A stretch of 64,000 nucleotides of DNA from an uncultured Clostridia bacterium (GTDB lineage Bacteria > Bacillota > Clostridia > TANB77 > CAG-508), in NCBI GenBank assembly GCA_947590905.1, contig CANQCU010000003.1:18968-82967 (forward strand). Direction: 5' to 3'. The notes below the pieces were generated by a model. The model searched no databases, was not told the origin of the DNA, and saw only the letters and a list, made by a program, of their open reading frames with translations. This document shows positions 1 through 64,000 of the stretch, one piece after another (positions within the stretch are counted from its first letter, which is position 1; the number at the start of each line of letters is the position of its first letter). The translations under genes were made by a program, and so were the position numbers.

Positions 1-5
1 GTGTA

Positions 6-1772
6 GTGTTTGCAACTGGAACTCCTGTTTCTAATTCTATGGTAGAGTTATATACAATGCAAAGATATTTACAGTATGGCGAACTTGAAAAAAGACATCT
101 TCAACAATTTGACGCTTGGGCTTCAACCTTTGGAGAAACTGTCACTGCCATAGAATTGAGTCCAGAGGGAACTGGATATAGAGCAAAAACAAGATTTGCA
201 AAGTTCTTTAATTTGCCAGAACTAATGGCAATGTTTAAAGAAGTTGCTGATATACAAACTGCCGATATGCTTAATCTTCCTGTACCAAAAGCAAACTATC
301 ATAATGTTGTTATAGAGCCTAGTGAGATACAGAAAGAGTTAGTAAAAGACTTATCTGAAAGAGCAGAAAAAATAAGAAACAGAATGGTAGATTCATCAGT
401 TGATAATATGTTAAAAATAACAAATGATGGTAGAAAACTTGCACTAGATCAAAGACTTTCTAATGATATGTTAGAAGATTTTGAGCATAGTAAAGTTGCA
501 ACTTGTGCAGATAATATATACGAAATATGGAATAAAACAAGTGAAGATAAATCTGCACAATTAGTGTTCTGTGATTTATCAACTCCACACAATGATGGTA
601 ATTTTAATGTGTATGATGACCTTAAAAAGAAACTAATAGAACGAGGAATACCAGAAGAAGAAATTGCTTTTATACACAATGCAAATACAGATGTTAGAAA
701 GCAGGAATTATTTAATAAAGTAAGGCGAGGACAAGTAAGAGTTTTAATGGGTAGTACACAAAAAATGGGAGCAGGAACAAACTGTCAAGATAGGTTAATT
801 GCACTTCACGATTTAGATTGTCCTTGGCGACCTAGTGATTTAATTCAAAGAAGTGGGCGTATTATTAGACAAGGAAATAAGAATCCAGAAGTAGATATTT
901 ATAGATATGTCACAGAGGGAACTTTTGACGCATATTTATATCAATTAGTAGAAAATAAACAACGATTTATTTCACAAATAATGACCTCTAAAACACCAGT
1001 AAGATTTGCAGAAGATATAGATGAAACTGCTTTATCTTATGCAGAAATTAAAGCATTAGCAGCAGGAAATCCAGATATAATAGAAAAGACAGAACTTGAT
1101 ACCCAAGTTGCAAAATTAAAATTATTAAAACAAACTCATTTAAGCGAAATCTATGCTATGGAAGATAAAGTAATAAAATATTATCCTAATGAAATAAAAA
1201 GATTAGAAACAAAGATAGAAGATTTAAAAGAAGATTTAGAACATTTTAAAGCAAATGATACACCAGATAATTCATTTGAAAAAATGATAATAAATGGCGA
1301 AACACTTTCTGAAAGAAAAGAAGCAGGAGAAAAAATAATTGAAATTTGTAAGTCTATGACTAATCCAGAGCCGATAGAAATTGGAGAGTACAAAGGCTTT
1401 AAAATGATGTTATCTTTTGATACAATGTCCAGAACTTTTTATATGGGATTAAAAAATAACTTATCACATAAAGTAGAGTTAGGTAGTGATCCGAGTGGTA
1501 ATATTACTCGTATTGATAATGTATTAAATGATATAGAAAAGAAATTAGAAGATACAAAAAATACTCTTGAAGATACTAAAAAACAATATGAGAATGCTAA
1601 AATAGAAATGCAAAGACCATTCCCACAAGAGGAAGAATTAAAGGAAAAATCTAAACGATTAGATGAGTTAAATATTAAATTAAATCTTAACGAAAAAGAT
1701 AAAGAAATTATTGATGATGGTAATGAAGAAATAGATAATAGTCAAATGTGCAAAAAGGAATATGAAAGATAA
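6..1772 (+). CDS. 5'-truncated C-terminal part of a large ICE-encoded SNF2/DEAD-like helicase-family protein; probably the helicase half of a methylase-helicase anti-restriction-type protein
   Basis: Frame is open from window start. Helicase C-terminal motifs are present (QDRLIALHDLDCPWRPSDLIQRSGRIIRQG resembles helicase motif V/VI). The long coiled-coil tail is typical of big ICE helicase proteins. Confidence 0.5.
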   Translation: MFATGTPVSNSMVELYTMQRYLQYGELEKRHLQQFDAWASTFGETVTAIELSPEGTGYRAKTRFAKFFNLPELMAMFKEVADIQTADMLNLPVPKANYHNVVIEPSEIQKELVKDLSERAEKIRNRMVDSSVDNMLKITNDGRKLALDQRLSNDMLEDFEHSKVATCADNIYEIWNKTSEDKSAQLVFCDLSTPHNDGNFNVYDDLKKKLIERGIPEEEIAFIHNANTDVRKQELFNKVRRGQVRVLMGSTQKMGAGTNCQDRLIALHDLDCPWRPSDLIQRSGRIIRQGNKNPEVDIYRYVTEGTFDAYLYQLVENKQRFISQIMTSKTPVRFAEDIDETALSYAEIKALAAGNPDIIEKTELDTQVAKLKLLKQTHLSEIYAMEDKVIKYYPNEIKRLETKIEDLKEDLEHFKANDTPDNSFEKMIINGETLSERKEAGEKIIEICKSMTNPEPIEIGEYKGFKMMLSFDTMSRTFYMGLKNNLSHKVELGSDPSGNITRIDNVLNDIEKKLEDTKNTLEDTKKQYENAKIEMQRPFPQEEELKEKSKRLDELNIKLNLNEKDKEIIDDGNEEIDNSQMCKKEYER

Positions 1773-1829
1773 ATTGCACATTCGTAATTCCTAAATATTT
1801 AATTTAAAATTATTTTAGGAGGTGCAAAT

Positions 1830-2147
1830 ATGTGTGAGAAAAACAATGAAACATTTTTAGAAGATTATTGTGAAGAAGCATTTGCAGAATTTGTATCTGA
1901 CTTACAACTATCATTAGAAGCAAACAACAAAGATTATAAAAATCTAAATAAGCAACGATTTAAAATTTTAGATGACTATCCTAATGTTAGAGAAATAATA
2001 GAAAATGGAAGTTGTGAAAGTTTAAATTCGGAAGAAGTAAAGGCTTTAATGACTTATATTAGTTTAATGGATAGTTGTTCAATAATTGTAGAAAAAGAAT
2101 TGTTTTTAAAAGGTATGAAAGAAGTTTGTTGTTTGTTAAAAAATTAA
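1830..2147 (+). CDS. hypothetical small ICE protein
   Basis: ORF with an RBS (aggaggtg) 7 nt upstream. No recognisable domain. Confidence 0.3.
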   Translation: MCEKNNETFLEDYCEEAFAEFVSDLQLSLEANNKDYKNLNKQRFKILDDYPNVREIIENGSCESLNSEEVKALMTYISLMDSCSIIVEKELFLKGMKEVCCLLKN

Positions 2148-2225
2148 AAATCTTAATTGAAATTAGAGTGATTTTAGTTAAAACTATTATCACTCTTTTT
2201 TAATTTTTAGAAAGGAAAAATTATT

Positions 2226-2582
2226 ATGGAACAAAAAATTAGAGAAGAATTATATACAAAATTAGAAATGGAATTAAGCGAATATAAAAAAGGTTTATTA
2301 GAACTATCTGGTAAAGAAATTATAGATAAGTCTTATGAAACTGCTATTAAAGAAGAAATGATTTATTCATTTTATCCAGAGTCTGAAAAGTTTGATATAA
2401 ATGAAATAAAGGCATTGAAGAATCAAGAAAATTCATTAAATGCTTTATATCAAGGATGGATGGATTCAGACTTAAATATTTGCCAATTACTTGAAGATAA
2501 TGTATATGATACTTTACAAGAATTAGTTGAAGAACAAAAAGAAAATTTAAAGAAAAATAAAAAACACGATAAGGAAAGGTAG
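2226..2582 (+). CDS. hypothetical small ICE protein
   Basis: ORF with RBS. It ends in ...KHDKER, whose codons double as the RBS of the next gene. Confidence 0.3.
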   Translation: MEQKIREELYTKLEMELSEYKKGLLELSGKEIIDKSYETAIKEEMIYSFYPESEKFDINEIKALKNQENSLNALYQGWMDSDLNICQLLEDNVYDTLQELVEEQKENLKKNKKHDKER

Positions 2583-2590
2583 GTAATATT

Positions 2591-3550
2591 ATGGCATATT
2601 ATCAACCCGAAGAAATACAAAGAGCAAAAGAAATGGATTTATATACCTATTTAAAAAATTATGATCCAGAGGAGTTAGTTCATTTTAGTAGAGATACTTA
2701 TATGACAAGAACTCACGATAGTTTAAAAATATCTAATGGAATGTGGTATTGGTTTTCAAGAGGTATAGGTGGAAAAACTGCATTAGAATATTTAATTCAA
2801 GTAAAAGAATATTCTTTTATTCAGGCAGTAGAAACAATTTTAGGATATGCAAAAGAAAGTCCACCTATTCAATATAAAAAACAAGAAAAAATTAAAAATG
2901 TAAAACTTATATTGCCAAAAAAATCTGATAGTAATGATAGAGTTATAAACTATTTAATAAGTAGAGGAATTGACAAAGATATTATAAATGAGTGTATTGA
3001 TAATAACTTAATTTATGAAGATTTGCCGAATCATAATGTTGTATTTGTTGGCTATGATAAAAACAATACACCACGATATGCAGGAGTAAGAGCAACAAAT
3101 AGTAGTAGATATATGAAAGACGCTTATGGAAGTCATAAAGCATTTTCTTTTAAATTAGATTCAATAGAAAAAAGTGATGAAGTTCATTTATTTGAAAGTG
3201 CGATTGACTTATTATCTTATGCAACGATACAAAAAATAGATAACAAAGAATGGTATAATGATAATCTTTTATCACTTGCAGGAGTTTATCAACCTGCAAA
3301 AAAAATTGATGAAAGTAAGATACCATTAGCATTAAATTATTATCTTAATCAAAATCAAAATATAAAAAAGATATATTTGCATTTTGATAATGATAGTGCA
3401 GGAAGAATAGCAACAATGGCACTTAAAACTGTTCTTCCAAAACAATATGAAGTCATTGATGATCCACCACAAGTTGGTAAAGATTTCAATGACTTTTTAT
3501 GTGCCAAAGTTGGAATAAATTATAAGAAAAGATACGAAAGGGAAAGGTAA
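2591..3550 (+). CDS. Toprim-domain protein (DUF3991-Toprim, primase-like) of the conjugative element
   Basis: C-terminal Toprim acidic motif (IYLHFDNDSAGR). Size and position match the primase-like proteins of Tn916/Tn1549-family ICEs. Confidence 0.5.
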   Translation: MAYYQPEEIQRAKEMDLYTYLKNYDPEELVHFSRDTYMTRTHDSLKISNGMWYWFSRGIGGKTALEYLIQVKEYSFIQAVETILGYAKESPPIQYKKQEKIKNVKLILPKKSDSNDRVINYLISRGIDKDIINECIDNNLIYEDLPNHNVVFVGYDKNNTPRYAGVRATNSSRYMKDAYGSHKAFSFKLDSIEKSDEVHLFESAIDLLSYATIQKIDNKEWYNDNLLSLAGVYQPAKKIDESKIPLALNYYLNQNQNIKKIYLHFDNDSAGRIATMALKTVLPKQYEVIDDPPQVGKDFNDFLCAKVGINYKKRYERER

Positions 3551-3556
3551 AAAAAT

Positions 3557-4084
3557 ATGAAATTTGATTATTTAAAATTAGCAGAAATTATTAAAGAAAG
3601 AAGAATTGAATTAGGTATTTCTACGAGAAAACTAGCCGAAAAGATAGGAATAAGTCACGCAGAAATATCAAGATTTGAAAATGGTTTGAAGCCTGGCTTT
3701 TATTTCATACCATTTATAAAACTATGTAAGGAGTTAGATTTAGATATAGAAGTTTTATTAAAAGTTGTAGGATTACTTGAAGAAAAAGAAGATAAAAAAT
3801 ATGTAGTAAGAGTAGTAAATGCAGATGAAGACTTTTTTGAGATAAATGCAAAAAATGAATATGAAGCAGCAAAAATTGTTTCAAAATTTGTAATTCAAAA
3901 TGACATTGTTGATTTAGATTTTAATAAAAAATTTGAAGTAGAAGTAGAAGAAATTGATGAAGAAAATGAAGAAATTTCTGATGAAGAATGCGAAGAATTA
4001 GAAGAAGATTCTTTTATGAAAATGCAATGTGAAAATTGCAAGTATCATTGTCCTTATTGTGGAGAATGTACTCTTGGGGAGTAA
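3557..4084 (+). CDS. HTH (XRE-type) DNA-binding protein with acidic linker and C-terminal Cys4 zinc-ribbon-like tail
   Basis: N-terminal helix-turn-helix (LGISTRKLAEKIGISHAEISRFENG). A long Glu/Asp-rich segment follows. The C-terminus is CENCKYHCPYCGEC. Confidence 0.45.
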   Translation: MKFDYLKLAEIIKERRIELGISTRKLAEKIGISHAEISRFENGLKPGFYFIPFIKLCKELDLDIEVLLKVVGLLEEKEDKKYVVRVVNADEDFFEINAKNEYEAAKIVSKFVIQNDIVDLDFNKKFEVEVEEIDEENEEISDEECEELEEDSFMKMQCENCKYHCPYCGECTLGE

Positions 4085-4089
4085 ATCTA

Positions 4090-4165
4090 TTGTCTAGCAA
4101 GCACTGAATTTATACTCCCGTACAAATTCGTATGTGGGGAAATCCCCAATCCCCTTGCTAGACAA
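4090..4165. promoter_or_regulatory. candidate oriT: perfect 12-bp inverted repeat (TTGTCTAGCAAG ... CTTGCTAGACAA) enclosing a GGGGAAATCCCC mini-palindrome
   Basis: Arms at 4090-4101 and 4154-4165 are read directly from the sequence. The repeat lies immediately upstream of the mobC-relaxase block, as oriT sites usually do. Confidence 0.3.
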
Positions 4166-4197
4166 AAATCAATTTAAGAGAAAGGAATGATTATAAA

Positions 4198-4368
4198 ATG
4201 AGTGAATTATTATTTTTTATTTTAGGTTTAGTTATAGGTGGTCTTTGTGCGACAACTCTTATGTGTTGTTTACAAATAAATCGTATAAATGAATTAGAAA
4301 GAGAAATTGTCAGAAAAGAAACTCACGAAGAAAATTCGGAGGAAGTAAAATGCGAAGTCGTAGAATAA
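4198..4368 (+). CDS. small single-pass membrane peptide (56 aa) overlapping the mobC start
   Basis: ATG follows the RBS gagaaaggaatg. Hydrophobic core LLFFILGLVIGGLCATTLMCC. Below the size cut-off of the ORF track. Confidence 0.2.
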   Translation: MSELLFFILGLVIGGLCATTLMCCLQINRINELEREIVRKETHEENSEEVKCEVVE

Positions 4369-4679
4369 AAAAACAAATCTGGCTTAATGATGAAGAAGAT
4401 TATATTCTAAAAACTAGATCGGAGTCAGTTGGAATGAATGCTTCTGATTATATTAGACAATTACTTGTTGGATATAAGCCAAAAGAAAAGCCACCAGAAG
4501 AATTTTATAATGCAATTAAAAGTATTCGTGCTATTGGTAATAATATAAATCAGATTGCACGAATGGCAAATGCAAGAGGTGTTGTAGATGTTCCTCATTT
4601 TAATAAAGAGGTAGATAAATTAAATCAATTAGTTATTGATATAAAAAATAAATATTTACGCCCCGAAAAAGAAGAGTAA
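4350..4679 (+). CDS. mobC: MobC-family relaxosome accessory protein
   Basis: The NNINQIARMAN motif matches the MobC family signature (NNLNQIAR...N). About 110 aa, upstream of the relaxase. Confidence 0.6.
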   Translation: MRSRRIKKQIWLNDEEDYILKTRSESVGMNASDYIRQLLVGYKPKEKPPEEFYNAIKSIRAIGNNINQIARMANARGVVDVPHFNKEVDKLNQLVIDIKNKYLRPEKEE

Positions 4680-4763
4680 ATTATGATAAGGTAATAGTCA
4701 ATAATAACAAAAAATGATATAATATGTTATTAGTAAATCAGATACTATGGGGGAAGATAAGAA

Positions 4764-5564
4764 ATGATAAATTTGTTTAAATTTTATGAACAGAATGTAA
4801 AGAATGATGAATATTATTATAGATTTTTTGATGATTTAGTTACTCACCCTCATAGGATAAGTGATGAAATTAAAACAGCATTTGATATAGAAGAAGATGA
4901 AGATTATTTAGATTTTGAAATCTTTGATGAAGACGAGGCAATAGAAAAGTTTAAGGGATTATGTGAGCCTAATTTAGATATAAGTTCTGATAAGAATAAA
5001 AGAATGTTTTATTATTTATGCTTTTATCTTTATAAGAATGGGTATGTTATAAAAGAGTTCCCTAGGTTATTATCAAGACCACCAGAAGATCCTTATGAAT
5101 TTACTTATAATGACATAAGAAACAAAATATTATCACTCAATATGGATCGTAATGGGACTGTTCCATATATAATTAGAAGAAAACTTGTTGCTAATTTAAC
5201 TTTTGAAAAAAAATCATCAATAGTAGTAGAAGATGATATTGATACAATATTCAAAAGAATATCAACGAGAAGTGCAACATTTGAATCTATGGCAATAGAT
5301 GAAAAATTAAAGGAAATAGCAAATTGTATTGAATTTATGTTGCGTGAAGATGATAAATATAAAGAAATAAATTATAATGAAGTTGCTTTTGAATATATTA
5401 ACAACGAGATAGTAAAGGGTTATAGAAAAAAGATACAGTGTTTTAGACACGCTTCTGGGAAAGCAATTAAAGAAAGAGAAAAATTGACAGAAGCACAGAA
5501 AGAATTTTTGATAGATTATGGTATAACAATTATTAAAGTTATTTATCAAATCTTAAATAAATAA
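4764..5564 (+). CDS. hypothetical protein
   Basis: ORF with RBS gggggaag. Acidic N-terminal half. No recognised domain. Confidence 0.3.
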   Translation: MINLFKFYEQNVKNDEYYYRFFDDLVTHPHRISDEIKTAFDIEEDEDYLDFEIFDEDEAIEKFKGLCEPNLDISSDKNKRMFYYLCFYLYKNGYVIKEFPRLLSRPPEDPYEFTYNDIRNKILSLNMDRNGTVPYIIRRKLVANLTFEKKSSIVVEDDIDTIFKRISTRSATFESMAIDEKLKEIANCIEFMLREDDKYKEINYNEVAFEYINNEIVKGYRKKIQCFRHASGKAIKEREKLTEAQKEFLIDYGITIIKVIYQILNK

Positions 5565-5577
5565 TATAGGAGGTAAT

Positions 5578-6189
5578 ATGGAGAGAACAGATTATGACCA
5601 AATTATTCATAGTCAACTTGAAGACATAGCAGTTATTGACTATGGAATAGTTAAGGGAAACGAAACAATAGTTTTTATTAAAGCAGGGCAAGATGGATCA
5701 ATGTACGGATACCAAAATAAATATTTAAAGATAGCAGATAATATAAATAAAGAATATGGTTATACTGTTATTTGTTCTTCAAATCCGTTTGATGGTACGA
5801 ATCCATTAGATAATGCAATGAAAGTAATAGAAGATTATTGTGAAGAACAAGAATTTGATGATTATAAAATTTTCTATATGGGACATTCAAATGGTGCTTT
5901 AATAGGTGCTTGGTTTGGTGTAAATTATCCTAGAATAAAAAGAATGCTTTTAGTAAACGGACCTCTTATGTATAATTGGCATAAAACAAAAGAAGGAATA
6001 CAAAAATTTTCAGGAGAAAAATTGGTGTTAGTATATGGAAGTTTAGATCAATCGTTTCAATATACTGGACTCATTAAGCCATTAGAAAATGAAAAGGTAA
6101 AGTTGGAAATAATAGAAGGTCAAGACCACCATTTTTCAACAGATACTTTTGATTTTAAAAAACTACCAGAAAAATTTTTGTTAAATTAG
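5578..6189 (+). CDS. alpha/beta-hydrolase-fold protein (esterase/lipase-like)
   Basis: Nucleophile elbow GHSNG, downstream Asp (GSLDQ) and His (GQDHHF), in the canonical Ser-Asp-His order. Confidence 0.5.
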   Translation: MERTDYDQIIHSQLEDIAVIDYGIVKGNETIVFIKAGQDGSMYGYQNKYLKIADNINKEYGYTVICSSNPFDGTNPLDNAMKVIEDYCEEQEFDDYKIFYMGHSNGALIGAWFGVNYPRIKRMLLVNGPLMYNWHKTKEGIQKFSGEKLVLVYGSLDQSFQYTGLIKPLENEKVKLEIIEGQDHHFSTDTFDFKKLPEKFLLN

Positions 6190-6254
6190 TTATTTAGAGA
6201 TTATCAAGAAATTGATAGTCTTTTTTTATTTTTAAAAAGAAAGAGAGGGAGAAA

Positions 6255-7607
6255 ATGGCAACAACAGGAATATGGAAAATAGAAAAAAGATTAGATAATG
6301 TTTTAGAATATACAACTAATATAGAAAAAACAAAAATTAGTGATTATGGTAACGATAGTTATTATGACTTGCATAATGTTATTGAATATGTTGAAGCAGA
6401 TTATAAAACAGAAGAACAATACTATGTTTTTGGAATAAATTGTTCCCCAGAAACTGCACTAGAAGAAATGAAAATAACGAAAGAACAATTTGGAAAAACA
6501 ACAGGAATACTTGGCTTTCACGCATTTCAATCTTTTGCAGAGGGAGAAGTCACACCAGAGCAATGTCACGCTATTGGTGTTAGACTAGCCGAAGAAATGT
6601 GGGGAGATAGATTTGAAGTTGTTGTCAGCACTCATCTTAATAGTAATCATTATCATAATCATTTTGTAATAAACTCTGTATCATTTAAAGATGGTAAAAG
6701 ATATTATGATAAGAGAGAAACTTATGCCGAATTAAGAAGATTATCAGATTCTTTATGCGAAGAATATGGTCTATCTGTAATACAAGAAAAGCCGTGTAGA
6801 AATAGTAAGATAAACTATTCTAATTATCAGAAAAATGCTAATAACAGAGTTAATTATTATTCTATTGCAAAACAAGATTTGGATCGTGCAATAGGAATGG
6901 CAACATCTTATTATGATTTTGAAGATTTAATGAAAGCAATGGATTATGAACTAATTTATAGAGGAGAAAAATTAAGTATAAGAAGAAATCCATATAAGAA
7001 AAATATTCGTATTGAAAGATATTTTGGCAATGAATATTCTATTGATAGAATTACACAAAGAATAGAAGAAGAACATATAAATAGAATACCTTTTATTGAA
7101 GAATATGGAAATAAACCTAAACAGAAAGCCGACTATTATAAAAGGCGAAAGCCAAAAGGAATTTATGCTTTATATATTCATTATTGCTATCTTTTAAAAG
7201 TATTCCCTAAAAAATATCCATATCAAAGATTATCTCCTGCAATTCGTGCAGATGTGATAAAGATGGAAAGTATATCAAATGAAGCAAGACTGCTTGTTAG
7301 AAATAATTTAAAAACTAACGAGCAGTTTTTTTTGTTTAAAGAAGAAAAGGAAAAACGATTAGAAGAACTTATGGATCAGAGAGGAAAACTTTGGTACAAA
7401 CATAAGAAATCAAAATCAAGTCAAGAAAAAGAAGAAATTAAAAGAAAAATAGATGAATTAAATAAAGAAATTAACCCACTACGAAAGGAGGTGGTGCTAT
7501 GTAAGGATATTTTAGAAAGAAGTAAAAAAATGGAGCAGAATCTCCAAGAATTATCTGATGAAAAAGAAAAAGGAAAAGAGGTGGAGAAAGATGAACACAT
7601 CAGGTGA
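6255..7607 (+). CDS. conjugative relaxase, MobA/VirD2-type relaxase/mobilisation nuclease domain
   Basis: Histidine-triad motif HLNSNHYHNHFVIN (HxxxH.H.H). The N-terminus IWKIEKRLDNVLEYTTNIEKT fits the relaxase N-terminal pattern. Long coiled-coil C-terminus. Confidence 0.65.
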   Translation: MATTGIWKIEKRLDNVLEYTTNIEKTKISDYGNDSYYDLHNVIEYVEADYKTEEQYYVFGINCSPETALEEMKITKEQFGKTTGILGFHAFQSFAEGEVTPEQCHAIGVRLAEEMWGDRFEVVVSTHLNSNHYHNHFVINSVSFKDGKRYYDKRETYAELRRLSDSLCEEYGLSVIQEKPCRNSKINYSNYQKNANNRVNYYSIAKQDLDRAIGMATSYYDFEDLMKAMDYELIYRGEKLSIRRNPYKKNIRIERYFGNEYSIDRITQRIEEEHINRIPFIEEYGNKPKQKADYYKRRKPKGIYALYIHYCYLLKVFPKKYPYQRLSPAIRADVIKMESISNEARLLVRNNLKTNEQFFLFKEEKEKRLEELMDQRGKLWYKHKKSKSSQEKEEIKRKIDELNKEINPLRKEVVLCKDILERSKKMEQNLQELSDEKEKGKEVEKDEHIR

Positions 7608-8361
7608 CGCTGCTGAATCTATTGTAAGAATGAGTTTACAAGGAACAGAAGTAGCAGTAAGAATTATGGGAAGTGGTGCGAAGAATTTTGCCGTGCTTTT
7701 ATATACTATTATGAAAGACCAACAACAAATAAAAGGTAAAACTAAACTTGTGAATATGCTTAAATCTGGTAAGGAATTAAAAGTTTTTTCTGTAAAGGAA
7801 GAAGACTTTAAAAGATTTACGCAAGAAGCAAAGAGATATGGAGTTTTATTTAGTGCAGTTGTTAATAAAAAAGAAAAAAATTCTGATGGTATGATTGATA
7901 TTATGGTAAGAGCAGAAGACGCAAGTAAAATAAATCGTATCGTAGAAAGATTTAATCTTGCAACAGTTGATACTGCTTCAATTAAGAGCGAAATTCAAAA
8001 ATCAAAAGATAGTAAAGATAAAGGTATTGTTGTTAAGAATATTGAAGAAAAACTCGTTGATGATATTTTGTCTAAACCTATTAGTAAAGAAGAAAATGAA
8101 GTATCAAACCCCCAAGTGGCAAAGACGGAAAAAAGCCCTCTGTCAGAGCCTATCTTAAACAACAAAAACAAGTCAGATCAGGGTACTAAATCTGAAAAGC
8201 CATCTGTGAGAGAAGAAATTAAAAATATCAAAGAAGAACAAAAATCACAATCTGATTTAGATAAATCTGAACTTAAAAATGAAAAACCATCAAAGAATAA
8301 AACAACAAAGCATAATCAAGTAAAATCAAAAAAGAAAAAATCAAAGGAGAAAGGAAGATAA
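7591..8361 (+). CDS. conjugative element protein (DUF3801/PcfB-like) with Lys/Ser-rich tail
   Basis: The N-terminus MNTSGDAAESIVRMSLQGTEVAV... resembles conserved ICE proteins. Overlaps the relaxase stop. The internal ATG at 7591 has the RBS gaggtggag. Confidence 0.35.
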   Translation: MNTSGDAAESIVRMSLQGTEVAVRIMGSGAKNFAVLLYTIMKDQQQIKGKTKLVNMLKSGKELKVFSVKEEDFKRFTQEAKRYGVLFSAVVNKKEKNSDGMIDIMVRAEDASKINRIVERFNLATVDTASIKSEIQKSKDSKDKGIVVKNIEEKLVDDILSKPISKEENEVSNPQVAKTEKSPLSEPILNNKNKSDQGTKSEKPSVREEIKNIKEEQKSQSDLDKSELKNEKPSKNKTTKHNQVKSKKKKSKEKGR

Positions 8362-8364
8362 TTT

Positions 8365-9255
8365 ATGAATGATTTTGATGAAATAATGGCAAAAGCCAAT
8401 AACAATTCAACTCAAACTAAAAAGCCTTTTGATAAAGAGGCTTGGAAAGAAAAAAAGCAACAAGAAAGACAAGAAGCGTATGCGTTAATTGATTCAACAG
8501 CAGATTTAGTAAAAAGTGATGTAAATAAGTTTAAAGAATATTTAGATGTTCAAGGAAGATTTGATAAATACTCTGTTGGTAATGCACTTATTATTACTGC
8601 TAAAATGCCAAATGCTACGCAACTAAAAGATTTTAATGATTGGAAAGAAGCAGGTGCTTCTATTAAGAAAAATCAAAATGGTATAGGTATTTTAGAGCCA
8701 GGAGATTCTTACACAAGAGAAGATGGAAGTGTAGCAACTTCATATAATGTTAAGAAAATGTTTGATATATCTCAAACGACTTCTACGCAAAAACCTAGAA
8801 CAAATAGTTATGATGAAAAAATCAAACTAACTGCATTATTAAAAGATTGCCCTGTTGATATTAAAGCAGTTGATGAAATTCCTAATAGTAATAATGTTGC
8901 AGAATGGAATAAAGAAGATAATGTTTTATATGTTCAAAGAGGTGGAGAAACACCAACAATATTTAAGGAATTAGCAAGAGAACTTACAAGAGTTGGTCTT
9001 GAAGAAAGTGGAAATAGAGAATTAGACAACTTTAAATGTGTAGCAACTTCATATATGTTATGCAAAAAATATGGTATTGATGTATCAGATATAAATATAA
9101 ATTCTATTCCAGAAGCATTTAAAAATATGAGTACAGGAGAAGTGAGAAATACACTTACTTCTATGCGTGGTGCTATGGAAGATATAAATACTAGAATGAG
9201 TGCATATTTTGAATCTATTTCAAAAACACAAAAAAATAAGGACTATGAAAGATAA
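8365..9255 (+). CDS. ArdC-like anti-restriction protein (N-terminal ssDNA-binding domain)
   Basis: The segment YSVGNALIITAKMPNATQLKDFNDWKEAGASIKKNQNGIGILEP resembles the ArdC N-domain. Located in the leading region before the coupling protein. Confidence 0.4.
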   Translation: MNDFDEIMAKANNNSTQTKKPFDKEAWKEKKQQERQEAYALIDSTADLVKSDVNKFKEYLDVQGRFDKYSVGNALIITAKMPNATQLKDFNDWKEAGASIKKNQNGIGILEPGDSYTREDGSVATSYNVKKMFDISQTTSTQKPRTNSYDEKIKLTALLKDCPVDIKAVDEIPNSNNVAEWNKEDNVLYVQRGGETPTIFKELARELTRVGLEESGNRELDNFKCVATSYMLCKKYGIDVSDININSIPEAFKNMSTGEVRNTLTSMRGAMEDINTRMSAYFESISKTQKNKDYER

Positions 9256-9267
9256 TGGAGGAACTAT

Positions 9268-9471
9268 ATGAAAGAGGAAATAAAAGTATTGCAACTTGAT
9301 AAATACGAAATAGGTATTTTAATCAATGCTTTAAATGAGTTTAGAAATAAACTTATACAAGAGCAAAGAAATACTGAATGCGTAGATGAAGTTTTATTAA
9401 AAGCAATAGACGCCCCATCTAAAAAAAAAATTCTAACAAGGTGTATGAGGAGAGATGAAATCGGATATTGA
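9268..9471 (+). CDS. hypothetical small protein
   Basis: ORF with RBS ggaggaactatatg. Overlaps the T4CP start. Confidence 0.2.
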   Translation: MKEEIKVLQLDKYEIGILINALNEFRNKLIQEQRNTECVDEVLLKAIDAPSKKKILTRCMRRDEIGY

Positions 9472-11263
9472 ATATCCAAAATGGGTTTATTGTATTGGAC
9501 TAATTCCTACAATATGGTTAGCAATTTTAGTAGCACCATCTGTTAGTGGAGGGCTACCACAAATAATAAAAGATTTTTCTGATATTATAGGTAATCCTCT
9601 CCACCTAACTTGGTGTAGTAATTCATTAAAAGTCATAATTATATTTATAATTTGCTATTTTATGGCAATAACGATTTATTTATCTACTAAAAAGAATTAT
9701 CGTAGGAGAGAAGAACACGGCTCTGCAAAATGGGGTAATGCAACCGAAATAAATAAGAAATACAAACAAACTCCAATAAGTCAAAATAAAATACTAACAC
9801 AAAATGTTTCAATAGGTCTAAATGGCAAAAAGCATAGAAGAAACTTAAATGTATTGGTATGTGGTGGTAGTGGAGCAGGAAAGACAAGATTTTACTGTAA
9901 GCCTAATGTAATGCAATGTAATACTTCAATGGTAATTCTTGATCCAAAAGGAGAAATTGTAAGAGATACAGGTGCATTACTTGAAAAGCAAGGATATGAA
10001 GTGAAAGTATTAGATTTAATCAATATGGAAAAAAGCCATTGTTATAATCCATTTGTATATTTAAAATCTGATAATGATGTTCAAAAGTTGGTCACTAATC
10101 TATTTAAAGCAACAACGCCAAAGGGTAGTCAAAGTAATGATCCATTCTGGGATACGGCAGCAAGTATGTTATTATTAGCACTTGTTTTTTATTTAAAATA
10201 TGAAGCACCAGAAGATGAGCAAAACTTCCCAATGGTTATGGAACTTTTAAGAGCAGGAGAAGTACACGAAGATGATGATTCATATATAAGTCCATTAGAT
10301 GTTCTATTTAATAGATTAGAAGCAAGAGAGCCAGAACATATTGCAGTCAAATATTATAGAGATTATCATTCTGGTAGTGCTAAAACTTTGAAATCTATAC
10401 AGATAACACTTGCTTCAAGACTTGAAAAATTTAATCTTGAAAGTCTTGCTTCATTAACTGCAACTGATGAATTAGACTTGCCAAGTTTAGGAGAAAAGAA
10501 AACAGCATTATTTGCACTTATTCCAGATAATGATACAAGTTTTAATTTTCTAGTTAGTATTTTATATACGCAACTGTTTCAACAGTTGTTTTTTTTAGCA
10601 GACCACAAGTATGGTGGAAGTTTGCCAGTACACGTTCATTTTGTAATGGACGAGTTTGCTAATGTAAGTTTGCCTGACGATTTTGACAAAATACTTTCAG
10701 TTATGCGTTCAAGAGAAGTTTCAGTTTCTATCATTTTACAAAATTTAGCACAATTAAAAGCCTTATTTGAAAAACAATGGGAATCAATAATAGGAAATTG
10801 TGATGAGTTTTTGTATCTTGGAGGAAATGAACAATCAACGCACAAGTATGTATCAGAATTACTAGGTAAAGAAACTATTGATACCAATACTTATGGAAAG
10901 AGTAGTGGTAGAAGTGGTAATTATTCAACTAACTATCAAATAAGTGGTAGAGAGTTATTGACTCCTGATGAAGTAAGGTTGCTTGATAATCAGTATGCAA
11001 TTCTATTTATTCGTGGAGAAAGACCAGTTATGGATTTTAAATATGATATTTTAAAGCACCCTAATGTAGCATTTACAACTGATGGAAAAGAAAAGCCTTA
11101 TTTACACGGAGGAACAGAAAATGCTATTGCTTCAATTATAGTGGATGAAAATATAGATAATTATGATTTTACAGAAATTGAAGAAATAGCAGACAATTAT
11201 GAGTTAATTACTTCTGATGAAGTAGAAGAATATTTTAAAAGGAAAGAGGAGAATAGAAAATGA
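9455..11263 (+). CDS. type IV coupling protein (VirD4/TraG family)
   Basis: N-terminal TM helices. Walker A motif VLVCGGSGAGKT. Size and layout are typical of a T4CP. Confidence 0.75.
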   Translation: MKSDIEYPKWVYCIGLIPTIWLAILVAPSVSGGLPQIIKDFSDIIGNPLHLTWCSNSLKVIIIFIICYFMAITIYLSTKKNYRRREEHGSAKWGNATEINKKYKQTPISQNKILTQNVSIGLNGKKHRRNLNVLVCGGSGAGKTRFYCKPNVMQCNTSMVILDPKGEIVRDTGALLEKQGYEVKVLDLINMEKSHCYNPFVYLKSDNDVQKLVTNLFKATTPKGSQSNDPFWDTAASMLLLALVFYLKYEAPEDEQNFPMVMELLRAGEVHEDDDSYISPLDVLFNRLEAREPEHIAVKYYRDYHSGSAKTLKSIQITLASRLEKFNLESLASLTATDELDLPSLGEKKTALFALIPDNDTSFNFLVSILYTQLFQQLFFLADHKYGGSLPVHVHFVMDEFANVSLPDDFDKILSVMRSREVSVSIILQNLAQLKALFEKQWESIIGNCDEFLYLGGNEQSTHKYVSELLGKETIDTNTYGKSSGRSGNYSTNYQISGRELLTPDEVRLLDNQYAILFIRGERPVMDFKYDILKHPNVAFTTDGKEKPYLHGGTENAIASIIVDENIDNYDFTEIEEIADNYELITSDEVEEYFKRKEENRK

Positions 11264-11595
11264 AAGAAAAAAATAAAAAATTAAAAATGAGCAGTAAAGG
11301 TAAGAAGTTATTTAAGATGTATGTTTTTGGAGTAATGGCATTTACTCTAACTGTTGGAACAAGTATGACAGTTTTAGCAGCAGATGATCCTATGGCAGTA
11401 GTAAATAACTTATCAAACTTTATTTTTGGTTTAATTAGAGCAATAGGAATGATTCTTTTAGGATTTGGTATTGTTCAAGTTGGTTTATCATTAAAAAGCC
11501 ACGATCCTAGTCAAAGAGCAAATGGTTTTTTAACAGTAGCAGGTGGTATCATTATCACTTTTGCAAAAGAAATCTTAAATATGATTACAGGTTAA
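11260..11595 (+). CDS. small membrane protein, VirB2/TrbC pilin-like (signal peptide plus two hydrophobic segments)
   Basis: Signal-like N-terminus and a hydrophobic hairpin. Followed by an intrinsic terminator, as expected for a highly expressed pilin-like gene. Confidence 0.4.
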   Translation: MKEKNKKLKMSSKGKKLFKMYVFGVMAFTLTVGTSMTVLAADDPMAVVNNLSNFIFGLIRAIGMILLGFGIVQVGLSLKSHDPSQRANGFLTVAGGIIITFAKEILNMITG

Positions 11596-11602
11596 AAATT
11601 AT

Positions 11603-11638
11603 CAATGGGGTAAGTAATACTTGCCCCTTATTTTTTAT
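11603..11638 (+). terminator. intrinsic terminator after the pilin-like gene
   Basis: Hairpin GGGGTAAG ... CTTGCCCC (one G-U pair) followed by TTATTTTTTAT. Confidence 0.4.
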
Positions 11639-11655
11639 ACAAGGAGGTGTAAATA

Positions 11656-12492
11656 TTGAGTGATAATTGGGTAGTGCAGAATTTACAAAATGCACTAGAT
11701 ACTTGGAATTCAAAACTAGGAGAGATATGGCAATTAGTTACGCAAACACCAGAAACTTTTAAAGGTGGTGCAATATGGAATGTTATTAAAAATATTCACG
11801 GTGCAGTTCAAGCAATAGGACTTGCTCTTTTAGTGTTATTCTTTGTTGTTGGAGTAATGAAAACTTGTGGCTCAATAGCCGAAGTTAAAAAGCCAGAACA
11901 CGCATTAAAATTGTTTATTAGATTTGCAATAGCAAAGATAGTTGTGACTTATGGACTAGATTTAATGTTGTCATTATTTAAAATAGTGCAAGGTGTAATA
12001 TCAACAATTATTTCTGCTTCTGGTTTAGGTGGTGCAAGTTCTACAACTCTACCACAACAGATTATAACATCAGTAGAAAATTGTGGATTCTTTGAATCAA
12101 TACCACTATGGGCAGTCACTTTAATAGGAGGACTATTTATAACAGTTTTATCTTTTATAATGATTATGACTGTATATGGTAGATTCTTCAAATTATATTT
12201 ATATACTGCAATAGCACCTGTACCTTTATCTACTTTTGCAGGAGAGCCAACACAAAATGTAGGTAAAAGTTTTATTAAATCATACTGTGCTGTTTGTTTA
12301 GAGGGAGCAATAATCGTACTTGCTTGTATCATCTTTTCGTTATTTGCTAGTTCGCCACCAGTAGTGGACGCAAATGCAGCAGCCGTTACGCAAGTTTGGA
12401 AATATATTGGAGAATTAGTATTCAATATGCTTGTGTTAGTAGGAACAATTAAATTGTCAGATAGAGTTGTTCGTGAAATGATGGGATTATAA
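11656..12492 (+). CDS. polytopic membrane protein, VirB6/TrbL-like
   Basis: Multiple hydrophobic helices. Position between pilin-like and VirB3/VirB4 genes. Confidence 0.45.
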   Translation: MSDNWVVQNLQNALDTWNSKLGEIWQLVTQTPETFKGGAIWNVIKNIHGAVQAIGLALLVLFFVVGVMKTCGSIAEVKKPEHALKLFIRFAIAKIVVTYGLDLMLSLFKIVQGVISTIISASGLGGASSTTLPQQIITSVENCGFFESIPLWAVTLIGGLFITVLSFIMIMTVYGRFFKLYLYTAIAPVPLSTFAGEPTQNVGKSFIKSYCAVCLEGAIIVLACIIFSLFASSPPVVDANAAAVTQVWKYIGELVFNMLVLVGTIKLSDRVVREMMGL

Positions 12493-12506
12493 AGGAGAGT
12501 AATTTT

Positions 12507-12803
12507 ATGAAATATTTTGTGACACATATTTTAGACAAAGATGAAAGAATAAAATATGAAAATATGGGACTTTTCTGTTATGACCTACGAGAGAGTGACT
12601 TTGGTAATGAAATAGCCACTATTGAAAAAAGAGTATTGGTAAACAGAATAGGATCAATGATTACAAATAAAGAAATTAAATTAGGAGATAAACCTAATAA
12701 TGATTATGTGGATTACAACGAATTTGTATCTCATAATAAATCAGTAAATACTGTAAATGAATTATTAACAAAAAATAAATCAAAGAATATGGAGGAAAGA
12801 TAA
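12507..12803 (+). CDS. hypothetical protein
   Basis: ORF with RBS aaggagag. No recognised domain. Confidence 0.25.
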   Translation: MKYFVTHILDKDERIKYENMGLFCYDLRESDFGNEIATIEKRVLVNRIGSMITNKEIKLGDKPNNDYVDYNEFVSHNKSVNTVNELLTKNKSKNMEER

Positions 12804-13981
12804 TGGAAGAAAAAGTTAATAAAGTAAAAAATGAAATAGAATCTTTTTTAAAAGACAATGTAGAACATCAAGATAAGCACATTGATTATATTATGATAGA
12901 TCCAAATACAAAAGAAACTTTTACTTTTGCAAGTGATGGACTAGAAAAAATGATTATGTTAAAGGAAAAGGAAAATGGATATTCAGATATACCAGAATGG
13001 GATTTTAACTTTGATGACTATATATTTTATCAATTAGAACAAGATTTAAAAATTGGATTTATAAGTGATGAAACACATTATAATATATGGAATTCACTTA
13101 AAGAACTTTATCCAGAAGATATCAATAACAAAGATGGAGTGCAAAAATATTTACAATTTTGTGCAGATAATGGAATAACAAAAGAATATTTAGATTCAGC
13201 AAATAAATTAGATACACCAGATATTATGCAACATTTTGAAGGACTAGCATTATTTGAAACAATGGAATATAAAGGCTATGTAATTGAAGCAGATGATACT
13301 AATTTAGATAATAGTAAAGAAAATCTAGTTAATATCTATGAAAATAAGGAAGATTATGAGAAAAAAGAGCCAATAGAAACAGTATCTTTAAATACCATAG
13401 GACTAAAACAAAATGTAAGAGATTATATTGATGAATTTTATGTTGATAAAACTGTAATTGATAAAGATAAAGCATACTTTACTTTTGTTTTAGGATATGA
13501 CTTATTAAATGATATGTTATCAAAGTCTTCAATGCCAGAAAATGATATTAGTTATGACTTTTGTAGTCGTATAGCAGATAAATTTATGAATAGTCAAGAA
13601 TATAAAAATCTTAATCATTCTGCTTATGAAATGTTAGAACAATGGGTAAATGATAGAAAAGATTTAATTCAACAAGAATATTCTGATTTTATAGGATTAG
13701 AAAATCCTAATAAAACAAGAATGTTAGATAATGGTATTTTTGTTTTAGATTTAGGATATAGAAATAATCAACCTGTTGCATTAGTTGAAAGACATTTTGA
13801 TAATACAAAAGAATATATTATTGCTTTTAATTATAAGATAACTGATAACAAAATAGACTGGGCTTATGGTAATTACTATGGCACTGATATATCAAAAGCA
13901 AAAAATGACTTTGATAAAGTTTTAAAAGGTGGTAATTTAGCCGATACTTTTGAAAATAAAAAACACGATAAAGAAAGGTAA
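12803..13981 (+). CDS. hypothetical acidic protein of conjugation module
   Basis: 392-aa Asp/Glu-rich ORF whose start overlaps the stop of the upstream ORF. No recognised domain. Confidence 0.3.
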   Translation: MEEKVNKVKNEIESFLKDNVEHQDKHIDYIMIDPNTKETFTFASDGLEKMIMLKEKENGYSDIPEWDFNFDDYIFYQLEQDLKIGFISDETHYNIWNSLKELYPEDINNKDGVQKYLQFCADNGITKEYLDSANKLDTPDIMQHFEGLALFETMEYKGYVIEADDTNLDNSKENLVNIYENKEDYEKKEPIETVSLNTIGLKQNVRDYIDEFYVDKTVIDKDKAYFTFVLGYDLLNDMLSKSSMPENDISYDFCSRIADKFMNSQEYKNLNHSAYEMLEQWVNDRKDLIQQEYSDFIGLENPNKTRMLDNGIFVLDLGYRNNQPVALVERHFDNTKEYIIAFNYKITDNKIDWAYGNYYGTDISKAKNDFDKVLKGGNLADTFENKKHDKER

Positions 13982-14276
13982 AACAAGTATGGAAAAAAGT
14001 ATAATGAATCTAAAAAAAAATGATAGGGTGCAAAATCAATTTGCACTCTATTATTTATTAGATAATGGAAAACAAAATATGTTAGATGAAAAATTTGTTT
14101 CTGATTTAAAAGAATCAATAAACAAAAGAAATGATAATAATAGTATCATTACTAATGACTTTGCCATTGGTGCAGTAGATATTGCAGTGGAAATGGCAAA
14201 ATATAGTCATCAAGATATATATAATTTTATTTATGATGATGTAAAAGAACAAAAAAGACAAGAAAGGAGTAGATAG
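13950..14276 (+). CDS. hypothetical protein
   Basis: ORF overlapping its neighbours. No recognised domain. Confidence 0.25.
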   Translation: MKIKNTIKKGKTSMEKSIMNLKKNDRVQNQFALYYLLDNGKQNMLDEKFVSDLKESINKRNDNNSIITNDFAIGAVDIAVEMAKYSHQDIYNFIYDDVKEQKRQERSR

Positions 14277-14278
14277 AG

Positions 14279-14656
14279 TTGGAAGTAAAAATAAATAGAG
14301 AAATAAGAAACTATACTGAAAGTATATTTTTTGGACTGTCTTTAAGGCAGTTCATTTTTTCTATACTCGCTTGTGGAGTTGCAGTTTTACTTTATTTTTT
14401 ATTAAAAGATAAGTTTGGAATTGAAACATTATCTTGGGTATGTATTTTAGGTGCTGCACCTTTTGCTGCCATAGGTTTTATTACTTATAACGGTATGAGT
14501 GCAGAACAATTTATTTATGCCTGGATCAAATCAGAGTTTCTAATTCCTAAACATTTAACTTTTAAACCTACAAATTTTTATTATGAATTATTAAAAGATA
14601 AATTAGAAAAGGAGGAGAATAATGAAAACATTGAGAACATTGTTCAAACAAGATAA
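14279..14656 (+). CDS. VirB3/PrgI-like small membrane protein (Tn916 Orf17-like)
   Basis: About 125 aa, two TM helices, immediately upstream of and overlapping the VirB4 gene. Confidence 0.45.
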   Translation: MEVKINREIRNYTESIFFGLSLRQFIFSILACGVAVLLYFLLKDKFGIETLSWVCILGAAPFAAIGFITYNGMSAEQFIYAWIKSEFLIPKHLTFKPTNFYYELLKDKLEKEENNENIENIVQTR

Positions 14657-16955
14657 AGAATCATTTGTAGTACCAAAAGGAATACAAGATGTTATTCCTA
14701 TAACAAGAATATGGGAAGATGGAATATTCCAAATAGGAAAAAATAAATATTCTAAATGCTACCGATTTACAGATATAAATTATGCAGTAGCAAGTAGAAG
14801 TGATAAAGAGGGTATGTTTTTGCAATATAGTGAATTATTAAATTCATTTGATACTGGTGCGACAACAAAGATAACAATTTTAAATAGAAGATTAAATAAA
14901 ATAGATTTTGAAAAAACTATTTTACTACCACTAGCACAAGATAATCTTGATGAATATAGACAAGAATATAACAAAATGCTTTTAGATAAAGCAACTGGTG
15001 CAAATGGTATAACACAAGAAAAGTTTATAACTATTTCAGTTAATAAAAAGAATATTGAAGAAGCAAAGAATTATTTTGCAAGAATAGGAGCAGACTTAAT
15101 AAGTCATTTTTCACAATTAGGATCAAAATGTATTGAATTAGACGCAGTTGATAGACTTCGCTTATATCACGATTTCTATCGTGCAGGGGAAGAAAATGCT
15201 TTCAATTTTGATATGATTCAAAATATGAGAAAAGGTCATAGTTTCAAAGATTTTATTTGTCCAGATACTTTTGAATTTGAAAGCGATTATTTTAAAATGG
15301 GCAATCGCTATGGTAGAGTAATATTTCTAAAAGAATATGCTAGTTATATTAAAGATAATATGGTAGCAGAATTAACAGACTTAAATAGAAATTTAATGAT
15401 GAGTATTGATGTTATTCCTATACCAATGGACGAAGCAGTTAGAGAAGTAGAAAATAGAAGATTAGGTGTTGAAACGAATATAACGAATTGGCAGAGAAGA
15501 CAAAATTCAAATAATAATTTTAGTGCAGTAATCCCTTATGATTTGGAACAACAAAGAAATGAATCAAAAGAATTTCTTGATGATTTAACAACTCGTGACC
15601 AAAGAATGTTTGTATCAGTTTTAACAATGGTGCATACAGCAGATAGTAAAGAACAACTTGACCAAGATACAGAAAGTTTATTGACTACTGCAAGAAAACA
15701 TTTATGTCAATTTTCAATATTAAAGTTTCAACAAATGGACGGACTTAATACTGCAATGCCTTATGGTGTTAGAAAAATAGATACTTTAAGAACATTAACT
15801 ACGGAATCATTAGCAGTTTTTATGCCTTTTAGAGTACAAGAAATAAATCACGAAAATGGTATTTACTATGGACAAAATGTAATAAGTAAAAATATGATTA
15901 TTGCAGATAGAAGACAGTTATTAAATGGTAATTCATTTATTTTAGGTGTAAGTGGAAGTGGTAAGTCATTTACAGGAAAAAATGAAATAGTATCTGTTAT
16001 ACTTCGTGATCCAAATGCTGATGTAATAGTAATTGATCCAGAAAGAGAATATTCCCAACTAATAAATGCACTAGGTGGAGAAGTAATCCATATTTCTGCA
16101 ACAAGTGAAAATCATATTAACGCTATGGACTTAAATAGTGAATATGGAGATGGAGCAAATCCAGTAATTTTAAAATCAGAGTTTATTCTTTCGCTTTGTG
16201 AACAGTTAATTGGTGGGAACAATTTAGGTCCAAAGCAAAAGTCAATTATAGACAGATGTACTGCACAAGTATATAGACACTATCAACAAGGAAACTATCA
16301 AGGAACTCCACCAACATTACAAGATTTTAGAGAGGAACTACTAAAACAAAATGAGCCAGAAGCAAGAGAAATAGCACTTGCTATTGAATTATTTACAAAT
16401 GGTAGTTTAAATACTTTTGCTAAAAATACTAATGTTGATACTAATAATAGATTATTGTGTTATGACATTCTTGATTTAGGAAAACAATTATTGCCTATTG
16501 GTATGTTAGTAGTGCTTGATAGTATTTTAAATAGAATAACAATGAACAGAAGTAAAGGTAGAAATACCTTTATTTTTATTGATGAAATATATCTTTTATT
16601 TCAACACGAATATTCAGCAAACTTTTTATTTACTTTATGGAAGCGTGTTCGTAAATATGGAGCATATTGTACTGGTATAACACAAAATGTTGATGATTTA
16701 TTACAAAGTCATACTGCAAGAACAATGTTAGCCAATTCAGAGTTTATAGTTATGCTTAATCAAGCAAGTACAGATAGATTAGAACTTGCGAAACTATTAA
16801 ATATATCAGATTTACAAATGGGATATATAACAAATGTAGGAGCAGGACAAGGACTACTTAAAGTAGGAAGTTCATTAGTACCATTTGTTAATAAATTCCC
16901 AACAAACACAAAACTTTATAAGTTGATGACAACGAAACCTGGCGAAGGCAACTAA
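14622..16955 (+). CDS. VirB4-family conjugal transfer ATPase
   Basis: 777 aa. Walker A motif GVSGSGKSF, with a Walker B-like region further downstream. Typical VirB4 size. Confidence 0.8.
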   Translation: MKTLRTLFKQDKESFVVPKGIQDVIPITRIWEDGIFQIGKNKYSKCYRFTDINYAVASRSDKEGMFLQYSELLNSFDTGATTKITILNRRLNKIDFEKTILLPLAQDNLDEYRQEYNKMLLDKATGANGITQEKFITISVNKKNIEEAKNYFARIGADLISHFSQLGSKCIELDAVDRLRLYHDFYRAGEENAFNFDMIQNMRKGHSFKDFICPDTFEFESDYFKMGNRYGRVIFLKEYASYIKDNMVAELTDLNRNLMMSIDVIPIPMDEAVREVENRRLGVETNITNWQRRQNSNNNFSAVIPYDLEQQRNESKEFLDDLTTRDQRMFVSVLTMVHTADSKEQLDQDTESLLTTARKHLCQFSILKFQQMDGLNTAMPYGVRKIDTLRTLTTESLAVFMPFRVQEINHENGIYYGQNVISKNMIIADRRQLLNGNSFILGVSGSGKSFTGKNEIVSVILRDPNADVIVIDPEREYSQLINALGGEVIHISATSENHINAMDLNSEYGDGANPVILKSEFILSLCEQLIGGNNLGPKQKSIIDRCTAQVYRHYQQGNYQGTPPTLQDFREELLKQNEPEAREIALAIELFTNGSLNTFAKNTNVDTNNRLLCYDILDLGKQLLPIGMLVVLDSILNRITMNRSKGRNTFIFIDEIYLLFQHEYSANFLFTLWKRVRKYGAYCTGITQNVDDLLQSHTARTMLANSEFIVMLNQASTDRLELAKLLNISDLQMGYITNVGAGQGLLKVGSSLVPFVNKFPTNTKLYKLMTTKPGEGN

Positions 16956-16965
16956 TTATTAGGAG

Positions 16966-18609
16966 GTGGTTATCTTGTCAGATATAAAAGTAAGAGATAT
17001 TGCTAGTAAAGGTGTAAAAACTATTGATAAAGCAGTAATACAAACAGAAAGATTTAAAGATACCATAGTTAGAACAAAAGAAAAAGCAGAAGAAACTGTT
17101 AATAGTGATTCTAATATAAACGAATATGGTAGTAATAAAATTAAATTTGCTACTAATAGAGGAACTGATGAAACAATCCATCAATTTAATAAACAAGGAC
17201 AAAAGGCAGTTTTAAAAACAAAAGAAAACTACCAAAAGTCTAAAATGAAAATAAAGGCATTTAAAAATAAAATGGATATTAAAAGGACTTCAAAAACTGC
17301 CGTAAAAAACACAAAAAATACCATTAAGACAAGTAAAGAAGTTGCGAAGAATACTAAAAAAGTAGCACAAGAATCAGTTAAGGCAAGTCAAAGAGCAATA
17401 AAACTTGCACGAGAAACTGCTAGAAAAACTGCACAAGGAGTAAAGGTTGCAGTGAAAGCCACTATTTCAGCAGTAAAAGCAATTATTGCAGGGACAAAAG
17501 CATTGATTGCTGCAATAGTTGCAGGTGGTTGGGTAGCAGTTGTAGTAATTATTGTCATTTGTTTAGTTGGATTATTGTTAAGTTCAATATTTGGAATATT
17601 TTTTTCTGGCGAAAAAACAAGTGATAATGGAATTACTATGAAAGAAGTAATTGCAGAATGTAATCAAGAATTTACAGATAAAATACAGACTATTCAAAGC
17701 CAAAATACTTATGAAGAATATGTACTAGATGGAAATTTAGTACCTTGGAAAGATGTATTACTTGTTTATACTATAAAAATATCTAATGGAATAAATGAAC
17801 AAGATGTAATAACAATAGATGATAATAAAAAAGCAACTTTTAAACAAATCTTTTGGGATATGAATAGTGTTTCATCAGAAGTGAAAACCGAAACTGTCAC
17901 AGAACGAGGAGTTAATGAAGACGAAAAGCCAAAAGAAGTTCAAAAGCAAGTTCTTCATATTAAAATAACAAATAAAACAGTAGAAGAAATGAAAAGTCAG
18001 TATAATTTTTCTCCTGCTCAAAATAAGCAACTAGCAGAATTATCTAGTGACAAATATGCTAGTTTGTGGAATGGTGCAGTTTATGGCTTACAAGAAACGG
18101 GAGATTTTATAAATTGGAGGCAAAGAGGTGCTAGTTGGTCTAATATTAGAATTGGAAATACAAGTAGTACAATAGGAGATATTGGTTGTTTAGTCACTTC
18201 AATAGCAATATTGATTCAGAAATCTGGTGTAAGTACCTCAATGATACCATTTAATCCTGGAACTTTTGTAGAAGCACTTAATAATAATGGTGGATTTGAT
18301 AGTGGAGGTAATTTACAGTATGCAGCCGTTAATAAAGTAGTTCCAGATTTTAAATATGTTGGAAATGTTAATTTAAGAGGAAAAACAAGAGAAGAAAAAT
18401 TAGCGTTAATAGTACAATATTTTAATCAAGGATATTATATTACTTCCGAAGTAAAAGGAGCAACACCAGGTAATCAACATTGGGTAGCAATAATTGGAAT
18501 AAATGATAAAAATATTGTAATGGTTGATCCTGCAACAGACCATACAGATATGTGGAACGCATACGAATATAGTAAAACCTCACAATTTAATTATTTTAAG
18601 GCAAATTAA
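16966..18609 (+). CDS. membrane-anchored cell-wall hydrolase, CHAP/NlpC-P60 papain-like peptidase (Tn916 Orf14-like)
   Basis: Lys-rich coiled-coil N-terminal half, then a TM helix. The C-terminal domain has a Cys (IGDIGCLVTS) followed by a His (GNQHWVAIIG) in papain-like order. Confidence 0.6.
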   Translation: MVILSDIKVRDIASKGVKTIDKAVIQTERFKDTIVRTKEKAEETVNSDSNINEYGSNKIKFATNRGTDETIHQFNKQGQKAVLKTKENYQKSKMKIKAFKNKMDIKRTSKTAVKNTKNTIKTSKEVAKNTKKVAQESVKASQRAIKLARETARKTAQGVKVAVKATISAVKAIIAGTKALIAAIVAGGWVAVVVIIVICLVGLLLSSIFGIFFSGEKTSDNGITMKEVIAECNQEFTDKIQTIQSQNTYEEYVLDGNLVPWKDVLLVYTIKISNGINEQDVITIDDNKKATFKQIFWDMNSVSSEVKTETVTERGVNEDEKPKEVQKQVLHIKITNKTVEEMKSQYNFSPAQNKQLAELSSDKYASLWNGAVYGLQETGDFINWRQRGASWSNIRIGNTSSTIGDIGCLVTSIAILIQKSGVSTSMIPFNPGTFVEALNNNGGFDSGGNLQYAAVNKVVPDFKYVGNVNLRGKTREEKLALIVQYFNQGYYITSEVKGATPGNQHWVAIIGINDKNIVMVDPATDHTDMWNAYEYSKTSQFNYFKAN

Positions 18610-18753
18610 AATGATTTTATCAATAATTAAATTATTTATAGCAATGTTATTACTACTAACAAAATTAGATAAGGTTATTTCTAAATTTAAGAAATAGCCT
18701 TTATACATATAAAAAGTAAAATTATGGTATAATGTTTTTAGTGAGGTGTATAT

Positions 18754-19146
18754 ATGAGCAAAAATACACATACTTATACAATAGATGAAAGTAGTATTTT
18801 TGAAGCCGTTGATAATAAATTGGCAAGTTTAGATAAAGACACTTTATTAAAGATAAGAAAAAAACTTAAAGAGCAAAATGAAGATACAGAATTGATAGAC
18901 AAAGCACTTATGAATAAATCTAAACAAGAGCAACTAGCAAAAGAAGAAAATAAAAGTGGACTATTATCAACATTATTTGGTGTGTTTTTAGGTTTATCTG
19001 ATAATAAACATAATAAGAAAGAAAAGCAAACGGATTATTTAATGCCTTGGGAACAAGAAGAAGTTAAAAAAGGAAATTATGATCCTTGGAATTTTGAAGA
19101 AGAAGAATTGGAAGATGATGATTACTATAATGATGATTTAGATTAA
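18754..19146 (+). CDS. hypothetical acidic protein
   Basis: ORF with RBS gtgaggtg. No recognised domain. Confidence 0.3.
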   Translation: MSKNTHTYTIDESSIFEAVDNKLASLDKDTLLKIRKKLKEQNEDTELIDKALMNKSKQEQLAKEENKSGLLSTLFGVFLGLSDNKHNKKEKQTDYLMPWEQEEVKKGNYDPWNFEEEELEDDDYYNDDLD

Positions 19147-19157
19147 GGAGAAAATGT

Positions 19158-19385
19158 ATGAATCAAGATAAATTATTTGATTATTTGGTAGCCACAAATC
19201 AACTTGATGAATTTTTAGGGTATGAACTACCACAAGAAGTAAAAAAAGAATTAGAGGAATTGACTAAATCTTATAAAAATGATGAAATAACTGATGATGA
19301 AATTCAAGATGTTATTATGGGCATTGAATTAAAAAGCAATATTAGTTATGAAATATTATTTAATTACTTTAAGGAGCAAATATAA
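19158..19385 (+). CDS. hypothetical small acidic protein
   Basis: ORF with RBS aaggagaaaatg. Confidence 0.3.
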   Translation: MNQDKLFDYLVATNQLDEFLGYELPQEVKKELEELTKSYKNDEITDDEIQDVIMGIELKSNISYEILFNYFKEQI

Positions 19386-19409
19386 AAAAGACTATTCGGT
19401 GTGAATAGT

Positions 19410-19649
19410 CTAATCTTCTAAATTATCAGAGTCAAATAATGGAGAAGTATAAAACTCTCTTAAAGAAATTTTTAATGTTTTGCATACTTGATATATGACA
19501 GTTGAACTTGGATTATCAACTTTGCAATTAACAATATCTCTTAAAGTAGATGGAGGAATAGTGGACATTTCTGCTAATCGGTTAATGGTAATATCTTTTT
19601 CAGAACATAATTGTTCAATTCTTGAACTTAAAGCCTTTTTAAATAGCAT
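19410..19649 (-). CDS. XRE-family HTH repressor (Tn916 Orf9/ImmR-like position)
   Basis: Helix-turn-helix (ITINRLAEMSTIPPSTLRDIVN). Divergent from a strong sigma-A promoter with a palindromic operator. Its own terminator hairpin at 19389-19411 overlaps the stop codon. Confidence 0.6.
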   Translation of the reverse strand: MLFKKALSSRIEQLCSEKDITINRLAEMSTIPPSTLRDIVNCKVDNPSSTVIYQVCKTLKISLREFYTSPLFDSDNLED

Positions 19650-19702
19650 AAATCTCCCTCCTTTTCGTATAATATTTTATAAAAAAATAGGGAAAATTAT
19701 GC

Positions 19703-19742
19703 ACGGATATCCGTTGACTTTTACTTTTTAAGATGTTATAAT
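19703..19742 (+). promoter_or_regulatory. sigma-A promoter TTGACT-N17-TATAAT with an overlapping 12-bp perfect palindromic operator ACGGATATCCGT
   Basis: Read directly: palindrome at 19703-19714, -35 box at 19714-19719, -10 box at 19737-19742. Confidence 0.45.
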
Positions 19743-19910
19743 GGCGTAGTATATAAATTTGTATATAAATTAGCATTAGAAAAAATATTATTTTAGTGAA
19801 TTTTAGGCAGTACATTTATTCACACAATGGGAATGTATTGTCTTTTTTTAGATTTTATTATCTAAAAATGTAGTATAGTATTCTTTGTATATTTTTTTTG
19901 ATATAATACT

Positions 19911-19928
19911 TGGGAAAATAGACTATTT
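19911..19928 (+). repeat. copy 1 of the conserved motif TGGGAAAATAGACTATTT, just downstream of a TGnTATAAT-like -10 and upstream of the 175-aa ORF
   Basis: Near-identical to the motif at 21621-21639 upstream of brxA. Confidence 0.5.
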
Positions 19929-19937
19929 GAAAGGAGT

Positions 19938-20465
19938 ATGATTTATGTGATAACTATTACTAATGGAAAGGAAAAATTTACAATTAAAAAGAATAAGTTG
20001 TGGGAACGGAAAGAGTTTTTTAAAGGATTAGCAACAAAGTTTAAATATTCATATTGGGGAATAGAACTCTTATTTGTTAAAAAAGGTATAGGCAAGTTTG
20101 AAAAGATAATTAAATGTCTTCCAGATGGAGATGACATAGATAAAGAATATATAAATCTTGATAATAAACAAAGAAATTATATTCTTTTAAATGATGATGA
20201 CTATGCAGAAGTAAAAATGCTTTATGATAATATGAATACTGATATTGATTATAGAAAAGAAGCATATATTGAATCAACTTCAATATTATTTGCTTATGAA
20301 TTATATCAAAATCATATTTTAGAAGATGATACTGATGTTGATCCAGATGACATATTTTATAATTGGATAAATCAAAATTATTGTTATAAAAACTATAAAG
20401 AAGAAATATATGCAAAGGCTAAAAAGATATTGAAAGAAAAATATAATGTAGAAAACATATTATAG
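19938..20465 (+). CDS. hypothetical protein (175 aa), first gene of the cargo
   Basis: ORF preceded by aaggag. The in-frame GTG at 19947 has better RBS spacing than the ATG at 19938. No recognised domain. Confidence 0.35.
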   Translation: MIYVITITNGKEKFTIKKNKLWERKEFFKGLATKFKYSYWGIELLFVKKGIGKFEKIIKCLPDGDDIDKEYINLDNKQRNYILLNDDDYAEVKMLYDNMNTDIDYRKEAYIESTSILFAYELYQNHILEDDTDVDPDDIFYNWINQNYCYKNYKEEIYAKAKKILKEKYNVENIL

Positions 20466-20489
20466 TTAAATAGAAATGGAGTAGTAAAA

Positions 20490-21125
20490 ATGGAAGTAAA
20501 ATATATATTATTACTGATTATTGTAATTTTAATAGGTATTATTATTTATTTGATAGAACAATTAAAAAAAGCAAAAGAAGAAAATAATATTTTAATGAGC
20601 AATATTAAAATGGCAAAAAATAGAGAAGAAGATTATAGGCGTGAAAACGAAAGACTTAATTGGACTATGGAAATCAAAAAACGAACTAAAAAAGAAACAC
20701 CCAAAGAGCAATATACATCAAATAAGAATTTGAAAGTTCTTATTGGAGATTACAATAAATTAACGGTCACTAATACTAATTTAGTAATAGAAAGTTTAGG
20801 ATTAGAAACTGATATAGTTCAAAGTGGAGAAGATATAATAGAAAGAATACAAGATGGTGCAAAATATGATGTTATTATAACTAATAATGTTTATAGGGGA
20901 CATTTAGGAGGTCCAAATGTTTTGGACAAGTTAAAAGCAATGGAAAATTTTGATACACCTGTGATAATCTTAACAGTGGATCAAGATAAAAGAGATTATT
21001 ATATAAATAGTTGTGGATTTGATGAATATATACCAAAGCCATTAGATATAGAAAAAGCACAAACTGCATTAAAAAATGTAATACCTGGATTAAAGTTTAA
21101 AAAAATTAAAAGCAATAAATCATAG
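20490..21125 (+). CDS. membrane-anchored receiver-like (CheY-fold) protein with no output domain; Asn replaces the phospho-acceptor Asp
   Basis: N-terminal TM helix, then a charged coiled coil. The receiver-like block has the conserved Thr (PVIILTVD) and Lys (EYIPKPLD). At the expected acceptor position the sequence is DVIITNNVY, so Asp is replaced by Asn. Confidence 0.4.
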   Translation: MEVKYILLLIIVILIGIIIYLIEQLKKAKEENNILMSNIKMAKNREEDYRRENERLNWTMEIKKRTKKETPKEQYTSNKNLKVLIGDYNKLTVTNTNLVIESLGLETDIVQSGEDIIERIQDGAKYDVIITNNVYRGHLGGPNVLDKLKAMENFDTPVIILTVDQDKRDYYINSCGFDEYIPKPLDIEKAQTALKNVIPGLKFKKIKSNKS

Positions 21126-21130
21126 TTGGT

Positions 21131-21577
21131 TTATTGCTTTTTTCTACCTAGCAATTCATCAATAGAAAATGGTTGATATATTTTAGTAAGATTATATAAA
21201 AATGCAGTAGGTATAAGATTATGAGCATTTTCATAATGAGCATAGGCTGCTTGTGTTGTATTTATTTTTTTAGATACTTGTAGTTGTGTTAAATTATGCT
21301 TTTTTCTAATGAGGCGTAAGTTTTTGCCGATTAAGTTCAAGTCTATTTTTAAAGGTAAATAATCTATATTGTTGTTTGTAAGACCAAATAAATAATCTAA
21401 ACTAAAATTATAATGATTTGCATAATCAATTAGTCTTCTTAAAGGTATTGTGTCTTTGCCAGTCTCCCAACCTGACACAGTTGAAAAATTAACATTAAAT
21501 AAATCAGCAATATCTTTTTGTTTAATGTCTAACATCTCTCTACTTTCTTTTAGATTTTTGATTCGCATTGTACTCAC
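21131..21577 (-). CDS. XRE-family regulator with two tandem helix-turn-helix domains, divergent from brxA
   Basis: HTH 1 is IKQKDIADLFNVNFSTVSGWETG. HTH 2 is LIRKKHNLTQLQVSKKINTTQAAYAHYENA. Confidence 0.6.
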   Translation of the reverse strand: MSTMRIKNLKESREMLDIKQKDIADLFNVNFSTVSGWETGKDTIPLRRLIDYANHYNFSLDYLFGLTNNNIDYLPLKIDLNLIGKNLRLIRKKHNLTQLQVSKKINTTQAAYAHYENAHNLIPTAFLYNLTKIYQPFSIDELLGRKKQ

Positions 21578-21620
21578 CCGAATATTATTATTTCATTAAC
21601 TTGTGCTTATATTATTTTTC

Positions 21621-21639
21621 TGGGGAAAATAGACTATTT
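21621..21639 (+). repeat. copy 2 of the motif TGGGGAAAATAGACTATTT, in the brxA promoter region; a partial third copy TAGACTATTTTTC lies at 21705-21716
   Basis: Same sequence and same placement as copy 1: immediately 3' of a TATATTAT -10-like box. Confidence 0.5.
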
Positions 21640-21790
21640 TTTTTAAAAAATAATTCTAAAAGTGAGAATAATTGTTCATATAAAATAAAATTCTTGCGAA
21701 TAATTAGACTATTTTTCTTCAAATGCTTTTCAATTATAAACATATATGTTATAATTATTTTGTTGAAATTTCTTGAAAAAAGGAGGAAAT

Positions 21791-22387
21791 ATGGAAGATT
21801 ATAGTGCCAAATTAACAGGTGAGCCATTTTTATATAACGAAACAAAAATTATTGGTAGATACTTGTTAGATGGAGAAAACGAAGCAGAATTAAAAAGGCG
21901 AAATATTGAAGAAAATCTTATTAAACATAAAAAAACAGGTAGTGTTAAAAGAGTTAATGCTCCTATATTTAGAAGACTTAATGTAATGAGTAAAGAAATG
22001 CTTGAAGAATTTGTTTGTTCGGATATTGAAACAAGTAAATGTATCTTGTTATATGCCATAATGAAAACTGATAGACTTGTAAAAGATTTTATATTTGAAG
22101 TCTATAAAGATAAGTTGTTTATGAGAAAAGAATATATTGAAAAGTTTGATATAGATAACTGGTATGAAGAAAAATGTATATTAAGTGAAACACTTAAAAA
22201 TAGAAGTGAAACAACAACTGCAAAATTAAAACAAGTAATAATGAAAATATTGCAAGATTCAGGATTAGTAATAAAAGAAAAAGATAGATTTAAAATAGTT
22301 AGACCTTTATTAAAAGAAAAATATATAAATATGCTTGATAAAAATGGAGATTTAGAATATGCGAAAGCAATAGGAGGGTTGTTATGA
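21791..22387 (+). CDS. brxA: BREX protein BrxA (DUF1819)
   Basis: About 198 aa. The N-terminus YSAKLTGEPFLYNETKIIGRYLL matches the conserved BrxA start YSARLT.G.F. First gene of a canonical type 1 BREX order. RBS AAGGAGG lies 8 nt upstream of the ATG at 21791. Confidence 0.75.
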   Translation: MEDYSAKLTGEPFLYNETKIIGRYLLDGENEAELKRRNIEENLIKHKKTGSVKRVNAPIFRRLNVMSKEMLEEFVCSDIETSKCILLYAIMKTDRLVKDFIFEVYKDKLFMRKEYIEKFDIDNWYEEKCILSETLKNRSETTTAKLKQVIMKILQDSGLVIKEKDRFKIVRPLLKEKYINMLDKNGDLEYAKAIGGLL

Positions 22388-22959
22388 TGAAAAGCATAAA
22401 TACTAGATTACAAGAAATGACAAATAAATTAAGTAGTAATGAGTTGTTTGAATCAAATGGTCTAGGAAATGAAATTAACTTCCATATATTTGACTATGAT
22501 CCAGAAGATGAATATATAGTAAGAGAATATTTAGAAAATTACTTACTGAAAAAAAGTAAACTGAATATAAAAGTATTTGATATATACGATATTATTATTG
22601 AAATATTAAAAGAAAAAGGTTTTCTTGAAAAATGCTTTGACTATGAAAATAAAAAAGGAGCAAAAGCCTTAAATAGTCTTATTTCAAAAACTGTGGGAAT
22701 TGGCTCTGGAAATGATTTGATAATGAAAAAAATAAAAAGCGAAATAGAGCCTAATCAAATAATTTTAATAACAGGAATTGGGAAGTGTTATGGAATTGTA
22801 AGAGGACATACAATATTGAATAACTTACATAGTGTAGTTACGAATAATCCTTTGATAATGTTCTATCCAGGAACATACAATGGACAAAGTTTTCAACTAT
22901 TTGATAAATTAGAAAATGATAATTATTATAGAGCATTCCAATTTGTAGGAAGAAAGTAG
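22384..22959 (+). CDS. brxB: BREX protein BrxB (DUF1788)
   Basis: 191 aa. Its start ATGATGA overlaps the brxA stop. Size and position fit BrxB. Confidence 0.6.
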   Translation: MMKSINTRLQEMTNKLSSNELFESNGLGNEINFHIFDYDPEDEYIVREYLENYLLKKSKLNIKVFDIYDIIIEILKEKGFLEKCFDYENKKGAKALNSLISKTVGIGSGNDLIMKKIKSEIEPNQIILITGIGKCYGIVRGHTILNNLHSVVTNNPLIMFYPGTYNGQSFQLFDKLENDNYYRAFQFVGRK

Positions 22960-22969
22960 GAGGAGTAAA

Positions 22970-25900
22970 ATGGATGATTTAAAGAAAATATATGCAAAAG
23001 ATATTGAAAGAGAAATACAAGGAGTTATTAAAGTTGATGATGAAAGTTATATCAGTCAAGAATTAGAAGAATATGTAGTTACAGAAGAATTATTAAAACA
23101 TTTTAATAGTTTCTTTGACGCATATAATGCAGGTATAAATGGAAATACTGAAAAAATGGGAGTATGGATTTCTGGTTTCTTCGGTAGTGGTAAATCTCAC
23201 TTTTTAAAAATCATATCTTATTTATTAGAAAATAAAGTAGTTAATGGTAAGGCAGCAGTTGATTATTTTGATGACAAAATAGAAGATAAAATGCTACTTG
23301 CAGATATAAAAAGAGCAGGAAGTATTCCAACAGATGTAATCTTATTTAATATTGATTCTAAAACAGAAAATAGTAATGGAACAAAAGATAGAATACTTGA
23401 TGTTTTTGAAAAAGTATTTAATGAAAAAATGGGATTATCTATTACACCATTTGTTGCAGAAATTGAAAGACATATTATTAGTCAAGGTAAGTATGAAGAA
23501 TTTAAAAAAGCATTTGAAAGTAAAGCAAATAACTCTTGGGAAGAAATGCGTGATGGTATTCAATTTGTAGAAGATGAATTTGCAAGTGCTTATGCCGAAG
23601 TATTAGGTAAATCAGAAGAAGAAGCAAGAAATATTGTTGAAAGAACAGAAAAAAATTATACTTTATCAGTAGAAAAATTAGCAGAAAGAATAAGAGATTA
23701 CATTAAATCAAAAGGAAATAATCATCATATTGTATTCCTAGTAGATGAAATAGGACAATACATTGGAGATGATAGAAGTTTAATGTTAAATCTTCAAACA
23801 ATAGTAGAAGATTTAGGACTTGAATGTGGTGGAAAGGCTTGGGTAATCGTTACAAGTCAAGAAGCAATAGATGATGTCGTAAAAGTACAAGGAAATGACT
23901 TTTCTAAAATTCAAGGAAGATTTGATACTAAACTTTCTTTATCAAGTTCTGATATAGATGAAGTAATTAAGAAAAGAATATTAGACAAAACAGAAGAAGC
24001 AACTACAAGTTTAAAAATGATTTATGAAAAAGAAGAATCTATTATTAGAAACTTATTAACATTTAAGAATGCAACATATCAAAAAGTATATGAAGATAGT
24101 ACAGATTTTGCAGAAACATATCCATTTATTCCTTATCAATTTAAGTTATTACAAGATGTATTTACTGATATAAGAAAACACGGTTATGCAGGAAAACACT
24201 TATCAAGTGGAGAAAGATCACTACTAGGAGCATTCCAAGAAACTGCCAAAAGATTTGGAGATAGTGAAATAGGTACAATTATACCTTTCTATGCTTTCTA
24301 CGATACTATTGAACAATTCCTAGAACATCAAGTAAAAATAGTTATTAAAACTGCTATGGATACAGTTCAAAGTGGAGAATTAAAAGATATAGATGTAGAA
24401 GTATTAAAAATGTTATTTATGCTAAAAAACATTAAAGAAATACCTGCTAATATTGATAATCTATCTACTTTATATGTATCTAATATAAAAGATGACAAGA
24501 TTTCTATTAAAAAGGAAATAGCAGATTCTTTAAGAAGATTAGAGGCACAAACTTTAATTCAAAGAAACAATGATGAATATAAATTTTTAACTGATGAAGA
24601 ACAAGAAATAAATAGAGAAATAAAACAAATATTTATTGACCAAAATAGAAAAATTGATTATTTAAAAAGAATTGTTTTTGATTATATACTTACAGATAAT
24701 AAGTTTACTTATAAGAATAAACAATTCCCACTTACTAAATACATAGATAATATTAAATATTCACAAGAATATGAAATAGGTATTAGAGTAGTCACTTCAT
24801 CTCCTGAACAAGATGACACAGAAATCATTATGCAATCTGCAAGAGAAAATAAATATGTATTTGTTAAACTTGAAATATCTACTTTAATCTATGATGAAAT
24901 AACTAATTATTTACAAGTAGAAGAATATAGAAGAAGTAAAAGTGGAGTATTCCAAACACAACAAGTTGAAGATATTATAAGAGCAAAACAAAGAGAAATA
25001 GAAAAAGCAGAAGATATAATTAGAGAAAATATTAAAGAACAATTAAATGAAGCAGAAATTATTATTGCAGGAGATAGACAAAATATAAGTGCAAAAGAAG
25101 CAAAAGCAAGAGTAAATGAAGCATTAGAAATTCTAATCAATAACATATATACAAAATTCACATACATCAAACATAACTTTACTACACAAGACATTAGAGA
25201 GTTATTCCACGAAAATAGACAAAATATGTTAGGAAATGAAGTTGAATTTGTTAATCAAAAGGCTTATGACGCAATGAAAGAATATTGTGAAGAAAAAAAT
25301 GCTTTCAGTCTTCCTATGACAATTAGAACACTTTTACAAGACTTTGGAAATGCTCCTTACGGATTTTTAGATGAAGATATTTTATATATCTTAACTAGAT
25401 TATTAAAAGATGAAGTTGTATCTTTAATTTATAATAATGAAGTACAAAATATTACTTCCGAAGATACACTAACTAAAATATTAAAAAGAGATTATTATGA
25501 TAGAACAATAATAAAAATTAGACAAAAAATAGAGATAAACTTAATCAATGATTTAAAAGCCGTTGCAAGAAATGCTTTCAATGTAATCAATTTAAGAGAT
25601 GATGAAGATGGAATGGTTGAAGATTTTAAAGCAGAGTGTCTTCAAAGTACATTAAATAAATTAAATAAAATAGCAGGATACTATAATATTTCTGGAAGCA
25701 AATATCAATATCCTGGACAAGATGTAAAAGATGAAGCAACTAATTTAATGGAGAGATTATTAAAAATTAGAGATGTTGGAGAATTCTTTAAAGAAGTATC
25801 AAACTGTAAAGGAGTATTGGAAGAATTATCTCCAAAAATAGAAATGGTATTAGATTTCTTTGATGGAACACAAAAAGAACAATTTGATGAAGCCAGAAAA

Positions 25901-26497
25901 ATAATTATTATTTATGATAATAATAAGGACTACGCTGATAGAACAGAAGAACTTTCAAATGTAGTTGATAAAATTGTTTCTATATTAACATCTAGTGAGC
26001 CATATAGTGAAATACACGAACTACCAACATTAAGAAAAGACTTAATTGATTTACTTACACAAATGTATGATGTTAAATCAGAGCCAATTATTAAGATGAT
26101 AAATAATACTATTGAATATATTGAAAACGAAGTAAAACAAGCAGAAGTAGATGAAAACTTTGGAAAGAGATATATTGATACTTGCAAAAATGTTATTGAT
26201 ACATTAGAGCGTTCAAATGAATTAAAAGATATATTTGCACAACAAACTAGAATAGATCAATTAAAAGATAGTTTTATTACTGCATTAGAATATGAAAAGA
26301 GTAAGAAAAATGCTACTAACGAAGTAGGAGAAGTAATAGAAGAAAAAATTGTTAAGAGAACTATTATTAGAACTGATAGTTTAATGAATCGTACCTATGA
26401 AATAAATTCAAAAGAAGATATAGATAAATATGTAGAGGAGTTAAGAACTAAACTATTAAAAGAGTTTGAAAAGAATAATAACTTAACAATTAGATAG
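22970..26497 (+). CDS. brxC: BREX ATPase BrxC/PglY
   Basis: 1175 aa. Walker A motif GFFGSGKSHFLK near the N-terminus, as in BrxC. Large alpha-helical C-terminus. Confidence 0.8.
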   Translation: MDDLKKIYAKDIEREIQGVIKVDDESYISQELEEYVVTEELLKHFNSFFDAYNAGINGNTEKMGVWISGFFGSGKSHFLKIISYLLENKVVNGKAAVDYFDDKIEDKMLLADIKRAGSIPTDVILFNIDSKTENSNGTKDRILDVFEKVFNEKMGLSITPFVAEIERHIISQGKYEEFKKAFESKANNSWEEMRDGIQFVEDEFASAYAEVLGKSEEEARNIVERTEKNYTLSVEKLAERIRDYIKSKGNNHHIVFLVDEIGQYIGDDRSLMLNLQTIVEDLGLECGGKAWVIVTSQEAIDDVVKVQGNDFSKIQGRFDTKLSLSSSDIDEVIKKRILDKTEEATTSLKMIYEKEESIIRNLLTFKNATYQKVYEDSTDFAETYPFIPYQFKLLQDVFTDIRKHGYAGKHLSSGERSLLGAFQETAKRFGDSEIGTIIPFYAFYDTIEQFLEHQVKIVIKTAMDTVQSGELKDIDVEVLKMLFMLKNIKEIPANIDNLSTLYVSNIKDDKISIKKEIADSLRRLEAQTLIQRNNDEYKFLTDEEQEINREIKQIFIDQNRKIDYLKRIVFDYILTDNKFTYKNKQFPLTKYIDNIKYSQEYEIGIRVVTSSPEQDDTEIIMQSARENKYVFVKLEISTLIYDEITNYLQVEEYRRSKSGVFQTQQVEDIIRAKQREIEKAEDIIRENIKEQLNEAEIIIAGDRQNISAKEAKARVNEALEILINNIYTKFTYIKHNFTTQDIRELFHENRQNMLGNEVEFVNQKAYDAMKEYCEEKNAFSLPMTIRTLLQDFGNAPYGFLDEDILYILTRLLKDEVVSLIYNNEVQNITSEDTLTKILKRDYYDRTIIKIRQKIEINLINDLKAVARNAFNVINLRDDEDGMVEDFKAECLQSTLNKLNKIAGYYNISGSKYQYPGQDVKDEATNLMERLLKIRDVGEFFKEVSNCKGVLEELSPKIEMVLDFFDGTQKEQFDEARKIIIIYDNNKDYADRTEELSNVVDKIVSILTSSEPYSEIHELPTLRKDLIDLLTQMYDVKSEPIIKMINNTIEYIENEVKQAEVDENFGKRYIDTCKNVIDTLERSNELKDIFAQQTRIDQLKDSFITALEYEKSKKNATNEVGEVIEEKIVKRTIIRTDSLMNRTYEINSKEDIDKYVEELRTKLLKEFEKNNNLTIR

Positions 26498-26514
26498 TAA
26501 AAGGAGATAAGCAG

Positions 26515-27168
26515 ATGAATAAAAAAGAAAAATTACAAAAATTGATAGAAAAAGGAAAAGAGTTTATAGGGAAGAATTTAACACACAATGATTCACATTT
26601 TTGTGCTTGGAATGCCTCTGTAATTAGGTTTATTGAAAATGAATTTGGAGTTAATTCAACAGATGCAAAGCGATTAAAAGGAAGACTTTATCAACCATCT
26701 GCTTATGCACCTGGGGCAGATAATCAAAGTTTATTTGTAAAATATTTTGAAAGAGATTTAAGTAAAACATTAGAAGAATTAGAAATGATTTTTGATGATA
26801 TAGAAGAAAATAATTTTCAAGGAGAAAAGAATTTTCAAGAAGAAAAGAAAAATATTGGAGGAACAACAATTAATTTTAACATTGATAACAGCAATACGAA
26901 TACAAATACTACAAACATCAATATTTCATTTGAAAAATTAAAAGGAGATATTGAGAATGATTCATCTATTGTAAATGAGGATAAAATAGAAATATTAAAT
27001 AAATTAGATGAAATTAAAAATATACAATTAAGCAACATTCCTAAAAAGGAAAAGTGGATAACAATAAAGAAAATACTTATATTTTTACTAGATAAAGGAG
27101 TAGATTTTGCTATTGCATATTTACCACAAATATTATTACTACTTAAAATGGGAGGTATAAATGGATAA
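26515..27168 (+). CDS. uncharacterised 217-aa protein embedded in the BREX operon between brxC and pglX, with a C-terminal hydrophobic helix
   Basis: RBS aaggagataagcagatg. Its stop overlaps the pglX start (translational coupling). Asn/Thr-rich low-complexity middle. No recognised domain. Confidence 0.4.
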   Translation: MNKKEKLQKLIEKGKEFIGKNLTHNDSHFCAWNASVIRFIENEFGVNSTDAKRLKGRLYQPSAYAPGADNQSLFVKYFERDLSKTLEELEMIFDDIEENNFQGEKNFQEEKKNIGGTTINFNIDNSNTNTNTTNINISFEKLKGDIENDSSIVNEDKIEILNKLDEIKNIQLSNIPKKEKWITIKKILIFLLDKGVDFAIAYLPQILLLLKMGGING

Positions 27169-30100
27169 AACAGTATTAAAAAAATTTGCTATTGAATCAA
27201 GACAAGATTTAATGGAAAAAATTAAAAACAAAATAAAAACTTTCTATGTTGATGAAGTGTTTTCAAATGAACAAAAAGGTGAATTATATGTTTTATCTAA
27301 CGAAAAACACACATTAAGTCTAACAAATGAAGAATATAAGAAAAGAGAACTTTTAATTAAGAGAATAAAAGAATTATCATTAGAACAAGTAATAGAGGAA
27401 GCAGCGTATACTTGGTTTAATAGAATTGTTGCCATTCGTTATATGGAAATAAACGATATTCTTCCTTTAACAAAAGAAAATCAATCACTAGGAATAAGAG
27501 TATTATCATCAAAAGATAATACTCCCGATCCAGAAATATTAAAGTTTACTAATCTAACTAATCCAGATTTAGATATTGACTTTAAAAAAGAAATATATTC
27601 AGAATTAAAAGATGAAAATGATAAGTTTAAATATGTTTTATTATTAGTTTGCAAAAAATTAGGAAAAGTTATTCCACAAGTATTTGATGGTATAACTGAT
27701 TATATTGATATTTTAATTCCAGACAATTTACTTAATGATACTGGATTTATAACGAAAGTTATAAAAGATGTTCCAGAAGATAATTATAATCAGGTAGAAA
27801 TTATAGGATGGTTATATCAATATTATAATCAAATAGAAAAAGATAGAGTTATAACTTCTAAAAAGGCATATAAGAAAACAGAAATTCCTTATGCTACTCA
27901 ATTATTTACGCCAGACTGGATTGTAAAGTATATGGTTGAAAATTCGTTAGGAAGATATTGGATAGAACATAATGGAGAGAGGACATTATATCCAAGTAAT
28001 AATCTACATCAATCTTCTTCAATTATGGAAAATTGGGAACATTTTATAAAAGAGAATATAGAATACCAAGATAACAAATTAGATCCAACTAAAATTACTT
28101 TTATTGATCCTTGTTGTGGAAGTGGGCATATTTTAGTTTATGCTTTTGAAATATTTTATCAAATTTATTTAAAATCAGGGTATAACAAAAATGATATACC
28201 AGAGTTAATATTAAAAAATAATTTATATGGGTTGGATATTGATGATAGAGCAGGACAATTATCTATATTATCAGTATTATTAAAAGCAAGAGAATATGAT
28301 AAATATATATTTAATAAAGAAATTGTAAAAAAATTAAACATTATAAGCATACAAGAATCTAATACAATAAATCCAGAAATTTTAAATAATTTGAATGATA
28401 TAAATATGAAAGAAGACGCTAAAAAATTACTTGAAACTTTTAGTAATGCAAAAGAAATAGGCTCTTTAATTGTACCAAGTTGTTTAGATTACGAAAAATT
28501 AGAACAAGAAATATATAAAGATGATACAATTTTTGGAATTGAGTTAAAAGATAAATTATTGCCTTTAATTAAGATAAATAAAATATTATCAACATCATAC
28601 GATATAGTAGTTACTAATCCACCATATATGGGCGAAAGGTATATGAGCCAAAACTTAAAAACTTTTATTAAAAAATATTATGAAGTAGGAAAAAACGATT
28701 TATTTTCTGCATTCATTTTAAGAATTATAGACTTCTGTAAAAAAGATGGCTTTTCAGGAATTATATCACCTTATGTTTGGTTTTTTATAAAAAGTTATAT
28801 AGATTTACGAAAAAAGGTTTTGCAAGAAATGACTTTTAAATCTTGTATTCAATTAGAATACAATGCCTTTGAAGTAGCGTGTGTTCCAGTTGCAACTTAT
28901 ATATTGAAGAAAAGCCATTCTATTGAAAAGGGAATCTATATAAAGTTATCAGATTTTAAAGGTGCTGATAATCAGGAGCCAAAATTTTTAGAAGCAATAC
29001 ATAATCAAGAGTGTAGTTATAAATATGTAAGGAATACAGATATATTTGAAAAAATACCAAATAATACTTTTGCTTATTGGATTGGAAATAATATGCTTGA
29101 AGTGTATGCAAAGTCATTGCCATTATCTAATTATGCTACTGCTTGTGTAGGATTACAAACAAGTGATAACAAAAGATTTTTGAGAGAATGGTATGAAGTT
29201 GATATAGAAAAAATTGGCTTTAATATTAAAAATATTGAAGAATCTATTAAAACTCATAATAAGTGGTTCCCTTATAACAAAGGTGGAGGATTTAGAAGAT
29301 GGTATGGTAATGTTTTAGAAGTAGTAAATTGGGAAAATGATGGTTTTGAAATAAGAAAATATAATGAATATTTAAATTCTTCAAGAAATTCTAATATTGG
29401 TATTGCAAATACTAAATATTACTTTAAAGAAAGTGGAACTTGGGGGCTTATTAGTTCAGCAGATTTTTCAGTAAGATATTCACCAGTAGGATATATATTT
29501 GATACAGCAGGATCATCTATTTTTAGCGAAGAAAATTTAAAATACTATATAGGATTATTAAATACTTCACTTGTAAAAGAATTGCTTTTAATTCAAAACC
29601 CAACTTTAAATTTTACACCTGGAAATGTTGCAAATTTGCCAGTAATTCTTCCTGAGGTAGAAATAAAAGATTGCATAGAGAAAATTGTTGATAAAAACAT
29701 AGAAATTTCAAAACAAGACTGGGATTCTTTTGAAACAAGTTGGGATTTTGTTAAGCACCCATTATTATTGGAGGCAAATTTAACACCTAAACAAATTCAA
29801 AAAGAAGAATCTAATGGATTTCAAGTATGTAATAACTTAGAAGAAGCATATAATCATTGGACTATAAGTTGTAATAATAGATTTAAGCAACTTAAAGAAA
29901 ATGAAGAAGAATTAAATCGCATTTTTATAGATATATATGGTTTGCAAAATGAATTAACACCAGAAGTAGAAGACAAAGATATAACTATAAGATTAGCAGA
30001 TAAGGAAAGAGATATAAAATCATTTATCAGTTATGCAGTTGGTTGTATGTTTGGTAGATATTCGTTAGATGAAGATGGACTAATTTATGCAGGTGGAGAT

Positions 30101-30721
30101 TTTGACATAAATAGATATAAATTATTTAAAGCAGATGTAGATAATGTTATTCCAATAACTGATCAAGCATACTTTGGTGATGACATTGTAGAGAGATTTA
30201 AAGATTTTTTAAGAGTTGCTTATGGAATGAATACTTTTAATGAGAATCTTGACTTTATTGCAGAAGCGTTAGGTAAGAAAGGTACAGAAACAAGTGAAGA
30301 CACTATAAGAAGATATTTCTTAAATGACTTTTATAATGACCATATTAAAACATATCAAAAACGACCTATATACTGGTTGTTTGATAGTGGCAAGAAAAAT
30401 GGATTTAAAGCACTTGTTTATATGCACAGATACAATGAAAATTTAGTACCAAAAGTAAGATTAGATTATTTACATAGAGTGCAAACAACTTATGAAAAAT
30501 TATTATCAGATGTTAATTATAGACTAACAACTGATTTATCAATGACAGATAAAAAAATAGCAGAAAATAGAAAAGCAGACTTAAATGCTAAACTACAAGA
30601 AATAAAAGAGTATGATGAAAAGATAGCACATATTGCTAATCAAAGAATTAGTATAGATTTAGATGATGGTGTTAAAGAAAATTATGAGAAGTTTAAAGAT
30701 ATACTAGCGAAAATAAAATAG
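27161..30721 (+). CDS. pglX: BREX N6-adenine DNA methyltransferase PglX
   Basis: 1186 aa. Catalytic NPPY motif (VVTNPPYMGERYM), with the SAM-binding region upstream of it. Position after brxC. Confidence 0.85.
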   Translation: MDKTVLKKFAIESRQDLMEKIKNKIKTFYVDEVFSNEQKGELYVLSNEKHTLSLTNEEYKKRELLIKRIKELSLEQVIEEAAYTWFNRIVAIRYMEINDILPLTKENQSLGIRVLSSKDNTPDPEILKFTNLTNPDLDIDFKKEIYSELKDENDKFKYVLLLVCKKLGKVIPQVFDGITDYIDILIPDNLLNDTGFITKVIKDVPEDNYNQVEIIGWLYQYYNQIEKDRVITSKKAYKKTEIPYATQLFTPDWIVKYMVENSLGRYWIEHNGERTLYPSNNLHQSSSIMENWEHFIKENIEYQDNKLDPTKITFIDPCCGSGHILVYAFEIFYQIYLKSGYNKNDIPELILKNNLYGLDIDDRAGQLSILSVLLKAREYDKYIFNKEIVKKLNIISIQESNTINPEILNNLNDINMKEDAKKLLETFSNAKEIGSLIVPSCLDYEKLEQEIYKDDTIFGIELKDKLLPLIKINKILSTSYDIVVTNPPYMGERYMSQNLKTFIKKYYEVGKNDLFSAFILRIIDFCKKDGFSGIISPYVWFFIKSYIDLRKKVLQEMTFKSCIQLEYNAFEVACVPVATYILKKSHSIEKGIYIKLSDFKGADNQEPKFLEAIHNQECSYKYVRNTDIFEKIPNNTFAYWIGNNMLEVYAKSLPLSNYATACVGLQTSDNKRFLREWYEVDIEKIGFNIKNIEESIKTHNKWFPYNKGGGFRRWYGNVLEVVNWENDGFEIRKYNEYLNSSRNSNIGIANTKYYFKESGTWGLISSADFSVRYSPVGYIFDTAGSSIFSEENLKYYIGLLNTSLVKELLLIQNPTLNFTPGNVANLPVILPEVEIKDCIEKIVDKNIEISKQDWDSFETSWDFVKHPLLLEANLTPKQIQKEESNGFQVCNNLEEAYNHWTISCNNRFKQLKENEEELNRIFIDIYGLQNELTPEVEDKDITIRLADKERDIKSFISYAVGCMFGRYSLDEDGLIYAGGDFDINRYKLFKADVDNVIPITDQAYFGDDIVERFKDFLRVAYGMNTFNENLDFIAEALGKKGTETSEDTIRRYFLNDFYNDHIKTYQKRPIYWLFDSGKKNGFKALVYMHRYNENLVPKVRLDYLHRVQTTYEKLLSDVNYRLTTDLSMTDKKIAENRKADLNAKLQEIKEYDEKIAHIANQRISIDLDDGVKENYEKFKDILAKIK

Positions 30722-30732
30722 GAGGATAGATT

Positions 30733-33276
30733 ATGTTTGATGAAGTATTACAACTATTAAATGATACTTTAAATGGTGCTTTTTCAAGAGATACAGAAAG
30801 AAAAAGAACTAGAAAAATTATATTCTGGTATGATTCTAAACAAGAATATCTTGATTTTATCAATGAACTAGAATTAGACAATACAGAAATATTAAAGTAT
30901 GATAACAATAGTTTTTGGATTAGATACCATATAGAAAAAGAAGAACTTAATAAGAATATTATTATCTATCTTCCTTTTGAAAGAAAAAAAGGTATAGATA
31001 ATGACTTATTAGATTTAGAAACTGCAAATAGTGATTTATTGTTTAATCCAGATTCAACAACAATGAGATTAAAGAATTTAGGTTTAACAGATGATGAAAG
31101 AAATATAATTAAAAAATATTCAAAATTCTTTGGAAATAAGAAAAGAGAAACGGAATTTAAAAACTTTGATATTGATGAAAAGAATGCAAATAATATAGAT
31201 TTAATTATTACAGCAATAATGCTTAATATTAAGTCTATCAATGAAGATGATATTTTAAAGGAAATTATTAGATTTTATTTTGAAGATGAGAAAAAGTATG
31301 AAGAATTATTTAAGTATGGAAGCGAAGAATTTATATTAGAATTGTTTAATAATACTTTTGGATCAGATGTAAAATCTTATAAAGATTTGCCAGAAATATA
31401 TAAATCATTAGTATTTACTTATTTCGCAACAAGTTTAAAAGAGCCAAAGAAAGCAAGTAGATATAGTAAATATATACTAACTAAAAAAACTACTAATATA
31501 TATGTTTTCTTAAATAATTTAATGAGAGATAAGACAATGAAATCTTATTTTGAACACTTATCAAAAGAAATAGAAAAAGAATTTGGAATAAATGAATTAT
31601 TACAATCAATGGATATAGATGATTACATTTCAAGTGACGCTTTTGAAAGCATAGATAGATGTGTAATAAAATACATTGTTGATAAATTATTTAATGGAAT
31701 AGGAGAATATGATTTATATTCTAATTATATTGATACAAGAGAAAGTAAATATTGGTTTGATAAATTAGAAAACGAGTATAACTTATTAAAAGTTTCAATA
31801 ACATTCTTTGAAAAGATTAAAGAAATAGAAGACAAAATAAAAATAGAAGATATTGATTTATTTGCTAAAAATTATACAGAAATATTTAGCGAGATAGATA
31901 CATTATATAGAAAAGTTTACTTTTACTATGACAGTATAGAAGACAAAGATATATTTATCAATTTAAAGAACAAAATAGAGAATATCTATGTTAATGACTT
32001 TATGAGCGAATTATCTATTAAATGGAGTGATACGATAGAAAATATGAATAAATATGATTCTAATCGTATGACATTACAAAAAGATTTTTACAAAAATTAT
32101 ATTAAGCCATTTAACGATAAGAAAGATAGAATTATTGTTATAATTTCAGACGCTTTTAGATATGAATGTGCAAAAGAATTAAATAATAGACTAAAAGTAT
32201 TTGCTAGTAAATCCGATATAAAATATATGCAAGGACTTGTTCCATCATATACTAAACTTGGTATGGCAGCATTACTACCAAATAAGGAATTAGAAAGAGT
32301 TAAAGATAGTGATGATATTTTAGTTGATGGACAACCTTCTGCCAGTCTTAATGATAGAGAGTTAATATTACAAAAAGAGAATCCAGATTCTATTGCTATA
32401 AAGTATGATGACTTATATGAAATGACTAAACTTGAATGGAAAAAAGTTTTTTCTGGTAAAAAGATAGTTTATATTTATCACGATACCATAGATAATGCAG
32501 GAGAACATAACGAGAATACAATATTCACTGCTTGTGATAAAGCAATAAATGAATTAGAAAAGTTAATAAAAGATTTACATACTACTTTTAGTGGAATAAA
32601 TGCTTTTATAACTGCCGATCACGGATTCTTTTATAAAAGAGGAAAAGTAGAAAGCTATGAAAAAACAAGTAAGACTACAAATGCTACAAAACAAAAAACT
32701 AGATATTCTTATTCAGATAGTATTTCAAATGATGAGGGAATTTTATCTATCAATCTTGATTATGTATTTGGTAGTAATAGTGGGTATGTAAATATTCCAA
32801 AAGGTAATATTATATTTGCTAGACAAGGAACAGGAATAAATTATGTTCACGGTGGCATACTTCCACAAGAAATAATTGTTCCAGTTATAGACTTTAAATC
32901 AACAAGAACAAGTGATGATAGTAAAAAGGTTGGTATTACTTATAGTGGACTTACTGCTAAAATTACAAATGCTATTACTTATTTAGAGTTTTTACAAGAT
33001 AATAACATAGATGAAAATAACAAGCCTTGTAGATACCTATTACATTTTGAAGATGAAGATGGAAATAGAGTTTCTGATGAATGTACTATTATAGCCAATT
33101 ATGAAAATACAGAAGTAAAAGATAGATTCTTTAAAGAAAAGTTTGTATTTAAAAATATTGAATATGATAGAACAAAACCTTATTATTTAGTAATTATAGA
33201 TGAAGAAACTGGTATAGAAGCAAATAGAGTCAAATTCTATATTGATATTGCCATTGTAAATAATTTTGATTTTTAG
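30733..33276 (+). CDS. pglZ: BREX alkaline-phosphatase-superfamily protein PglZ
   Basis: 847 aa. PglZ-domain signature (IVIISDAFRYECAKEL). Position after pglX. Confidence 0.75.
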   Translation: MFDEVLQLLNDTLNGAFSRDTERKRTRKIIFWYDSKQEYLDFINELELDNTEILKYDNNSFWIRYHIEKEELNKNIIIYLPFERKKGIDNDLLDLETANSDLLFNPDSTTMRLKNLGLTDDERNIIKKYSKFFGNKKRETEFKNFDIDEKNANNIDLIITAIMLNIKSINEDDILKEIIRFYFEDEKKYEELFKYGSEEFILELFNNTFGSDVKSYKDLPEIYKSLVFTYFATSLKEPKKASRYSKYILTKKTTNIYVFLNNLMRDKTMKSYFEHLSKEIEKEFGINELLQSMDIDDYISSDAFESIDRCVIKYIVDKLFNGIGEYDLYSNYIDTRESKYWFDKLENEYNLLKVSITFFEKIKEIEDKIKIEDIDLFAKNYTEIFSEIDTLYRKVYFYYDSIEDKDIFINLKNKIENIYVNDFMSELSIKWSDTIENMNKYDSNRMTLQKDFYKNYIKPFNDKKDRIIVIISDAFRYECAKELNNRLKVFASKSDIKYMQGLVPSYTKLGMAALLPNKELERVKDSDDILVDGQPSASLNDRELILQKENPDSIAIKYDDLYEMTKLEWKKVFSGKKIVYIYHDTIDNAGEHNENTIFTACDKAINELEKLIKDLHTTFSGINAFITADHGFFYKRGKVESYEKTSKTTNATKQKTRYSYSDSISNDEGILSINLDYVFGSNSGYVNIPKGNIIFARQGTGINYVHGGILPQEIIVPVIDFKSTRTSDDSKKVGITYSGLTAKITNAITYLEFLQDNNIDENNKPCRYLLHFEDEDGNRVSDECTIIANYENTEVKDRFFKEKFVFKNIEYDRTKPYYLVIIDEETGIEANRVKFYIDIAIVNNFDF

Positions 33277-33287
33277 GAGGTGCAGTA

Positions 33288-35318
33288 ATGGAAGAACTTA
33301 ATGAAAAGTTAAATAAATATTTTGCAGGAAAAGTTGTAAGAAAAGATTTAACTAAAAAAATTAAAGAGGGAGCAAATGTACCTGTCTATGTTCTTGAATA
33401 CTTACTTGGTATGTACTGTGCTACTAATGATGAAAATGCAATTCTTGATGGTGTAGAAACAGTTAAGAAGATATTAGCAGATAACTTTGTAAGACCAGAT
33501 GAAGCAGAAAAAATAAAATCTAAAATAAAAGAAAAAGGTATTTATACAATTATAGATAAAGTAACGGTAAGACTTAATGAGAAATTAGATTTATACCAAG
33601 CAGAGTTTTCTAATTTAGGAATAAAAGACGCTTCTATAAGTGAAGAAATTGTTAATAAATATGAAAAACTTTTAGTTGGTGGTATATGGTGTATTATTAA
33701 AGTTAGTTATAACTATGATGACCAAGATAGACATAAAATGCCTTTTAAAGTAGCAAGTCTTGATCCAATACAACTTCCAAATATGGATTTAACTGGCTTG
33801 TTTGATGGAAGAAAACATTTTACAAAAGAAGAATGGATTGATATTTTAGTTCGTTCTATGGGAATAGAGCCATCAAAACTTACTGAAATACAAAAGTGGC
33901 ATTTTCTTGAAAGAGCAGTACCACTTGTAGAGAATAATTATAATCTATGTGAACTAGGTCCGAGAGGAACTGGTAAGTCACATATCTATAAAGAAATATC
34001 TCCAAATAGTATTTTAGTATCTGGTGGACAAACTACTGTTGCTAATTTGTTCTATAATATGGGACAAAAGAAAATAGGTTTAGTAGGTATGTGGGACTGT
34101 GTTGCTTTTGATGAAGTAGCAGGTATTACATTTAAAGATAAAGATGGAATCCAAATAATGAAAGATTATATGGCTTCTGGATCATTTGCAAGAGGAAAAG
34201 AAGAAAAAAATGCAAATGCTTCTATGGTATTTGTAGGGAATATAAATCAAAGTGTTGAAGTATTATTAAAAACATCACATTTATTTGAGCCATTCCCAAA
34301 AGAGATGGCAAATGATTCTGCTTTCTTTGACAGAATGCACTTTTATCTTCCTGGTTGGGAAATTCCTAAAATGCGACCAGAGTTAATAACAGATGAATAT
34401 GGATTTATTACAGACTATTTATCAGAATATTTTAGAGAAATGAGAAAAAGGACTTTTTCAGATTCACTAGATAAATACTTTAAATTAGGAAATAACTTAA
34501 ATCAAAGAGATGTTATAGCAGTTAGAAAGACAGTTTCTGGTTTAGTTAAATTGTTATATCCAAATGGAGAATATAGTAAAGAAGAACTTGAAGAAATACT
34601 TGCCTATGCTTTGGTAGGAAGAAGACGAGTAAAAGAACAATTAAAGAAAATAGGTGGTATGGAGTTCTATGATGTTCACTTTTCTTATATTGATTTAGAA
34701 AGTATGGAAGAAAAATTTATTTCAGTACCAGAAAATGGTGGTGGAAAACTTATTCCAGAGGGAATGCTTAAAGCAGGGCATACTTACTTTATAGGTAGAG
34801 GAACATCTGGAATGATAGGAACATATAAAATTGAAGTAGAATCTCCAAGTGGACACGGTAAATTTTCAGTTTCTGGCGTAGGTAATGATAGAGAAACAAA
34901 AGAAGCATTAAATACAGCATTTAATTATTTTAGAGCAAACAAAAAAAGTATAAGTGCTAGTATTCAAGTAGATAATGTTGATTATTTACTACATATTGAA
35001 GATTTACAAGGAGTAGGTGCTTCAAAAGATATATCTCTTGCTTCATTTGTTGCAATGTGTAGTAGTGCTTTGAAGAAACCTATACAAGGTAGTTTAGTCA
35101 TATTAGGTAGTATGAGTATAGGTGGAACAATTAGTAAAGTAGAAGAAATAGCCAATACTTTACAAGTATGTTTTGATTCAGGTGCTAAAAAAATATTACT
35201 ACCAATGTCTTCTGCTAGTGATATATCAAGTGTACCTAGTGACTTATTTTCAAAGTTTAACATAGCATTTTATAATGATCCAGAAGACGCAGTATATAAA
35301 GCATTAGGTATAGAATAA
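33288..35318 (+). CDS. brxL: BREX Lon-like protease BrxL
   Basis: 676 aa. Conserved BrxL N-terminus (VVRKDLTKKIKEGANVPVYVLEYLLGMYC). AAA/Lon-like Walker A (GPRGTGKSH). Lon-protease-like C-terminal domain. Confidence 0.75.
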   Translation: MEELNEKLNKYFAGKVVRKDLTKKIKEGANVPVYVLEYLLGMYCATNDENAILDGVETVKKILADNFVRPDEAEKIKSKIKEKGIYTIIDKVTVRLNEKLDLYQAEFSNLGIKDASISEEIVNKYEKLLVGGIWCIIKVSYNYDDQDRHKMPFKVASLDPIQLPNMDLTGLFDGRKHFTKEEWIDILVRSMGIEPSKLTEIQKWHFLERAVPLVENNYNLCELGPRGTGKSHIYKEISPNSILVSGGQTTVANLFYNMGQKKIGLVGMWDCVAFDEVAGITFKDKDGIQIMKDYMASGSFARGKEEKNANASMVFVGNINQSVEVLLKTSHLFEPFPKEMANDSAFFDRMHFYLPGWEIPKMRPELITDEYGFITDYLSEYFREMRKRTFSDSLDKYFKLGNNLNQRDVIAVRKTVSGLVKLLYPNGEYSKEELEEILAYALVGRRRVKEQLKKIGGMEFYDVHFSYIDLESMEEKFISVPENGGGKLIPEGMLKAGHTYFIGRGTSGMIGTYKIEVESPSGHGKFSVSGVGNDRETKEALNTAFNYFRANKKSISASIQVDNVDYLLHIEDLQGVGASKDISLASFVAMCSSALKKPIQGSLVILGSMSIGGTISKVEEIANTLQVCFDSGAKKILLPMSSASDISSVPSDLFSKFNIAFYNDPEDAVYKALGIE

Positions 35319-35732
35319 GTTTTAACAAATAATATGGAGAGGTAATATTGATAAAACTTTAATTATATAATGAAATGAACGCACAAATTGTAAGTATTTG
35401 TGTGTTTTTTTAATTTTTTATATCAGTACAACACAATCCGACATTTTTTTCGCAAACATTGTCGTACAATGTATTTTAGTAACATTGCCTACGGCTATGT
35501 AATTAAAGAATAATAAAGGGGTAGTGATAAGAAATAGAAAGGTTGTGGTGTAGTTTATATTCTATTTCAAATAATACATTACAGGCTTAATTTGTAGTAA
35601 TAGATGATACAAAGTTTTTAGTAGTATTTTGCTTTTGTATTTATAGGCAATGTCTTGTTGGGAGAGATTGTCTATGAGAGTAAGAAAATACTATGTAATT
35701 TGCATAGAAAAATTAAGAATCATTGAACGAGT

Positions 35733-35782
35733 CAAATTCAACTCTATTAGCAGAGGAGGATTTGACTCTTTTTTTTATAGTG
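35733..35782 (+). terminator. intrinsic terminator/attenuator upstream of the sigma-like gene
   Basis: Hairpin GAGTCAAAT ... ATTTGACTC followed by TTTTTTTTAT. Confidence 0.4.
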
Positions 35783-35869
35783 TAAGTAAACATTTAAGTA
35801 ACGGGTGTAGAGGTCCTCCTTTTATCAATTTGTTTTTAAAAAAATTCAAATTGATAGGAGGAAAGAAAG

Positions 35870-36346
35870 ATGGCAGAACGCCCAAAGAGAAGAAAATATA
35901 AGGATAATCCTTATACATTAAGTTATGTTGAAGAAAAAAATATTTATTTAGTAAGTTTTAAAGATGGCAATGGAATAAAACAAGTAATAGAAGTTAATGA
36001 GGAAATCTATAAAATATTTAATTCATTTGAATTACAAGATTTAAAAGAATTAAATGAGTATGATAGACATATAGAACATTCAGAATTATTTGAAAATACT
36101 CTTGAAATGAAAGCAAAGGACAAGCCTATTAGTGTAGAAGACCAAATAATTAAAAAAGCAACTTTTGACGAATTACAAAGAGCAATAAATAGTTTGCCAG
36201 AAACACAAAGAAGAAGAATAAAAAAATATTACTTTGCTGAAAAAAATGAATATGAAATAGCCAAAGAAGAACACACAACGCAACAAGCAGTAAATAAATC
36301 TTTAAGACTTGCAATTCAAAAATTAAAAGAAATTTTAAAAAAATAA
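35870..36346 (+). CDS. sigma-70 region-4-like HTH regulator (Tn916 Orf7-like)
   Basis: The C-terminus QRRRIKKYYFAEKNEYEIAKEEHTTQQAVNKSLRLAIQKLKE has a sigma region 4 HTH pattern. Position before xis-int as in Tn916. Confidence 0.5.
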   Translation: MAERPKRRKYKDNPYTLSYVEEKNIYLVSFKDGNGIKQVIEVNEEIYKIFNSFELQDLKELNEYDRHIEHSELFENTLEMKAKDKPISVEDQIIKKATFDELQRAINSLPETQRRRIKKYYFAEKNEYEIAKEEHTTQQAVNKSLRLAIQKLKEILKK

Positions 36347-36559
36347 AAAAGTAGGGTTGTTATTTTAATTTTAAGTGAGGAAACAAGTGAAAGGGTACAA
36401 AACTCTTTCAACCTGTTTCTTCTTTTTTTGTGGAAGCAGGAGCGTTCTTTGAAAATTTGATATTCATTCATCAAATACTTTCCTGTTAGAGATAGCACAT
36501 TAACAAGTACGCTTGTCGGTAAAATGCTTGGTTATAAAATTAGGTAGCACCTAATTTGC

Positions 36560-36720
36560 GAAGACATCTAATAGTATTAAAGATACTCCTGCCTAGCCAC
36601 AGACTCACGCAATGGGGGCAGCCACGAGAGATCCTCGGGGAGGTGGAATTCCTGTGAGATTGAATAGCAATCAATCGTTTGATGAAATCCTAGGCTGAGG
36701 GTATTGAGAAAAATATCAGT
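36560..36720 (+). ncRNA. candidate structured RNA / cis-regulatory leader (GC-rich, nested complementary segments)
   Basis: Nested pairs GCCTAG(36590)/CTAGGC(36691) and CTCAC/GTGAG, with GC-rich internal hairpins, in an otherwise AT-rich non-coding stretch. An intrinsic terminator follows, then an RBS. Confidence 0.3.
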
Positions 36721-36750
36721 TGACTAAAAAATAAAAATGAAAATAACAAA

Positions 36751-36780
36751 GTCAGAGTATAGATTACTCTGGCTTTTTTA
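36751..36780 (+). terminator. intrinsic terminator directly upstream of the RBS of the small ORF/mazF pair
   Basis: Hairpin CAGAGTA-tagat-TACTCTG followed by GCTTTTTTA. Confidence 0.5.
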
Positions 36781-36800
36781 CATATAAGGAGGATTTTTTA

Positions 36801-37004
36801 ATGAAAAGAAAAAAATATAAAGTTAAAGTTAAATTGATATTTGAAACTACTATGGATCATTCACAAGAAAGTATGGAAAAAGCAGAGCAAGATGTTAAAA
36901 GAGTTCTAAACGATTATTTAAAAGATAAAAAACTTAATATACTTAATCTATTTGAAAATGAGCCACCACGAATAATATGCAAGGCAGAAAAATATGATAG
37001 ATAA
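36801..37004 (+). CDS. small basic protein (67 aa) overlapping the mazF start by 11 nt; candidate non-canonical antitoxin or Tn916 Orf8-like protein
   Basis: RBS AAGGAGG. Stop overlaps the mazF start. No resemblance to MazE/PemI/AbrB-type or RHH antitoxins that I can recognise. Confidence 0.3.
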   Translation: MKRKKYKVKVKLIFETTMDHSQESMEKAEQDVKRVLNDYLKDKKLNILNLFENEPPRIICKAEKYDR

Positions 37005-37401
37005 TTATGATATTAGAAAGGGAAATATTTATTATGCAAATCTTGATCCTGTAATAGGAAGTGAGCAAGATGGAAAAAGACCAGTGGTGGTTGTTCAAAA
37101 CAATGTTGCTAATAAACATAGCCCAACAATTATAATTGCACCAATTACAACAGTAATAAAGAAAATATATCTGCCAACACATATCATTATATATAAAAAT
37201 GCTTTTTTAAAAAAAGATTCAACTATTTTAGTAGAACAAGTTAGAGTAATAGATAAAACAAGATTATTAACTTATTTAGGAAAACTAACAGATGACCAAA
37301 TAAGAAAATTAGATAAGGCTTTAATAAATGCCTTTGATATAAATATTGAAAGAGAGGGAGATAATTGCAACTATTTAAAAGTAAAGATAAAGGATATGTA
37401 G
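36994..37401 (+). CDS. mazF: MazF/PemK/EndoA-family endoribonuclease toxin
   Basis: Strong resemblance to B. subtilis EndoA/NdoA: GNIYYANLDPVIGSEQDGKRPVVVVQNNVANKHSPTIIIAPITT...KTRL. Confidence 0.8.
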   Translation: MIDNYDIRKGNIYYANLDPVIGSEQDGKRPVVVVQNNVANKHSPTIIIAPITTVIKKIYLPTHIIIYKNAFLKKDSTILVEQVRVIDKTRLLTYLGKLTDDQIRKLDKALINAFDINIEREGDNCNYLKVKIKDM

Positions 37402-37568
37402 TGACTATTATTTCAAATAATAACAAGCAAGAAGTACAAGTAAAAGCAAAAAATAAAAATAGTGCAAAAGAAATGGTTATAAATGTGCTTTTAAAATGTG
37501 ATTTGTTTGGAATAAACAGTTTAGATGATATTAAATTAGAATGTAGAAGAATAAGGAGGGAAGTTTAA
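37365..37568 (+). CDS. hypothetical small protein overlapping the mazF 3' end
   Basis: 67-aa ORF. No recognised domain. Confidence 0.25.
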   Translation: MQLFKSKDKGYVVTIISNNNKQEVQVKAKNKNSAKEMVINVLLKCDLFGINSLDDIKLECRRIRREV

Positions 37569-37801
37569 TGGATGAAATGATTTATTCAGTACACGAAGTT
37601 GCTAAAATGTTGCATTCAAGTCCTAACTATGTTTATAAACTAATTGATAATGGATTTCTTCCTGCTATAAAATTAGGTAGTGTTAAAATATTAAAATCTA
37701 CCTTAATAAAGTTTTTAATGGAGAATGAGGGAAAAGACCTTTCTGATATAAATAATATAAAAAAAATAGAAATTAGTTCACTGGTGAAGTCAAATGGCTA
37801 G
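37568..37801 (+). CDS. xis: excisionase-like HTH protein (Xis)
   Basis: 77 aa. HTH (YSVHEVAKMLHSSPNYVYKLIDNG). Immediately upstream of and overlapping the integrase gene. Confidence 0.5.
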   Translation: MDEMIYSVHEVAKMLHSSPNYVYKLIDNGFLPAIKLGSVKILKSTLIKFLMENEGKDLSDINNIKKIEISSLVKSNG

Positions 37802-39074
37802 TGTTGGAATAAAAAAAAGAGGAAAGGTATATCAATATCAATTTGAAATAGCACCTGTTAATGGACAAAGGAAATGGATAACAAAATCTGGATTTAAAAC
37901 AAAGGCAGAAGCAGAGGAAGAAGGTAATAAGGCTTATACAGAATACTTAAATGCAGGAGTGCCTTTTAAAGAATGCAAAACTTCATATACAGATTATTTA
38001 GACTATTGGTTAAATAATTATTGCAAGACAAACTTAAAATACAATACGATACAAGCATATAAAAATATCATAGAAAAACATATAATACCTAAATTAGGTA
38101 AATATAGATTATCTACGATAACAAGTGTAAGGTTAAATTCTTATATTACTGAAATAGTGGAAGAAAATGATTTTGCTCCTGCGTATTTTAAAAATATATT
38201 AAAGGTATTAAAAGGATCATTTCGTGACGCTTGTGATATATATGGTTTTATTAAATATAATCCTGCCAGAGATTTAAGACTACCAAGATTTGATAAAAGG
38301 AGAGAGGATGTAAAACATTTATATACACAAAAAGAAATAGATTTAATATTAAATAAATTTGCAGACAATGACACATTTACTTGTGTCTTTTTAACTTCTT
38401 GCTATACTGGTATGAGAACAGGAGAAGTATGTGCTTTAACTTGGAATGATATTGATTTTGAAAAAGAAACTATAAACATAGAACACAATGTATATGACAA
38501 GCCAAAAGATGATAAAGGTAGATGGTTTATAGGAACTACTAAAACTGAAACAGGAACTAGAAAAATTCATTTAAGTCAAACATTAAAAATTGCATTACAA
38601 AATTATAAAAGAAAACAAGATTATTTAAAGAAAATATATGGTAAAAAATATATATATTATCACATTGAAAATGTTACGAATCAATCTGGTAAAGTTGTAG
38701 AGCATAGAATAGTAAGAGAAGAATTAAGCAATAAAGATTCTGAAAGAATAGATTTGATTTTCACAAAAGAAAATGGTCTTTATCTTGGAACTGATATTAC
38801 AAGAACACCATTTAAAATAATTCATAATGAGTTAGGAATTAAAAAGTGTAGATTTTATGATTTAAGAGGTAGTTATGCAACTAAAATATTAAATAATGGA
38901 GTTGAGATAAGAGATGTTGCTGATTTACTTGGACATAAGAATATAGAAACAACAGAAAACTTCTATATATCAAGTACAGAAAATTCAAGAAAATATGCAA
39001 CAGAAATATTTGATAGTATTTCAAAATCGGAAACTATAAATAAGATTATAGAGTATAAAATTGATTTGGAATAA
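37794..39074 (+). CDS. int: tyrosine site-specific recombinase / integrase
   Basis: 426 aa. C-terminal catalytic region with R...HxxR and LLGHKNIETTENFY (the tyrosine is in FYI). N-terminal SAM-like/arm-binding part. Confidence 0.8.
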   Translation: MASVGIKKRGKVYQYQFEIAPVNGQRKWITKSGFKTKAEAEEEGNKAYTEYLNAGVPFKECKTSYTDYLDYWLNNYCKTNLKYNTIQAYKNIIEKHIIPKLGKYRLSTITSVRLNSYITEIVEENDFAPAYFKNILKVLKGSFRDACDIYGFIKYNPARDLRLPRFDKRREDVKHLYTQKEIDLILNKFADNDTFTCVFLTSCYTGMRTGEVCALTWNDIDFEKETINIEHNVYDKPKDDKGRWFIGTTKTETGTRKIHLSQTLKIALQNYKRKQDYLKKIYGKKYIYYHIENVTNQSGKVVEHRIVREELSNKDSERIDLIFTKENGLYLGTDITRTPFKIIHNELGIKKCRFYDLRGSYATKILNNGVEIRDVADLLGHKNIETTENFYISSTENSRKYATEIFDSISKSETINKIIEYKIDLE

Positions 39075-39234
39075 TCTGTGGATTCATTGACTATAAGTAT
39101 TAAATATTATATAATAATGAAGAATGTCAAATGTGCGACATCTTTTATCGCAGATTTGTTTCTTCTATATTATTATAGTAGAATAATTGCAGTGAACGGA
39201 TGTGGACAATGTCCACAGTTTGTCCACGTTAGAG

Positions 39235-39345
39235 AAATACTTATAGTACAGATAGTACAGATAATACACATAATACAGATGATACCTAATACCGAAATAC
39301 AATAAATACAGATAATACTATAAGTACAAATAATACTGATAATAT
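39235..39345. repeat. degenerate tandem about 11-bp repeats (TACAGATAATAC-like) just 3' of int; candidate arm-type integrase binding sites / right end of the ICE
   Basis: Units are visible directly: tacagatagta, cagataataca, cataatacaga, ...acagataatac.... The region is riddled with stops in all frames. Confidence 0.4.
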
Positions 39346-39346
39346 A

Positions 39347-39409
39347 GGAAAATCAAGTTCTTGTGGTAGTGGTAAAAAGTATAAAAATTGTTGCGGGAAG
39401 AATGCTTAA
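39347..39409 (+). pseudogene. short remnant of a SEC-C-motif protein C-terminus (…CGSGKKYKNCCGKNA*)
   Basis: Translation of 39347-39409 gives ENQVLCGSGKKYKNCCGKNA. The SEC-C metal-binding motif lacks its upstream part. This is a possible target-site remnant at the ICE junction. Confidence 0.3.
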
Positions 39410-39659
39410 ATAGCTTATTACAAGAATTTCAATAATTAAAAAAATAGGTGTCAAAAATCAATTTGTCACCTAAATTATAAAAATATAACTGAAAACTATT
39501 GAAAAACAAGGAGTGTATCCAAAAGAAAATGGATGACACTTCTTTTTCTATGAAAGAAATCAATATTTTTTGTAAAAATATTGAATATGAAGTTAAAAAA
39601 TGATACAATACAAATGTTCGCTAACAATATTAAAACAATTATACGAGGAGGGATATTTA

Positions 39660-40520
39660 ATGGAAAATAGCAAATTAAAAATTATATCAAACCTTTTTGA
39701 AGGATATGAAATACGAAGTATTTGGAATGCTGATAAGGAAGAATATTATTTTAAAATTACAGATGTAATAAAAGCATTAACAGATAGTCCTGATCCATCG
39801 CATTATTGGAGAACTTTAAAATATAGAATGATTAAAGAAGGAAATGAAACCGTCACAAATTGTGACACTTTCAAATTCAAATCGAAAGACGGAAAAATGA
39901 GAAATGCAGATGTTTTAGATACACAAGGAATATTACGTATTATTGAATCAATACCAAGTAGTAAAGCAGAACCATTTAAAATCTGGTTAGCTCAAATGGG
40001 AAAAGAAAGAATTGATGAAGTATTTGACCCTGAAATTGCAATAAAAAGAGCGATTAATTATTATAGAAACCGAGGCTATTCTGATAAATGGATTGAAGCA
40101 AGGTTAAAAGGAATATTGGATAGAAATAAATTAACTGATGTATGGAAAGAAAATGGAATTAAAGATAACTATGAATTTGCAGTATTAACAAATGAAATAT
40201 ATAAAGCTTGGTCAGGTATGAAAGCATCAGAATACAAAAAATATAAAGGAATAAGAAAAGAATCTTTAAGAGATAATATGTCTGATGTCGAAGTAGCATT
40301 AACTGATTTAGGCGAAATAGCTACTAGAGAATTAGCTAAAGAACATAGACCACTTGGCTTAAAAGCAAATAAGAAAGTTGCAAAAGCTGGAGGAGAAGTA
40401 GCAAAAACAGCAAGAGACGATTTGGAGAAAAAATTAGGAAAAACAATAATTAGTAAAAATAATTCAATGAACTATACATATATAGATCAAAAAGTTTTAG
40501 AAGAAGAAAACAAAAAATAA
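39660..40520 (+). CDS. Bro-N domain protein (DinD/antirepressor-like)
   Basis: N-terminal Bro-N pattern FEGYEIRSIWNADKEEYYFKITDVIKALT. RBS gaggaggg lies 7 nt upstream of the ATG at 39660. Confidence 0.55.
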   Translation: MENSKLKIISNLFEGYEIRSIWNADKEEYYFKITDVIKALTDSPDPSHYWRTLKYRMIKEGNETVTNCDTFKFKSKDGKMRNADVLDTQGILRIIESIPSSKAEPFKIWLAQMGKERIDEVFDPEIAIKRAINYYRNRGYSDKWIEARLKGILDRNKLTDVWKENGIKDNYEFAVLTNEIYKAWSGMKASEYKKYKGIRKESLRDNMSDVEVALTDLGEIATRELAKEHRPLGLKANKKVAKAGGEVAKTARDDLEKKLGKTIISKNNSMNYTYIDQKVLEEENKK

Positions 40521-40640
40521 ATACGGTAAAAGCTGAATATAAAATAATTAAAAGTAAGTATAAAAGAAAAAATAATGTTGGTATATAGGACATTCCGATT
40601 ATAATATAATTTAAATAAAGAAAATAAAGAGGAGTGTTTT

Positions 40641-41402
40641 ATGAAAGTAATTAACATAAAAAGAAAAAATATTTTTAAAATTACGGCAATAATAGCATTT
40701 ATAATAGTTATAGGAATATTCACGACATCTTTTGGTATGCAATATTATTATAATGTTGATTTTTCAACAGGACTTGTAACAGCAAGTACGCTTAATGTAA
40801 GAAGCGGTCCAGGAATACAATATAAAGTTATTGCAACTGTAAAGAAAAATGAATATATTAGAGTTTTTGCAGGAGTTGGTGACTGGTATATTGTACAAGT
40901 GGAAGGAGATTATGTTGGAGCAGTAAGTAAAAAATATGTAAAACCTATTTATCCAAACTCATCAAATAGTGGAAATACAAATAGCAGTTCAGGAAATACG
41001 CAAACATCATCATCTAGTATGAATTCGGATGAAAAAGAAGTTTTTAACTTAATTAATCAGCAAAGAATTAATAATGGATTAACAGCATTGAAAGTAAATG
41101 AAGAAGTGCAAAGAGTAGCAAGAATAAAAGCACAAGATATGGTATCAAACAATTACTTTTCTCATACATCACCAACATATGGTTCTCCATTTAATATGTT
41201 AAAGAATTTTAAAGTATCATATAAAACTGCAGGAGAAAACATAGCTGGAAACTCAAGTAATAGTGGAGCAGTTAATGCTTGGATGAATTCATCAGGGCAT
41301 AAGGCTAATATCTTAAACTCTAGTTTTAACTATACTGGAATAGGAGTAGTTAGTAGTTCTAAGTATGGCAAAATTTTTGTGCAGATGTTTATAGGAAAAT
41401 AA
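40641..41402 (+). CDS. secreted/membrane-anchored SH3b + CAP (SCP/PR-1-like, YkwD-type) protein
   Basis: N-terminal TM/signal. SH3b-like block (LNVRSGPGIQYKVIATVKKNEYIRV...WYIV). C-terminal CAP-like block (SHTSPTYGSPFNML..AGENIAGNSS..AWMNSSGHKANIL). Confidence 0.55.
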   Translation: MKVINIKRKNIFKITAIIAFIIVIGIFTTSFGMQYYYNVDFSTGLVTASTLNVRSGPGIQYKVIATVKKNEYIRVFAGVGDWYIVQVEGDYVGAVSKKYVKPIYPNSSNSGNTNSSSGNTQTSSSSMNSDEKEVFNLINQQRINNGLTALKVNEEVQRVARIKAQDMVSNNYFSHTSPTYGSPFNMLKNFKVSYKTAGENIAGNSSNSGAVNAWMNSSGHKANILNSSFNYTGIGVVSSSKYGKIFVQMFIGK

Positions 41403-41408
41403 TTATAA

Positions 41409-41453
41409 AAAGAGACAATGGACTGTGATATCACAGTCCATTGTCTCTTTTTG
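41409..41453. terminator. bidirectional intrinsic terminator (19-bp perfect stem)
   Basis: AAGAGACAATGGACTGTGA-tat-TCACAGTCCATTGTCTCTT followed by TTT. Lies between convergent genes. Confidence 0.6.
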
Positions 41454-41469
41454 CTAGAAGATAGTACAA

Positions 41470-42111
41470 TTAGAAGCACTCAGGGTTTCTTTCTTGAAGA
41501 TCGGCAAACATATCATATTCGCGATCTGCTTTTTTCATAATAGCAGATGCGGTGAAATATCCACCGAATATAGCAAGAATCACGACAAATATTGCCAATT
41601 GTACGACCATAGTGTCGTTTTTCTTCTTGCTTTTTCCTCCAAAAAGAGCTTCTGAGACTCTTCCAATAGCACTTGGTGCGTTTCGTGCTGCACTTATTGT
41701 GTTGTGTATTTGCGCAAATGAGTTCCAACCAGCAGTCAGTCCACTAGACAAAGTCCGGCGTTCAAAGAAATGCTTCAGACTACGAATCCAGATGTAAAAA
41801 CCTGTAGGAATCATAGTTATAACGCAAAATAGATAAATCAAGTCTGATGCCAATTGTTCAAACATCAAAATTGTATTCTCATCTACTTTGGCCATTTGAA
41901 GGAAGATAGGGGAAATGAGTAGTAATATGTAGCCATATACCATAGTGAATCCGGCGATTGCCATAATATAACCCACCACGATATAAGCCCTAAAACTACC
42001 ACCTACTTCTTTGGACTCAGACCAGTACAGACCGACGTACTTTGCATTTGCCCATGAGATCGCAAAGTTAAGAGCAAGTGCGAGCAGTAATAATAAAATT
42101 GCCATAACCAT
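41470..42111 (-). CDS. polytopic membrane protein of unknown function with anomalous (about 40% GC) composition
   Basis: 213 aa with 4-5 hydrophobic helices. Codon usage is visibly GC-richer than all flanking DNA (about 25% GC). Flanked by terminator and promoter regions. Confidence 0.4.
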   Translation of the reverse strand: MVMAILLLLLALALNFAISWANAKYVGLYWSESKEVGGSFRAYIVVGYIMAIAGFTMVYGYILLLISPIFLQMAKVDENTILMFEQLASDLIYLFCVITMIPTGFYIWIRSLKHFFERRTLSSGLTAGWNSFAQIHNTISAARNAPSAIGRVSEALFGGKSKKKNDTMVVQLAIFVVILAIFGGYFTASAIMKKADREYDMFADLQERNPECF

Positions 42112-42377
42112 ATCTCCTTTTTTGTTAATTTTAGCACTTAATTGTGTGCTAATGAAAAATATTGGTTACTATAATATTATAGCATGTTTATAGCAAAAAG
42201 GCAAATATTGTAGGTTTAATGTCTTTTAAATCTTAAATAAATTTAATTTAGACAAAACATAGTTTTTTATAAATAAATATTTACAAAAAAATACAAAATT
42301 TTTACATAAAATATTTTCTTTTGTAATTATAAATGATAAAATCTAAAAGTAATAAAGAGTAAAAAGGATAATAATAT

Positions 42378-43565
42378 ATGAAGCGATTATTAAGAATAAG
42401 TTTTAATCAAGCAATTTTTTCATTTATACCAGTATTATCATGGATTATGCTTGGCTTAATATTAGATAAAAACTTAGCAAATGTTTTTACACTTACATAT
42501 CCGATACAATTTATTTGGATGATTTTTAAATCAATATTTGCCACAGGAGCTAATATTAGCAAAGAAAAAGATAAAAATGAAGATGCTGTATTATCTGGAA
42601 TTACATTAGGAACAATTATAGGATTTATTGTGTTTATTTTTATTGCAATAAATATAAAAAAATATATAGAATTTATGAATATGGATTACAGTACATATAA
42701 AGAATTTGCAATTTATTCAGTAATACAGTTATATATACAGTTAGTTTTCTCTTTTGTGATGGAAAAACTATATTTTGAAGGAAAAGAGAAAATAGCAAAT
42801 AAATATATGCTAACTCTTAACTTATTAAATTTTGGAGTATTGATAGGATTATCTTTGCTTATAAAAAATAGAGCAATAATTGTAGCAATAACATTATTTG
42901 TAATCTTTATATATACTTTACTAATAACAATAAAACAATATAGAAAGTTTAAATTTAAAATTAATTTATTAAAAAATATAAAGTATGAATCAGTTTCTAT
43001 AGTAAGAGATATTTTCTTCTTCATAACATATTTATTTGGGTTTAGTAATGCTTTAGAATTTGGAGAAGAATATATGGTTGCATTAAACTTTGCAGCATTA
43101 GTAACTGATACACAGTGGGATTCTTTATATGCAATAGATACAGTTGCAAAAATTGATATAAGTAAAGGAAAATTTAATTATAAGGAACACAGAAGAAATG
43201 CTTATAAACTGGTAGGAATATTATTATTTACAACTTTCTTAATGGTATTATTTTCATATAGATATTATGAATTAAATTTTGTTATAACTTTAATGTATTT
43301 AAGTGTAGAAATTGTAAACTTTTTATTAGAGCCTCTTTACGAATTAAAAATATGCTATCTACAATTAACAGATAAATTTGAAAGTAAAGTAACATCAAAT
43401 AAGGTGGTAGCATCTGGAATAAGAGTTGTAACATCATTTCTAAAAACACCATTCTGTACTGCAATAGGACAAACATTTTCAATGATAGAACAATATATAG
43501 TTGTAAATATAATATTTTATAGAAACTTTAAAATAAATAAAGATGGAATAATAGAAAAAATTTAA
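42378..43565 (+). CDS. polytopic membrane protein (flippase/MATE-like topology; family not assigned)
   Basis: 395 aa with about 10-12 hydrophobic segments and Lys-rich loops. Confidence 0.35.
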   Translation: MKRLLRISFNQAIFSFIPVLSWIMLGLILDKNLANVFTLTYPIQFIWMIFKSIFATGANISKEKDKNEDAVLSGITLGTIIGFIVFIFIAINIKKYIEFMNMDYSTYKEFAIYSVIQLYIQLVFSFVMEKLYFEGKEKIANKYMLTLNLLNFGVLIGLSLLIKNRAIIVAITLFVIFIYTLLITIKQYRKFKFKINLLKNIKYESVSIVRDIFFFITYLFGFSNALEFGEEYMVALNFAALVTDTQWDSLYAIDTVAKIDISKGKFNYKEHRRNAYKLVGILLFTTFLMVLFSYRYYELNFVITLMYLSVEIVNFLLEPLYELKICYLQLTDKFESKVTSNKVVASGIRVVTSFLKTPFCTAIGQTFSMIEQYIVVNIIFYRNFKINKDGIIEKI

Positions 43566-43584
43566 AAAAGAGTAGGATAGATAT

Positions 43585-44262
43585 ATGTTAAAAAAGTATA
43601 AAATTGGTATTGATATTGATAATGTTATATCAAATTTTGATGAAATATTATTAAAAGAATTTTTAAAACACGATAAAAAATTAAGAAATACTGGAATTGT
43701 AAATAATGATGTTTATATAACAAGAGGCATGTTTGACTGGACTAAAGAAGAATTTGATGATTTCTATTATAACAATATCGAAAGAATTGCTCAAAGCCTT
43801 AATGTTATTGACAATGCACCAGAATATATAAGAAAATTAAAAGAAGAAGGAAATGAAATATATATTATAAGTGGTAGAGATAATGGAGAATATTCTGATC
43901 CTTATAAAATGACAATTGATTGGCTAAATAAATACAAAATAGAGTATGATAAACTTATTCTTACAAATGCTTATGATTCATTAGAAAAAGCAAAGATGTG
44001 CATAAAAAATAATATTAATATTATGATAGATGACTCTATTAGAATCATATCAGAAGTTAATAAAAGTGGAATTACTGCTTTACTCATGGATACCCCATAT
44101 AATAGAGAAGAAAACAATTTACAGAGAGTACATAACTGGAAAGAAATATATGAATTTATTACTAATTTATCACGAGAAAAAATCAAGGTAATTTTAGATA
44201 CAGATACCTATAATGAATGTGATGATCTATTTAAAAAGTTAGGAGAGAGCAGTAATGGATAA
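43585..44262 (+). CDS. HAD-superfamily 5'(3')-deoxyribonucleotidase-like protein (NT5C/YorS family)
   Basis: N-terminal KIGIDIDNVI (HAD motif I, DxDxV). Downstream IYIISGR and MIDDS motifs. About 225 aa. Confidence 0.5.
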   Translation: MLKKYKIGIDIDNVISNFDEILLKEFLKHDKKLRNTGIVNNDVYITRGMFDWTKEEFDDFYYNNIERIAQSLNVIDNAPEYIRKLKEEGNEIYIISGRDNGEYSDPYKMTIDWLNKYKIEYDKLILTNAYDSLEKAKMCIKNNINIMIDDSIRIISEVNKSGITALLMDTPYNREENNLQRVHNWKEIYEFITNLSREKIKVILDTDTYNECDDLFKKLGESSNG

Positions 44263-44902
44263 GATTGTAATTTTTGATTGGGGTGGAGTGATTGAAAGTC
44301 ACAGAGATGGAGAATACAATATAAGAACAGCAGTAAGTGATTTAATGAAAAAATATGGTTGTAAATTAGAAGAAAAAGAAATAACAGAAATCCAGTCAAA
44401 AAGAAATAAAGTAAAAAATGATATTGGAATATCGTCTAATTCTATTTTCTTAGAGAAATGGTTTGAAGAGACAAAAACAAAATTAGGCTTAAATTGCAAC
44501 TTAAATGAGTTTATTAATTCATATTATGAAGATTTAAAAAAAGTACACTATTATAAAGATGTAGTATCTTATGCACATAGTTTAAAAGGAAGATGCAAAA
44601 TTGGTATTTTTTCTAATCTTATGATGATAGATGAGAATAGAATTAATACACAAGTTAATTTAGAAAAATTTGACTTTGTATTTTTATCTTTTAAAATAGG
44701 ACATAGAAAACCAGAAGAAGAAGCATATGAAATAGTTGAGAAAACAACAAAAATGAAACCTGAAAATATATTATTTATAGATGACTTAAAGGAAAATGTA
44801 GAAGTTGCAAAATTAAGAGGCTGGAGAGTTTGCAATGCTTTTGGATATGAATTAGATAAAATAAAAAAAGCAGTTGATTGCTTTTTGAAATATGAATCCT
44901 AA
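44255..44902 (+). CDS. HAD-like hydrolase (atypical motif I: D-W-G-G)
   Basis: VIFDWGGVI at the N-terminus has the nucleophile Asp, but Gly replaces the second Asp. Motif II is IGIFSNLM. Motif III/IV is K...FIDDLKENV. Confidence 0.45.
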   Translation: MDKIVIFDWGGVIESHRDGEYNIRTAVSDLMKKYGCKLEEKEITEIQSKRNKVKNDIGISSNSIFLEKWFEETKTKLGLNCNLNEFINSYYEDLKKVHYYKDVVSYAHSLKGRCKIGIFSNLMMIDENRINTQVNLEKFDFVFLSFKIGHRKPEEEAYEIVEKTTKMKPENILFIDDLKENVEVAKLRGWRVCNAFGYELDKIKKAVDCFLKYES

Positions 44903-44953
44903 ATAGTTAATATATAATTCACTTGAGAAATAAATTTTAGGGAGAAAATTCTA

Positions 44954-46132
44954 ATGAGTAATTATAAAATATTATTTAGTTTAAGAGTATTAAAAAGTAT
45001 TATAACAAGTTTTGTAGATAGTTTTTTAGTATTATATTTTTTGGATATTTCAGATAGAAACATACTACCACTTGGAATATATAAATTAGTTGCAGTAATT
45101 GCTATTTATAGTGTTATATTTTTAACTAGAAATTTTGCAAAGTCAAAAAATAGAGTCAATTTAATGAGAATAGGAATCATATTAGATTTTGTATATTTTT
45201 TAACTATTATATTATTGAAGGATAAAGTTATTAATTATATATATTTAGTTGGGTTATTATATGGATTAGAAGAAGGATTTTATTATTCAGTATATAATAT
45301 AATTGAATCAGATGGAATCACAAATGAAGAAAGAGCAAAATTTACTGGTACATATACAGCAATGAAAGCGACTTTATCGATTATATTTCCATTAATATTT
45401 GGAAGCTTAATATATGCAGAGGGCTTTTTAAAAAGTCTAGCCCTTGTATTTCTAATAGTAATATTAAGAATTATCTTATCTTTTATTTATAAAGATAGGA
45501 ATGTACCTAAAAGCAATAAAACTAATATGAAAAAGTATTTTAAATTAACTGAAAATGAAAAAAGTTTTAATCAAATGTATAGAGTAGAAATTTTTAATGG
45601 AATTGTATATTCAGAAGCTGCCTTTTCATATATAATAACAATATATATAATAAAAGTATTTTCAGATAGTTTTAGTTTAGGAATCTTTACATCAATATTT
45701 AGTATAATTACTTGTTTTATAGGTATTATGTTTGCAAAATTTATAAAAAAGGAACATTATACTTCTGCTATAAAAATATCTACTGTATTTACAATTTTAA
45801 CGTTATTTTTAATGATTTTTAAATGTAATACAATAACAATAGTACTATTTAACTTATTCCAAACAATATTTAAAAATTTAAATGAGTTAATAAATGGAAA
45901 TAATCAATCTAATTTAAGTAATTATAGTAAAATTGCAAAAGAATATAAAACAGAATACTGGCTAACGAATGAAACGTCACTTCTGATAGGAAGAATAATA
46001 AGTAGTGTTTTGTTTATATTGTTAGCATGCATTAATACAACATTAATGATAATTTTGTATGCACTGTTCTTAATAATATATGCATTAAATTCTATAAAAT
46101 TACAAGAAGCAGTAATGGAGGAAGTAAAATGA
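44954..46132 (+). CDS. polytopic membrane protein, MFS-transporter-like
   Basis: 392 aa with about 12 hydrophobic helices in a 6+6 arrangement and a central loop. Confidence 0.35.
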   Translation: MSNYKILFSLRVLKSIITSFVDSFLVLYFLDISDRNILPLGIYKLVAVIAIYSVIFLTRNFAKSKNRVNLMRIGIILDFVYFLTIILLKDKVINYIYLVGLLYGLEEGFYYSVYNIIESDGITNEERAKFTGTYTAMKATLSIIFPLIFGSLIYAEGFLKSLALVFLIVILRIILSFIYKDRNVPKSNKTNMKKYFKLTENEKSFNQMYRVEIFNGIVYSEAAFSYIITIYIIKVFSDSFSLGIFTSIFSIITCFIGIMFAKFIKKEHYTSAIKISTVFTILTLFLMIFKCNTITIVLFNLFQTIFKNLNELINGNNQSNLSNYSKIAKEYKTEYWLTNETSLLIGRIISSVLFILLACINTTLMIILYALFLIIYALNSIKLQEAVMEEVK

Positions 46133-46713
46133 GAATAGGGATAGATATAGATGGAGTTTTAACAGATGATGATACATATAGATTGGATGCAATGGCAAAA
46201 TATTGTTTTGAAAATAATTTACCAGATATAGAAAACCCATATAAATATGAAAATAAATGTAATTGGTCTAAAGAAATTAAAGAAGATTATAGTCAAAAAT
46301 ATTTTTTCGAATATATAAAAAATGCACCAGCAAGAAAGTTTGCTGCAGAAGTAATTGAGAAATTACATAATGAAGGAAATAGAATAATAATTATAACTGC
46401 TAGATATAAAACACAAGAAGATTCAAAAATTGGAGAGCAAATGAGAAATGATACTATTTGTTGGTTAAATAAAAACAAAATTATCTTTGACGAGATATGC
46501 TATGCTCATTGTCCTAAAACTAAAGAAATACAAGAAAAAAATATAGATGTAATGATAGATGATAGTCCAGAAATATTGCCAGAGATAGTTAAATACACAA
46601 AGACATTGTGCTTTGACAATAGATATAATATAAATCTACAATATGATAATATGATTAGGGTTTTTAGTTGGTATGATATTTATAGTAAAATAAAAAATAT
46701 GGAAAAAATGTGA
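46129..46713 (+). CDS. second HAD-superfamily 5'(3')-deoxyribonucleotidase-like protein (NT5C/YorS family)
   Basis: MRIGIDIDGVL (DxDxV), then IIIITAR, then MIDDSPE. A paralogue-like partner of the protein encoded at 43585. Confidence 0.5.
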   Translation: MRIGIDIDGVLTDDDTYRLDAMAKYCFENNLPDIENPYKYENKCNWSKEIKEDYSQKYFFEYIKNAPARKFAAEVIEKLHNEGNRIIIITARYKTQEDSKIGEQMRNDTICWLNKNKIIFDEICYAHCPKTKEIQEKNIDVMIDDSPEILPEIVKYTKTLCFDNRYNINLQYDNMIRVFSWYDIYSKIKNMEKM

Positions 46714-46747
46714 TTAAAGAATATTTTGATATATCAGGCTAAAATAA

Positions 46748-46891
46748 AAATTACATGCAAAATTAAATGAATTATGGCTATATACAAAACATATCAATTT
46801 ATATGAAAAATTTGGATGGGAATATGTTAGAGATATTGATACATATATTGAAGAACAACGAGTACAAAGATTGTATAAATTGAAAATTTAG
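46748..46891 (+). pseudogene. C-terminal remnant of a GNAT acetyltransferase
   Basis: The frame translates to ...AKLNELWLYTKHINLYEKFGWEYVRDIDTYIEE..*, a GNAT-like C-terminus (N..LYEKFGWE). It has no upstream ORF and a stop immediately 5'. Confidence 0.3.
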
Positions 46892-47082
46892 CTTACAATA
46901 ATTTTTAAATATATATTGATAATTAATAATGTTGCCAAACTCAAAAAAATGATGTATAATAAATCAAATATACATAATATTACAGAACTGTTAAATTTCT
47001 ATTACATTTCTGTAAATAGTATTGACTTATCAAATAAATCTAATAAAATATATAATGAGATAAAGAGGCGGGGAGAATATTT

Positions 47083-47632
47083 GAGAGTTATAAGTGGAAA
47101 AGCAAGAGGTACAAAGCTAGAAACGTTAGAAGGATTAGAAACAAGACCAACACTAGATAGAGTAAAAGAACCGTTATTTAGTATAATACAAGCGTACATA
47201 TATGATGCAAAAGTATTAGACCTTTTTTCAGGCAGTGGAGCTTTAGCTATAGAAAGTGTTAGTCGAGGTGCAAAATCAGCAGTTGCTTGTGATAATTCTA
47301 GAAAAGCAATAGAAATCATAAAACAAAATGTCAAAAAAACCCATTTTGAAAATGAAATAAAGATTATAAACAAAGATTACAAAAAAGCATTAGAAGAATT
47401 AGAAAACGAAAAATTTGATATAATTTTTTTAGACCCACCATATAAGACAAACTTTGGAATAGAAGCAATTAAGATTATTAATGATAGAAACTTACTTTTG
47501 GAAGATGGAATAATAGTATTTGAAACCGACCAAGAGGAAGAATATATAGAAGATATAGAAAAGTATGCTATATTAAAAGACTTAAGAAAATATGGAAGAG
47601 TAAAGCTAGCATTCTTAGGTCGAAAGGAGTAA
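47083..47632 (+). CDS. rsmD: 16S rRNA (guanine966-N2)-methyltransferase RsmD
   Basis: RVISGKARGTKLETLEGLETRPTLDRVKEPLFSII...LDLFSGSGALAIESVSRGA...IIFLDPPY. Probable TTG start at 47083 after ggcggggag. Confidence 0.75.
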
Positions 47633-47642
47633 AACGAAAGTT

Positions 47643-48080
47643 ATGGAAATTTTTACATTACTAGAAACTTTGGAAGAAATAATAGAAAACAGTAAATCAA
47701 TGCCTTTTACAAGCAAAGGTATTGTGGATAAAGAAGAAATACTAGATATAATTAAAGAAATAAGAATAAAACTTCCAGAAGAATTAAAACAAGCTAAATG
47801 GGTCAAAGAAGAAAGATCAAGGATATTAGTAGAAGCTCAAAAAGAAGCAGATGATATAGTTAAAGAAGCAGAAAACAGAATAATTGCTATGATAGACGAA
47901 CATGAAATAACAAGAAAGGCTTATGCACAAAAAGCAGAAATAATAGAGACAGCAAATGAAATGGCAAGAGAAATCTCTAATGGAACAAAAGAACATGCAG
48001 ACGCTTTACTTGCAAAAATTGAAGGTGTGCTTGAAGAAACATTAAAAACAATACAAAACAATAGAAAAGAATTGTCGTAA
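47643..48080 (+). CDS. hypothetical coiled-coil protein
   Basis: 145-aa Glu/Lys-rich helical ORF followed by a strong terminator. Confidence 0.3.
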   Translation: MEIFTLLETLEEIIENSKSMPFTSKGIVDKEEILDIIKEIRIKLPEELKQAKWVKEERSRILVEAQKEADDIVKEAENRIIAMIDEHEITRKAYAQKAEIIETANEMAREISNGTKEHADALLAKIEGVLEETLKTIQNNRKELS

Positions 48081-48161
48081 TAGAATTAAGGAAATACATA
48101 TAATAAATTTAAACATAGAAACTAAAACATAAAAATTAAAAGATAAATTAATAATTAAAAA

Positions 48162-48202
48162 CTCAAATTGTTAAATAGAAATAAACAATTTGAGTTTTTT
48201 GT
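48162..48202 (+). terminator. intrinsic terminator
   Basis: CTCAAATTGTT-aaatagaaata-AACAATTTGAG followed by TTTTTT. Confidence 0.6.
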
Positions 48203-48368
48203 TGTACTTGCAAATCCTGCAAAATTTCCACAAAATATTATTTAGTATAGGTAATTAATAATGAATAGATAAAAGAAGACCCCACACTTTAAATTTCTTT
48301 AAGTGTGGGGTAGGAGAGCCCCTTTAACGATGGCGTTCTGTGTCGAATTCACCAGTCATAGAGGCTCA

Positions 48369-48758
48369 CTAACGGCTAAAGTCACAATCCTTTCCGACGA
48401 ACTTGTCGTTTTTGCTTTGGCTGAACTCGAGAATGATGTCATCCTTGCCAAGAGCAAGCTTGACAGATTCAGCGGGCACCTCTTTACCACCTTCAAGGAG
48501 CCCTTGGGGGTCTACATCTATGCCGAGCCTGTACCCGAGCAGAGAGGTGGCTACGTCCATAAGGGCGAGCTTTTGAAGGTTGGGCATCAAGCTGGAGGAA
48601 ATCATACTGCAGAAATCTTTTCCATCAGTAAGAGTCTGGTAAAGAGACTGCAGATGGCGAATTTCCTCAAATGAAAGCTTGCACACGAAGTATTTTTCTT
48701 TCACAGGGTCGAAGCGTATTACCGTGTGCTTTTTGGGACCGATTGTTTCTTTAAACAT
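48369..48758 (-). CDS. orphan protein of unknown function with strongly anomalous composition (about 50% GC), bracketed by its own terminator (48272-48310) and RBS
   Basis: Minus-strand ORF with RBS AAGGAGAG. The second ATG at 48758 is favoured by spacing. A minus-strand hairpin CCCCACACTTAAA..TTTAAGTGTGGGG plus U-tract lies just 3'. Codons such as GGG, CTC and GCC are atypical for this genome. Confidence 0.45.
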   Translation of the reverse strand: MFKETIGPKKHTVIRFDPVKEKYFVCKLSFEEIRHLQSLYQTLTDGKDFCSMISSSLMPNLQKLALMDVATSLLGYRLGIDVDPQGLLEGGKEVPAESVKLALGKDDIILEFSQSKNDKFVGKDCDFSR

Positions 48759-49025
48759 TGTGAACATACTCTCCTTTTTTTTGCAAAATAGGGTATTTGC
48801 TAAATATATTATAACATATTTTATATAATATTACAAATAATCTACTCTTTACAATCTAAACAAAGAGTAATATAAAATAATTCACAGAATATAAACAAAT
48901 ATGCTAAAAAACACATTTAGACAAAATACTTCAAAATCTGACATAAATGTTAACAAATACTATTGTTTTAAAAGTTCTAATTTGATATAATGTGGATATA
49001 TAATATATTTGAGAGGAGAAAATTT

Positions 49026-49515
49026 ATGGGAAATTGTAAATGCGGAAATTGCAAAAAAGACGAAGAACTAGAGAAAATACTTGAAAAATATAAACAAGAC
49101 AAAGATAATCTCATACAGATACTCAATGAAGTACAAGAACATTATGGCTATATACCAACATCAGCACAAATGAGAGTTGCGGAATATTTAGGTTTAGCAC
49201 TAGCAGAAGTATATGGAGTAGTAACATTTTATTCAAGATTTACTTTAAAACCAAAAGGAAAATATAACATAGCAGTATGTCTTGGAACAGCATGCTATGT
49301 AAAAGGATCAGAAAAAATACTAGAAAGAGTAAAAGAGAGACTAAAAATCGGGGTAGGAGAAACAACACCCGATCGGAAAATTTTCAATAGAAGAAACAAG
49401 ATGTATTGGCGCATGTGGATTAGCACCTGTATTTACAATAAATGGAGAAGTATACGGAAAAGCAACCGTACAAAAACTTGACCAAGTATTAGATGAATAC
49501 ATGAAAAAAGAATAA
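49026..49515 (+). CDS. NuoE-like 2Fe-2S subunit (HydC/HndA-type) of a multimeric [FeFe] hydrogenase; reading frame broken as given
   Basis: The N-terminal part is a NuoE thioredoxin-like fold. After 49374 the conserved continuation ...TPDGKFSIEETRCIGACGLAPVFTINGEVYGKAT... is in the +1 frame. Deleting the single C at 49374 restores one ORF. Confidence 0.65.
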
Positions 49516-49605
49516 AGGCATAACTTTTAGTATTATTTTAAACAAATATTAACCTATAAGTTAATATGATAATATGTAAAACTTAACCAAAAAGGAGGTA
49601 TAAAA

Positions 49606-51464
49606 ATGAAATCTTTAGAAGAAATAAAGAAAATCAGAGAAGAAAAAAGAAAAGAACTAGATTTAAGAGAAAATCTAAAAGCAAATACTCATGAAAAACA
49701 TATACTTGTATGTCATGGTACAGGTTGTACTTCTTCAAAATCAGAAGATATTATAAAAAGATTCAGAGAAATAATAAAAGAAAAGAAAATAGAAAATGTA
49801 AAAGTAATTCAAACAGGTTGCTTTGGACTATGTGCTAAAGGTCCAATAGTAATAATTAGACCAGAAGACACATTTTATGCAATGGTAAAAGTAGATGACT
49901 GTGAAGAAATAGTTAATACACATTTAATAGAAGGAAAATTAGTAGAAAGATTACTTTGCAAAGATGTAGATGGAACACTTGTAAAAAGATTAGATGACCT
50001 TAGTTTTTACAAAAAACAAAAAAGAATAGCACTTAAAAACTGTGGAAAAATAGACCCAGAAAATATAGACGAATACATAGCGTTTGACGGATACAAAGCA
50101 TTAGAAAAAGTTTTATTTACTATGTCACAAGATGAAGTAATAGCAGAAATGACAAAATCAGGATTAAGAGGTCGTGGAGGAGCAGGATTCCCAACGGGTA
50201 AAAAATGGGAATTTACAAAAATGGCAAAAGGAGATCAAAAATATGTAGTATGCAATGCAGACGAAGGAGATCCTGGAGCATTTATGGATAGAAGTATTCT
50301 CGAAGGAGATCCACACTCAGTTCTTGAAGCTATGATGATTGCGGGATATGCAGTAGGAGCAACAGAAGGATATATCTATGTTAGAGCAGAATACCCAATA
50401 GCAGTAAAGAGATTTGGAAAAGCCATAGAGCAAGCAAGAGAATATGGAATTTTAGGCAAAAATATCTGGGGAACAAATTTCTCATTTGATGTAAATATAA
50501 GATTAGGAGCTGGAGCTTTCGTATGTGGAGAAGAGACAGCATTACTAGAATCAATAGAAGGAAGATCAGGAAGACCAAGACTAAAACCACCATTCCCTGC
50601 AAATGTAGGTCTATGGCAAAAACCAACTTTAATAAATAACGTAGAAACATATGCAAATGTGACAAAGATAATATTAAATGGTGCTGAATGGTATTCAAGC
50701 ATTGGAACAGAAAAATCAAAAGGAACAAAAGTATTTGCACTTGGAGGAAATGTTGTAAACACAGGACTTGTAGAAGTACCAATGGGAACAACATTAAGAG
50801 AAATAGTATATGACATAGGTGGAGGAATTCCAAATGGAAGGGATTTCAAAGCAGCACAAACAGGAGGACCATCTCGGAGGATGTATACCTAAAGAATATT
50901 TAGACATACCAATTGATTATGAATCACTTTCAAGTATAGGTTCAATGATGGGATCAGGTGGACTTATCGTAATGGATGATACAAAATGTATGGTAAATCT
51001 TGCAAAATTCTATTTAGGATTTACTGTTGACGAATCTTGTGGAAAATGTACACCTTGTAGAATAGGAACAAAGAGAATGCTTGAAATATTAGAAAAAATC
51101 ACACAAGGAGATGGAGAGGAAGAAGACTTAAAAAAACTAGAAGAGTTATGCGAAAATATAAAAAATGCATCTGTATGTGGACTTCGGTCAAACAGCTCCA
51201 AACCCAGTAATAAGCACAATGAAGTATTTTAAAGATGAATACAAAGAACACGTAATAGACAAAAAGTGTAGAACAGGAGAATGTAAAGCACTAGCAGATA
51301 TCCAAATAGATCCAGCAAAATGTAAAGGATGCGGAATGTGCAAACGTAATTGCCCAGTAGAAGCAATATCAGGAGAAGTAAAGGAGCCACATGTTATAGA
51401 TAAATCAAAATGTATAAAATGTGGAACTTGTATATCTGTTTGCCCATTTAAAGCAATTAGCTAA
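49606..51464 (+). CDS. NuoF-like NADH-binding subunit (HydB/HndC-type) with N-terminal thioredoxin-like domain and C-terminal ferredoxin-like Cys clusters; two frame breaks as given
   Basis: GRGGAGFPTGKKWEF (NuoF FMN/NADH signature). The conserved segments TGGPSGGCIPKEY and CGLGQTAPNPV are only obtained if the C at 50875 and the C at 51185 are removed. Confidence 0.7.
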
Positions 51465-51615
51465 ATTTAAAAATAATCAGCATCTTACGTCGTTAGACTG
51501 CATTTGAAATCAAATCAACGTGCAATAGCACGCCTCATTGATTTCAAATTTGTCTGCCTAGTAATATACTAATTATTTTTAAATTAATAAAACTAAGAAA
51601 AGAGAGGTAAAAATC

Positions 51616-53359
51616 ATGATAAAATTAAATATAGATGGTAGAGATGTAGAAGTAAAAGAACGGAACAACCATACTTGAAGCAGCTAAAAAAGTAAATATA
51701 GATATACCAACACTTTGCTTTTTGAAAGAGATTAATGAAATAGGAGACTGCAGAATGTGCCTTGTAGAAGTAGAAGGAAGACGTGGCTTTGCAACATCTT
51801 GTATACAAAAAGCAGAAGAAGGAATGGTAGTACATACAAACACAGAAAAAGTAATAGAAGCAAGAAAAACAGTATTAGACCTAATACTTTCAAACCATGA
51901 AAGAGAATGTTTAACTTGTGTAAGAAATGGAAATTGTGAACTTCAAAAATTAGCAGAAGAATTTGGATTAACAGATATAAAATATAAAGGAGAAAGAAGT
52001 GCGCATAAAGTAGATGATAAATCTCCAAGTATTGTAAGGGATTTCAACAAATGTGTATTATGTAGAAGATGTGTATCAACTTGCAAAAAAGTTCAAGGAA
52101 TTGGAGCAATCGATTGTACAGAAAGAGGATTTTCATCATGTGTTTCAACATACAATGATGAAAGTCTAAATGATGTTAACTGTACTTTTTGTGGACAATG
52201 TATAGCAAATTGCCCAGTTGGAGCATTAAAAGAAAAAGATAATACACAAATTGTATGGGAAAAATTAAAAGATAAAGATACATTTGTAGTTGTACAAACT
52301 GCACCTGCCGTAAGAGTTGGAATAGGAGAAGAATTCGGAGAAAAAATAGGAACAAATGCACAAGGAAGAATGGTTACAGCATTAAAAAGATTAGGCTTTG
52401 ATAAAGTATTTGATACAAATACAGGTGCAGACTTTACAATAATGGAAGAAGCAACTGAATTCATAGAAAGAATAAAAGATGGTGGTGTAATGCCTATGAC
52501 AACATCTTGTTGCCCTGCATGGGTAAGATTTGTAGAAATGAATTATCCAGAACTTTTAGACCACTTATCATCTTGCAAATCACCACATCAAATGTTTGGA
52601 GCAATAATAAAATCATATTATGCTAAAAAGAATAAAATAGATCCAAGCAAAATATTTGTTGTATCTGTTATGCCATGTGTTGCAAAGAAATTTGAAAGAA
52701 CAAGGGATGATATGCAAGGAGTAGACGGACTAGATGATGTAGATGCAGTAATAACAACAAGAGAACTTGCAAGGATGATAAAACAAGCGCATATTGAATT
52801 TTCAGAATTAGAAGATTCAAATTTTGATGATCCAATGGGAGAAGCAACAGGAGCAGGAGCAATATTTGGTGTAACAGGTGGAGTTATGGAAGCAGCACTT
52901 AGAACAGCAGTAGAAACATTAGAAGGAAAACCACTTGAAAAACTAGAATTCAAAGAAGTTAGAGGTAAGGAAGGAATAAAGAAAGCAACAGTAAAAATTG
53001 CAGGAAAAGATGTAAGAGTTGCAGTAGTATCTGGACTTGCAAATGCAAGAAAAGTTATGGACGACTTAAAATCAGGAAAGGCAGATTATGATTTCCTAGA
53101 AGTAATGGCATGCCCAGGAGGATGTATCTTAGGTGGAGGTCAACCTATAAAATCATCTAAGACAAGAAGTAATGTAAATGTATTCAAGAAAAGAGCAGAT
53201 TCAATTTATGGAATAGACGAGAAGAGCACTATTCGTAAATCGCATGAAAATCCATACTTAAAAGAAACATACAAAGAATTTATAGGAGAGCCAGGAGGAA
53301 AGAAAGCGCATAAATTACTTCATACAACATATGTAAAAAGAGATAAGTATAACTTCTAA
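51616..53359 (+). CDS. hydA: [FeFe]-hydrogenase large subunit HydA; frame break as given
   Basis: The N-terminus MIKLNIDGRDVEVKE[G]TTILEAAKKVNIDIPTLCFL... is in frame only if the C at 51661 is removed. Downstream are the 2Fe-2S/4Fe-4S Cys motifs and H-cluster motifs (TSCCPAW, MPCVAKK, MACPGGC). Confidence 0.75.
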
Positions 53360-53446
53360 ATATATAATTATAGTTAAGAAATTAAGGAAAAACAACTTAA
53401 AAAAATAAAATTTTATCTTGACAAATAAAAAATAACATGTTAAAAA

Positions 53447-53481
53447 TAAGCAGTGAGGTTAAAACTCATTGCTTATTTTTT
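53447..53481 (+). terminator. intrinsic terminator after hydA
   Basis: AAGCAGTGAG-gttaaaa-CTCATTGCTT followed by ATTTTTTAT. Confidence 0.55.
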
Positions 53482-53629
53482 ATTTAGCTTTACTAAAATA
53501 GAAAAGTATAAAAGGTAAAGCTATTAAATTTTTTCATACAGCTTAAGGATGGACAGAATGAAAATCAAATTAGGGTTTCACCTAAAAAAAATCAGATCTT
53601 AAAAATTAAATAATGGAAGGAGAATGCTT

Positions 53630-54496
53630 ATGTCGAAAGACGATGCAATGGTACCAACAAATGATTATGTATTCAAGAGAATATTTGGAAAAGTAGGAAA
53701 CGAAGAAATAACAAAAGGATTAATAAGTGCAGTAATAGGAAAGGAGGTGAAATCAGTAAAATTAAATGAAGAGAAGATACTAGAAAAAGATTTAATAGAT
53801 GATAAAATAGGAATATTAGATGTAAGAGCAAGATTAGACGATGGAGCAATATGCAATATAGAGATGCAAGTAGTGCAAAGTAAAGACATAGAAAAAAGGT
53901 TAATGTTTTATTGGAGTAAGTTATATTCATCAGAAATAAAAGAAGGAGAAGACTATAATAAGTTAAAAAAGACAATAGTAATATTAATAGCAGATTTTGA
54001 ATTAGAAAGTATAAAAGAGATAGAAAAATACCATACGAGATGGCAAATACGAGAAGAAGAATACACAAAAAGTATATTGACAGACGTATTAGAAATAAGT
54101 ATAATAAGTCTAGAAAAATTAATAAAACAGTTAAAAGAGAAGGATATAGATAAAAAGGATAAATTGATACTTTGGTCGTTATTCATAAAAAATCCTGAAA
54201 GAATAGGAGAAAAAGAAATGATGGAAAATAGCGATATAAAAAAAGCAAAAGAAGAGTTAGACAAAATAAAAGAAGATGAACGAGAACAATACTTAGCAGA
54301 ATTAAGACTAAAACATATAAGAGATTCACATGCAATAGAAGCATATGGATATGATAAAGGATTAGAAGCAGGAATAGAAAGAGGAAAAAAAGAAATAATA
54401 ATCAATATGTATAAAAAGAAAATGAGCATAGAAGAAATTAGTGAGATAGCGAATTTACCAAAAGAAAAAATAGAAAGAATAATATATCAAAACTAA
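53630..54496 (+). CDS. Rpn-family recombination-promoting nuclease / putative transposase (PD-(D/E)XK, YhgA-like)
   Basis: The N-terminus DYVFKRIFG...EITKGLISAVIG..V...N.E....DL..DKIGILDVRARLDDG is the Rpn/transposase_31 pattern. The ATG at 53630 has better RBS spacing than the one at 53624. Confidence 0.6.
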   Translation: MSKDDAMVPTNDYVFKRIFGKVGNEEITKGLISAVIGKEVKSVKLNEEKILEKDLIDDKIGILDVRARLDDGAICNIEMQVVQSKDIEKRLMFYWSKLYSSEIKEGEDYNKLKKTIVILIADFELESIKEIEKYHTRWQIREEEYTKSILTDVLEISIISLEKLIKQLKEKDIDKKDKLILWSLFIKNPERIGEKEMMENSDIKKAKEELDKIKEDEREQYLAELRLKHIRDSHAIEAYGYDKGLEAGIERGKKEIIINMYKKKMSIEEISEIANLPKEKIERIIYQN

Positions 54497-54633
54497 AAAA
54501 TATTATCCATAAACATAATAACAAATATTAGATAAAAAATAACAATTAAATTAGCTAAAAGTGCTTTTTAACACTTGTTAAAAGGCACTTTTTTTGATAT
54601 AATAAATGCATAAAATTTGAAAGGAACAAAAAA

Positions 54634-56047
54634 ATGAAAGTAGGATTTATTTCACTTGGATGTACAAAAAATTTAGTAGTAACAGAAGAAGTAATTGGAA
54701 TTTTTAAAAATCATAACTTTGAGATAGTAAATGATGCAAAAAAAGCAGAAATAATAGTTATAAATACTTGTGGATTTATAGAAAGTGCAAAGCAAGAAGC
54801 AATAGATTGTATACTCGAGATGGCAGAGTATAAAAAGAAAAACTGCAAATATTTGATAGTAATAGGATGTTTAGTAGAAAGATATAAAGATGACTTAGTT
54901 AAATTAATTCCAGAAGTAGATTTATTTATTTCAATAAAAGAATATGATAAACTATGGGATAAAATAGAGGAATTATTAGAAAATAAAGAGTTACCAAATG
55001 AAATTGGTAATAATAAAAAATTAGGATGCAAAAATAAAGAAGTAGAAGAAAAAATAGAAAAACGGAAAAACAAAAAAAGAAAATGCAGATAGTCAAGAAA
55101 AGAAATACAATATACTAGATTTTGAGAATAGAGTTATAACAACAGGAGAAAACTTTGCATACTTAAAAATTGCTGAAGGTTGTAGCAATAATTGTACATA
55201 TTGTGCCATACCATACATACAAGGGAAATATATCTCAAGAAAAAAGGAAGATATTATTAAAGAAGCTAAAGGGCTTGCAAAAAAAGGAATAAAAGAGCTT
55301 ATAATAATTGCACAAGATACAACAAAATATGGAATAGATATTTATGGAAAACCAGCTTTAGCAGAACTTTTAAATGAAATTTGCAAAATAGAAGGATTTA
55401 AGTGGATAAGATTTTTATATGCATATCCAGAAACAATAACAGATGAATTAATAGAAGTTGTAAAAAAGAATGACAAAATATGTAATTACTTCGATATGCC
55501 TATTCAACATATATCAGACAAAGTCTTAAAAAGAATGAACAGAAAAAGTGATAAGCAAAGTATAGTAAATATAATTGAAAAAATAAGGAAAGAAATACCA
55601 GATGTAATTTTAAGGACAACTTTAATAGTAGGCTTTCCGGGAGAGACCAAAGAGGACTTTGAAGAATTATATCAATTTGTTAAAAACACAAAATTTGATA
55701 AGCTTGGAACATTTATGTATTCAAAAGAAGATGGAACACCAGCTGCAAAGTTAAAAGATCAAATACATTATATGACTAAAAAATCTAGATATAATAAAAT
55801 AATGGAAATGCAAAAAGAAATATCAAAAGAAAACTTAAGTAAAAAAATAGGAAACATATATGAAGTAATGTTAGAAAATACAAGCTTTGATAACAAATAC
55901 TATATAGGAAGAACATATATGGATGTACCAGAAGAAGATGGAGTAATATTTGTAAAAAAAGATAGAGAAATAAACCTAGGAGAATTTGTTAAAGTAAAAG
56001 TTACAAGTGTACGTGACTATGATTTAATAGGAGAAATTTTTAAATAA
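54634..56047 (+). CDS. rimO: ribosomal protein S12 methylthiotransferase RimO; frame break as given
   Basis: N-terminal MTTase domain (KVGFISLGCTKN...INTCGFI). The radical-SAM domain (AEGCSNNCTYCAIP) and TRAM domain continue in the +1 frame. The shift maps to 55058-55092 and is most simply an extra C at 55063; an A-run length change is the alternative. Confidence 0.7.
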
Positions 56048-56163
56048 ATTTTAGCTTAGAAATTTTAATTGTATAACTAAAAATTAATAGATACAAAAAA
56101 TAATAAAGCAAAAAAATAAATGCACAATGGTAATAAAAAATAAAAAGCAAAAAGGAAAAAATA

Positions 56164-57096
56164 ATGAAAATACAGGAATCCTTAAATAAAGCAAAAGAGA
56201 TGTTAATCAAAAACAAGGTAGAAGATGCATATATGATAGCAAGGATATTATTAAGTAGTATCCTTAATATGCGACCAGAAAAATTAGTTATTGAATATGA
56301 TAAAGAGATATTGAAAGAAGATGAAGAAAAATATTTTAATGGAATAGAAAAAATAATAGACGGCTATCCTTTGCAATACTTAATAGGTACTAAAGAATTT
56401 ATGAAAATGGAATTCTTAGTTAACGAAGATGTTTTAGTTCCAAGAGCAGATACAGAAATATTAGTAGAAGAAGTAATTAGAATTTGCAAAGAAAAAAATA
56501 TAAAACACATATTAGAGCTATGCACAGGAAGCGGGGCTATTGCAATATCACTTGCAAAATATTTGAAAAATGTAGAGATAACAGCAACTGATATAAATGA
56601 AAAAGCTTTAAAAGTTGCAATCGAAAATAAAAAACGACTATTACAAGAATGTGATGAAACAATAAATAGATGTGAAGAAAAAACAGAAAATAAATCAAAA
56701 CAAAACTGTAATTTTGAGCAATTATTAGATAATACGAAAGTACAAACTATCAAATTTTTGAAAAGCGATATGTTTAAAAATATAGATGAAAAATATGATA
56801 TGATAGTTGCAAATCCACCATACATAAAGGAAAAAGAGATAGAAAAATATGCATTAAAATATGAACCAATGATAGCACTTGATGGTGGAGAAGATGGACT
56901 TAAGTTTTATAGAATAATTATAAATGAAGGACATAAATACTTAAATACAAACGGAATTATGGCTCTAGAAATTGGCTTCGATCAAAAAGAAGATGTTATA
57001 AATATAGCTAAAAATACAGGGAAATACAAAAATATATATTCTTTAAAAGATTTAGGAGATAATGATAGAGTAATAGTATTAGAGGCAGATTTTTAG
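56164..57096 (+). CDS. prmC: release factor glutamine N5-methyltransferase PrmC/HemK
   Basis: LCTGSGAIAISLAK (SAM-binding) and IVANPPYI (NPPY) motifs. Contains an extra Cys/Glu-rich segment of about 35 aa between the conserved blocks. Confidence 0.75.
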   Translation: MKIQESLNKAKEMLIKNKVEDAYMIARILLSSILNMRPEKLVIEYDKEILKEDEEKYFNGIEKIIDGYPLQYLIGTKEFMKMEFLVNEDVLVPRADTEILVEEVIRICKEKNIKHILELCTGSGAIAISLAKYLKNVEITATDINEKALKVAIENKKRLLQECDETINRCEEKTENKSKQNCNFEQLLDNTKVQTIKFLKSDMFKNIDEKYDMIVANPPYIKEKEIEKYALKYEPMIALDGGEDGLKFYRIIINEGHKYLNTNGIMALEIGFDQKEDVINIAKNTGKYKNIYSLKDLGDNDRVIVLEADF

Positions 57097-57305
57097 AAAC
57101 AAATTAATTCTATTTTAAAGTTAGAATAACAGAATATTAATAATAATTTATTTTTAAGAACTGCGTAAGCGACCAAACGTAGCGAAGCAAAGTGCGATAT
57201 GGAGCAACTTACATATAGATTTTAATTCTGTAAGTTGCGACAGCAAAGTTCTTAAAAATAAATTATTATTAATATTCTATTAACAATAAAAAAAGGAGGA
57301 AAACC

Positions 57306-58136
57306 ATGTCTTTTTCTGCAAATGTTAAAGAAGAACTAAGCAAAATAAATATTTTTTCAAACATAGAACTAGTAAAAGCAGAACTTTACGGATATTTACT
57401 AACAGTAAATAAAAGTGATAAAAAAATAAAATTTCTAACAGAAAATGAATATAACATAAATAGGCTAAATAAACTTCTAAATAGGCTTAAAGTAAACTAC
57501 GATATAAAAATGCAGGGGAAAAACTTTTATTTAACTTTCAAAAAAGATGAACTAGAAATAGAAAGCATAGATTTTAATAATCAAGAAGTAGAAAAAGCAG
57601 TTGCAAGAGGGGCATTCTTAGGAAGTGGATCAATTACAGAACCAAAGTCAAGATATCATTTAGAAATAAGATTAGAGACACAAGAAGGAAGAAAAGAAAT
57701 ACTCGAAATTTTAAATAATTTTGAGATACAAGCAAAAAAGTTAGAAAGGAAATATTCATATTCAATATACATAAAAGATGGAGAAGAAATATCAAAATTT
57801 CTAGCCTTAATAGGTGCAAATAGTTCAGTATTAAAATACGAAGATGTACGAGTTTTGAAAGAAACAAAAAATAATGTTAATAGAAAAGTAAATTGTGAGA
57901 CTGCAAATTTAAATAAAACAGTAAATGCAGCAGTTATTCAAATACAGGCAATAGAAAAAATAAAAAAAAGGAAAAAGTGGAATAGCCTTCCAAGTAATTT
58001 ACAGGAAATTGGTGCTTTAAGATTAGAAAATCCAGATGCTACATTAGAAGAGCTTGGAAAAATGTTATCAGAACCGATTGGAAAATCAGGAGTGAATCAT
58101 AGATTAAAAAAAATAATAGAAATATCAGAGGAATAA
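57306..58136 (+). CDS. whiA: DNA-binding sporulation/cell-division regulator WhiA
   Basis: The N-terminus MSFSANVKEELSKI... is typical of WhiA. LAGLIDADG-like repeats are followed by a C-terminal HTH (VNHRLKKIIE). Confidence 0.65.
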   Translation: MSFSANVKEELSKINIFSNIELVKAELYGYLLTVNKSDKKIKFLTENEYNINRLNKLLNRLKVNYDIKMQGKNFYLTFKKDELEIESIDFNNQEVEKAVARGAFLGSGSITEPKSRYHLEIRLETQEGRKEILEILNNFEIQAKKLERKYSYSIYIKDGEEISKFLALIGANSSVLKYEDVRVLKETKNNVNRKVNCETANLNKTVNAAVIQIQAIEKIKKRKKWNSLPSNLQEIGALRLENPDATLEELGKMLSEPIGKSGVNHRLKKIIEISEE

Positions 58137-58138
58137 AA

Positions 58139-59302
58139 GTGAAAAAACAAACAATAACTTTAAATGAAGAACCTAAAAAAGATATAGGAATATATATACA
58201 TATACCATTTTGTATGCACAAATGCTATTACTGTGATTTCGTATCTTTTGCAGGGAAAGAAGAAAAAGTAGAAGACTATATTAATAGCTTAATAAAGGAA
58301 ATAGAAAATACTAATTTGAGTAAATACAAAGCACAGACGGTGTATATAGGAGGGGGTACTCCATCAGTTATAAATAGTAAATACATAGCTAAAATATTAG
58401 AAAAGTTAAAGTCTATAATTTCTCCAAGTAGTGAAATTACAATAGAGGTAAACCCAGGAACGGTAGACAAAGAAAAACTTGAAGAATATAAAAAAATAGG
58501 AATAAACAGATTAAGCATTGGGCTTCAAAGCACAAATGATGAACTTTTAAAAGAAATAGGAAGAATACATAACTATCAAGAATTTTTGGATGTATATAAT
58601 TTAGCAAGAAAAATAGGTTTTAAAAATATAAATGTAGATTTAATGCTAGGACTTCCAAAGCAAAGCTTAAAAATGTTAGAAGAGACTGTATCAAAAATAA
58701 TAGAACTCAATCCAGAACATATATCAGTATATTCTTTAATCTTAGAAGAAAAAACGGTATTATGGGAAATGGTAGAAAATAAAAAATTAAAACTACCAAG
58801 TGAAAATTTAGAAAGAAAAATGTACTGGGAAGTAAAAGGAATGCTAGAACAGAATGGATATAAGCATTATGAAATTTCTAATTTTGCAAAAGAAGGATAC
58901 AAGTCAAGGCACAATAGCGACTGCTGGGAACAAAAAGAATATATTGGTTTTGGAACAGCGGCACATTCATATTTAAATTCTAAAAGAACTTCAAACACAA
59001 CAGATTTAGGAGAATATATTGATAACATAAATAATGGAGAATTTGAAAAAAATGTAATTATACATGAAATTCAAACAAAAGAAGATACGAAAAAAGAATA
59101 TATGTTATTAGGTCTAAGAAAAATAGATGGAGTAAGCATATCAAAGTATAAAAATAAATTTGTAGAAAATCCAATAGAAGAATATCATATGGAATTAGAT
59201 AAGCTTGTTAAAGAAAAACTTATAGAAATAGATGGAGATAATATTAAGCTTACAAATAGAGGACTTGATTTGGCAAACATTGTGTGGGAAGAATTTATAT
59301 AA
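58139..59302 (+). CDS. hemW: radical-SAM heme chaperone HemW (HemN-like coproporphyrinogen oxidase family)
   Basis: GTG start. CxxxCxxC motif (YIHIPFCMHKCYYCDF). HemN-like C-terminal domain. Confidence 0.75.
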   Translation: MKKQTITLNEEPKKDIGIYIHIPFCMHKCYYCDFVSFAGKEEKVEDYINSLIKEIENTNLSKYKAQTVYIGGGTPSVINSKYIAKILEKLKSIISPSSEITIEVNPGTVDKEKLEEYKKIGINRLSIGLQSTNDELLKEIGRIHNYQEFLDVYNLARKIGFKNINVDLMLGLPKQSLKMLEETVSKIIELNPEHISVYSLILEEKTVLWEMVENKKLKLPSENLERKMYWEVKGMLEQNGYKHYEISNFAKEGYKSRHNSDCWEQKEYIGFGTAAHSYLNSKRTSNTTDLGEYIDNINNGEFEKNVIIHEIQTKEDTKKEYMLLGLRKIDGVSISKYKNKFVENPIEEYHMELDKLVKEKLIEIDGDNIKLTNRGLDLANIVWEEFI

Positions 59303-59323
59303 TAAAAATGAAAGGAAAGTAAA

Positions 59324-59791
59324 ATGAAAGTTTCAATAGGACAAGATAGTCATAGATTTGATTTAGAAAATAAAGATGGAAAAAAACTTATATTAGGAGG
59401 AATCGTATTTGATGGATATAATCCAATGCAAGCAAATAGTGATGGAGATGTGGTACTTCATGCAATAACTAATGCAATATCAGGTATTACTTGTAAAAAT
59501 ATTTTAGGTGAAGTCGCAGATGAAATGTGTAAAAACGGAATAACAAATAGTAAAGAATATGTAAAAAAAGCATTAGAATATTTAGAAGAAAAGATAGTGC
59601 ACATTTCAATTTCAATAGAAGGTAAAACACCTAAAATATCGCCTAAAATAGAAGAAATGAGAGAAAGTATAGCAAAATTACTTAGAATAGAAAAAGAAAA
59701 CATTGGAATAACTGCAACTACTGGAGAAGGTCTAACAAGTTTCGGACGTGGAGAAGGTATTAGTGTTTTTGCAATATTGACAGTTGAATAA
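59324..59791 (+). CDS. ispF: 2-C-methyl-D-erythritol 2,4-cyclodiphosphate synthase IspF
   Basis: GQDSHRF, HSDGDVVLHAITNAI and ATTGEGLTSFGRGEGI motifs. 155 aa. Confidence 0.8.
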   Translation: MKVSIGQDSHRFDLENKDGKKLILGGIVFDGYNPMQANSDGDVVLHAITNAISGITCKNILGEVADEMCKNGITNSKEYVKKALEYLEEKIVHISISIEGKTPKISPKIEEMRESIAKLLRIEKENIGITATTGEGLTSFGRGEGISVFAILTVE

Positions 59792-59862
59792 ATTAAAAAA
59801 ATTAATTATTAAATGTCTTTTATTCTTTCTAGTTTAAAGGATTTGTTAAAAAATGGAGGAAT

Positions 59863-60716
59863 ATGGAAAAAATATACAAAAAAGCAAGAGCAAAAATAAA
59901 TTTGTGCTTGAATGTTTTAGAAAAGAGAGAAGATCGGATATCACAATATAGAATCTGTTTTTCAAAAAGTAAGTTTATATGATGAAATTTATGTTTCAAA
60001 AACAAACAAGCATAAAGGAATAGATATAAAATCAAACTATAAAATATTAGAAACCCAGCAAAATATAATCTATAAAGCCTATGATTTATTAAAAAAAGAA
60101 TTTAATAATATTACAGGAGTGGATGTTATATTAATAAAAAATATACCAACGCAAGCAGGAATGCGGAGGAGGAAGTGCAGATTGTGGTAGCTTTATAGAA
60201 TGTATAAATAAAATATTTGATTTAAAACTAAGCCAAAATCAGATGATAGAAATAGGAAAAAGATTAGGAGCAGATGTACCAGCAACGTTCTTTAATGTTC
60301 CAATAATTGCAAGAGGAATAGGAGAAAAAATAGAAAAAATAAATTCAAATTTTAAATATTACATAGTAATTGTAAAACCTAAATTTTCTTGCAATACTAA
60401 AATGATGTATGAAAAACTAGATAAAGAAAACTTAGAGCAGAAAATAAATTCTGTTAAAATAAAAATGGCACTTGAGAAAAATGATATTAAACAAATCTCC
60501 AAAAACATGTATAATGTATTTGAAATAGCAGTAGAGAATATAGAAAATATAAAGAAAGATATAATCTTTGCAGGAGCAAATGCAAGTCTTATGACTGGAA
60601 GCGGATCTGCAGTTTTTGGAATATTTGAAGATAAGAAAAAAGCCAAAAGAGCCTATAAAATTTTAAGTGAAAAATATAAAACTTTTTATTGTATATCATA
60701 TTCGAGAAAGGGATAG
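59863..60716 (+). CDS. ispE: 4-diphosphocytidyl-2-C-methyl-D-erythritol kinase IspE; two frame breaks as given
   Basis: The conserved REDGYHNIESVFQKVSLYDEI and glycine-rich loop PTQAGMGGGSADCGS are only recovered if the C at 59935 and the C at 60164 are deleted. The C-terminal part (60243-60716) is in frame with the GHMP-kinase C-domain. Confidence 0.7.
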
Positions 60717-60719
60717 AAA

Positions 60720-64000: not shown

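Follow-up and report, generated by a model that had tools for sequence, protein, structure and literature searches.

The DNA analysed here (hereafter the window) is a 64,000-nucleotide stretch from an uncultured gut member of the Bacillota with a low GC content (about 27%). At 21791-35318 it contains six type 1 BREX genes, all of them intact, uninterrupted open reading frames in the canonical order brxA-brxB-brxC-pglX-pglZ-brxL. An initial reading of the letters, made without database searches (the sequence-only reading), had described them as such, and profile searches agree for 6/6: each product is a full-length match to its own PADLOC model (E-values from 7.5e-49 to 0) and to its own Pfam BREX family. 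The genes, on the forward strand like all features below unless stated otherwise, are brxA (21791-22387; PADLOC BrxA 7.5e-49, Pfam PF08849 1.2e-42), brxB (22384-22959; PADLOC BrxB 9.2e-63, Pfam PF08747), brxC, encoding an ATPase (22970-26497; PADLOC BrxC 1248 bits), pglX, encoding an N6-adenine methyltransferase (27161-30721; PADLOC PglX 1373 bits, Pfam Eco57I), pglZ (30733-33276; PADLOC PglZ 4.4e-234, Pfam PglZ 4.7e-50) and the Lon-like brxL (33288-35318; PADLOC BrxL 1150 bits, Pfam BrxL_ATPase 2.2e-145). Catalytic motifs are found in PglX (NPPY at residue 486) and in BrxC and BrxL (Walker A, at residue 69 in BrxC). A further ORF, overlooked in the sequence-only reading, lies between brxC and pglX (26515-27168), overlaps pglX by 8 nt and encodes a 217-aa product for which no fold match was found. 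It has 39 homologues, and both of the two looked up sit between brxC and pglX; sister copies of the surrounding integrative conjugative element (ICE) lack it or have it replaced, consistent with an optional seventh gene embedded in the operon. The intergenic distances across the seven genes are operon-like (-4, 10, 17, -8, 11 and 11 nt).

The operon occupies most of a variable insert of ~16 kb (19743 to about 35767). This slot also holds two small ORFs and a regulator, on all of which the sequence-only reading is silent (19938-21577). The first ORF (19938-20465) encodes 175 aa, or 172 aa from the called start, with no family match, and the second (20490-21125) a membrane-anchored orphan receiver-domain protein of 211 aa (Pfam Response_reg 4.3e-9). 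The regulator, a tandem-HTH XRE protein (21131-21577, reverse strand; Pfam HTH_3 in two stretches, 2.2e-21), is divergent from brxA. A promoter-like site stands 5' of brxA (21727-21755; TTTTCA-17-TATAAT with TG), and a terminator-like hairpin with a T-run follows brxL (35377-35407).

To the left of the slot lies the gene for an XRE-family repressor candidate of 79 aa (19410-19649, reverse strand; Pfam HTH_26 1.3e-9), which is kept in relatives (homologues 58-59% identical in L014, L016 and L023) and is a candidate Orf9 counterpart by position only. Next to it, the palindromic operator ACGGATATCCGT (19703-19714) overlaps the -35 element TTGACT of a promoter-like site (19714-19742), in which an extended -10, TGTTATAAT, then follows, up to 19742. 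In L016 and L023 the palindrome is preserved because its changes come in pairs. Conservation among relatives is lost from 19743; with this operator-promoter (19703-19742) the conserved backbone ends and the cargo begins. To the right, a small sigma-70 region-4 protein, Orf7-like by domain and position, is encoded at 35870-36346 (Pfam Sigma70_r4_2 1.5e-7) and conserved in relatives; the excisionase Xis (37568-37801; HTH_17, Pfam 6.4e-10; TIGR01764) and a tyrosine integrase, int-R (37794-39074; Pfam Phage_integrase, SAM_3 and Arm-DNA-bind_4), complete the flanks as they had been described. Between sigma and xis, and absent from the earlier account, are a pemK RNA motif (36577-36657; Rfam RF02913, 53.4 bits against a gathering score of 34.8) and genes for a putative antitoxin of 67 aa and a PemK/MazF toxin of 135 aa (36801-37401; Pfam PemK_toxin 4.4e-30).

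Upstream of the XRE gene is a conjugation module, in which VirB4, the coupling protein, the relaxase and MobC had all been correctly recognized. It comprises a NikA/MobC relaxosome accessory protein (4350-4679; Pfam NikA-like 8e-16, MobC 1.1e-5), a MobA/VirD2-type relaxase (6255-7607; Pfam Relaxase 3.9e-40), a VirD4-type coupling protein of the CD1115 family (9455-11263; NCBIfam NF045973 538 bits, cut-off 250; Pfam T4SS-DNA_transf 1.3e-64), PrgI, which is also part of the T4SS backbone, and a VirB4 ATPase of the CD1110 family (14622-16955; NCBIfam NF045971 1049 bits, cut-off 325). By these families the T4SS is assigned to the Tn1549/CTn4-like (“CTnRINT”) class, a label that derives from NCBIfam families named after Clostridioides difficile CTn4 genes and from the literature, not from the sequence of Tn1549. 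The last gene of the module encodes a membrane-anchored cell-wall hydrolase candidate (16966-18609). A related ICE has an annotated CHAP protein in the corresponding place, which the N-terminal 380 aa of the candidate match with 36% identity; the C-terminal domain, however, differs and is only weakly C39-peptidase-like, and the CHAP domain previously assigned was rejected.

Where does this element begin and end? Homology of relatives to the window stops at 39400-39412, which marks the right end of the ICE. There, three GTCCAC/GTGGAC repeats (39202-39227, no strand assigned) are candidate arm-type recombinase sites; this right-hand cluster (39202-39222) stands just before a SEC-C remnant, the displaced native secA 3' end with the attR core (39362-39409; SCGSGKKYKNCCGKNA and a stop). 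The stretch singled out by the sequence-only reading ends at the same coordinate, 39409. The left end lies ~14 kb left of the window and was read off a nearly identical contig (L179) that comes from another sample, not off the window's own contig. That contig differs from window positions 1-3714 by 5 mismatches in 3714 nt and reaches leftward to secA, and it is, by this identity, the same ICE. From secA it carries six GTCCAC repeats, the only other such cluster, then int-L, ParAB, SpaA, a sortase and SNF2. The left end thus holds ParA/ParB and a second tyrosine recombinase, int-L, 40% identical to int-R. The whole ICE runs from about -13975 (secA 3' end, outside the window) to 39409, or ~53.4 kb, with 1-39409 inside the window. 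The window gene at 42378 has a homologue in an ICE-free relative (L208), 0.8 kb from secA, and window 39510-39625 matches the spacer downstream of that secA, so the native chromosome starts right of 39409. Integration is, from this arrangement, site-specific at the secA 3' end, and the end of the gene is reconstituted.

The content of the slot differs among relatives. The slot boundaries hold across 12 of them in blastn comparisons: backbone homology stops at 19722-19742 and restarts at 35768-35835, so that what they keep is the XRE/promoter block, up to 19742, and, from about 35770 onward, the sigma/PemK/Xis/Int block. Only 2.3 kb occupies the slot in L014 and L016. In L098, L102 and L196 (VirB4 80-98% identical) the same hydrolase gene and sigma/integrase module enclose tetracycline-resistance genes: a Tet ribosomal-protection gene in L098 (VirB4 98% identical) and L102, and tet(O/32/O)-tet(40), between a CHAP protein and sigma/PemK/integrase, in L196, an annotated Monoglobus element. 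In more distant relatives the slot contains ABC transporters, a two-component system, or an APH or radical SAM gene, and a van-like operon or type III R-M is cargo found nearby in relatives. In L047 (int 89%) pglZ (87%) and brxL (92%) are at the same place. Assemblies from several samples contain this same BREX-bearing ICE. Because relatives with the same flanking blocks hold other genes between them, the complete type 1 BREX is read as real cargo of the ICE, in agreement with the sequence-only reading.

The window therefore very probably contains the right-hand 39.4 kb of a single ~53.4-kb ICE at the secA 3' end, with BREX in its variable cargo slot. Its backbone would consist, in order, of MobA/VirD2 relaxase and NikA/MobC, CD1115 VirD4, PrgI and CD1110 VirB4, hydrolase, XRE repressor with operator-promoter, cargo slot, sigma, pemK RNA and PemK TA, Xis and Int. 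That it is instead two secA-targeting elements in tandem, a conjugative one (int-L, ParAB, adhesin, T4SS) and a non-conjugative island or IME mobilisable in cis (XRE, BREX, sigma, TA, xis, int-R), is unlikely. Tyrosine recombinases do stand at opposite ends, one each; many other elements have an int-L-type integrase adjoining secA, and in some of these (L057, L058) the VirB4 is a different one; BREX itself directly adjoins secA in L189-L192. Tandem arrays at secA also exist (L048, L078), but these retain an internal core, whereas the ICE has one SEC-C core at each extreme and neither a core copy nor a GTCCAC cluster in between; no third cluster occurs in 81 kb, and no independent element end was found between the conjugation genes and xis-int. 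L010, a ~7-kb arrangement of secA, an int-L-like gene (87%), one ORF and sigma-TA-xis-int-R (88%) with no T4SS, also speaks for two elements but is itself bounded by a single core pair. L098 unites a 98%-identical VirB4 and a 79%-identical int-R within 5.4 kb, and five distant relatives (L127, L131, L134, L135, L196) all have T4SS, hydrolase, cargo, sigma, PemK and integrase in one unit. Since a recombinase stands at each end and small secA-linked elements with the sigma-TA-xis-int module only exist (L010), the ICE may be a fusion of two ancestors.

It is most improbable that the ICE is a decayed, immobile remnant and BREX an ordinary chromosomal defence island flanked by conjugation genes by chance. 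BrxL at least 90% identical does occur in non-ICE settings, with IS elements or other defence genes as its neighbours (L197-L201), and the BREX genes next to secA in L189-L192 lack conjugation genes. Against this, all conjugation, regulation and recombination ORFs examined are intact, neither end nor the arm repeats have been lost, and many samples contain the same backbone at 98-99% identity but with differing pglX modules, as expected of a circulating element.

In type 1 BREX, PglX methylates a short non-palindromic motif, and the BrxABC/PglZ/BrxL machinery stops replication of unmethylated incoming phage DNA. On this model, PglX of the single cargo-bearing ICE would methylate host and ICE DNA and BrxABC/PglZ/BrxL would block replication of incoming unmethylated phage DNA; conjugative transfer would therefore give each recipient methylation and exclusion. 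The sequence-only reading had further proposed that BREX is transcriptionally wired to the regulatory circuit of the element. The conserved promoter with a palindromic operator directed into the cargo gives this some basis; the operon's own promoter-like site, its divergent regulator and the hairpin after brxL argue against tight coupling to ICE regulation. From this anatomy, the divergent XRE regulator could control transcription of the operon from the promoter at 21727-21755, the backbone promoter (19714-19742) may also drive it, and the hairpin probably restricts read-through into sigma-xis-int.

The element had been called a Tn916/Tn1549-family ICE, of which the Tn1549 part stands, through the conjugation module. 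Tn916 has an FtsK-type coupling protein and a Rep_trans-type relaxase, whereas the present ICE uses a VirD4 coupling protein and a MobA/VirD2 relaxase, is site-specific, and has an integrase that shares no more than 30% identity with any plasmid-borne one; strict Tn916-family membership fails on the coupling protein, relaxase and distant integrase. What is shared is the module order (conjugation, accessory/regulation, xis-int), a leftward HTH repressor and small sigma-like protein upstream of xis-int, and an Int with an arm-binding N-terminal domain. BREX had also been placed in the tet(M) position of Tn916, which does not hold literally: tet(M) (12185-14058) lies upstream of orf6/orf9 with only orf10 between orf9 and orf7 (PMC7288454), whereas BREX is downstream of the XRE gene. 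Likeness is closer to the Tn1549/CTnRINT elements of C. difficile (CTn2, CTn4, CTn5) and gut Firmicutes: CD1110-family VirB4, CD1115-family VirD4, MobA/VirD2 relaxase and MobC, SNF2 helicase, adhesin, sortase, and a variable accessory region between T4SS/hydrolase and a right-end sigma-like regulator with xis-int. CTn2, CTn4 and CTn5 are Tn1549-like, and gut members hold varied genes in the van-equivalent region (PMC2533590). The present ICE differs in targeting the secA 3' end site-specifically with the gene end reconstituted, in its left-end second tyrosine recombinase and ParA/ParB, in the PemK toxin-antitoxin and pemK RNA between sigma and xis, and in a cargo of BREX, not van or ABC transporter genes.

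The tet(O/32/O)-tet(40) element of Monoglobus pectinilyticus (NZ_OY725736.1) has a VirB4 80% identical and shares the order SpaA, SNF2, MobC, relaxase, VirD4, PrgI, VirB4, hydrolase, cargo, sigma, PemK, HTH proteins and integrase; it differs in carrying tetracycline resistance as cargo, in a hydrolase whose CHAP domain is genuine and in an integrase of only 22% identity. The operon has the same six genes and order as the canonical type 1 BREX of Bacillus cereus H3081.97 and E. coli HS, with the PglX NPPY, the BrxC/BrxL P-loops and the PglZ domain, but includes the additional 217-aa gene, translationally coupled to pglX, and its regulator is a tandem-HTH XRE protein in place of the WYL-type BrxR of other BREX systems (PMC9122589). 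ICE-borne BREX is already known, and the element is a sound, fairly ordinary case of mobile elements carrying defence genes. In the SXT/R391 ICE VchInd5 of Vibrio cholerae, a complete type 1 BREX of experimentally shown function likewise occupies a designated variable site, hotspot 5, so that defence moves with conjugation (PMC11580459); VchInd5, from Gammaproteobacteria, is of a family not related to the present ICE (MOBH/F-type T4SS, prfC site), whose BREX function is predicted from sequence.

The window has a G+C content of about 27% and carries nearly all of its genes on the + strand. All six type 1 BREX genes are present with intact ORFs: brxA (21791-22387; PADLOC 7.5e-49), brxB (22384-22959; 9.2e-63), brxC (22970-26497; 1248 bits), pglX (27161-30721; 1373 bits), pglZ (30733-33276; 4.4e-234) and brxL (33288-35318; 1150 bits). 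Each of the six proteins has a full-length family match in PADLOC and Pfam, the Pfam families being BrxA, BrxB, the BrxC domain, the Eco57I/MmeI methylases (Eco57I and MmeI_Mtase, both in PglX), PglZ and BrxL. These matches bear out the sequence-only reading, which had described six intact BREX ORFs in canonical order. The cluster lies on a single strand in the order A-B-C-X-Z-L, its genes overlapping or separated by gaps of at most 17 nt, with one extra ORF of 217 aa intervening between brxC and pglX. PglX carries NPPY at residue 486 and is predicted to be an N6-adenine methyltransferase, and a Walker A motif is present in both BrxC and BrxL.

Backbone homology with relatives halts at 19722-19742 and restarts at 35768-35835, and the content between these conserved blocks differs among elements; the BREX operon and three neighbouring ORFs (19743 to about 35767) are therefore accessory cargo. 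The same slot holds 2.3 kb with two ORFs without known identity in the related loci L014 and L016, pglZ (87%), brxL (92%) and a SWIM protein in L047 (int 89%), and a group II intron RT, a PadR-like gene and a Tet ribosomal-protection gene in L098 (VirB4 98%). The L098 Tet gene is about 70% identical to tet(O/32/O) and leads straight into the integrase; L102 has a tet gene of the same type, L099 an APH kinase, and the slot of more remote relatives is filled by ABC transporter genes, a two-component system or a radical SAM enzyme. In an annotated Monoglobus record, tet(O/32/O)-tet(40) lies between a CHAP protein and sigma/PemK/integrase genes. Comparison with L014, L016, L047, L098, L102, L127, L131 and L196 places the variable accessory region 5' of the sigma-like regulator and xis-int, at the van-operon position. 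Among about 80 relatives of the conjugation module, BREX is a rare cargo. A SWIM zinc-finger protein (371-385 aa) is encoded directly 3' of brxL in L047 (6259-7374) and in a further related locus, L193 (19182-20339), unlike in the window, where that position has no such gene; the final 100 nt of the L047 gene are similar to window 19047-19146.

In an alignment of four elements, the conserved backbone breaks off with the final base of an extended -10 box, TGTTATAAT, at 19742. The -35 box (TTGACT) lies 5' of it and is overlapped by a 12-bp palindrome, ACGGATATCCGT (19703-19714), whose symmetry is kept in L016 and L023 by paired substitutions. This palindrome probably serves the 79-aa XRE protein as its operator. 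Cargo starts directly 3' of this conserved, rightward operator-promoter. BREX has a promoter-like site of its own (21727-21755) with a strong RBS, a tandem-HTH regulator (21131-21577) is encoded divergently from it, and a hairpin with a 12-bp stem and a T-run (35377-35407) follows brxL. An exact-protein look-up of the regulator, which has a GTG start, returned no record. BREX may be coupled to the regulation of the ICE. Adjoining the regulator gene within the cargo, 20490-21125 encodes an orphan receiver-domain protein; it has a transmembrane helix at its N-terminus and a coiled coil but lacks an output domain, and the sequence in view shows no partner kinase.

Immediately upstream of the XRE gene is another variable spot, seen in L016 and L023. 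L016 (OZ007025.1), a 1.34-Mb chromosome of an uncultured Bacilli bacterium, has a vanG/vanC-like cluster here (18-5234) encoding VanW, a D-Ala-D-Ala ligase, VanY, an acyltransferase_3 protein, alanine racemase and VanZ, and L023 has a type III R-M system and Abi_C.

Upstream of the cargo, the genes encode in order the C-terminal part of an SNF2 helicase (2410 aa), a DUF3991/Toprim protein, NikA/MobC, a MobA/VirD2 relaxase, a DUF3801 protein, an ArdC-like protein, a VirD4-type coupling protein, TrbC-like and TrbL-like proteins, PrgI, VirB4 and a 547-aa membrane protein. In NCBIfam, VirB4 scores 1049 bits against the CD1110-family equivalog and the coupling protein 538 bits against that of the CD1115 family, both far over the cut-offs. 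These families are named after CD1110 and CD1115, which we take to be loci of C. difficile CTn4 (CD1091-CD1118); the string "CD1110" is absent from PMC3158075. With relaxase, coupling protein, VirB4 and integrase inside one bounded unit, the element is a predicted ICE. The 547-aa protein (16966-18609) had been read as a CHAP hydrolase, an identity that does not hold. Its first 380 aa are 36% identical to the CHAP protein annotated at the equivalent site of the Monoglobus element, but the C-terminal domain differs. This domain (165 aa) contains Cys and His motifs and is at best C39-peptidase-like, with sub-threshold scores (Pfam E 0.015; PDB 3erv E 0.2), and the whole protein has no Pfam or NCBIfam match. 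The catalytic domain of this candidate hydrolase is swapped relative to the Monoglobus protein, next to a homologous N-terminal part.

On the other side of BREX, a 158-aa sigma-70 region-4 protein is followed by a pemK RNA motif (RF02913; Rfam, 53 bits), a 67-aa ORF with a PemK/MazF toxin, a second 67-aa ORF, an HTH_17 excisionase and a 426-aa tyrosine integrase with an arm-binding domain (int-R, 37794-39074). The motif, first 67-aa ORF and toxin gene together span 36577-37401, between the sigma gene and xis. Even distant relatives keep the order sigma-PemK-integrase.

Where does the element end? In 12 relatives found via the integrase (65-89% identity), DNA homology with the window stops at 39400-39412. 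The last 48 nt up to 39409 (39362-39409) encode SCGSGKKYKNCCGKNA and a stop, the C-terminal SEC-C motif of SecA minus its first cysteine pair. Nearly every relative has the same remnant after its integrase gene, and intact secA lies 5' of related elements in L010, L036, L067 and others. The left end was reached through L179, a contig from another sample that overlaps window 1-3714 with five mismatches. From its left, L179 encodes a ribosome hibernation factor, SecA (829 aa, intact SEC-C), six GTCCAC/GTGGAC repeats (3028-3145), a second tyrosine recombinase (int-L), ParA, ParB, a 240-aa ORF, a 910-aa SpaA adhesin, a sortase, three small ORFs and the SNF2 helicase. Int-L (436 aa; L179 3218-4528, about window -13725 to -12415) is 40% identical to int-R. 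Across the 81-kb composite of L179 and the window, the hexamer forms two clusters only, with six copies by secA and three at 39202-39227, a short way ahead of the SEC-C remnant.

Other limits for the element were considered. A tRNA attachment site was rejected on a negative tRNA scan of the window, as was a second att core inside the window, for which blastn-short and a six-frame SEC-C pattern gave none; the same searches detect no further SEC-C core between the two extremes. True tandem arrays at secA, as in L048 and L078, keep their internal cores. The absence of an internal SEC-C core or hexamer cluster argues for conjugation and integration genes belonging to one element, as the sequence-only reading had it, and its call for the left end and att sites is answered by secA in L179 and the remnant at 39409. 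In the ICE-free relative L208, secA lies 0.8 kb from a homologue of the window gene at 42378, and window 39510-39625 is similar to its secA-downstream spacer. DNA beyond 39409 therefore belongs to the native chromosome, and the remnant is the original end of secA, displaced. L208 comes from a related species, with 68% nt identity in secA and 88% in the neighbouring gene, and shows synteny and not the exact attB. The predicted attachment site is the secA 3' end, and integration on this reading is site-specific. The ends match, and the element is thus about 53.4 kb with a recombinase at each end.

The secA site is occupied in gut Bacillota MAGs by many integrase-bearing elements, related and unrelated, including tandem arrays. 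A sheep MAG has a similar layout of secA, int-L, ParAB and SpaA (L064), with xis-int-R (L050) 43 kb off on the same contig; this hints at the same dual-integrase arrangement, 20 kb between the two loci lying outside the sequence seen. Beyond the right end, the stretch from 39660 to 42111, between the ICE and the conserved chromosomal gene at 42378, has genes for a Bro-N protein, a secreted SH3/CAP protein and, on the - strand, a membrane protein of 213 aa. L208 has one 73-aa ORF only at this position, and the segment may be a further small variable island; an exact-protein look-up of the Bro-N product gave no record.

The ORF between brxC and pglX, absent from the sequence-only reading, lies at 26515-27168 and overlaps pglX by 8 nt. 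Its product has no Pfam or NCBIfam match and a weak match to a PADLOC candidate family (PDC-S35, 1e-11). Homologues number 39, and both of the two looked up lie between brxC and pglX. The AF2 model (pLDDT 76.5) has two helical bundles with a disordered Asn-rich linker between them, and Foldseek found no PDB match below E = 1. In other samples the same backbone continues at 98-99% nt identity to the last base of brxC and diverges beyond it. L202, L203 and L207 have a pair of 75-aa and 136-aa genes in place of the 217-aa gene (L202 16021-16658), and pglX is only 75% identical in L202, the sole one of the three to reach into it. L205 and L206 have no small gene at the junction (L206 6786-6800), and their pglX is 85-95% identical. 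On comparison of these contigs, the ORF is a putative optional, swappable accessory gene, and pglX varies along with the small genes (75-95% nt identity) on a common backbone. BrxL falls in a 646-member 90% cluster whereas the window PglX is a singleton, in keeping with a specificity module that turns over rapidly. In L189-L192 (1766-20648), a related BREX whose accessory protein is 64% identical sits directly 3' of secA, with no conjugation genes in view; secA is apparently split into two ORFs there, and an insertion of a RhuM-family gene and two small ORFs separates the accessory gene from pglX.

Tentatively, and with rather more doubt than confidence, these elements could be a conserved secA-targeting Tn1549-like ICE family of small-genome uncultured gut Bacilli, with a tyrosine recombinase at each end, that acts as a BREX-diversifying platform in which recombination at a brxC-pglX hot spot swaps or removes accessory genes and swaps PglX alleles with them. 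If so, several BREX specificities would be present on one mobile element within one host population, and the small genes could be PglX partners or modulators, unrecognised so far. The element seems to live in uncultured gut Bacilli with small genomes, of which 53 kb would be a large share. Antibiotic-resistance genes occupy the same cargo region in close relatives, and phage and antibiotic selection can therefore act on one vehicle. Practical value is modest: a defined attachment site, a clean cargo boundary at the operator-promoter and natural pglX-module variants, with possible use of the locus for studying BREX specificity and accessory genes.

Carriage of defence systems by ICEs is an established general principle. 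BREX occupies hotspot 5 of the SXT ICE VchInd5 (PMC11580459), defence systems on ICEs and IMEs have been surveyed (PMC10201445), and varied cargo in Tn1549-like gut elements is well documented (PMC2533590). No description of BREX on a Tn1549-like element was found in the literature, and where both terms co-occur no link is drawn. Tn1549-like gut elements, best known for van, tet and transporter genes, would on the present gene content also bear a full methylation-based phage-exclusion system. Of greater interest are the secA-specific layout with its two recombinases and the exchangeable junction between brxC and pglX.

The sequence-only reading had assigned the element to a Tn916/Tn1549 family, and one half of that label stands. 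A CD1110-family VirB4 and a CD1115-family VirD4 make up a T4SS of the Tn1549-like/CTnRINT type, and CTn4 is counted among Tn1549-like conjugative transposons (PMC2533590); the label draws on NCBIfam families and the literature. In the plasmid collection, the matches to the sigma protein (L089, L090) and an E. faecium match to VirB4 (L178) are other plasmids or elements, neither Tn1549 nor Tn916. Tn916 itself has an FtsK-like coupling protein (orf21) and a Rep_trans-type relaxase (orf20), whereas the proteins here are of VirD4/TraG and MobA/VirD2 type. No plasmid-borne integrase is more than 30% identical to the one here, and in contrast to the low target specificity of Tn916, integration is specific to the secA 3' end. 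Nor is the cargo in the literal tetM position of Tn916. The Tn916 map runs from tet(M) (12185-14058) through orf6, orf9, orf10, orf7, orf8, orf5 and xis to int, and its accessory gene is therefore upstream of orf9 (PMC7288454), whereas BREX lies downstream of the Orf9-like gene, between it and the Orf7-like gene, with 16 kb of cargo parting XRE from sigma. Although the Tn916 mapping fails, the cargo-slot reading is right in substance: the accessory slot that BREX fills in this Tn1549-like ICE is occupied by tet in relatives.

Follow-up and report, generated by a model that had tools for sequence, protein, structure and literature searches.

The genes that lie between two copies of a 17-base motif upstream of a BREX cassette, in a 64,000-nt stretch of DNA from an uncultured Clostridia bacterium (contig CANQCU010000003.1, positions 18,968 to 82,967; hereafter, the window), are, judging from comparison with related loci, the conserved regulation module of a gut Firmicutes family of integrative conjugative or mobilisable elements. 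The balance of the evidence tips towards a reading in which the motif is the operator of a tandem-HTH regulator (tHTH), tHTH would act as an Orf9-like repressor in a switch of this element family, and BREX would be an inserted cargo. The module order is HTH26 with its palindromes, a strong promoter, a hairpin, the motif, an optional 172-aa gene, the pseudo-receiver gene, the convergent tHTH gene and the motif again; beyond the second motif come the cargo slot and then sigma-like, MazF and integrase genes. Both motif copies are present at matching positions in dozens of diverged elements, in which the cargo is BREX, a type I R-M system, something else or nothing. The relatives compared were 80 genome loci with tHTH, amounting to 1.09 Mb.

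The motif and its two conserved positions

The 17-mer GGGAAAATAGACTATTT occurs as two exact copies on the same strand (19912–19928 and 21623–21639), where the first-pass annotation had placed them, and a scan allowing up to three mismatches yielded no other match in the window. The core of the motif, AAATAG-a-CTATTT, is a 13-bp palindrome. In a window as AT-rich as this one, exact 17-mer repeats are fairly common: about 22 further pairs exist, and at least one was obtained in 96 of 100 Markov simulations; the within-window count therefore proves nothing alone. The motif is instead judged real because its sequence is conserved at each of the two orthologous sites, in 21 non-identical relatives at the first and 31 at the second.

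The first copy (O1, CTTGGGAAAATAGACTATTT, 19909–19928, forward strand) lies in the leader of the 172-aa/pseudo-receiver operon, just 5' of its RBS. In the 21 non-identical relatives, O1 has the consensus ACTTGGGRAAATAGAtTA and is never more than 80 nt from the start codon of the operon's first gene; in most relatives, it abuts the T-run of a terminator hairpin and lies 8–20 nt 5' of the RBS. The second copy (O2, CTGGGGAAAATAGACTATTT, 21620–21639, forward strand) lies 55 nt 5' of the tHTH start codon and faces the cargo slot. Its offset from the tHTH ATG is fixed at 55–59 nt in the 46 loci whose tHTH is 69% or more identical, which represent 31 non-identical variants and give the consensus TTCTAGGGGAAATAGACTAT; O2 variants are still present beside tHTH relatives of 45–68% identity. 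The combined consensus, of 17–20 bp, is CT[T/A]GGGRAAATAGA[C/T]TA, with a right half that is less conserved in O1 than in O2 (ATTA vs ACTAT). Across the 80 loci, the 10-mer core was found 61 times within 120 nt 5' of tHTH, 31 times within 80 nt 5' of the operon start and 31 times elsewhere, against about 12 copies in total expected from base composition. These comparisons support the view that the shared motif is a functional cis-element.

Some of the promoter features initially described around the motif did not recur in the relatives. The proposed −10 sequence TGATATAAT ahead of O1 is confined to the window and one relative (L057). A duplication of the promoter when the cargo was assembled, which had been offered as an alternative origin of the two copies, is at odds with the presence of both in cargo-less elements. 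A DNA similarity search with positions 19400–21900 against PLSDB plasmids and phages gave no match.

The upstream control region and the module genes

The module opens with HTH26, a 79-aa HTH_26/XRE regulator (19410–19649, reverse strand; Pfam HTH_26, 1.3e-9), which adjoins the module in 33 of the 80 related loci and is divergent from a strong sigma-70-type promoter (19714–19742, forward strand; TTGACT-17-TGtTATAAT, with 11 of 12 consensus matches and a TG extension). The promoter is well conserved, all 28 non-identical relatives having TTGACT followed, 15–19 nt on, by TA[TC]AAT. Its −35 is abutted by the palindrome CGGATATCCG (19704–19713), which, as read from the sequence, is the putative HTH26 operator. 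The recognition helix of HTH26 covaries with the palindrome without exception in 24 unique operator/protein pairs, with CGGAT..CCG corresponding to the helix PSTL(R/Q)D and CCGAT.TCGG to PSTLRAL or TTLRS. Between the promoter and the operon lies a hairpin with a T-run (19806–19849, forward strand; −13.3 kcal/mol, z = −4.7), which resembles an intrinsic terminator and may be an attenuator. The 9-bp stem (GCAGTACA/TGTACTGC) and the following T6–8 are conserved in 15 aligned variants. The hairpin was not accepted as a covariation-supported structure, with a double change in only one of nine pairs; the stem sequence is itself conserved, so the alignment says little about pairing.

The first gene of the operon encodes a 172-aa protein (19947–20465, forward strand, GTG start; an alternative ATG at 19938 would give 175 aa) and is an optional component of the module, found in 17 of the 41 loci having the pseudo-receiver gene. 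An AF2 model of this protein reached a pLDDT of 93.7 with a 35-sequence alignment (45 with 4 sequences), and a PDB sequence search returned no match. The second gene encodes the pseudo-receiver, a membrane-anchored protein of 211 aa (20490–21125, forward strand) with an N-terminal hydrophobic helix, a charged helical linker and a receiver fold. Its CheY-like domain (residues 83–194) matches Pfam Response_reg (4.3e-9; 37.0 bits against a cutoff of 30.2), and Pfam revealed no output domain. Alignment with CheY showed the same residues in 120 of 120 homologues, namely D12, Y for D13, N for D57, T87, Y106 and K109. The first-pass annotation had noted the asparagine at the phospho-acceptor position, and this substitution, together with that of D13 by tyrosine, is thus invariant, hence the name pseudo-receiver. 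No histidine kinase gene is present in the conserved module, and the two-component system at L019 is flanking cargo only.

The 172-aa protein and the pseudo-receiver had been suggested to form a separate small defence or signalling system. Neither matched any family in PADLOC-DB v2 (E ≤ 0.01), and none of the module proteins scored above the curated NCBIfam cut-offs. The suggestion of a defence system is not borne out by these searches, and the loci compared place the pseudo-receiver among the backbone genes and mark the 172-aa gene as an optional insert.

The third gene between the motif copies encodes tHTH (21131–21568, reverse strand), a 145-aa XRE regulator with two HTH_3 domains (residues 9–63 and about 84–134; 2.2e-21, 76.1 bits against a cutoff of 23) and more than 1000 homologues at E ≤ 1e-10. 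A PDB sequence search returned generic XRE matches only, and tblastn against plasmids gave no match. Pfam identified no WYL/BrxR-type regulator, tHTH having two HTH_3 domains only, in agreement with the earlier assignment of a tandem-HTH rather than a BrxR/WYL regulator to this position. The stop codons of tHTH and the pseudo-receiver gene are 5 nt apart with no terminator between them, so the two genes are transcribed convergently, and the pseudo-receiver gene is the convergent neighbour of tHTH in 41 of the 80 loci. Where this neighbour is missing (39 loci), the motif is still found beside tHTH; 36 of these loci also lack the sigma-like gene, and only two have a weak HTH26-like match. In these pseudo-receiver-free loci, tHTH faces another HTH_3 gene, and L075, L080 and L083–L085 are among those in which the motif overlaps that divergent promoter.

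In its pattern of variation, each half of the motif corresponds to one of the two HTH domains, which supports the motif as the tHTH operator. The HTH1 helix STVSGWETGKD is invariant, as is the GGGG of the motif. HTH2 helices of the form NT(T/S)Q(A/S)xYxHYE pair with the right half AAATAGA, QST(I/V)SxWE and QSTISEYE (L093, L094, L096, L098, L099 and L102) pair with (T/A)(A/T)ATACGATATTT, and the remaining HTH2 types pair with other right halves. By the right half of the motif, the tHTH proteins fall into types, such as the TAATACGAT type (L093, for example) versus the AAATAGAC type of the window. A single tHTH chain, with its two HTH domains, would read an asymmetric site, the invariant HTH1 being placed on the invariant GGGG and the variable HTH2 on the AAATAGAC half. 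Given the fixed motif–gene distance in homologues of 45–82% identity, including loci without the other module genes, and the correspondence between halves and domains, tHTH is the most likely binder of the motif. The covariation could instead be a product of common descent, given that protein and site have diverged on one and the same tree.

BREX and the cargo slot

The BREX cargo (21791–35318, forward strand) comprises brxA, brxB, brxC, a 217-aa gene, pglX, pglZ and brxL; all six core genes were matched with PADLOC and Pfam, as expected of a type 1 system. The gene calls of the first-pass annotation were correct for this cassette and for the 172/175-aa gene, the 211-aa anchored receiver-like protein and the divergent two-HTH_3 protein. 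Two TTGCGAATA boxes are present in the BREX promoter region, a degenerate TGAGAATA (21663–21670) and CTTGCGAATA (21693–21702), on the forward strand and conserved in six BREX-bearing relatives. They are followed by the likely BREX promoter (21727–21755, forward strand; TTTTCA-17-TATAAT with a TG extension), in which ATATATGnTATAAT is invariant in seven BREX-bearing elements and the conserved extended −10, TGTTATAAT, occupies 21747–21755. A third, partial copy of the motif had been reported here (AATTAGACTATTT, 21702–21714, forward strand). We rejected it as a true site and consider it to be due to chance, as its sequence, within a variable stretch of spacer in the BREX promoter region, is conserved neither in the six other BREX-bearing relatives nor in the tHTH-free BREX loci.

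The second motif copy had been assigned to the BREX promoter, immediately ahead of brxA. About 110 bp separate it from the BREX −10, on its 3' side, and 55 bp from the tHTH start, and the junction of the BREX cassette falls just to the right of the motif, leaving O2 outside the cassette. In close brxA loci without tHTH, the motif was absent (0/57), and a conserved upstream region with the two TTGCGAATA boxes and the extended −10 was present in 45 of the 57; about 20 of the tHTH-free BREX loci also have TG.TATAAT, at an offset from brxA that is similar. These observations suggest that BREX is most likely transcribed from a promoter of its own to a terminator of its own, and that the motif does not act specifically on it. 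The proposal that the tandem-HTH protein acts through the shared motif is retained as regards the most likely binder, but not as regards a role specific to BREX, which occurs in only 7 of the 80 loci with tHTH.

The slot that holds BREX in these seven loci contains type I R-M (beside tHTH in L019, L056, L060 and L064), IS66 or ABC-transporter genes or nothing in others, and the cargo-less elements carry both copies of the motif. Downstream from the cassette, the region 35377–35869 (forward strand) contains the BREX terminator, followed by a backbone control region and the long hairpin leader of the sigma-like gene (hairpins of −12.5 and −20.1 kcal/mol); the homologous region in cargo-less elements is the one between tHTH and the sigma-like gene. 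The post-slot backbone genes (35870–39074, forward strand; Pfam and Rfam) encode a sigma-70 region-4 protein (35870–36346), a pemK RNA (36577–36657; RF02913, 53.4 bits), MazF/PemK (36994–37401) and a tyrosine integrase (37794–39074), the pemK RNA being the only Rfam match at gathering thresholds in the whole window. Sigma homologues were found in 14 of the loci bearing the pseudo-receiver, 11 of which also have a MazF homologue. The transfer genes of the element encode a MobA/VirD2-like relaxase, DUF3801, VirD4/TraG, PrgI and VirB4.

Readings of the motif and a proposed switch

It is improbable that tHTH is a dedicated BREX regulator in place of BrxR/WYL, with the motif co-controlling BREX and a two-gene defence or signalling operon. 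The motif is certainly situated in the tHTH–brxA intergenic region, a WYL regulator is absent, and defence cargo (BREX or type I R-M) is a frequent occupant of the slot beside tHTH; transcription that runs past O2 could continue into BREX, no terminator having been detected between O2 and brxA. However, the rarity of BREX among the tHTH loci, the different conserved promoter region of the tHTH-free brxA loci, the location of O2 outside the cassette and the cargo-less elements with both copies all point away from such a role, and the pseudo-receiver and 172-aa protein fit no defence model. Use of the motif by HTH26, or as a promoter element by the sigma-70-like protein, rather than by tHTH, is more doubtful still. 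Both genes co-occur with the module (HTH26 in 33 loci, the sigma-like gene in 14 or more), and, by eye, TTAACTT-N16-TCTAG around O2 is faintly reminiscent of an ECF-type −35/−10. Nevertheless, the motif persists beside tHTH in the 39 pseudo-receiver-free loci, HTH26 has palindromes of its own that covary perfectly with its recognition helix, and a promoter at O1 would place the start of transcription inside or after the RBS. We rejected the motif as a promoter for the sigma factor of the element, since it is kept in 36 loci without the sigma gene.

An RNA-level role, in which the motif would act in the operon leader, and in a read-through antisense transcript running through tHTH towards the cargo, in processing, antitermination or translation control, possibly bound by an element-encoded factor, is as improbable as dedicated BREX control. 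It would account for the position of O1, mostly right after the T-run of the terminator and 8–20 nt from the RBS without a promoter of its own, which is unusual for a repressor site, for the like orientation of both copies relative to rightward transcription and for the abundance of leader hairpins in the regulation region. Rfam searches of both intergenic regions matched no family, no conserved partner for the GGGG tract was found by eye, and pairing of the motif as an anti-Shine–Dalgarno or antiterminator partner, also inspected by eye, was not consistent and was discarded. Moreover, the overlap of the motif with the −35 and spacer of a divergent promoter in distant relatives is typical of a DNA operator, and an RNA element would not be expected to covary with the HTH2 recognition helix. 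That a promoter or leader segment was duplicated and left the two copies behind as a neutral relic, without present function, is hardly credible. Exact 17-mer repeats are common in the window and the similarity of the flanks extends a few bases, but the core has stayed invariant at both positions (in the 21 and 31 non-identical relatives, respectively), against a divergence of flanks and neighbouring proteins to 35–60% identity; the relic reading is already contradicted by this conservation of sequence.

With the motif taken as the tHTH operator, we infer binding, repression and the logic of a switch from the anatomy, conservation and covariation described above. HTH26 would guard the strong promoter through its palindromic operators, and transcripts from this promoter would meet the terminator hairpin and then O1, which, in the leader, probably blocks or modulates read-through into the (172-aa)/pseudo-receiver operon. 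The operon and the tHTH gene converge, with 3–15 nt between their stop codons across the family; read-through of the operon would therefore yield RNA antisense to tHTH, and the outcome would be a switch based on mutual inhibition, comparable to the Tn916 circuit tet(M)-orf9-orf7. O2, 55–59 bp 5' of the tHTH start codon, probably serves autoregulation; it could lie, by eye, at about −45 to −65 of an extended −10 tHTH promoter, where activation would fit as well as repression. The slot that BREX would occupy is bounded by O2 and by the control region of the sigma-like gene. A bolder version, to which we attach only a low probability, is that the pseudo-receiver, tHTH and HTH26 constitute an undescribed conjugative-element switch in which the membrane receiver, independently of phosphorylation, responds to a cue from the envelope or from mating and counteracts the repressor; defence cargo (BREX, type I R-M) would then be boosted by read-through on induction, because the slot is directly 3' of the operator of the repressor with no terminator.

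The layout agrees with that of the Tn916 regulation model (tet(M) leader attenuator, orf6, orf9, orf7/orf8 and xis/int; PMC7288454) in having an XRE-type repressor gene convergent with an upstream operon, whose read-through gives antisense RNA, in the opening of that operon by a promoter and then terminator structures, and in the sigma-like and recombinase genes that come next, with accessory cargo inside the module. Order and orientations match those of Tn916/Tn1545 in the window and its relatives, the comparison being one of layout. Unlike Tn916, the repressor has two HTH_3 domains in a single chain, the upstream operon has, in place of tet(M)/orf6, the pseudo-receiver gene with or without the 172-aa gene, HTH26 is present at the promoter as a second, small repressor and no leader peptide was identified, and the cargo slot is 3' of the repressor gene. 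The transfer-gene set of Tn916, with an Orf20-type relaxase, also appears to differ from the MobA/VirD2, VirD4, PrgI and VirB4 set found here.

Other systems share individual features with the module. Like a BrxR/WYL regulator, tHTH is encoded directly 5' of brxA, in divergent orientation, with a conserved intergenic site; unlike these regulators, it has no WYL domain, it belongs with its site to an element backbone with many cargos, and related BREX operons lack tHTH. Regulator and operator do not travel with the defence system here, BREX being found at 7 of 80 tHTH loci and the motif at none of the 57 tHTH-free brxA loci. The C proteins of R-M systems and the CI/Cro switches of phages resemble tHTH as small XRE HTH proteins with sites 5' of their own gene and a divergent region beside defence or lysogeny genes, and tHTH is likely to be autoregulated. 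They bind palindromic boxes as homodimers, whereas tHTH is predicted to bind an asymmetric site as a tandem-HTH monomer, with a second site in a distant leader and the whole system inside a conjugative element. Atypical receivers of the RitR type have an asparagine at the acceptor position and are phosphorylation-independent. The pseudo-receiver shares with them the Asp-to-Asn change and the retained equivalents of T87 and K109, but has no DNA-binding output domain, carries an N-terminal membrane anchor and helical linker, and is encoded in a mobile element beside tHTH. The L040-type relatives, with tHTH, a sigma-like gene, two large serine recombinases and a receiver protein, resemble in gene content, judged by annotation, the Tn6105/Tn6103-type elements of C. 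difficile, in which a ‘sigma factor’ and an ‘orphan response regulator’ are annotated beside serine recombinases, with no cis-elements or regulatory model given (PMC3158075).

Current ideas are not overturned by this reading, which describes a variation on known regulation of mobile elements. It would nevertheless be of interest to subject three points to experiment: the role of a receiver domain that is incapable of phosphorylation yet strictly conserved and membrane-anchored, the reading of an asymmetric site by a single-chain double HTH, and the factor binding the TTGCGAATA boxes that travel with this BREX lineage. What had appeared to be a BREX regulator and a small defence system is re-assigned here to a regulation module carried by mobile elements of gut Clostridia and Bacilli that form a very common and uncharacterised family, and the model that we offer for this family combines two repressors with putative assigned operators, a promoter-proximal terminator, convergent transcription and a defined slot that has repeatedly held BREX or type I R-M.

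Gene content and mobile-element setting of the module

The three open reading frames described in the first-pass annotation match those found in the window: a protein of 175 or 172 aa, depending on the start codon (19938/19947–20465, + strand), a membrane-anchored receiver-like protein of 211 aa (20490–21125, +) with a receiver domain recovered by Pfam/PADLOC searches, and a 145-aa tandem-HTH XRE regulator (tHTH; 21131–21568/77, −) in which the same searches identified two HTH_3 domains. The 172-aa protein had no match in Pfam or PADLOC. The brxA gene starts at 21791 (+), and the type 1 BREX system was complete according to Pfam and PADLOC.

Near-unchanged copies of the block were found in about 30 metagenome contigs. 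Among relatives of the 172-aa protein with 47–59% identity, L019 and L026 retained the same four-gene block, in the order HTH26 (−; a 79-aa HTH_26/XRE regulator, window 19410–19649), 172-aa (+), receiver-like (+) and tandem-HTH (−), and in L019 the place of brxA after the tandem-HTH gene is taken by a type I R-M methylase. The sequence of another diverged relative, L025, ends shortly into the receiver-like gene. More than 1000 tHTH homologues were detected at E ≤ 1e-10, and a scan with one genome per species yielded 80 tHTH loci, from gut Clostridia and Bacilli MAGs. The neighbours of tHTH in these loci were the receiver-like gene, in convergent orientation (41/80), HTH26 (33/80), the 172-aa gene (17/80) and brxA (7/80). 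The genes divergent from tHTH varied (BREX; type I R-M in L056, L060 and L064; an IS66 transposase; ABC-transporter genes), and in other loci a sigma-70 region-4 protein was directly divergent from tHTH, with MazF and recombinases beyond it. In the window, the same set of sigma-like, MazF and integrase genes comes after BREX (35870–39074), and the segment beyond the brxL terminator (35377–35869) shows homology to the region that separates tHTH from the sigma-like gene in cargo-less elements. Relaxase, VirD4, PrgI, VirB4 and cell-wall hydrolase genes lie upstream of the module. Since the order of the module is maintained whether or not BREX is present, and sigma-like, MazF, integrase and transfer genes surround it, the "three-gene module" is, on comparative sequence grounds, a regulation module belonging to an integrative conjugative or mobilisable element, whose cargo slot is filled by BREX.

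The control region of the sigma-like gene (35430–35869) is conserved in L027 and nine other cargo-less loci. In it an inverted repeat, CGACA...TGTCG, overlaps a TA(T/C)AAT −10, and the leader of about 400 nt that comes next contains hairpins with T-runs after them; one of the stems in the cargo-less relatives, AGCAGT...ACTGCT, is similar to that of the operon leader hairpin. A pemK RNA (Rfam RF02913; 36577–36657; 53.4 bits versus a gathering score of 34.8) was found upstream of the MazF/PemK toxin gene (36994–37401), between the sigma-like and integrase genes.

Motif copies and the BREX promoter

The motif is present in the leader of the 172-aa/receiver-like operon (O1; TGATATAATACTTGGGAAAATAGACTATTTGAAAGGAG at 19899–19936) and upstream of tHTH (O2; TATATTATTTTTCTGGGGAAAATAGACTATTTTTT, around 21609–21643). 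The 17-mer GGGAAAATAGACTATTT, with the palindrome AAATAGaCTATTT as its core, had exactly two matches in the 64 kb with three mismatches permitted. Three copies had been claimed; these two are real, but the remaining BREX-bearing elements do not conserve the third, partial copy (21702–21714). The window contains about 22 further repeat pairs, and at least one exact 17-mer repeat arose in 96 of 100 Markov simulations. Finding such a repeat is thus statistically unremarkable here, and comparative data must therefore carry the case for the motif.

In relatives with an identity of about 70% or higher, strong conservation covered roughly the 75 bp preceding the tHTH start codon, and the GGGG box of O2 was retained down to 45% tHTH identity. 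Where tHTH identity reached 69% or more (46 loci, 31 non-identical variants), this box kept a constant distance of 55–59 nt to the tHTH ATG, with the O2 consensus TTCTAGGGGAAATAGACTAT. The HTH26-to-operon region followed one shared plan in 28/28 non-identical variants: one or two palindromes; TTGACT separated by about 17 nt from a TATAAT-type −10 (28/28); a short leader; a 9-bp hairpin, GCAGTACA/TGTACTGC, with T6–8 (−13.3 kcal/mol, z = −4.7 in the window); 8–14 nt or a longer insert; ACTTGGGRAAATAGAtTA (O1); and the RBS. The promoter −10 previously placed at the first copy, TGATATAAT, was present only in the window and L057. Across the 80 loci, the 10-mer core was counted 61 times at O2, 31 at O1 and 31 elsewhere, with about 12 in all expected from base composition. 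About 20 nt left of O2 (21598–21606) is another short box, AACTTG(G/T)G(C), which repeats the CTTGGG of O1. Relatives with 70% identity or more retain this box and distant ones lack it; it may be an auxiliary half-site or promoter element.

Right of O2, the seven aligned BREX-bearing elements (the window and six relatives) carry two TGCGAATA boxes at a spacing of about 32 bp, with TTTTCTTCAAA and then ATATATGnTATAAT after them. Scanning metagenomes with BrxA yielded 79 loci, 57 of which lacked tHTH and had at least 700 nt upstream. The boxes were present in 45 of these 57, mostly near −130 and −98 relative to the brxA ATG and including loci with BrxA of only 39–45% identity; the GGGGAAATAG motif was found in 0/57, and the upstream neighbours of these loci were unrelated to each other. 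The motif therefore lies outside the BREX promoter and tHTH is not BREX-specific, contrary to the earlier proposal of a shared promoter element and a BREX co-controller; BREX probably has its own promoter. The stretch from O2 to brxA in the window showed no terminator, so read-through from the backbone into BREX is possible.

The TTGCGAATA boxes upstream of brxA (21663–21702; TGnTATAAT at 21747–21755), also seen in loci L107–L185, make up a candidate operator that would belong to this BREX lineage itself; no conserved regulator gene was found upstream of box-bearing brxA. The 217-aa gene between brxC and pglX (26515–27168), with a weak PADLOC PDC-S35 match at its N-terminus, is replaced by 75-aa and 136-aa genes in L001 (422–1059), L002 (64–701) and L007 (39–676), contigs with exactly the same 145-aa regulator and gene order as the window. 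This gap looks like a variable accessory position inside BREX.

Regulators and their candidate sites

Three lines of evidence point to tHTH as the putative binder of the motif; this part of the first-pass interpretation stands, but not its target, BREX, nor the nature it assigned to the module. The motif is still carried by 39 tHTH loci without a receiver-like neighbour, 36 of which also lack the sigma-like gene and only two of which have a weak HTH26-like match. Loci without this neighbour have another HTH_3 gene opposite tHTH, and some of them have a divergent HTH_3-gene promoter whose −35 and spacer are overlapped by the motif (e.g., TTGGGGAAATAGACTAAAAATATGTTATAAT in L075). The two halves of the site also appear to track the two tHTH domains. 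The HTH1 helix STVSGWETGKD, invariant across homologues, accompanies an invariant GGGG, and the HTH2 helix NT(T/S)Q(A/S)xYxHYE is paired with AAATAGA; QST(I/V)SxWE or QSTISEYE (L093, 094, 096, 098, 099 and 102) is found with (T/A)(A/T)ATACGATATTT, and the remaining HTH2 helices with different right halves.

The third line is that HTH26 has candidate sites of its own, distinct from the motif. The palindrome CGGATATCCG (19704–19713) directly adjoins the −35 (TTGACT) of the strong promoter. The HTH26 helix PSTL(R/Q)D pairs with CGGAT(A)(T/G)CCG, and PSTLRAL or TTLRS with CCGAT(A/T)TCGG, with no exception in 24 unique pairs (palindromes in loci L027–L078). The helix–site correlations of both regulators may nevertheless be caused by phylogenetic co-inheritance. 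In many relatives a further palindrome lies about 23 bp upstream of the one at the −35.

In the receiver-like family, a hydrophobic helix at the N-terminus is joined through a charged helical linker to a receiver fold, and alignment of the family with CheY indicates a fixed pseudo-receiver. All 120 members have D12, and 120/120 share D13→Y, D57→N, T87, Y106 and K109, on which grounds a decayed response regulator was rejected as the identity of the family.

Proposed switch and related elements

The stop codons of the pseudo-receiver and tHTH genes converge, 5 nt apart in the window and 3–15 nt in relatives, and no terminator was found between these genes. In L059 (1404–4412) they are about 1.9 kb apart, versus the usual 3–15 nt, suggesting an insertion at the convergent junction.

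We have shown the anatomy of the region, its conservation, the covariation and the convergent stop codons, and we propose the following switch. The strong promoter would be guarded by HTH26, most transcripts would stop at the leader hairpin, and tHTH on O1 would further restrict entry into the pseudo-receiver operon, with self-regulation through O2. Transcription of the operon would continue antisense through tHTH, less repressor would be made, and expression could then proceed in the direction of the cargo slot, sigma-like gene and recombination genes.

According to the model put forward for Tn916, read-through from tet(M) generates RNA antisense to orf9, and orf7 is de-repressed (PMC7288454). 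The proposed switch would follow the same logic, whereas the transfer genes of the window's element differ from those of Tn916; the likeness would concern regulatory logic, and we make no claim of Tn916-family membership. The annotation of C. difficile Tn6105 (PMC3158075) lists a sigma factor and an orphan response regulator alongside two serine recombinases, and on this basis Tn6105 may be a described member of the window's element family. The module is a variant of known mobile-element regulation.

What the first reader, a model, noticed from the sequence alone, without database searches (positions are those of the whole stretch)
26515..27168. Unannotated 217-aa gene embedded inside the BREX operon between brxC and pglX
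Canonical type 1 BREX has pglX directly after brxC. Here an ORF with a good RBS sits in the gap, and its stop overlaps the pglX start codon (translational coupling). It has an Asn/Thr-rich low-complexity centre (NTNTNTTNIN) and a C-terminal hydrophobic helix. I recognise no family. It could be an accessory BREX subunit, a regulator of PglX, or an embedded second defence/anti-defence gene.
Basis: seen in the sequence. Interest (0 to 1): 0.65.

Follow-up and report, generated by a model that had tools for sequence, protein, structure and literature searches.

The report
Swappable defence gene inside BREX operon
The 217-aa gene between brxC and pglX is real and conserved, but it is not a BREX subunit: it is one of at least ten interchangeable cargo cassettes in this slot, and probably an untested single-gene anti-phage protein that joins a known candidate sensor domain to an unnamed, widespread C-terminal module.

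Summary
ORF 26515-27168 (+, 217 aa) lies inside a complete type 1 BREX operon. It has its own AAGGAG ribosome-binding site, and its stop codon overlaps the pglX ATG by 8 nt. Its last codons (GGGAGG, 27150-27155) are the pglX ribosome-binding site.

It is a real gene. There are 39 close homologues, 666 clusters of remote ones, and dN/dS is 0.19-0.57.

It is not a BREX component. Among 38 related BREX loci, the brxC|pglX junction is empty in 4 and holds this gene in 10. In 24 it holds other cassettes: CBASS, OLD-like nuclease, Ppl, PDC-S06, PDC-M14 and unknowns. A 79%-identical copy sits outside any BREX locus, on a small integrative element next to a restriction-modification system.

The N-terminal helical domain (aa 1-~100) is the N-domain of PADLOC candidate PDC-S35, where it is fused to a CAP12/Pycsar-type TIR domain. 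Elsewhere it is fused to a REase domain. Here that position holds an unnamed ~100-aa module: an alternating-Asn stretch, then a four-helix bundle ending in a hydrophobic hairpin with near-invariant K-W and D-K-G-x-D motifs.

The best reading is an embedded sensor-effector abortive-infection-type protein. The effector chemistry (membrane damage?) is inferred, not shown. I rate it a new variant of a known, untested kind, of moderate interest.

The parts
26501..26506 (+). Shine-Dalgarno sequence AAGGAG of the 217-aa gene, 8 nt before its ATG
   Evidence: Read directly from the sequence.
26515..27168 (+). The 217-aa gene ('X'): embedded single-gene defence candidate with a sensor-linker-effector layout
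   Evidence: ORF. 39 homologues. 666 clusters of remote homologues. dN/dS 0.19-0.57.
26515..26808 (+). N-terminal helical domain (aa 1-98), the same domain as the N-terminus of PADLOC candidate PDC-S35
   Evidence: PADLOC PDC-S35 matches aa 1-111 to model positions 1-109 of 264, E=1.1e-11, and 15 of 18 family members match. pLDDT is about 90, with four helices. It is 28% identical over 106 aa to P0183 (N-domain plus TIR, a full-length PDC-S35) and 43% over 88 aa to P0140 (N-domain plus REase_DpnII-MboI).
26872..26922 (+). Alternating-Asn stretch (aa 120-136). It is conserved across the wider C-module family, not just a low-complexity linker
   Evidence: Column frequencies of Asn are 0.33-0.81 at positions aligned with aa 120, 122, 125, 127, 129, 131, 134 and 136 in 148 proteins. 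AlphaFold gives pLDDT below 50 here.
26929..27150 (+). C-terminal four-helix module (aa 139-212) with near-invariant K180-W181, D193-K194-G195-x-D197 and P204, ending in a hydrophobic hairpin. Putative effector
   Evidence: Conservation table. Alignment A1 invariants. AlphaFold pLDDT 80-90. In most remote homologues only this module matches, always at the extreme C-terminus and after unrelated N-termini.
27150..27155 (+). GGGAGG, the Shine-Dalgarno sequence of pglX, lying inside the last codons of X (M-G-G-I-N-G)
   Evidence: Sequence. All BREX-embedded copies end in codons containing GGAGG (tails GGING, GGM, GGI), whereas the non-BREX copy ends GQIKGI.
27161..27168 (+). ATGGATAA: the pglX start codon overlapping the X stop codon
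   Evidence: Unrelated cassettes in the same slot use the same overlap.
22970..26497 (+). brxC, the upstream boundary of the cargo slot
   Evidence: Pfam and PADLOC BrxC. The 3' end is nearly identical in 25 loci up to the stop codon, and the sequences diverge immediately after it.
27161..30721 (+). pglX, the downstream boundary of the cargo slot
   Evidence: PADLOC PglX, Pfam Eco57I and MmeI_Mtase. The conserved 5' end ATGGATAAAGC... is shared by all the loci.
21773..35318 (+). The type 1 BREX operon (brxA, brxB, brxC, X, pglX, pglZ, brxL) that carries the gene
   Evidence: The best promoter-like site is at 21727-21755. The only terminator-like sites found in the scanned 21000-36500 region lie downstream of brxL (35377-35407 and 36388-36410), and none lies inside the operon.

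Best explanation
X is an autonomous single-gene defence candidate carried as cargo inside a type 1 BREX operon. It is not part of the BREX machinery.

Shown: in this lineage of low-GC gut Firmicutes BREX loci, the interval between the brxC stop codon and the pglX ribosome-binding site is a precise cassette slot. The slot is empty in some loci. In others it holds X or one of at least nine other cassettes, including CBASS, OLD-type nuclease, Ppl, PDC-S06 and PDC-M14.

Inferred: the conserved brxC 3' end and pglX 5' end act as homology arms for cassette exchange.

Shown: X has a modular layout. Its N-terminal four-helix domain is fused in other proteins to a CAP12/Pycsar-type TIR domain (that fusion is PDC-S35) or to a DpnII/MboI-type REase domain. 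In X that position holds a ~100-aa C-terminal module. The same module ends hundreds of other small proteins that have unrelated N-termini.

Inferred: the N-domain senses or regulates, and the C-module is the toxic effector. The C-module consists of an alternating-Asn stretch, a polybasic K-K-x-K-W motif and a terminal hydrophobic helical hairpin packed in a small four-helix bundle. The most likely action is therefore infection-triggered self-association and membrane damage, that is, abortive infection backing up BREX. The trigger is unknown.

Shown: X is co-transcribed with BREX, and its last codons supply the pglX ribosome-binding site.
For: Slot and cargo:
- Of 38 related BREX loci found with the BrxC C-terminus, 4 have a 14-15 nt brxC-pglX gap and 10 carry X. 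The other 24 carry PDC-S06 (5), CBASS cyclase+2TM/Cap15 (5), PDC-M14A/B (4), CBASS SMODS+4TM (2), OLD-like AAA_15-TOPRIM (2), Ppl (2), or unknowns (4).
- Sequences are near-identical up to the brxC stop, diverge immediately after it, and converge again at the pglX ribosome-binding site and ATG.
- L001-L004 carry two stacked cassettes separated by brxC' and pglZ' remnants.

Independence from BREX:
- P0027 is 79% identical to the BREX-embedded P0031. It lies on an integrase/AAA_25 element next to an HTH gene and an Eco47II R-M system.
- The same element occurs in three more MAGs with different cargo.
- X identity to the window does not follow BrxC identity. L016: BrxC 86%, X 33%. L005: BrxC 73%, X 51%.

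Modularity:
- P0155 and P0183 combine the N-domain with PF10137 TIR and are full-length PDC-S35 (E=2.5e-81 and 5.9e-89). P0140 combines the N-domain with PF18742 REase.
- Most of the 666 remote clusters match only the C-module, at the C-terminus.
- P0036 combines a different N-domain type with a C-module 69% identical to the window's.

Defence neighbourhoods of non-BREX relatives: an Abi_C protein (L022), ResIII+RE_endonuc (L071), and Eco29kI R-M+Vsr+nSTAND (L072).

Operon: there is no internal terminator.

Literature:
- PDC systems were defined from genes embedded in BREX, DISARM and type I R-M loci and are untested (bioRxiv 10.1101/2024.01.29.577857).
- Genes embedded in BREX are common, and most of them are unidentified (PMC11341690).
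Against: - No member of this family, nor PDC-S35 itself, has been tested experimentally.
- The hydrophobic tail is not a canonical transmembrane helix. The Kyte-Doolittle 19-residue maximum is 1.38 in X, the family median is 1.43, and only 17% of members reach 1.6.
- AlphaFold packs the tail into a soluble-looking four-helix bundle.
- One non-BREX relative (L073-75) lies among ordinary small-enzyme genes rather than defence genes.
- Most full-length close homologues do sit exactly at brxC|pglX, so some functional interplay with BREX cannot be excluded.
- The loci surveyed were not dereplicated by strain.
Confidence: 0.6

Rival explanations
1. X is a lineage-specific BREX accessory protein or PglX regulator. 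It would be translationally coupled to pglX, for example to set PglX levels, chaperone it or gate its activity.
For: The stop codon overlaps the pglX start, and the pglX ribosome-binding site lies inside X. X-family members sit at exactly this position in many BREX loci down to 33% identity. X is the commonest single occupant of the slot, in 10 of 38 loci.
Against: In 28 of 38 sister loci the gene is absent, and the slot is either empty or filled with unrelated, self-contained defence systems that use the same overlap with pglX. A 79%-identical copy and many C-module relatives occur without any BREX gene within 8-10 kb. The N-domain is shared with TIR and REase effector fusions. X identity does not track BrxC or PglX identity.
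Confidence: 0.1
2. X is a toxin-like or exclusion gene that serves the mobile element rather than defending against phage. Possible roles are post-segregational stabilisation of the ICE or BREX island, or exclusion of competing plasmids and ICEs.
For: The BREX island is cargo of a Tn916-like ICE: relaxase, coupling protein, VirB4-like ATPase, sigma region 4 protein and integrase. The non-BREX copies are backbone genes of a small integrative element. No cognate antitoxin or trigger is evident.
Against: The alternative occupants of the slot are recognised anti-phage systems such as CBASS, OLD and Ppl. The neighbours elsewhere are R-M and Abi genes. The N-domain belongs to a defence-candidate family. 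A lone toxin with no antitoxin is not a stable addiction module.
Confidence: 0.15
3. The ORF is a non-functional or decaying remnant, or spacer DNA that happens to stay open in a 25% GC genome.
For: The Asn/Lys/Ile-rich composition is typical of AT-rich DNA. Two related copies (L066, L067) carry frameshifts.
Against: Homologues are full-length and intact in dozens of contigs. dN/dS is 0.19-0.57. Several residues are near-invariant across 148 diverse proteins. AlphaFold domains are confident. The frameshifted copies come from Mb-scale contigs, and the frameshifts recur along the gene, which may reflect assembly indel errors rather than decay (inference).
Confidence: 0.03

Closest known systems
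PADLOC phage-defence candidate PDC-S35 (Payne et al. 2024, bioRxiv 10.1101/2024.01.29.577857)
   Same: The N-terminal ~100-aa helical domain is the same (E=1.1e-11; 28% identity to the full-length member P0183). Both are single-gene candidates found embedded in BREX, DISARM or type I R-M loci. Both have a small sensor-plus-effector layout.
   Different: PDC-S35 proper carries a CAP12/Pycsar-type TIR domain (PF10137) after the N-domain. X has no TIR domain and carries an unrelated Asn-stretch plus four-helix module instead. Only 109 of the 264 model positions are matched. PDC-S35 itself is untested.
Defence systems embedded in type 1 BREX operons: PARIS in Salmonella D23580 BREX and BrxU in E. 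fergusonii pEFER (PMC11341690; Payne et al. 2024)
   Same: X is a self-contained second gene nested in the BREX operon, in the same orientation and co-transcribed with it. The presumed role is a back-up layer.
   Different: There is no sequence or domain relationship: X has no ABC ATPase/TOPRIM and no DUF262/DUF1524. X is a single small protein with no recognisable enzymatic domain.
PDC-M14 (A+B), another candidate occupying the same brxC|pglX slot
   Same: It occupies the same slot in sister loci. The C-terminal half of PDC-M14B shows a similar order of features: an N-rich alternating stretch, an EIID-x-I-E-x-I-Q-EEL helix and a KKG+IK motif. There are weak recurrent HMM matches: 10 of 18 X-family members, best E=2.6e-5.
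   Different: The profile-profile comparison is not significant (hhalign E=0.015, probability 2.9%). M14B has a different terminal helix and needs a partner gene, M14A.
Small membrane-spanning effectors of CBASS and Pycsar (2TM, 4TM, Cap15)
   Same: They occupy the same kind of position, as a small non-enzymatic alternative to TIR effectors, and they have a hydrophobic C-terminal hairpin. CBASS operons with 2TM or 4TM effectors fill the same BREX slot in sister loci.
   Different: None of the PADLOC or Pfam TM-effector models matches X. The hydrophobic segments are too short or too polar for canonical transmembrane helices. X has no cyclase partner and no nucleotide-binding domain.

Membership tests
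Type 1 BREX (the host locus) | brxA, brxB, brxC, pglX, pglZ and brxL present in that order on one strand | tested here: met
   Pfam BrxA, BrxB, BrxC domains, Eco57I/MmeI_Mtase, PglZ and BrxL_N/BrxL_ATPase/Lon_C. PADLOC full-length matches to each.
BREX core or accessory subunit (claim for X) | Present in essentially all loci of the lineage and co-diverging with the core genes | tested here: not met
   X is present in 10 of 38 related loci. The slot is empty in 4 and holds other cassettes in 24. X identity (33-64%) does not follow BrxC identity (67-88%).
BREX core or accessory subunit (claim for X) | Not found apart from BREX genes | tested here: not met
   P0027, L008 and L017-L019 lie on an integrative element with no BREX hit within 8-10 kb. 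C-module relatives L020-25, L071 and L072 are also outside BREX.
PDC-S35 (PADLOC candidate) | N-terminal helical domain (model positions ~1-110) | tested here: met
   E=1.1e-11, aa 1-111 matched to model positions 1-109 of 264. 15 of 18 family members match.
PDC-S35 (PADLOC candidate) | C-terminal CAP12/Pycsar-type TIR domain (PF10137), with a full-length model match | tested here: not met
   X gives no Pfam hit, and only the N-terminal 109 model positions align. Genuine members P0155 and P0183 match the full length and carry PF10137.
PDC-S35 (PADLOC candidate) | Demonstrated anti-phage activity | not testable with these tools
   The 145 PDC systems are described as untested candidates.
BrxR (WYL/wHTH regulator) or BrxU (GmrSD, DUF262/DUF1524) | The characteristic domains are detectable | tested here: not met
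   No Pfam, NCBIfam or PADLOC match to these families.
Transmembrane effector proteins (CBASS/Pycsar 2TM/4TM type) | At least one canonical transmembrane helix, or a match to the effector models | tested here: inconclusive
   No PADLOC effector match. Kyte-Doolittle 19-residue maximum is 1.38 in X; the family median is 1.43, and 17% reach 1.6; the 15-residue window median is 1.84. No dedicated TM predictor was available.
Phage-encoded anti-defence protein | Homologues encoded in phage genomes | tested here: not met
   tblastn against 50,697 phage records gave no match at E<=0.01. PHROGs best E is 0.33.

The most novel reading that the evidence does not exclude
The ~100-aa C-terminal module is a previously undescribed, widespread effector domain: 666 clusters at 50% identity, with no match for it in any library or fold search run here. 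In this reading its conserved alternating-Asn strand works as a self-templating, Asn-ladder or amyloid-like oligomerisation element. On activation it would gather the K-W/D-K-G-x-D helical hairpins into a membrane lesion. That would be a single-chain bacterial analogue of the HeLo/HET-S or Bell/BASS logic, here plugged onto interchangeable sensor domains and carried as cargo by BREX.
Probability: 0.12. Interest if true: 0.75.

Novelty: new variant of a known kind. Interest (0 to 1): 0.45.

Why it matters
The result changes what the finding is about. This is not a missing BREX subunit. It is a clean example of a precise cassette slot inside a BREX operon, bounded by the brxC stop codon and the pglX ribosome-binding site, through which a gut-Firmicute BREX lineage exchanges second-line defences.

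Three practical points follow:
- X is a small, single-gene candidate that can be tested directly.
- Its N-domain links three effector types (TIR, REase and the new module). This gives a natural domain-swap experiment to find what the N-domain senses.
- The unnamed C-terminal module is abundant in metagenomes and matched nothing in the libraries and fold searches used here, so characterising one member would annotate hundreds of protein clusters.

Anyone deleting X must keep nucleotides 27150-27160. Otherwise pglX loses its ribosome-binding site and the phenotype will be misread as a BREX requirement for X.

Tried and rejected
- Pfam, NCBIfam and PHROGs scans of X gave nothing significant.
- PDB sequence search with the family profile gave only noise, E>=0.039.
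- Foldseek against PDB with the full-length model gave a best E of 2.2.
- The afdb50 fold library was unavailable.
- tblastn of X against the plasmid and phage collections gave no match.
- A full-text search for 'PDC-S35' found no paper, and the supplementary tables of Payne et al. held here do not show that label because the tables are cut.
- A word-indexed homology search with the C-module profile returned only short fragments and added nothing.
- The hhalign comparison of X with PDC-M14B was not significant. I report the resemblance only as something noticed.
- A HEPN-like catalytic reading of the N-domain was considered and dropped. Inspection of the sequences shows no R-x4-6-H motif, and R38 is not conserved in the PDC-S35 members.
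- A compositional-island signal was looked for and not found. GC is 22-31% across the BREX operon, and X (23-26%) is not distinct from its neighbours.
- A canonical transmembrane-helix reading of the tail is not supported by hydropathy.

Full report
**1. Observation**

- An AAGGAG motif (26501-26506) lies 8 nt upstream of the start codon. brxC ends at 26497.
- The TAA stop (27166-27168) overlaps the pglX ATG (27161) in the string ATGGATAA.
- The flanking genes are an unambiguous type 1 BREX operon: brxA 21773-22387, brxB 22384-22959, brxC 22970-26497, pglX 27161-30721, pglZ 30733-33276 and brxL 33288-35318. Each gives strong Pfam and full-length PADLOC matches.
- The best sigma-70-like site in the region lies just upstream of brxA (21727-21755). 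The only terminator-like sites lie downstream of brxL (35377-35407 and 36388-36410). The gene is therefore most simply part of one brxA-to-brxL transcript.
- The whole island is cargo of a Tn916-like integrative conjugative element: relaxase 6255-7607, coupling protein 9455-11263, VirB4-like ATPase 14622-16955, sigma region 4 protein 35870-36346 and integrase 37794-39074.

**2. It is a real, conserved gene**
- A word-indexed search found 39 homologues, mostly 214-219 aa, at 33-69% identity over the full length.
- A profile search of 1.84 billion representative proteins found 666 clusters at E<=1e-3 and 216 at E<=1e-10.
- Pairwise dN/dS among close copies is 0.19-0.57. This is purifying selection, but fairly relaxed.
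- AlphaFold with the family alignment gives three parts. There is a confident N-terminal helical domain (aa 1-98, pLDDT about 90). There is an unstructured Asn/Thr-rich segment (aa 99-134, pLDDT below 50). There is a four-helix C-terminal domain (aa 139-212, pLDDT about 80-90).

**3. Genomic context: a cargo slot, not a BREX component**

I looked up six diverse homologues.
- Five lie exactly between brxC and pglX. These are P0007, P0022, P0031, P0034 and P0038, the last at only 33% identity.
- The sixth, P0027, is 79% identical to the BREX-embedded P0031. It lies on a small integrative element (integrase, AAA_25 protein, small ORF, then X and an HTH gene). It sits next to an Eco47II restriction-modification system and has no BREX gene within 10 kb.
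- The same element backbone occurs in three further MAGs with different cargo. Integrase is 95% identical, the AAA_25 protein 91% and the HTH protein 86-96%.

I then surveyed the junction without reference to X. I searched metagenome contigs with the C-terminal 399 aa of BrxC. Thirty-eight loci contained both the brxC end and the pglX start.

| Slot content | Loci |
|---|---|
| Empty (14-15 nt gap, the canonical arrangement) | 4 |
| X (one with extra genes; two frameshifted in Mb-scale contigs) | 10 |
| PDC-S06 (AAA_13 ATPase) | 5 |
| CBASS cyclase + Cap15-type 2TM effector | 5 |
| PDC-M14A/B | 4 |
| CBASS SMODS cyclase + 4TM effector | 2 |
| OLD-like AAA_15-TOPRIM protein | 2 |
| Ppl-like 943-aa protein | 2 |
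| Unassigned genes | 4 |

Cassettes were clustered by blastp, and one representative of each cluster was annotated.

The boundaries are sharp.
- Every locus shares a near-identical brxC 3' end up to the stop codon.
- The sequences diverge from the next base.
- They converge again at the GGAGG ribosome-binding site and the conserved ATGGATAAAGC... start of pglX.
- Several unrelated cassettes end with the same 8-nt ATGGATAA overlap.
- In X the final codons (M-G-G-I-N-G; GGGAGG at 27150-27155) are themselves the pglX ribosome-binding site. All BREX-embedded copies end in GG-containing tails (GGING, GGM, GGI). The non-BREX copy ends GQIKGI.

Two further observations fit cassette exchange.
- In L001-L004 an X-RhuM cassette and a PDC-M14 cassette are stacked. 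They are separated by remnants of pglZ (aa 1-44) and brxC (aa 1102-1175). This is the scar expected if cassettes are exchanged by recombination between BREX loci.
- X identity to the window copy does not follow BrxC identity:

| Locus | BrxC identity | X identity |
|---|---|---|
| L001 | 88% | 64% |
| L016 | 86% | 33% |
| L011 | 84% | 45% |
| L005 | 73% | 51% |

Together these results reject the 'BREX accessory subunit' and 'PglX regulator' readings. They support the 'embedded second defence gene' reading.

**4. What the protein is made of**

*N-terminal domain.*
- PADLOC model PDC-S35 matches aa 1-111, but only to model positions 1-109 of 264 (E=1.1e-11). Fifteen of 18 family members match in the same way.
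- The profile search showed what full PDC-S35 proteins look like. P0155 and P0183 match the model end to end (E=2.5e-81 and 5.9e-89). They consist of this N-domain followed by a CAP12/Pycsar-type TIR domain, PF10137.
- A third architecture, P0140, joins the same N-domain (43% identical to X over 88 aa) to a REase_DpnII-MboI domain, PF18742. PADLOC also recognises that domain as an Argonaute-associated 'Helical-REase' effector.
- P0053 has the N-domain, an extra middle region and the X-type C-module.

*C-terminal module.*
- Most of the 666 remote clusters match only profile positions ~105-209. The match is always at the extreme C-terminus of proteins of 180-330 aa whose N-termini are unrelated and give no significant Pfam match.
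- P0036 shows N/C shuffling within the close family. It has an N-domain of the P0038 type and a C-module 69% identical to the window's.
- An N-domain paired with alternative known effectors, and a C-module paired with many alternative N-domains, is the standard signature of a sensor-effector conflict protein. By position, the C-module is the effector. This step is an inference.

**5. The C-module**

In an alignment of 148 proteins the module has the following features.
- It begins with a stretch in which Asn recurs mostly at alternate positions (aa 120, 122, 125, 127, 129, 131, 134, 136). Asn frequency at these positions is 0.33-0.81, and hydrophobic or small polar residues lie between them.
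- F139, I146 and L152 follow, then an acidic amphipathic helix (E159-I-L-x-K-x-x-E-I-x-x-I170).
- Next comes a polybasic motif with near-invariant K180 (0.98) and W181 (0.99), and K185.
- It ends in a helix-turn-helix, I-L-x-[FW]-L-x-D193-K194-G195-x-D197-x-x-I-x-x-L-P204-x-I-L, with K194 at 0.97, D197 at 0.94 and P204 at 0.92.

The hydrophobic segments are short.
- The best 19-residue Kyte-Doolittle window in X scores 1.38.
- The family median is 1.43, and only 17% of members reach 1.6. The 15-residue median is 1.84.
- AlphaFold folds aa 139-212 into a compact four-helix bundle with the hydrophobic hairpin packed inside.

I therefore treat 'membrane-active effector released from a soluble bundle, possibly after Asn-strand-mediated self-association' as the most plausible mechanism. 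It is explicitly inferred, and I would put it at roughly one in three. The trigger is unknown.

**6. Defence association outside BREX**

Non-BREX relatives sit next to:
- an Eco47II R-M system (L008);
- an Abi_C-domain protein, a NUDIX protein, an MBL-fold protein and a serine recombinase (L022);
- a ResIII helicase and an RE_endonuc protein on a conjugative element (L071);
- an Eco29kI R-M system with Vsr, and an nSTAND NTPase (L072, Candidatus Limiplasma).

One relative (L073-75) lies among ordinary small-enzyme genes near a recombinase. No homologue was found in 50,697 phage records or 72,556 plasmid records. This argues against a phage anti-defence origin.

**7. Comparison with what is known**
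- Embedding of defence genes inside BREX is established. PARIS lies within Salmonella D23580 BREX, and BrxU is associated with the pEFER BREX. About 7,000 of about 9,000 pglZ-pglX loci carry intervening genes, most of them unidentified (PMC11341690).
- Payne et al. used 'guilt by embedding' in BREX, DISARM and type I R-M loci to define 145 untested PDC candidates, including PDC-S35 (bioRxiv 10.1101/2024.01.29.577857).
- A 2026 survey catalogued auxiliary nuclease effectors in BREX loci (PMC12839542). X has no nuclease domain.
- X is therefore a domain-swapped relative of an already listed but untested candidate, and it fails the full PDC-S35 membership test because it lacks the TIR domain.
- Its C-module matched no Pfam, NCBIfam or PHROGs family and, in PADLOC, gave only a weak partial match to PDC-M14B; the PDB sequence and fold searches were also uninformative.
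- PDC-M14B, which occupies the same slot in sister loci, shows a weak, recurrent but statistically unconvincing resemblance to the C-module.

**8. Verdict**
- Novelty: a new variant of a known, candidate kind.
- Interest is moderate. The concept is known. The new elements are the sharply defined multi-cassette slot in this BREX lineage, the three-effector family built on one N-domain, and an abundant unnamed C-terminal module that is directly testable.

| Claim | Confidence |
|---|---|
| Autonomous embedded cargo rather than a BREX subunit | ~0.85 |
| It is a defence gene | ~0.65 |
| Membrane-damage mechanism | ~0.35 |

The combined statement carries the overall confidence of 0.6.

Noticed in passing
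L001-L004, 10641-13299 (locus coordinates): Two cassettes are stacked between brxC and pglX: X plus a RhuM-family gene, then PDC-M14A/B. They are separated by a pglZ N-terminal remnant (aa 1-44, 66% identical) and a brxC C-terminal remnant (aa 1102-1175, 78% identical). This looks like a recombination scar from cassette exchange between BREX loci.
   Followed up: partly
window 20490-21577: A protein with two XRE-type HTH domains (21131-21577, minus strand) is divergent from brxA. Next to it is a response-regulator-receiver protein with an N-terminal hydrophobic segment (20490-21125). Both are conserved upstream of the BREX locus in L005/L006 (70% and 43% identical). They are a candidate BREX regulator pair unlike the WYL-type BrxR.
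   Followed up: partly
window 6255-18609 and 35870-39074: The BREX island is cargo of a Tn916-like integrative conjugative element: MobA/VirD2 relaxase, T4SS coupling protein, VirB4/TraG-like ATPase, a sigma-70 region 4 protein and a tyrosine integrase with an Arm DNA-binding domain.
   Followed up: partly
L011-L013, 14254-15060: A 268-aa SduA_C (Shedu nuclease-type) gene is embedded at a second BREX junction, between pglX and pglZ, in loci that also carry X at brxC|pglX.
   Followed up: no
L005, 18895-20648: An OLD-family AAA_15/TOPRIM gene lies directly downstream of brxL in a locus that carries X at the brxC|pglX slot.
   Followed up: no
L029 2304-3119 and relatives (alignment A2): The C-terminal half of PDC-M14B shows the same order of features as the X C-module: an alternating N-rich stretch, an acidic EIID..I..IQEEL helix, a KKG+IK motif and a terminal hydrophobic helix. 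HMM matches are weak but recurrent (best E=2.6e-5) and hhalign is non-significant (E=0.015).
   Followed up: partly
L066 7190-7900 and L067 7211-7910: The X homologues in these two Mb-scale metagenome contigs are broken by several frameshifts. These are either assembly indel errors or genuine decay. BrxC matches there are also weaker than in the other loci (47-52%).
   Followed up: partly
L063 7191-8087, L068 296-1195, L032 7215-7855, L039 7222-7674: Four further occupants of the brxC|pglX slot gave no significant Pfam or PADLOC assignment or were not scanned. The 298/299-aa protein was scanned without result. The 75+137-aa pair and the 150-aa protein were not scanned. By their position they are additional unexamined defence candidates.
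   Followed up: no
L017 9554-14581: On the small integrative element that carries the non-BREX copy of X, the cargo region after the HTH gene varies. It holds an Eco47II R-M system plus an ASCH protein in L008. In L017 it holds a 611-aa DUF4379 zinc-finger/NUMOD1 protein and a 779-aa unknown. X and the HTH gene stay constant.
   Followed up: partly

Follow-up and report, generated by a model that had tools for sequence, protein, structure and literature searches.

The structured element ahead of the toxin gene in the window (the whole 64-kb stretch of DNA analysed) is an authentic example of the pemK RNA, a known motif (Rfam RF02913). It is real and not new, effectively RF02913 rediscovered, and it forms the central part of an extended 5' leader, conserved and structured, that spans roughly 36513-36720 and comprises hairpin P0, the Rfam helices P1-P3, P4 and P6. 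Its neighbours in other genomes suggest that the RNA goes with excision and recombination genes rather than with the toxin. Judged by the same comparisons, the segment between the leader and xis/int, a toxin cassette that brings its own terminator, is an optional insert. A pemK RNA leader of the recombination module combined with an optional PemK cassette, including the functional steps proposed below, is the best explanation of the locus as a whole, and we hold it with modest confidence.

The window contains a Tn916-like ICE module, in which a sigma-like Orf7 homologue, an excisionase and a tyrosine integrase end a conjugative element; genes for a relaxase, a T4SS coupling protein and a VirB4-like ATPase lie upstream of the module. 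The initial annotation had placed the toxin locus as an insertion between the Orf7-like gene and xis, which Pfam domains and gene calls on sibling contigs showed to be correct. In the window the order is RNA, A-rich spacer, terminator, UACAU, ribosome-binding site, ORF1, PemK, ORF3 and xis/int (Table 1). According to the ORF coordinates, ORF1, pemK, ORF3, xis and int overlap or abut; xis/int adjoin the cassette, and the ORF3 stop is shared with the xis start as TAATG. The Tn916 module (orf7/orf8, xis, int) likewise has a sigma-like Orf7 homologue followed by an excisionase and a tyrosine integrase at the element end, and a Tn916-type Xis occurs in some RNA-bearing relatives of the window locus. 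In a probable difference from Tn916, a conserved structured leader and, in the window, a toxin cassette separate the sigma-like gene from xis. A search of a plasmid collection yielded no near or distant DNA matches to the locus and no Tn916 copy. The ICE in the window carries BREX as cargo.

Table 1. Coordinates of the leader, the toxin cassette and the adjoining genes in the window.
Feature	Position	Strand	Evidence or remark
Orf7-like regulator gene, 158 aa	35870..36346	+	Pfam Sigma70_r4_2, E 1.5e-7; conserved upstream neighbour of leader
Promoter-like TTGTCG-16-TAAAAT	36513..36540	+	Consensus scan; putative promoter
Hairpin P0, AAAUUAGGU-agc-ACCUAAUUU	36537..36557	+	Upstream of Rfam model
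pemK RNA motif, Rfam RF02913	36577..36657	+	cmscan 53.4 bits vs gathering score 34.8, E 3.7e-8
P1	36589-36593/36617-36621, extended by 36597-36599/36613-36615	+	Rfam helix
P2	36622-36628/36634-36640	+	Rfam helix
P3	36641-36643/36651-36653	+	Rfam helix
Hairpin P4, GAUUGA-auagcaa-UCAAUC	36658..36676	+	Directly 3' of Rfam model
Conserved 3' leader, GUUUGAUGAAAUCC...CUGAGGGUAUU...AAAUAUCAGU	36677..36720	+	Contains P6
Helix P6, GCUGA with UCAGU	36694-36698/36716-36720	+	Covariation in pemK-type leaders
Intrinsic terminator	36748..36779	+	12-bp stem 36748-36759/36765-36776, U-run to 36779, A-tract before
Single UACAU	36779..36783	+	Between terminator and ribosome-binding site; candidate PemK self-cleavage site
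ORF1, 67 aa, small basic protein	36801..37004	+	167 homologues; putative partner, or antitoxin of a non-MazE type
PemK/MazF endoribonuclease toxin, 135 aa	36994..37401	+	PF02452, E 4.4e-30
ORF3, 67 aa, TTG start, small basic protein	37365..37568	+	128 homologues; second candidate partner/antitoxin
xis	37568-37801	+	HTH_17/excisionase; Pfam and NCBIfam, gene calls on sibling contigs
int, tyrosine integrase	37794-39074	+	Pfam/NCBIfam (Phage_integrase), gene calls on sibling contigs

The structured leader

The window has a GC content of ~25%, and the GC-rich stretch before the toxin cassette reaches 50%. The initial annotation had taken this stretch for an RNA-like element, and the Rfam check bore this out by identifying a structured RNA that matches model positions 1-61 of RF02913, the full length of the model. 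This was the sole Rfam match within the window, and Rfam types the family as cis-regulatory ('Cis-reg'). The core comprises a conserved 5' tail, UUAAAGAUACU, a closing pair (36588/36654) and a UGA at its end. It shares with the RF02913 consensus the closing pair, the three hairpins and the invariant GAUACU, GGUGAAAUUCC and UGA, and it shares with the family the position upstream of a same-strand pemK gene, followed by an intrinsic terminator. The Weinberg 2017 description of the motif reportedly places it in what would be the 5' UTR of a pemK gene, in many cases ahead of a Rho-independent terminator. The window copy differs from the consensus by an 18-nt insertion in P1, a long form that is the commonest in our sample (54/60 distinct cores). 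It also differs from the family in that a small ORF lies between RNA and pemK (144 nt from RNA to ORF1 and 337 nt to pemK, on the same strand), and in that conserved structure continues outside the 61-position model, with P0 upstream and P4 and P6 downstream. The pemK RNA motif was catalogued in 2017 (Weinberg et al. 2017, PMC5737381), and its structure was revised in Rfam 15 (PMC11701678). Our literature search found neither a published function nor a functional test of the pemK RNA, and the motif has thus been an orphan RNA since it was catalogued, well supported by covariation.

Conserved secondary structure among homologues, which the initial annotation had set as a test of its proposal, was present, though in the Rfam helices, P4, P6 and P0. 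Across 52 distinct homologues, 89.9% of cells in the Rfam helices were paired vs. 69% in shuffles. Their covariation score was 0.552 vs. 0.197 in shuffled alignments (0/500 shuffles reached 0.552), and slid controls gave 0.11-0.13. The closing pair was CG in 33 of these homologues and UA in 19. The helices that had been drawn originally, GCCTAG/CTAGGC and CTCAC/GTGAG, did not survive the comparison: 54.0% of cells were paired vs. 54.5% in shuffles, and covariation was absent in the 52 homologues. Unpaired nucleotides of the RNA were invariant at GAUACU, GGUGRAAUUCC and UGA.

Outside the Rfam model, P4 displayed covariation in 6/6 pairs with 91% of cells paired (52 loci), and pairing was 100% in 20 pemK-type leaders. 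Taken jointly, P4 and P6 had 100% of cells paired, and both sides had changed in 8/11 pairs. A hairpin of at least 6 bp occupied the P0 position in 60/61 distinct loci vs. 37.5% of shuffles, with a mean stem of 8.0 bp vs. 5.3 bp in shuffles; on the MAFFT alignment the P0 pairing count was weak because loop lengths differ. The promoter-like site overlaps a box (xxGxCGR, 14-15 nt, ATAAAA) that alignment columns show to be conserved upstream of the leader elsewhere. Several further candidates were rejected: an inner P6 helix, GGUAU/AUAUC, which competes with P6 and had no covariation; P5, a small CCU/GGG hairpin with pairing in only 60% of cells; and a promoter inside the stretch from leader to terminator (TTGACT at 36721), which was not conserved, the spacer there being simply A-rich and variable. 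A possible S1 pseudoknot stem, GAAAUCC/GGGUAUU, is a candidate in a region where an insertion shifts the alignment.

Neighbours of the RNA in other genomes

RNA loci were collected by a genome scan that used one exact pattern and was blind to neighbouring genes. The 92 genome matches came nearly all from Clostridia, Bacilli, Tissierellia, Desulfitobacteriia or Mollicutes-type genomes, and viral contigs gave only 8 matches. PemK was absent within 3 kb at 42/66 distinct RNA loci among these pattern-matched relatives, a share that may not hold family-wide because the scan relied on a single exact pattern. At the pemK-less loci GAUACU and the remaining motif stayed invariant.

Upstream of the RNA, 49/57 distinct ORFs contained Sigma70_r4_2, the ORF ending 215-320 nt before the RNA. 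Six of these sigma-r4 proteins, and weakly the window's Orf7-like protein, also touched Phage_antitermQ in Pfam. Downstream at pemK-less loci, 27 of the 39 large ORFs were serine recombinases and 6 were tyrosine integrases, and small ORFs were HTH_17, Tn916-Xis, SHOCT_2 or DUF6870. Recombinase genes are commoner than pemK after the RNA in related genomes. A C. difficile island has been described with the same order of sigma, PemK, hypothetical protein and serine recombinase (PMC6814731). As far as gene neighbourhoods tell, the leader is a standard part of the regulation/recombination module in Bacillota integrative elements, with a sigma-r4 gene on one side and excision/integration genes on the other.

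The toxin cassette

The initial annotation had described a MazF toxin with a non-MazE partner, preceded by a leader RNA and a terminator, and this outline was supported by the cis-regulatory typing of RF02913 as well as by the cassette itself. An intrinsic terminator followed by a ribosome-binding site was confirmed: the hairpin at 36748-36776 and its U-run gave an RNAfold dG of -16.0 kcal/mol (z -5.9), and AAGGAGG lies 3' of it at 36786-36792. A hairpin of 10-16 bp followed by a U-run was found in 20/20 distinct cassette variants (mean dG -14.8, z -5.4). The terminator is conserved with compensatory changes, and some variants have wholly different stems, e.g. GCACGAGAU/AUCUCGUGC. It is separated from the motif by 90-125 nt of variable A-rich spacer, and it accompanies the cassette, not the RNA. 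Most pemK-less leaders were not followed by a canonical terminator detectable with a simple finder, and termination is therefore not the RNA's only output. Inspection by eye and with simple scripts revealed no conserved antiterminator or alternative pairing that links RNA to terminator. One candidate, the 5' tail paired with the terminator 5' arm (AUACUC/GAGUAU; 6 bp in the window and 7 bp at locus L012), was dropped because it was absent or weak at loci L022, L026, L027 and L044.

The 36994-37401 product covers PemK_toxin profile positions 2-108 of 109. Among solved structures it is closest to S. aureus MazF (PDB 2mf2/4mzm), to which it is 50% identical, and to B. subtilis EndoA (4mdx), with E 1e-28 to 1e-30. 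The proposed MazF identity was borne out. A second 67-aa ORF had been noted over the 3' end of the toxin gene. As a conserved ORF it stands, given its homologues, but a designed overlap was not confirmed: the overlap arises from a difference of a single base in the G-run at 37356-37358, which has 3 G in the window and 4 G in sibling copies. The 4-G copies encode a 123-aa PemK with a TAA stop directly before the ORF3 TTG start.

Neither small ORF resembles MazE, PemI or EndoAI in Pfam, NCBIfam and further comparisons, as the initial annotation had claimed for the MazF partner, and no AbrB-like/SpoVT or ribbon-helix-helix antitoxin was recognised in either. No known protein family was found for ORF1 or ORF3, and ORF1 had no relatives in Pfam, NCBIfam or PDB. 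ORF1 overlaps pemK by 11 nt, and ORF3 has a predicted strand-strand-helix-strand fold. A paralogous origin of the two was considered and rejected, BLASTP giving no alignment between them. An ORF1- and/or ORF3-like gene stood beside pemK in 31/33 distinct cassettes and was never seen without pemK; two cassettes had neither partner. Both proteins are basic, not acidic, with no resemblance to known antitoxins. ORF1 had a higher median identity than the toxin (79% vs. 66%), which is unusual for an antitoxin. The window RNA is a new member of a known RNA family, and the partner proteins are uncharacterised.

Compared with EndoA/EndoAI (NdoA/NdoAI) and S. aureus MazEF, the window system has the same toxin fold family, a small overlapping upstream gene and the same depletion of UACAU in toxin genes. 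It differs in that two unrelated small basic proteins flank the toxin in place of a MazE/EndoAI-type antitoxin, and in that its genes share an operon with xis/int of an ICE, downstream of a structured leader and terminator.

Cleavage at U^ACAU marks the EndoA clade of MazF. The UACAU pentad is recognised by B. subtilis EndoA (PMC6562991) and by S. aureus MazF (PMC7470975). The PemK of the window probably shares this specificity, judging from its 50% identity and from motif depletion. The UACAU ahead of ORF1 is the only one on the + strand in 36350-39074. The pentad was found at the same place between terminator and ribosome-binding site in 31/34 distinct pemK loci, a conservation that could partly reflect shared ancestry of this region; in pemK-less leaders it occurred at background rate (1.08 per kb). 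The 2.27-kb operon contains none against an expectation of about 3.6, and 31 pemK genes contained 4 instead of the 16.3 +/- 3.6 expected (0/300 shuffles were as low). Its fixed position before the ribosome-binding site, combined with its depletion inside pemK genes, suggests self-cleavage feedback.

Proposed working and competing explanations

We hypothesize that the leader acts in cis and would set the transcription or translation that reaches the downstream operon, while the terminator would limit how much basal transcription reads through into the toxin and xis/int. PemK may be restrained by one or both of the small proteins, in place of MazE, and may cut its own mRNA at the single UACAU, giving negative feedback. 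Since it would be co-transcribed with xis and int, the cassette could make for a more stable element (addiction), or arrest the host upon activation of the excision module. The contiguous or overlapping arrangement of ORF1, pemK, ORF3, xis and int in one operon makes an addiction role tied to excision, as initially suggested, plausible. A bolder version, possible though doubtful in our judgement, is that the pemK RNA is not a toxin leader. It would be the core of a ~200-320-nt leader that couples the Orf7-like sigma-r4 regulator to the excision/integration genes of many Bacillota ICEs and mobilisable elements, serving as a checkpoint for excision/transfer (a processive antiterminator or signal sensor, for example), with the PemK cassette, including two small protein partners of no recognised kind and the UACAU self-cleavage site, as an optional add-on.

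Two rival explanations concern the mode of action of the leader. Processive antitermination, in which the leader RNA (like HK022 put or B. subtilis EAR) and/or a Q-like sigma-r4 protein makes polymerase terminator-resistant, would let transcription pass the cassette terminator, cross xis/int and reach the transfer genes once the element has excised. The established model of Tn916 includes long read-through transcripts. As with put and EAR, a structured RNA opens a long operon that has terminators further down, and a competing antiterminator helix is lacking. The leader also heads the recombination module right after the sigma-r4 gene in most loci. The resemblance to put/EAR is nevertheless one of position, as Rfam gave no sequence or structure match to either family, and the weak Phage_antitermQ matches probably stem from nothing more than a common helix-turn-helix; we therefore regard this mechanism as unlikely. 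Rather less probable to us is a metabolite riboswitch in which the pemK RNA is the aptamer and the terminator is an expression platform that switches the toxin operon. A compact multi-helix fold, invariant unpaired nucleotides, strong covariation, the cis-regulatory typing and a terminator in all cassette loci would fit a riboswitch, but the terminator's distance and variable spacer argue against it, as does the partial AUACUC/GAGUAU match of the 5' tail to the terminator 5' arm, which is not kept in other loci. Most pemK-less loci moreover lack the canonical terminator, and the recombinases, excisionases and toxin downstream point to no metabolite.

Two further explanations centre on the toxin, and both are weakened by the pemK-less loci. 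PemK or a PemK-partner complex could bind or cleave the structured RNA and so autoregulate the toxin. MazF proteins bind RNA, the motif is named for its pemK association, and the invariant single-stranded GAUACU contains UAC. Yet the motif is equally invariant where pemK is missing, and the sole canonical UACAU lies outside the structured RNA, past the terminator, which makes a toxin-responsive leader very improbable. The initial annotation had also raised a type III-like system, in which the RNA is a trans-acting antitoxin that neutralises PemK and the terminator sets the RNA:toxin ratio as in ToxIN. The order of structured RNA, terminator and endoribonuclease gene does match ToxIN/AbiQ, and a MazE-like gene is absent. 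The window differs from those systems, however, in having no repeat array (the RNA is single-copy, and TRF gave only trivial A-rich repeats in 36300-37600) and a toxin that is Pfam PemK, not ToxN/AbiQ. It also has protein partners: two small proteins that strictly co-occur with pemK and are better antitoxin candidates. That the RNA usually occurs without the toxin, the cassette being optional, is a strong argument against an RNA antitoxin, and we regard the type III-like explanation as close to refuted.

The favoured explanation, a leader of the recombination module with an optional PemK cassette, bears on which experiments come next. If the RNA is confirmed to follow the sigma-like regulator and the recombinase module instead of the toxin, then excision, transfer and read-through assays in an ICE would be preferred over toxin assays. 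It would also point to excision being controlled at the RNA level in many gut and clinical Bacillota elements, a large group with resistance and defence genes as cargo. The MazF toxins without MazE come with two unannotated small-protein families, which could be new antitoxin types or RNA-binding accessories. From the fixed UACAU before the ribosome-binding site follows a simple model, open to test, of how the toxin could limit itself. On the + strand of the whole window, the complement of UACAU is in twofold excess (133 vs. 71), which is due to GC skew and carries no signal.

The leader and its place in the element

The locus is close to the right-hand end of a conjugative element. A complete type 1 BREX set is carried as ICE cargo immediately 5' of the sigma-like gene, and unrelated genes take its place in one sibling contig, L006. 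An 83-aa ORF that matches no family extends into the start of the sigma-like gene; an 89-aa gene is called there in a sibling contig. Just past the stop codon of the sigma-like gene lies a terminator-like hairpin with a T-rich tract, which points to transcription of the leader from a promoter of its own and not by read-through from that gene. Five closely packed genes follow on the + strand (36801-39074).

Features of the element and leader region (window positions)
Feature	Coordinates	Strand
MobA/VirD2 relaxase	6255-7607	
Type IV coupling protein	9455-11263	
VirB4-like ATPase	14622-16955	
BREX type 1 set	22970-35318	
BrxC	22970-26497	
PglX-like methylase	27161-30721	
PglZ	30733-33276	
BrxL	33288-35318	
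83-aa ORF	35650-35901	
Orf7-like protein, 158 aa, sigma-70 region 4 domain (sigma-like gene)	35870-36346	
Non-coding stretch, 454 nt	36347-36800	
Terminator-like hairpin + T-rich tract	36388-36410	
Promoter-like TTGTCG-16-TAAAAT	36513-36540	
P0 and alternative hairpin	36526-36557	
P0 hairpin	36537-36557	
RF02913 match	36577-36657	
P4 hairpin	36658-36676	
P6 helix	36694-36698 with 36716-36720	
Terminator hairpin	36748-36759 with 36765-36776	
UACAU	36779-36783	
ORF1, 67 aa	36801-37004	+
PemK/MazF	36994-37401	+
G-run	37356-37358	
ORF3, 67 aa, TTG start	37365-37568	+
HTH_17 excisionase	37568-37801	+
Tyrosine integrase	37794-39074	+

The initial annotation had flagged an RNA leader followed by a terminator and a non-canonical toxin partner, all of which proved real, and had suggested searching the leader against Rfam and its homologues for covariation. 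Within the GC-rich stretch of the leader (50% GC vs. ~25% background), Rfam RF02913, "pemK RNA", is matched over the full length of its model (53.4 bits, gathering score 34.8; E = 3.7e-8). It is the only Rfam family at threshold anywhere in the window and is present at the same place in all sibling and cousin loci retrieved via ORF1. The locus thus adds one new member to an RNA family that is already catalogued but functionally uncharacterised. The family originates in the 2017 survey of Weinberg et al. (PMC5737381), Rfam 15 revised its structure from added covarying pairs (PMC11701678), and a literature search found no published functional test of RF02913. To the catalogue entry our wholly computational analysis would add a link to recombination modules, an extended structure and a UACAU site.

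One genome per species was scanned for the invariant core (GATACTNC-N22-52-GGNGGTGRAATTCCNNTGA), yielding 92 stretches, and covariation was assessed in an alignment of 52 distinct RNA copies. The Rfam helices, with an extension of P1 and the P4 hairpin just past the 3' end of the Rfam model, were paired in 89.9% of cells vs. 69% in shuffles, with a covariation score of 0.552 vs. 0.197 (0/500 shuffles reached 0.552) and 0.11-0.13 in a control with partners slid. The closing pair switches cleanly between C-G (33) and U-A (19), and 6/6 pairs of P4 covary. The two helices drawn in the initial annotation were rejected as chance complementarity in one sequence: in the 52 copies 54.0% of their cells were paired vs. 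54.5% in shuffles, without covariation.

The conserved leader extends beyond the Rfam model on both sides. Upstream, 60 of 61 distinct loci have a stem of 6 bp or more at the position of P0 (vs. 37.5% of shuffles), and conserved boxes, one of which overlaps a promoter-like sequence, lie on either side of P0 (alignment A5 of RNA loci). An alternative pairing exists in the window's subgroup, where the P0 5' arm (AAUUAGGUA) can instead form 9 bp, including G-U, with an upstream UGCUUGGUU; the two hairpins are mutually exclusive. Downstream, pemK-type leaders have GUUUGAUGAAAUCC...CUGAGGGUAUU...AAAUAUCAGU in common, which includes P6; in 20 distinct leaders 100% of P4 and P6 cells were paired, and 8 of 11 pairs were altered on both sides. 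In leaders without pemK the downstream part differs, yet it is strongly conserved too. Such leaders (loci L013, L019, L025, L028, L036, L066, L073 and others) share a long part at ~+25 to +200 past the Rfam motif, entirely outside the Rfam model, consisting of GGGAAGUAGUGUCGAAU, GAAGAACAAGCG and then UGAUAUCAGAAACUAUGCrGCGG-loop-CCGCyGCAUCCUUGUGAUAUU. With P0 included, their conserved RNA may exceed 300 nt.

Neighbours of the RNA across genomes

The scan, which was blind to neighbouring genes, gave 66 distinct RNA loci with a downstream sequence of 900 nt or more, and the neighbours of these were counted. PemK was present at 24 and absent at 42, proportions that come from a single exact pattern and may differ across the whole family. 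At the 42 loci a small gene comes next after the RNA, with a recombinase beyond it. The former include HTH_17 excisionase-type (8), SHOCT_2 (5), DUF6870 (3) and Tn916-type Xis (2) members, and the large ORFs (n = 39) include 27 large serine recombinases and 6 tyrosine integrases. Upstream, 49 of 57 distinct ORFs (alignment A10) encode sigma-70 region 4 proteins and stop 215-320 nt short of the RNA. The same gene order is listed for a published C. difficile island (PMC6814731). These counts show that the stable unit runs from the sigma-like gene through the leader RNA to the genes for excision and integration. The PemK cassette is an optional addition that brings a terminator and UACAU of its own and, where inserted, separates the leader from the recombinase genes.

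In view of the terminators downstream, we noted that 6/57 sigma-region-4 neighbours in A10 also touch Pfam Phage_antitermQ (E up to 5e-5; E = 0.11 for the window's protein), probably through a merely shared helix-turn-helix.

The toxin and its small partner proteins

The initial annotation had rightly recognised the toxin as a MazF of the EndoA type, and it is an ordinary one. It matches Pfam PemK_toxin (E = 4.4e-30) and among solved structures comes closest, at E = 1e-28 to 1e-30, to MazF of S. aureus (2mf2, 4mzm) and EndoA of B. subtilis (4mdx, 1ne8); it is 50% identical to S. aureus MazF over 111 residues. Its partners are not MazE; they form two unannotated families. ORF1 and ORF3 are both real genes, with 167 homologues (identity 72-100%) and 128 homologues (profile search), respectively. 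No member of either family carried a Pfam, NCBIfam or PADLOC annotation, PDB profile searches with both gave no antitoxin match, and no relatedness between the two was detectable.

Among 33 distinct cassettes, pemK was accompanied by ORF1 and an ORF3-like gene in 23, by ORF1 only in 6, by an ORF3-like gene only in 2 (once upstream, once downstream of pemK) and by neither in 2. Neither family occurred apart from pemK among the homologue loci examined. Taken together, this indicates that both are toxin-specific and that either may be the sole partner. Median identity to the window copy was 79% for ORF1, 66% for PemK and 52% for ORF3; conservation of ORF1 above that of the toxin would not be expected of an antitoxin. 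In two high-GC Clostridia loci (L016 3344-3928 and L035 758-1330) PemK has neither partner, has a serine recombinase directly downstream of it, and carries a conserved N-terminal extension of ~36 aa (MPENMRAAALPVQPITLGGCPYPSGIKQIHAKEECE) that might be a fused inhibitor.

The overlap of ORF3 with the 3' end of the toxin gene, also pointed out initially, is present in the window (37 nt) but is a local accident, because the four-G allele of siblings ends PemK just before ORF3. The G-run reads GGG in the window and three siblings, giving a 135-aa PemK that overlaps ORF3, and GGGG in three other siblings, giving 123 aa with a TAA abutting the ORF3 TTG start. Both alleles were seen in several independent assemblies, and the difference could be slippage-prone or merely neutral.

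Terminator, UACAU and proposed working

The intrinsic terminator is a 12-bp hairpin followed by a U-run (dG -16.0 kcal/mol, z -5.9). Its fold is common to 20/20 distinct cassette variants (mean dG -14.8, z -5.4), and in some variants the stems are wholly replaced. The spacer between conserved leader and terminator is A-rich and variable. A UACAU lies directly past the U-run, with 2-8 nt between it and the ribosome-binding site; B. subtilis EndoA recognises this pentad (PMC6562991), which is also studied as the S. aureus MazF site (PMC7470975). It is found at this position in 31 of the 34 distinct pemK loci, nearly always as the single copy between RNA and toxin domain. The + strand of the window has one UACAU from 36350 to 39074, and the 2.27-kb ORF1-int operon has 0 vs. 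~3.6 in codon shuffles. In 31 distinct pemK genes there were 4 vs. 16.3 ± 3.6 expected (0/300 shuffles as low), and leaders without pemK carry UACAU at background rate only. Taken as indirect evidence, this placement and depletion indicate that UACAU is probably the cleavage target of the present PemK clade, and that the cassette probably retains a single site on purpose in the 5' UTR of its message.

Given the observed identities, helices, gene order and conservation of terminator and UACAU, we propose that the leader would act in cis, setting the amount of expression that reaches the downstream operon, and that the terminator would hold basal read-through into toxin and xis/int low. For a classical riboswitch no antiterminator is visible, and a search among the cassette loci found no conserved helix competing with the terminator. 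Antitermination of a put/EAR-like or Q-like kind could carry transcription past the terminator and would suit the layout. The initial annotation had also considered a type III-like RNA antitoxin neutralising PemK, a reading now close to excluded because the locus has no repeats and most RNA copies (42/66 loci) have no toxin to neutralise. We further propose that one or both small proteins restrain PemK, and that PemK shortens the mRNA that encodes it by cutting at UACAU. Being transcribed together with xis/int, the toxin would be coupled to the excision state, a link that would either make the element more stable or cause host arrest.

Two near-identical metagenome copies differ in the leader: in L002 (3742-3879) 28 nt of the P2-P3 part are duplicated in tandem, and in L003 (3831-3968) a 61-nt deletion of P4-P6 leaves the motif nearly abutting spacer and terminator. 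Such differences could reflect genuine variation or errors of assembly. A related contig, L010, carries two pemK RNA copies on opposite strands ~3.7 kb apart, the second of which (4093-4190, - strand, 62.9 bits) adjoins a serine recombinase gene.
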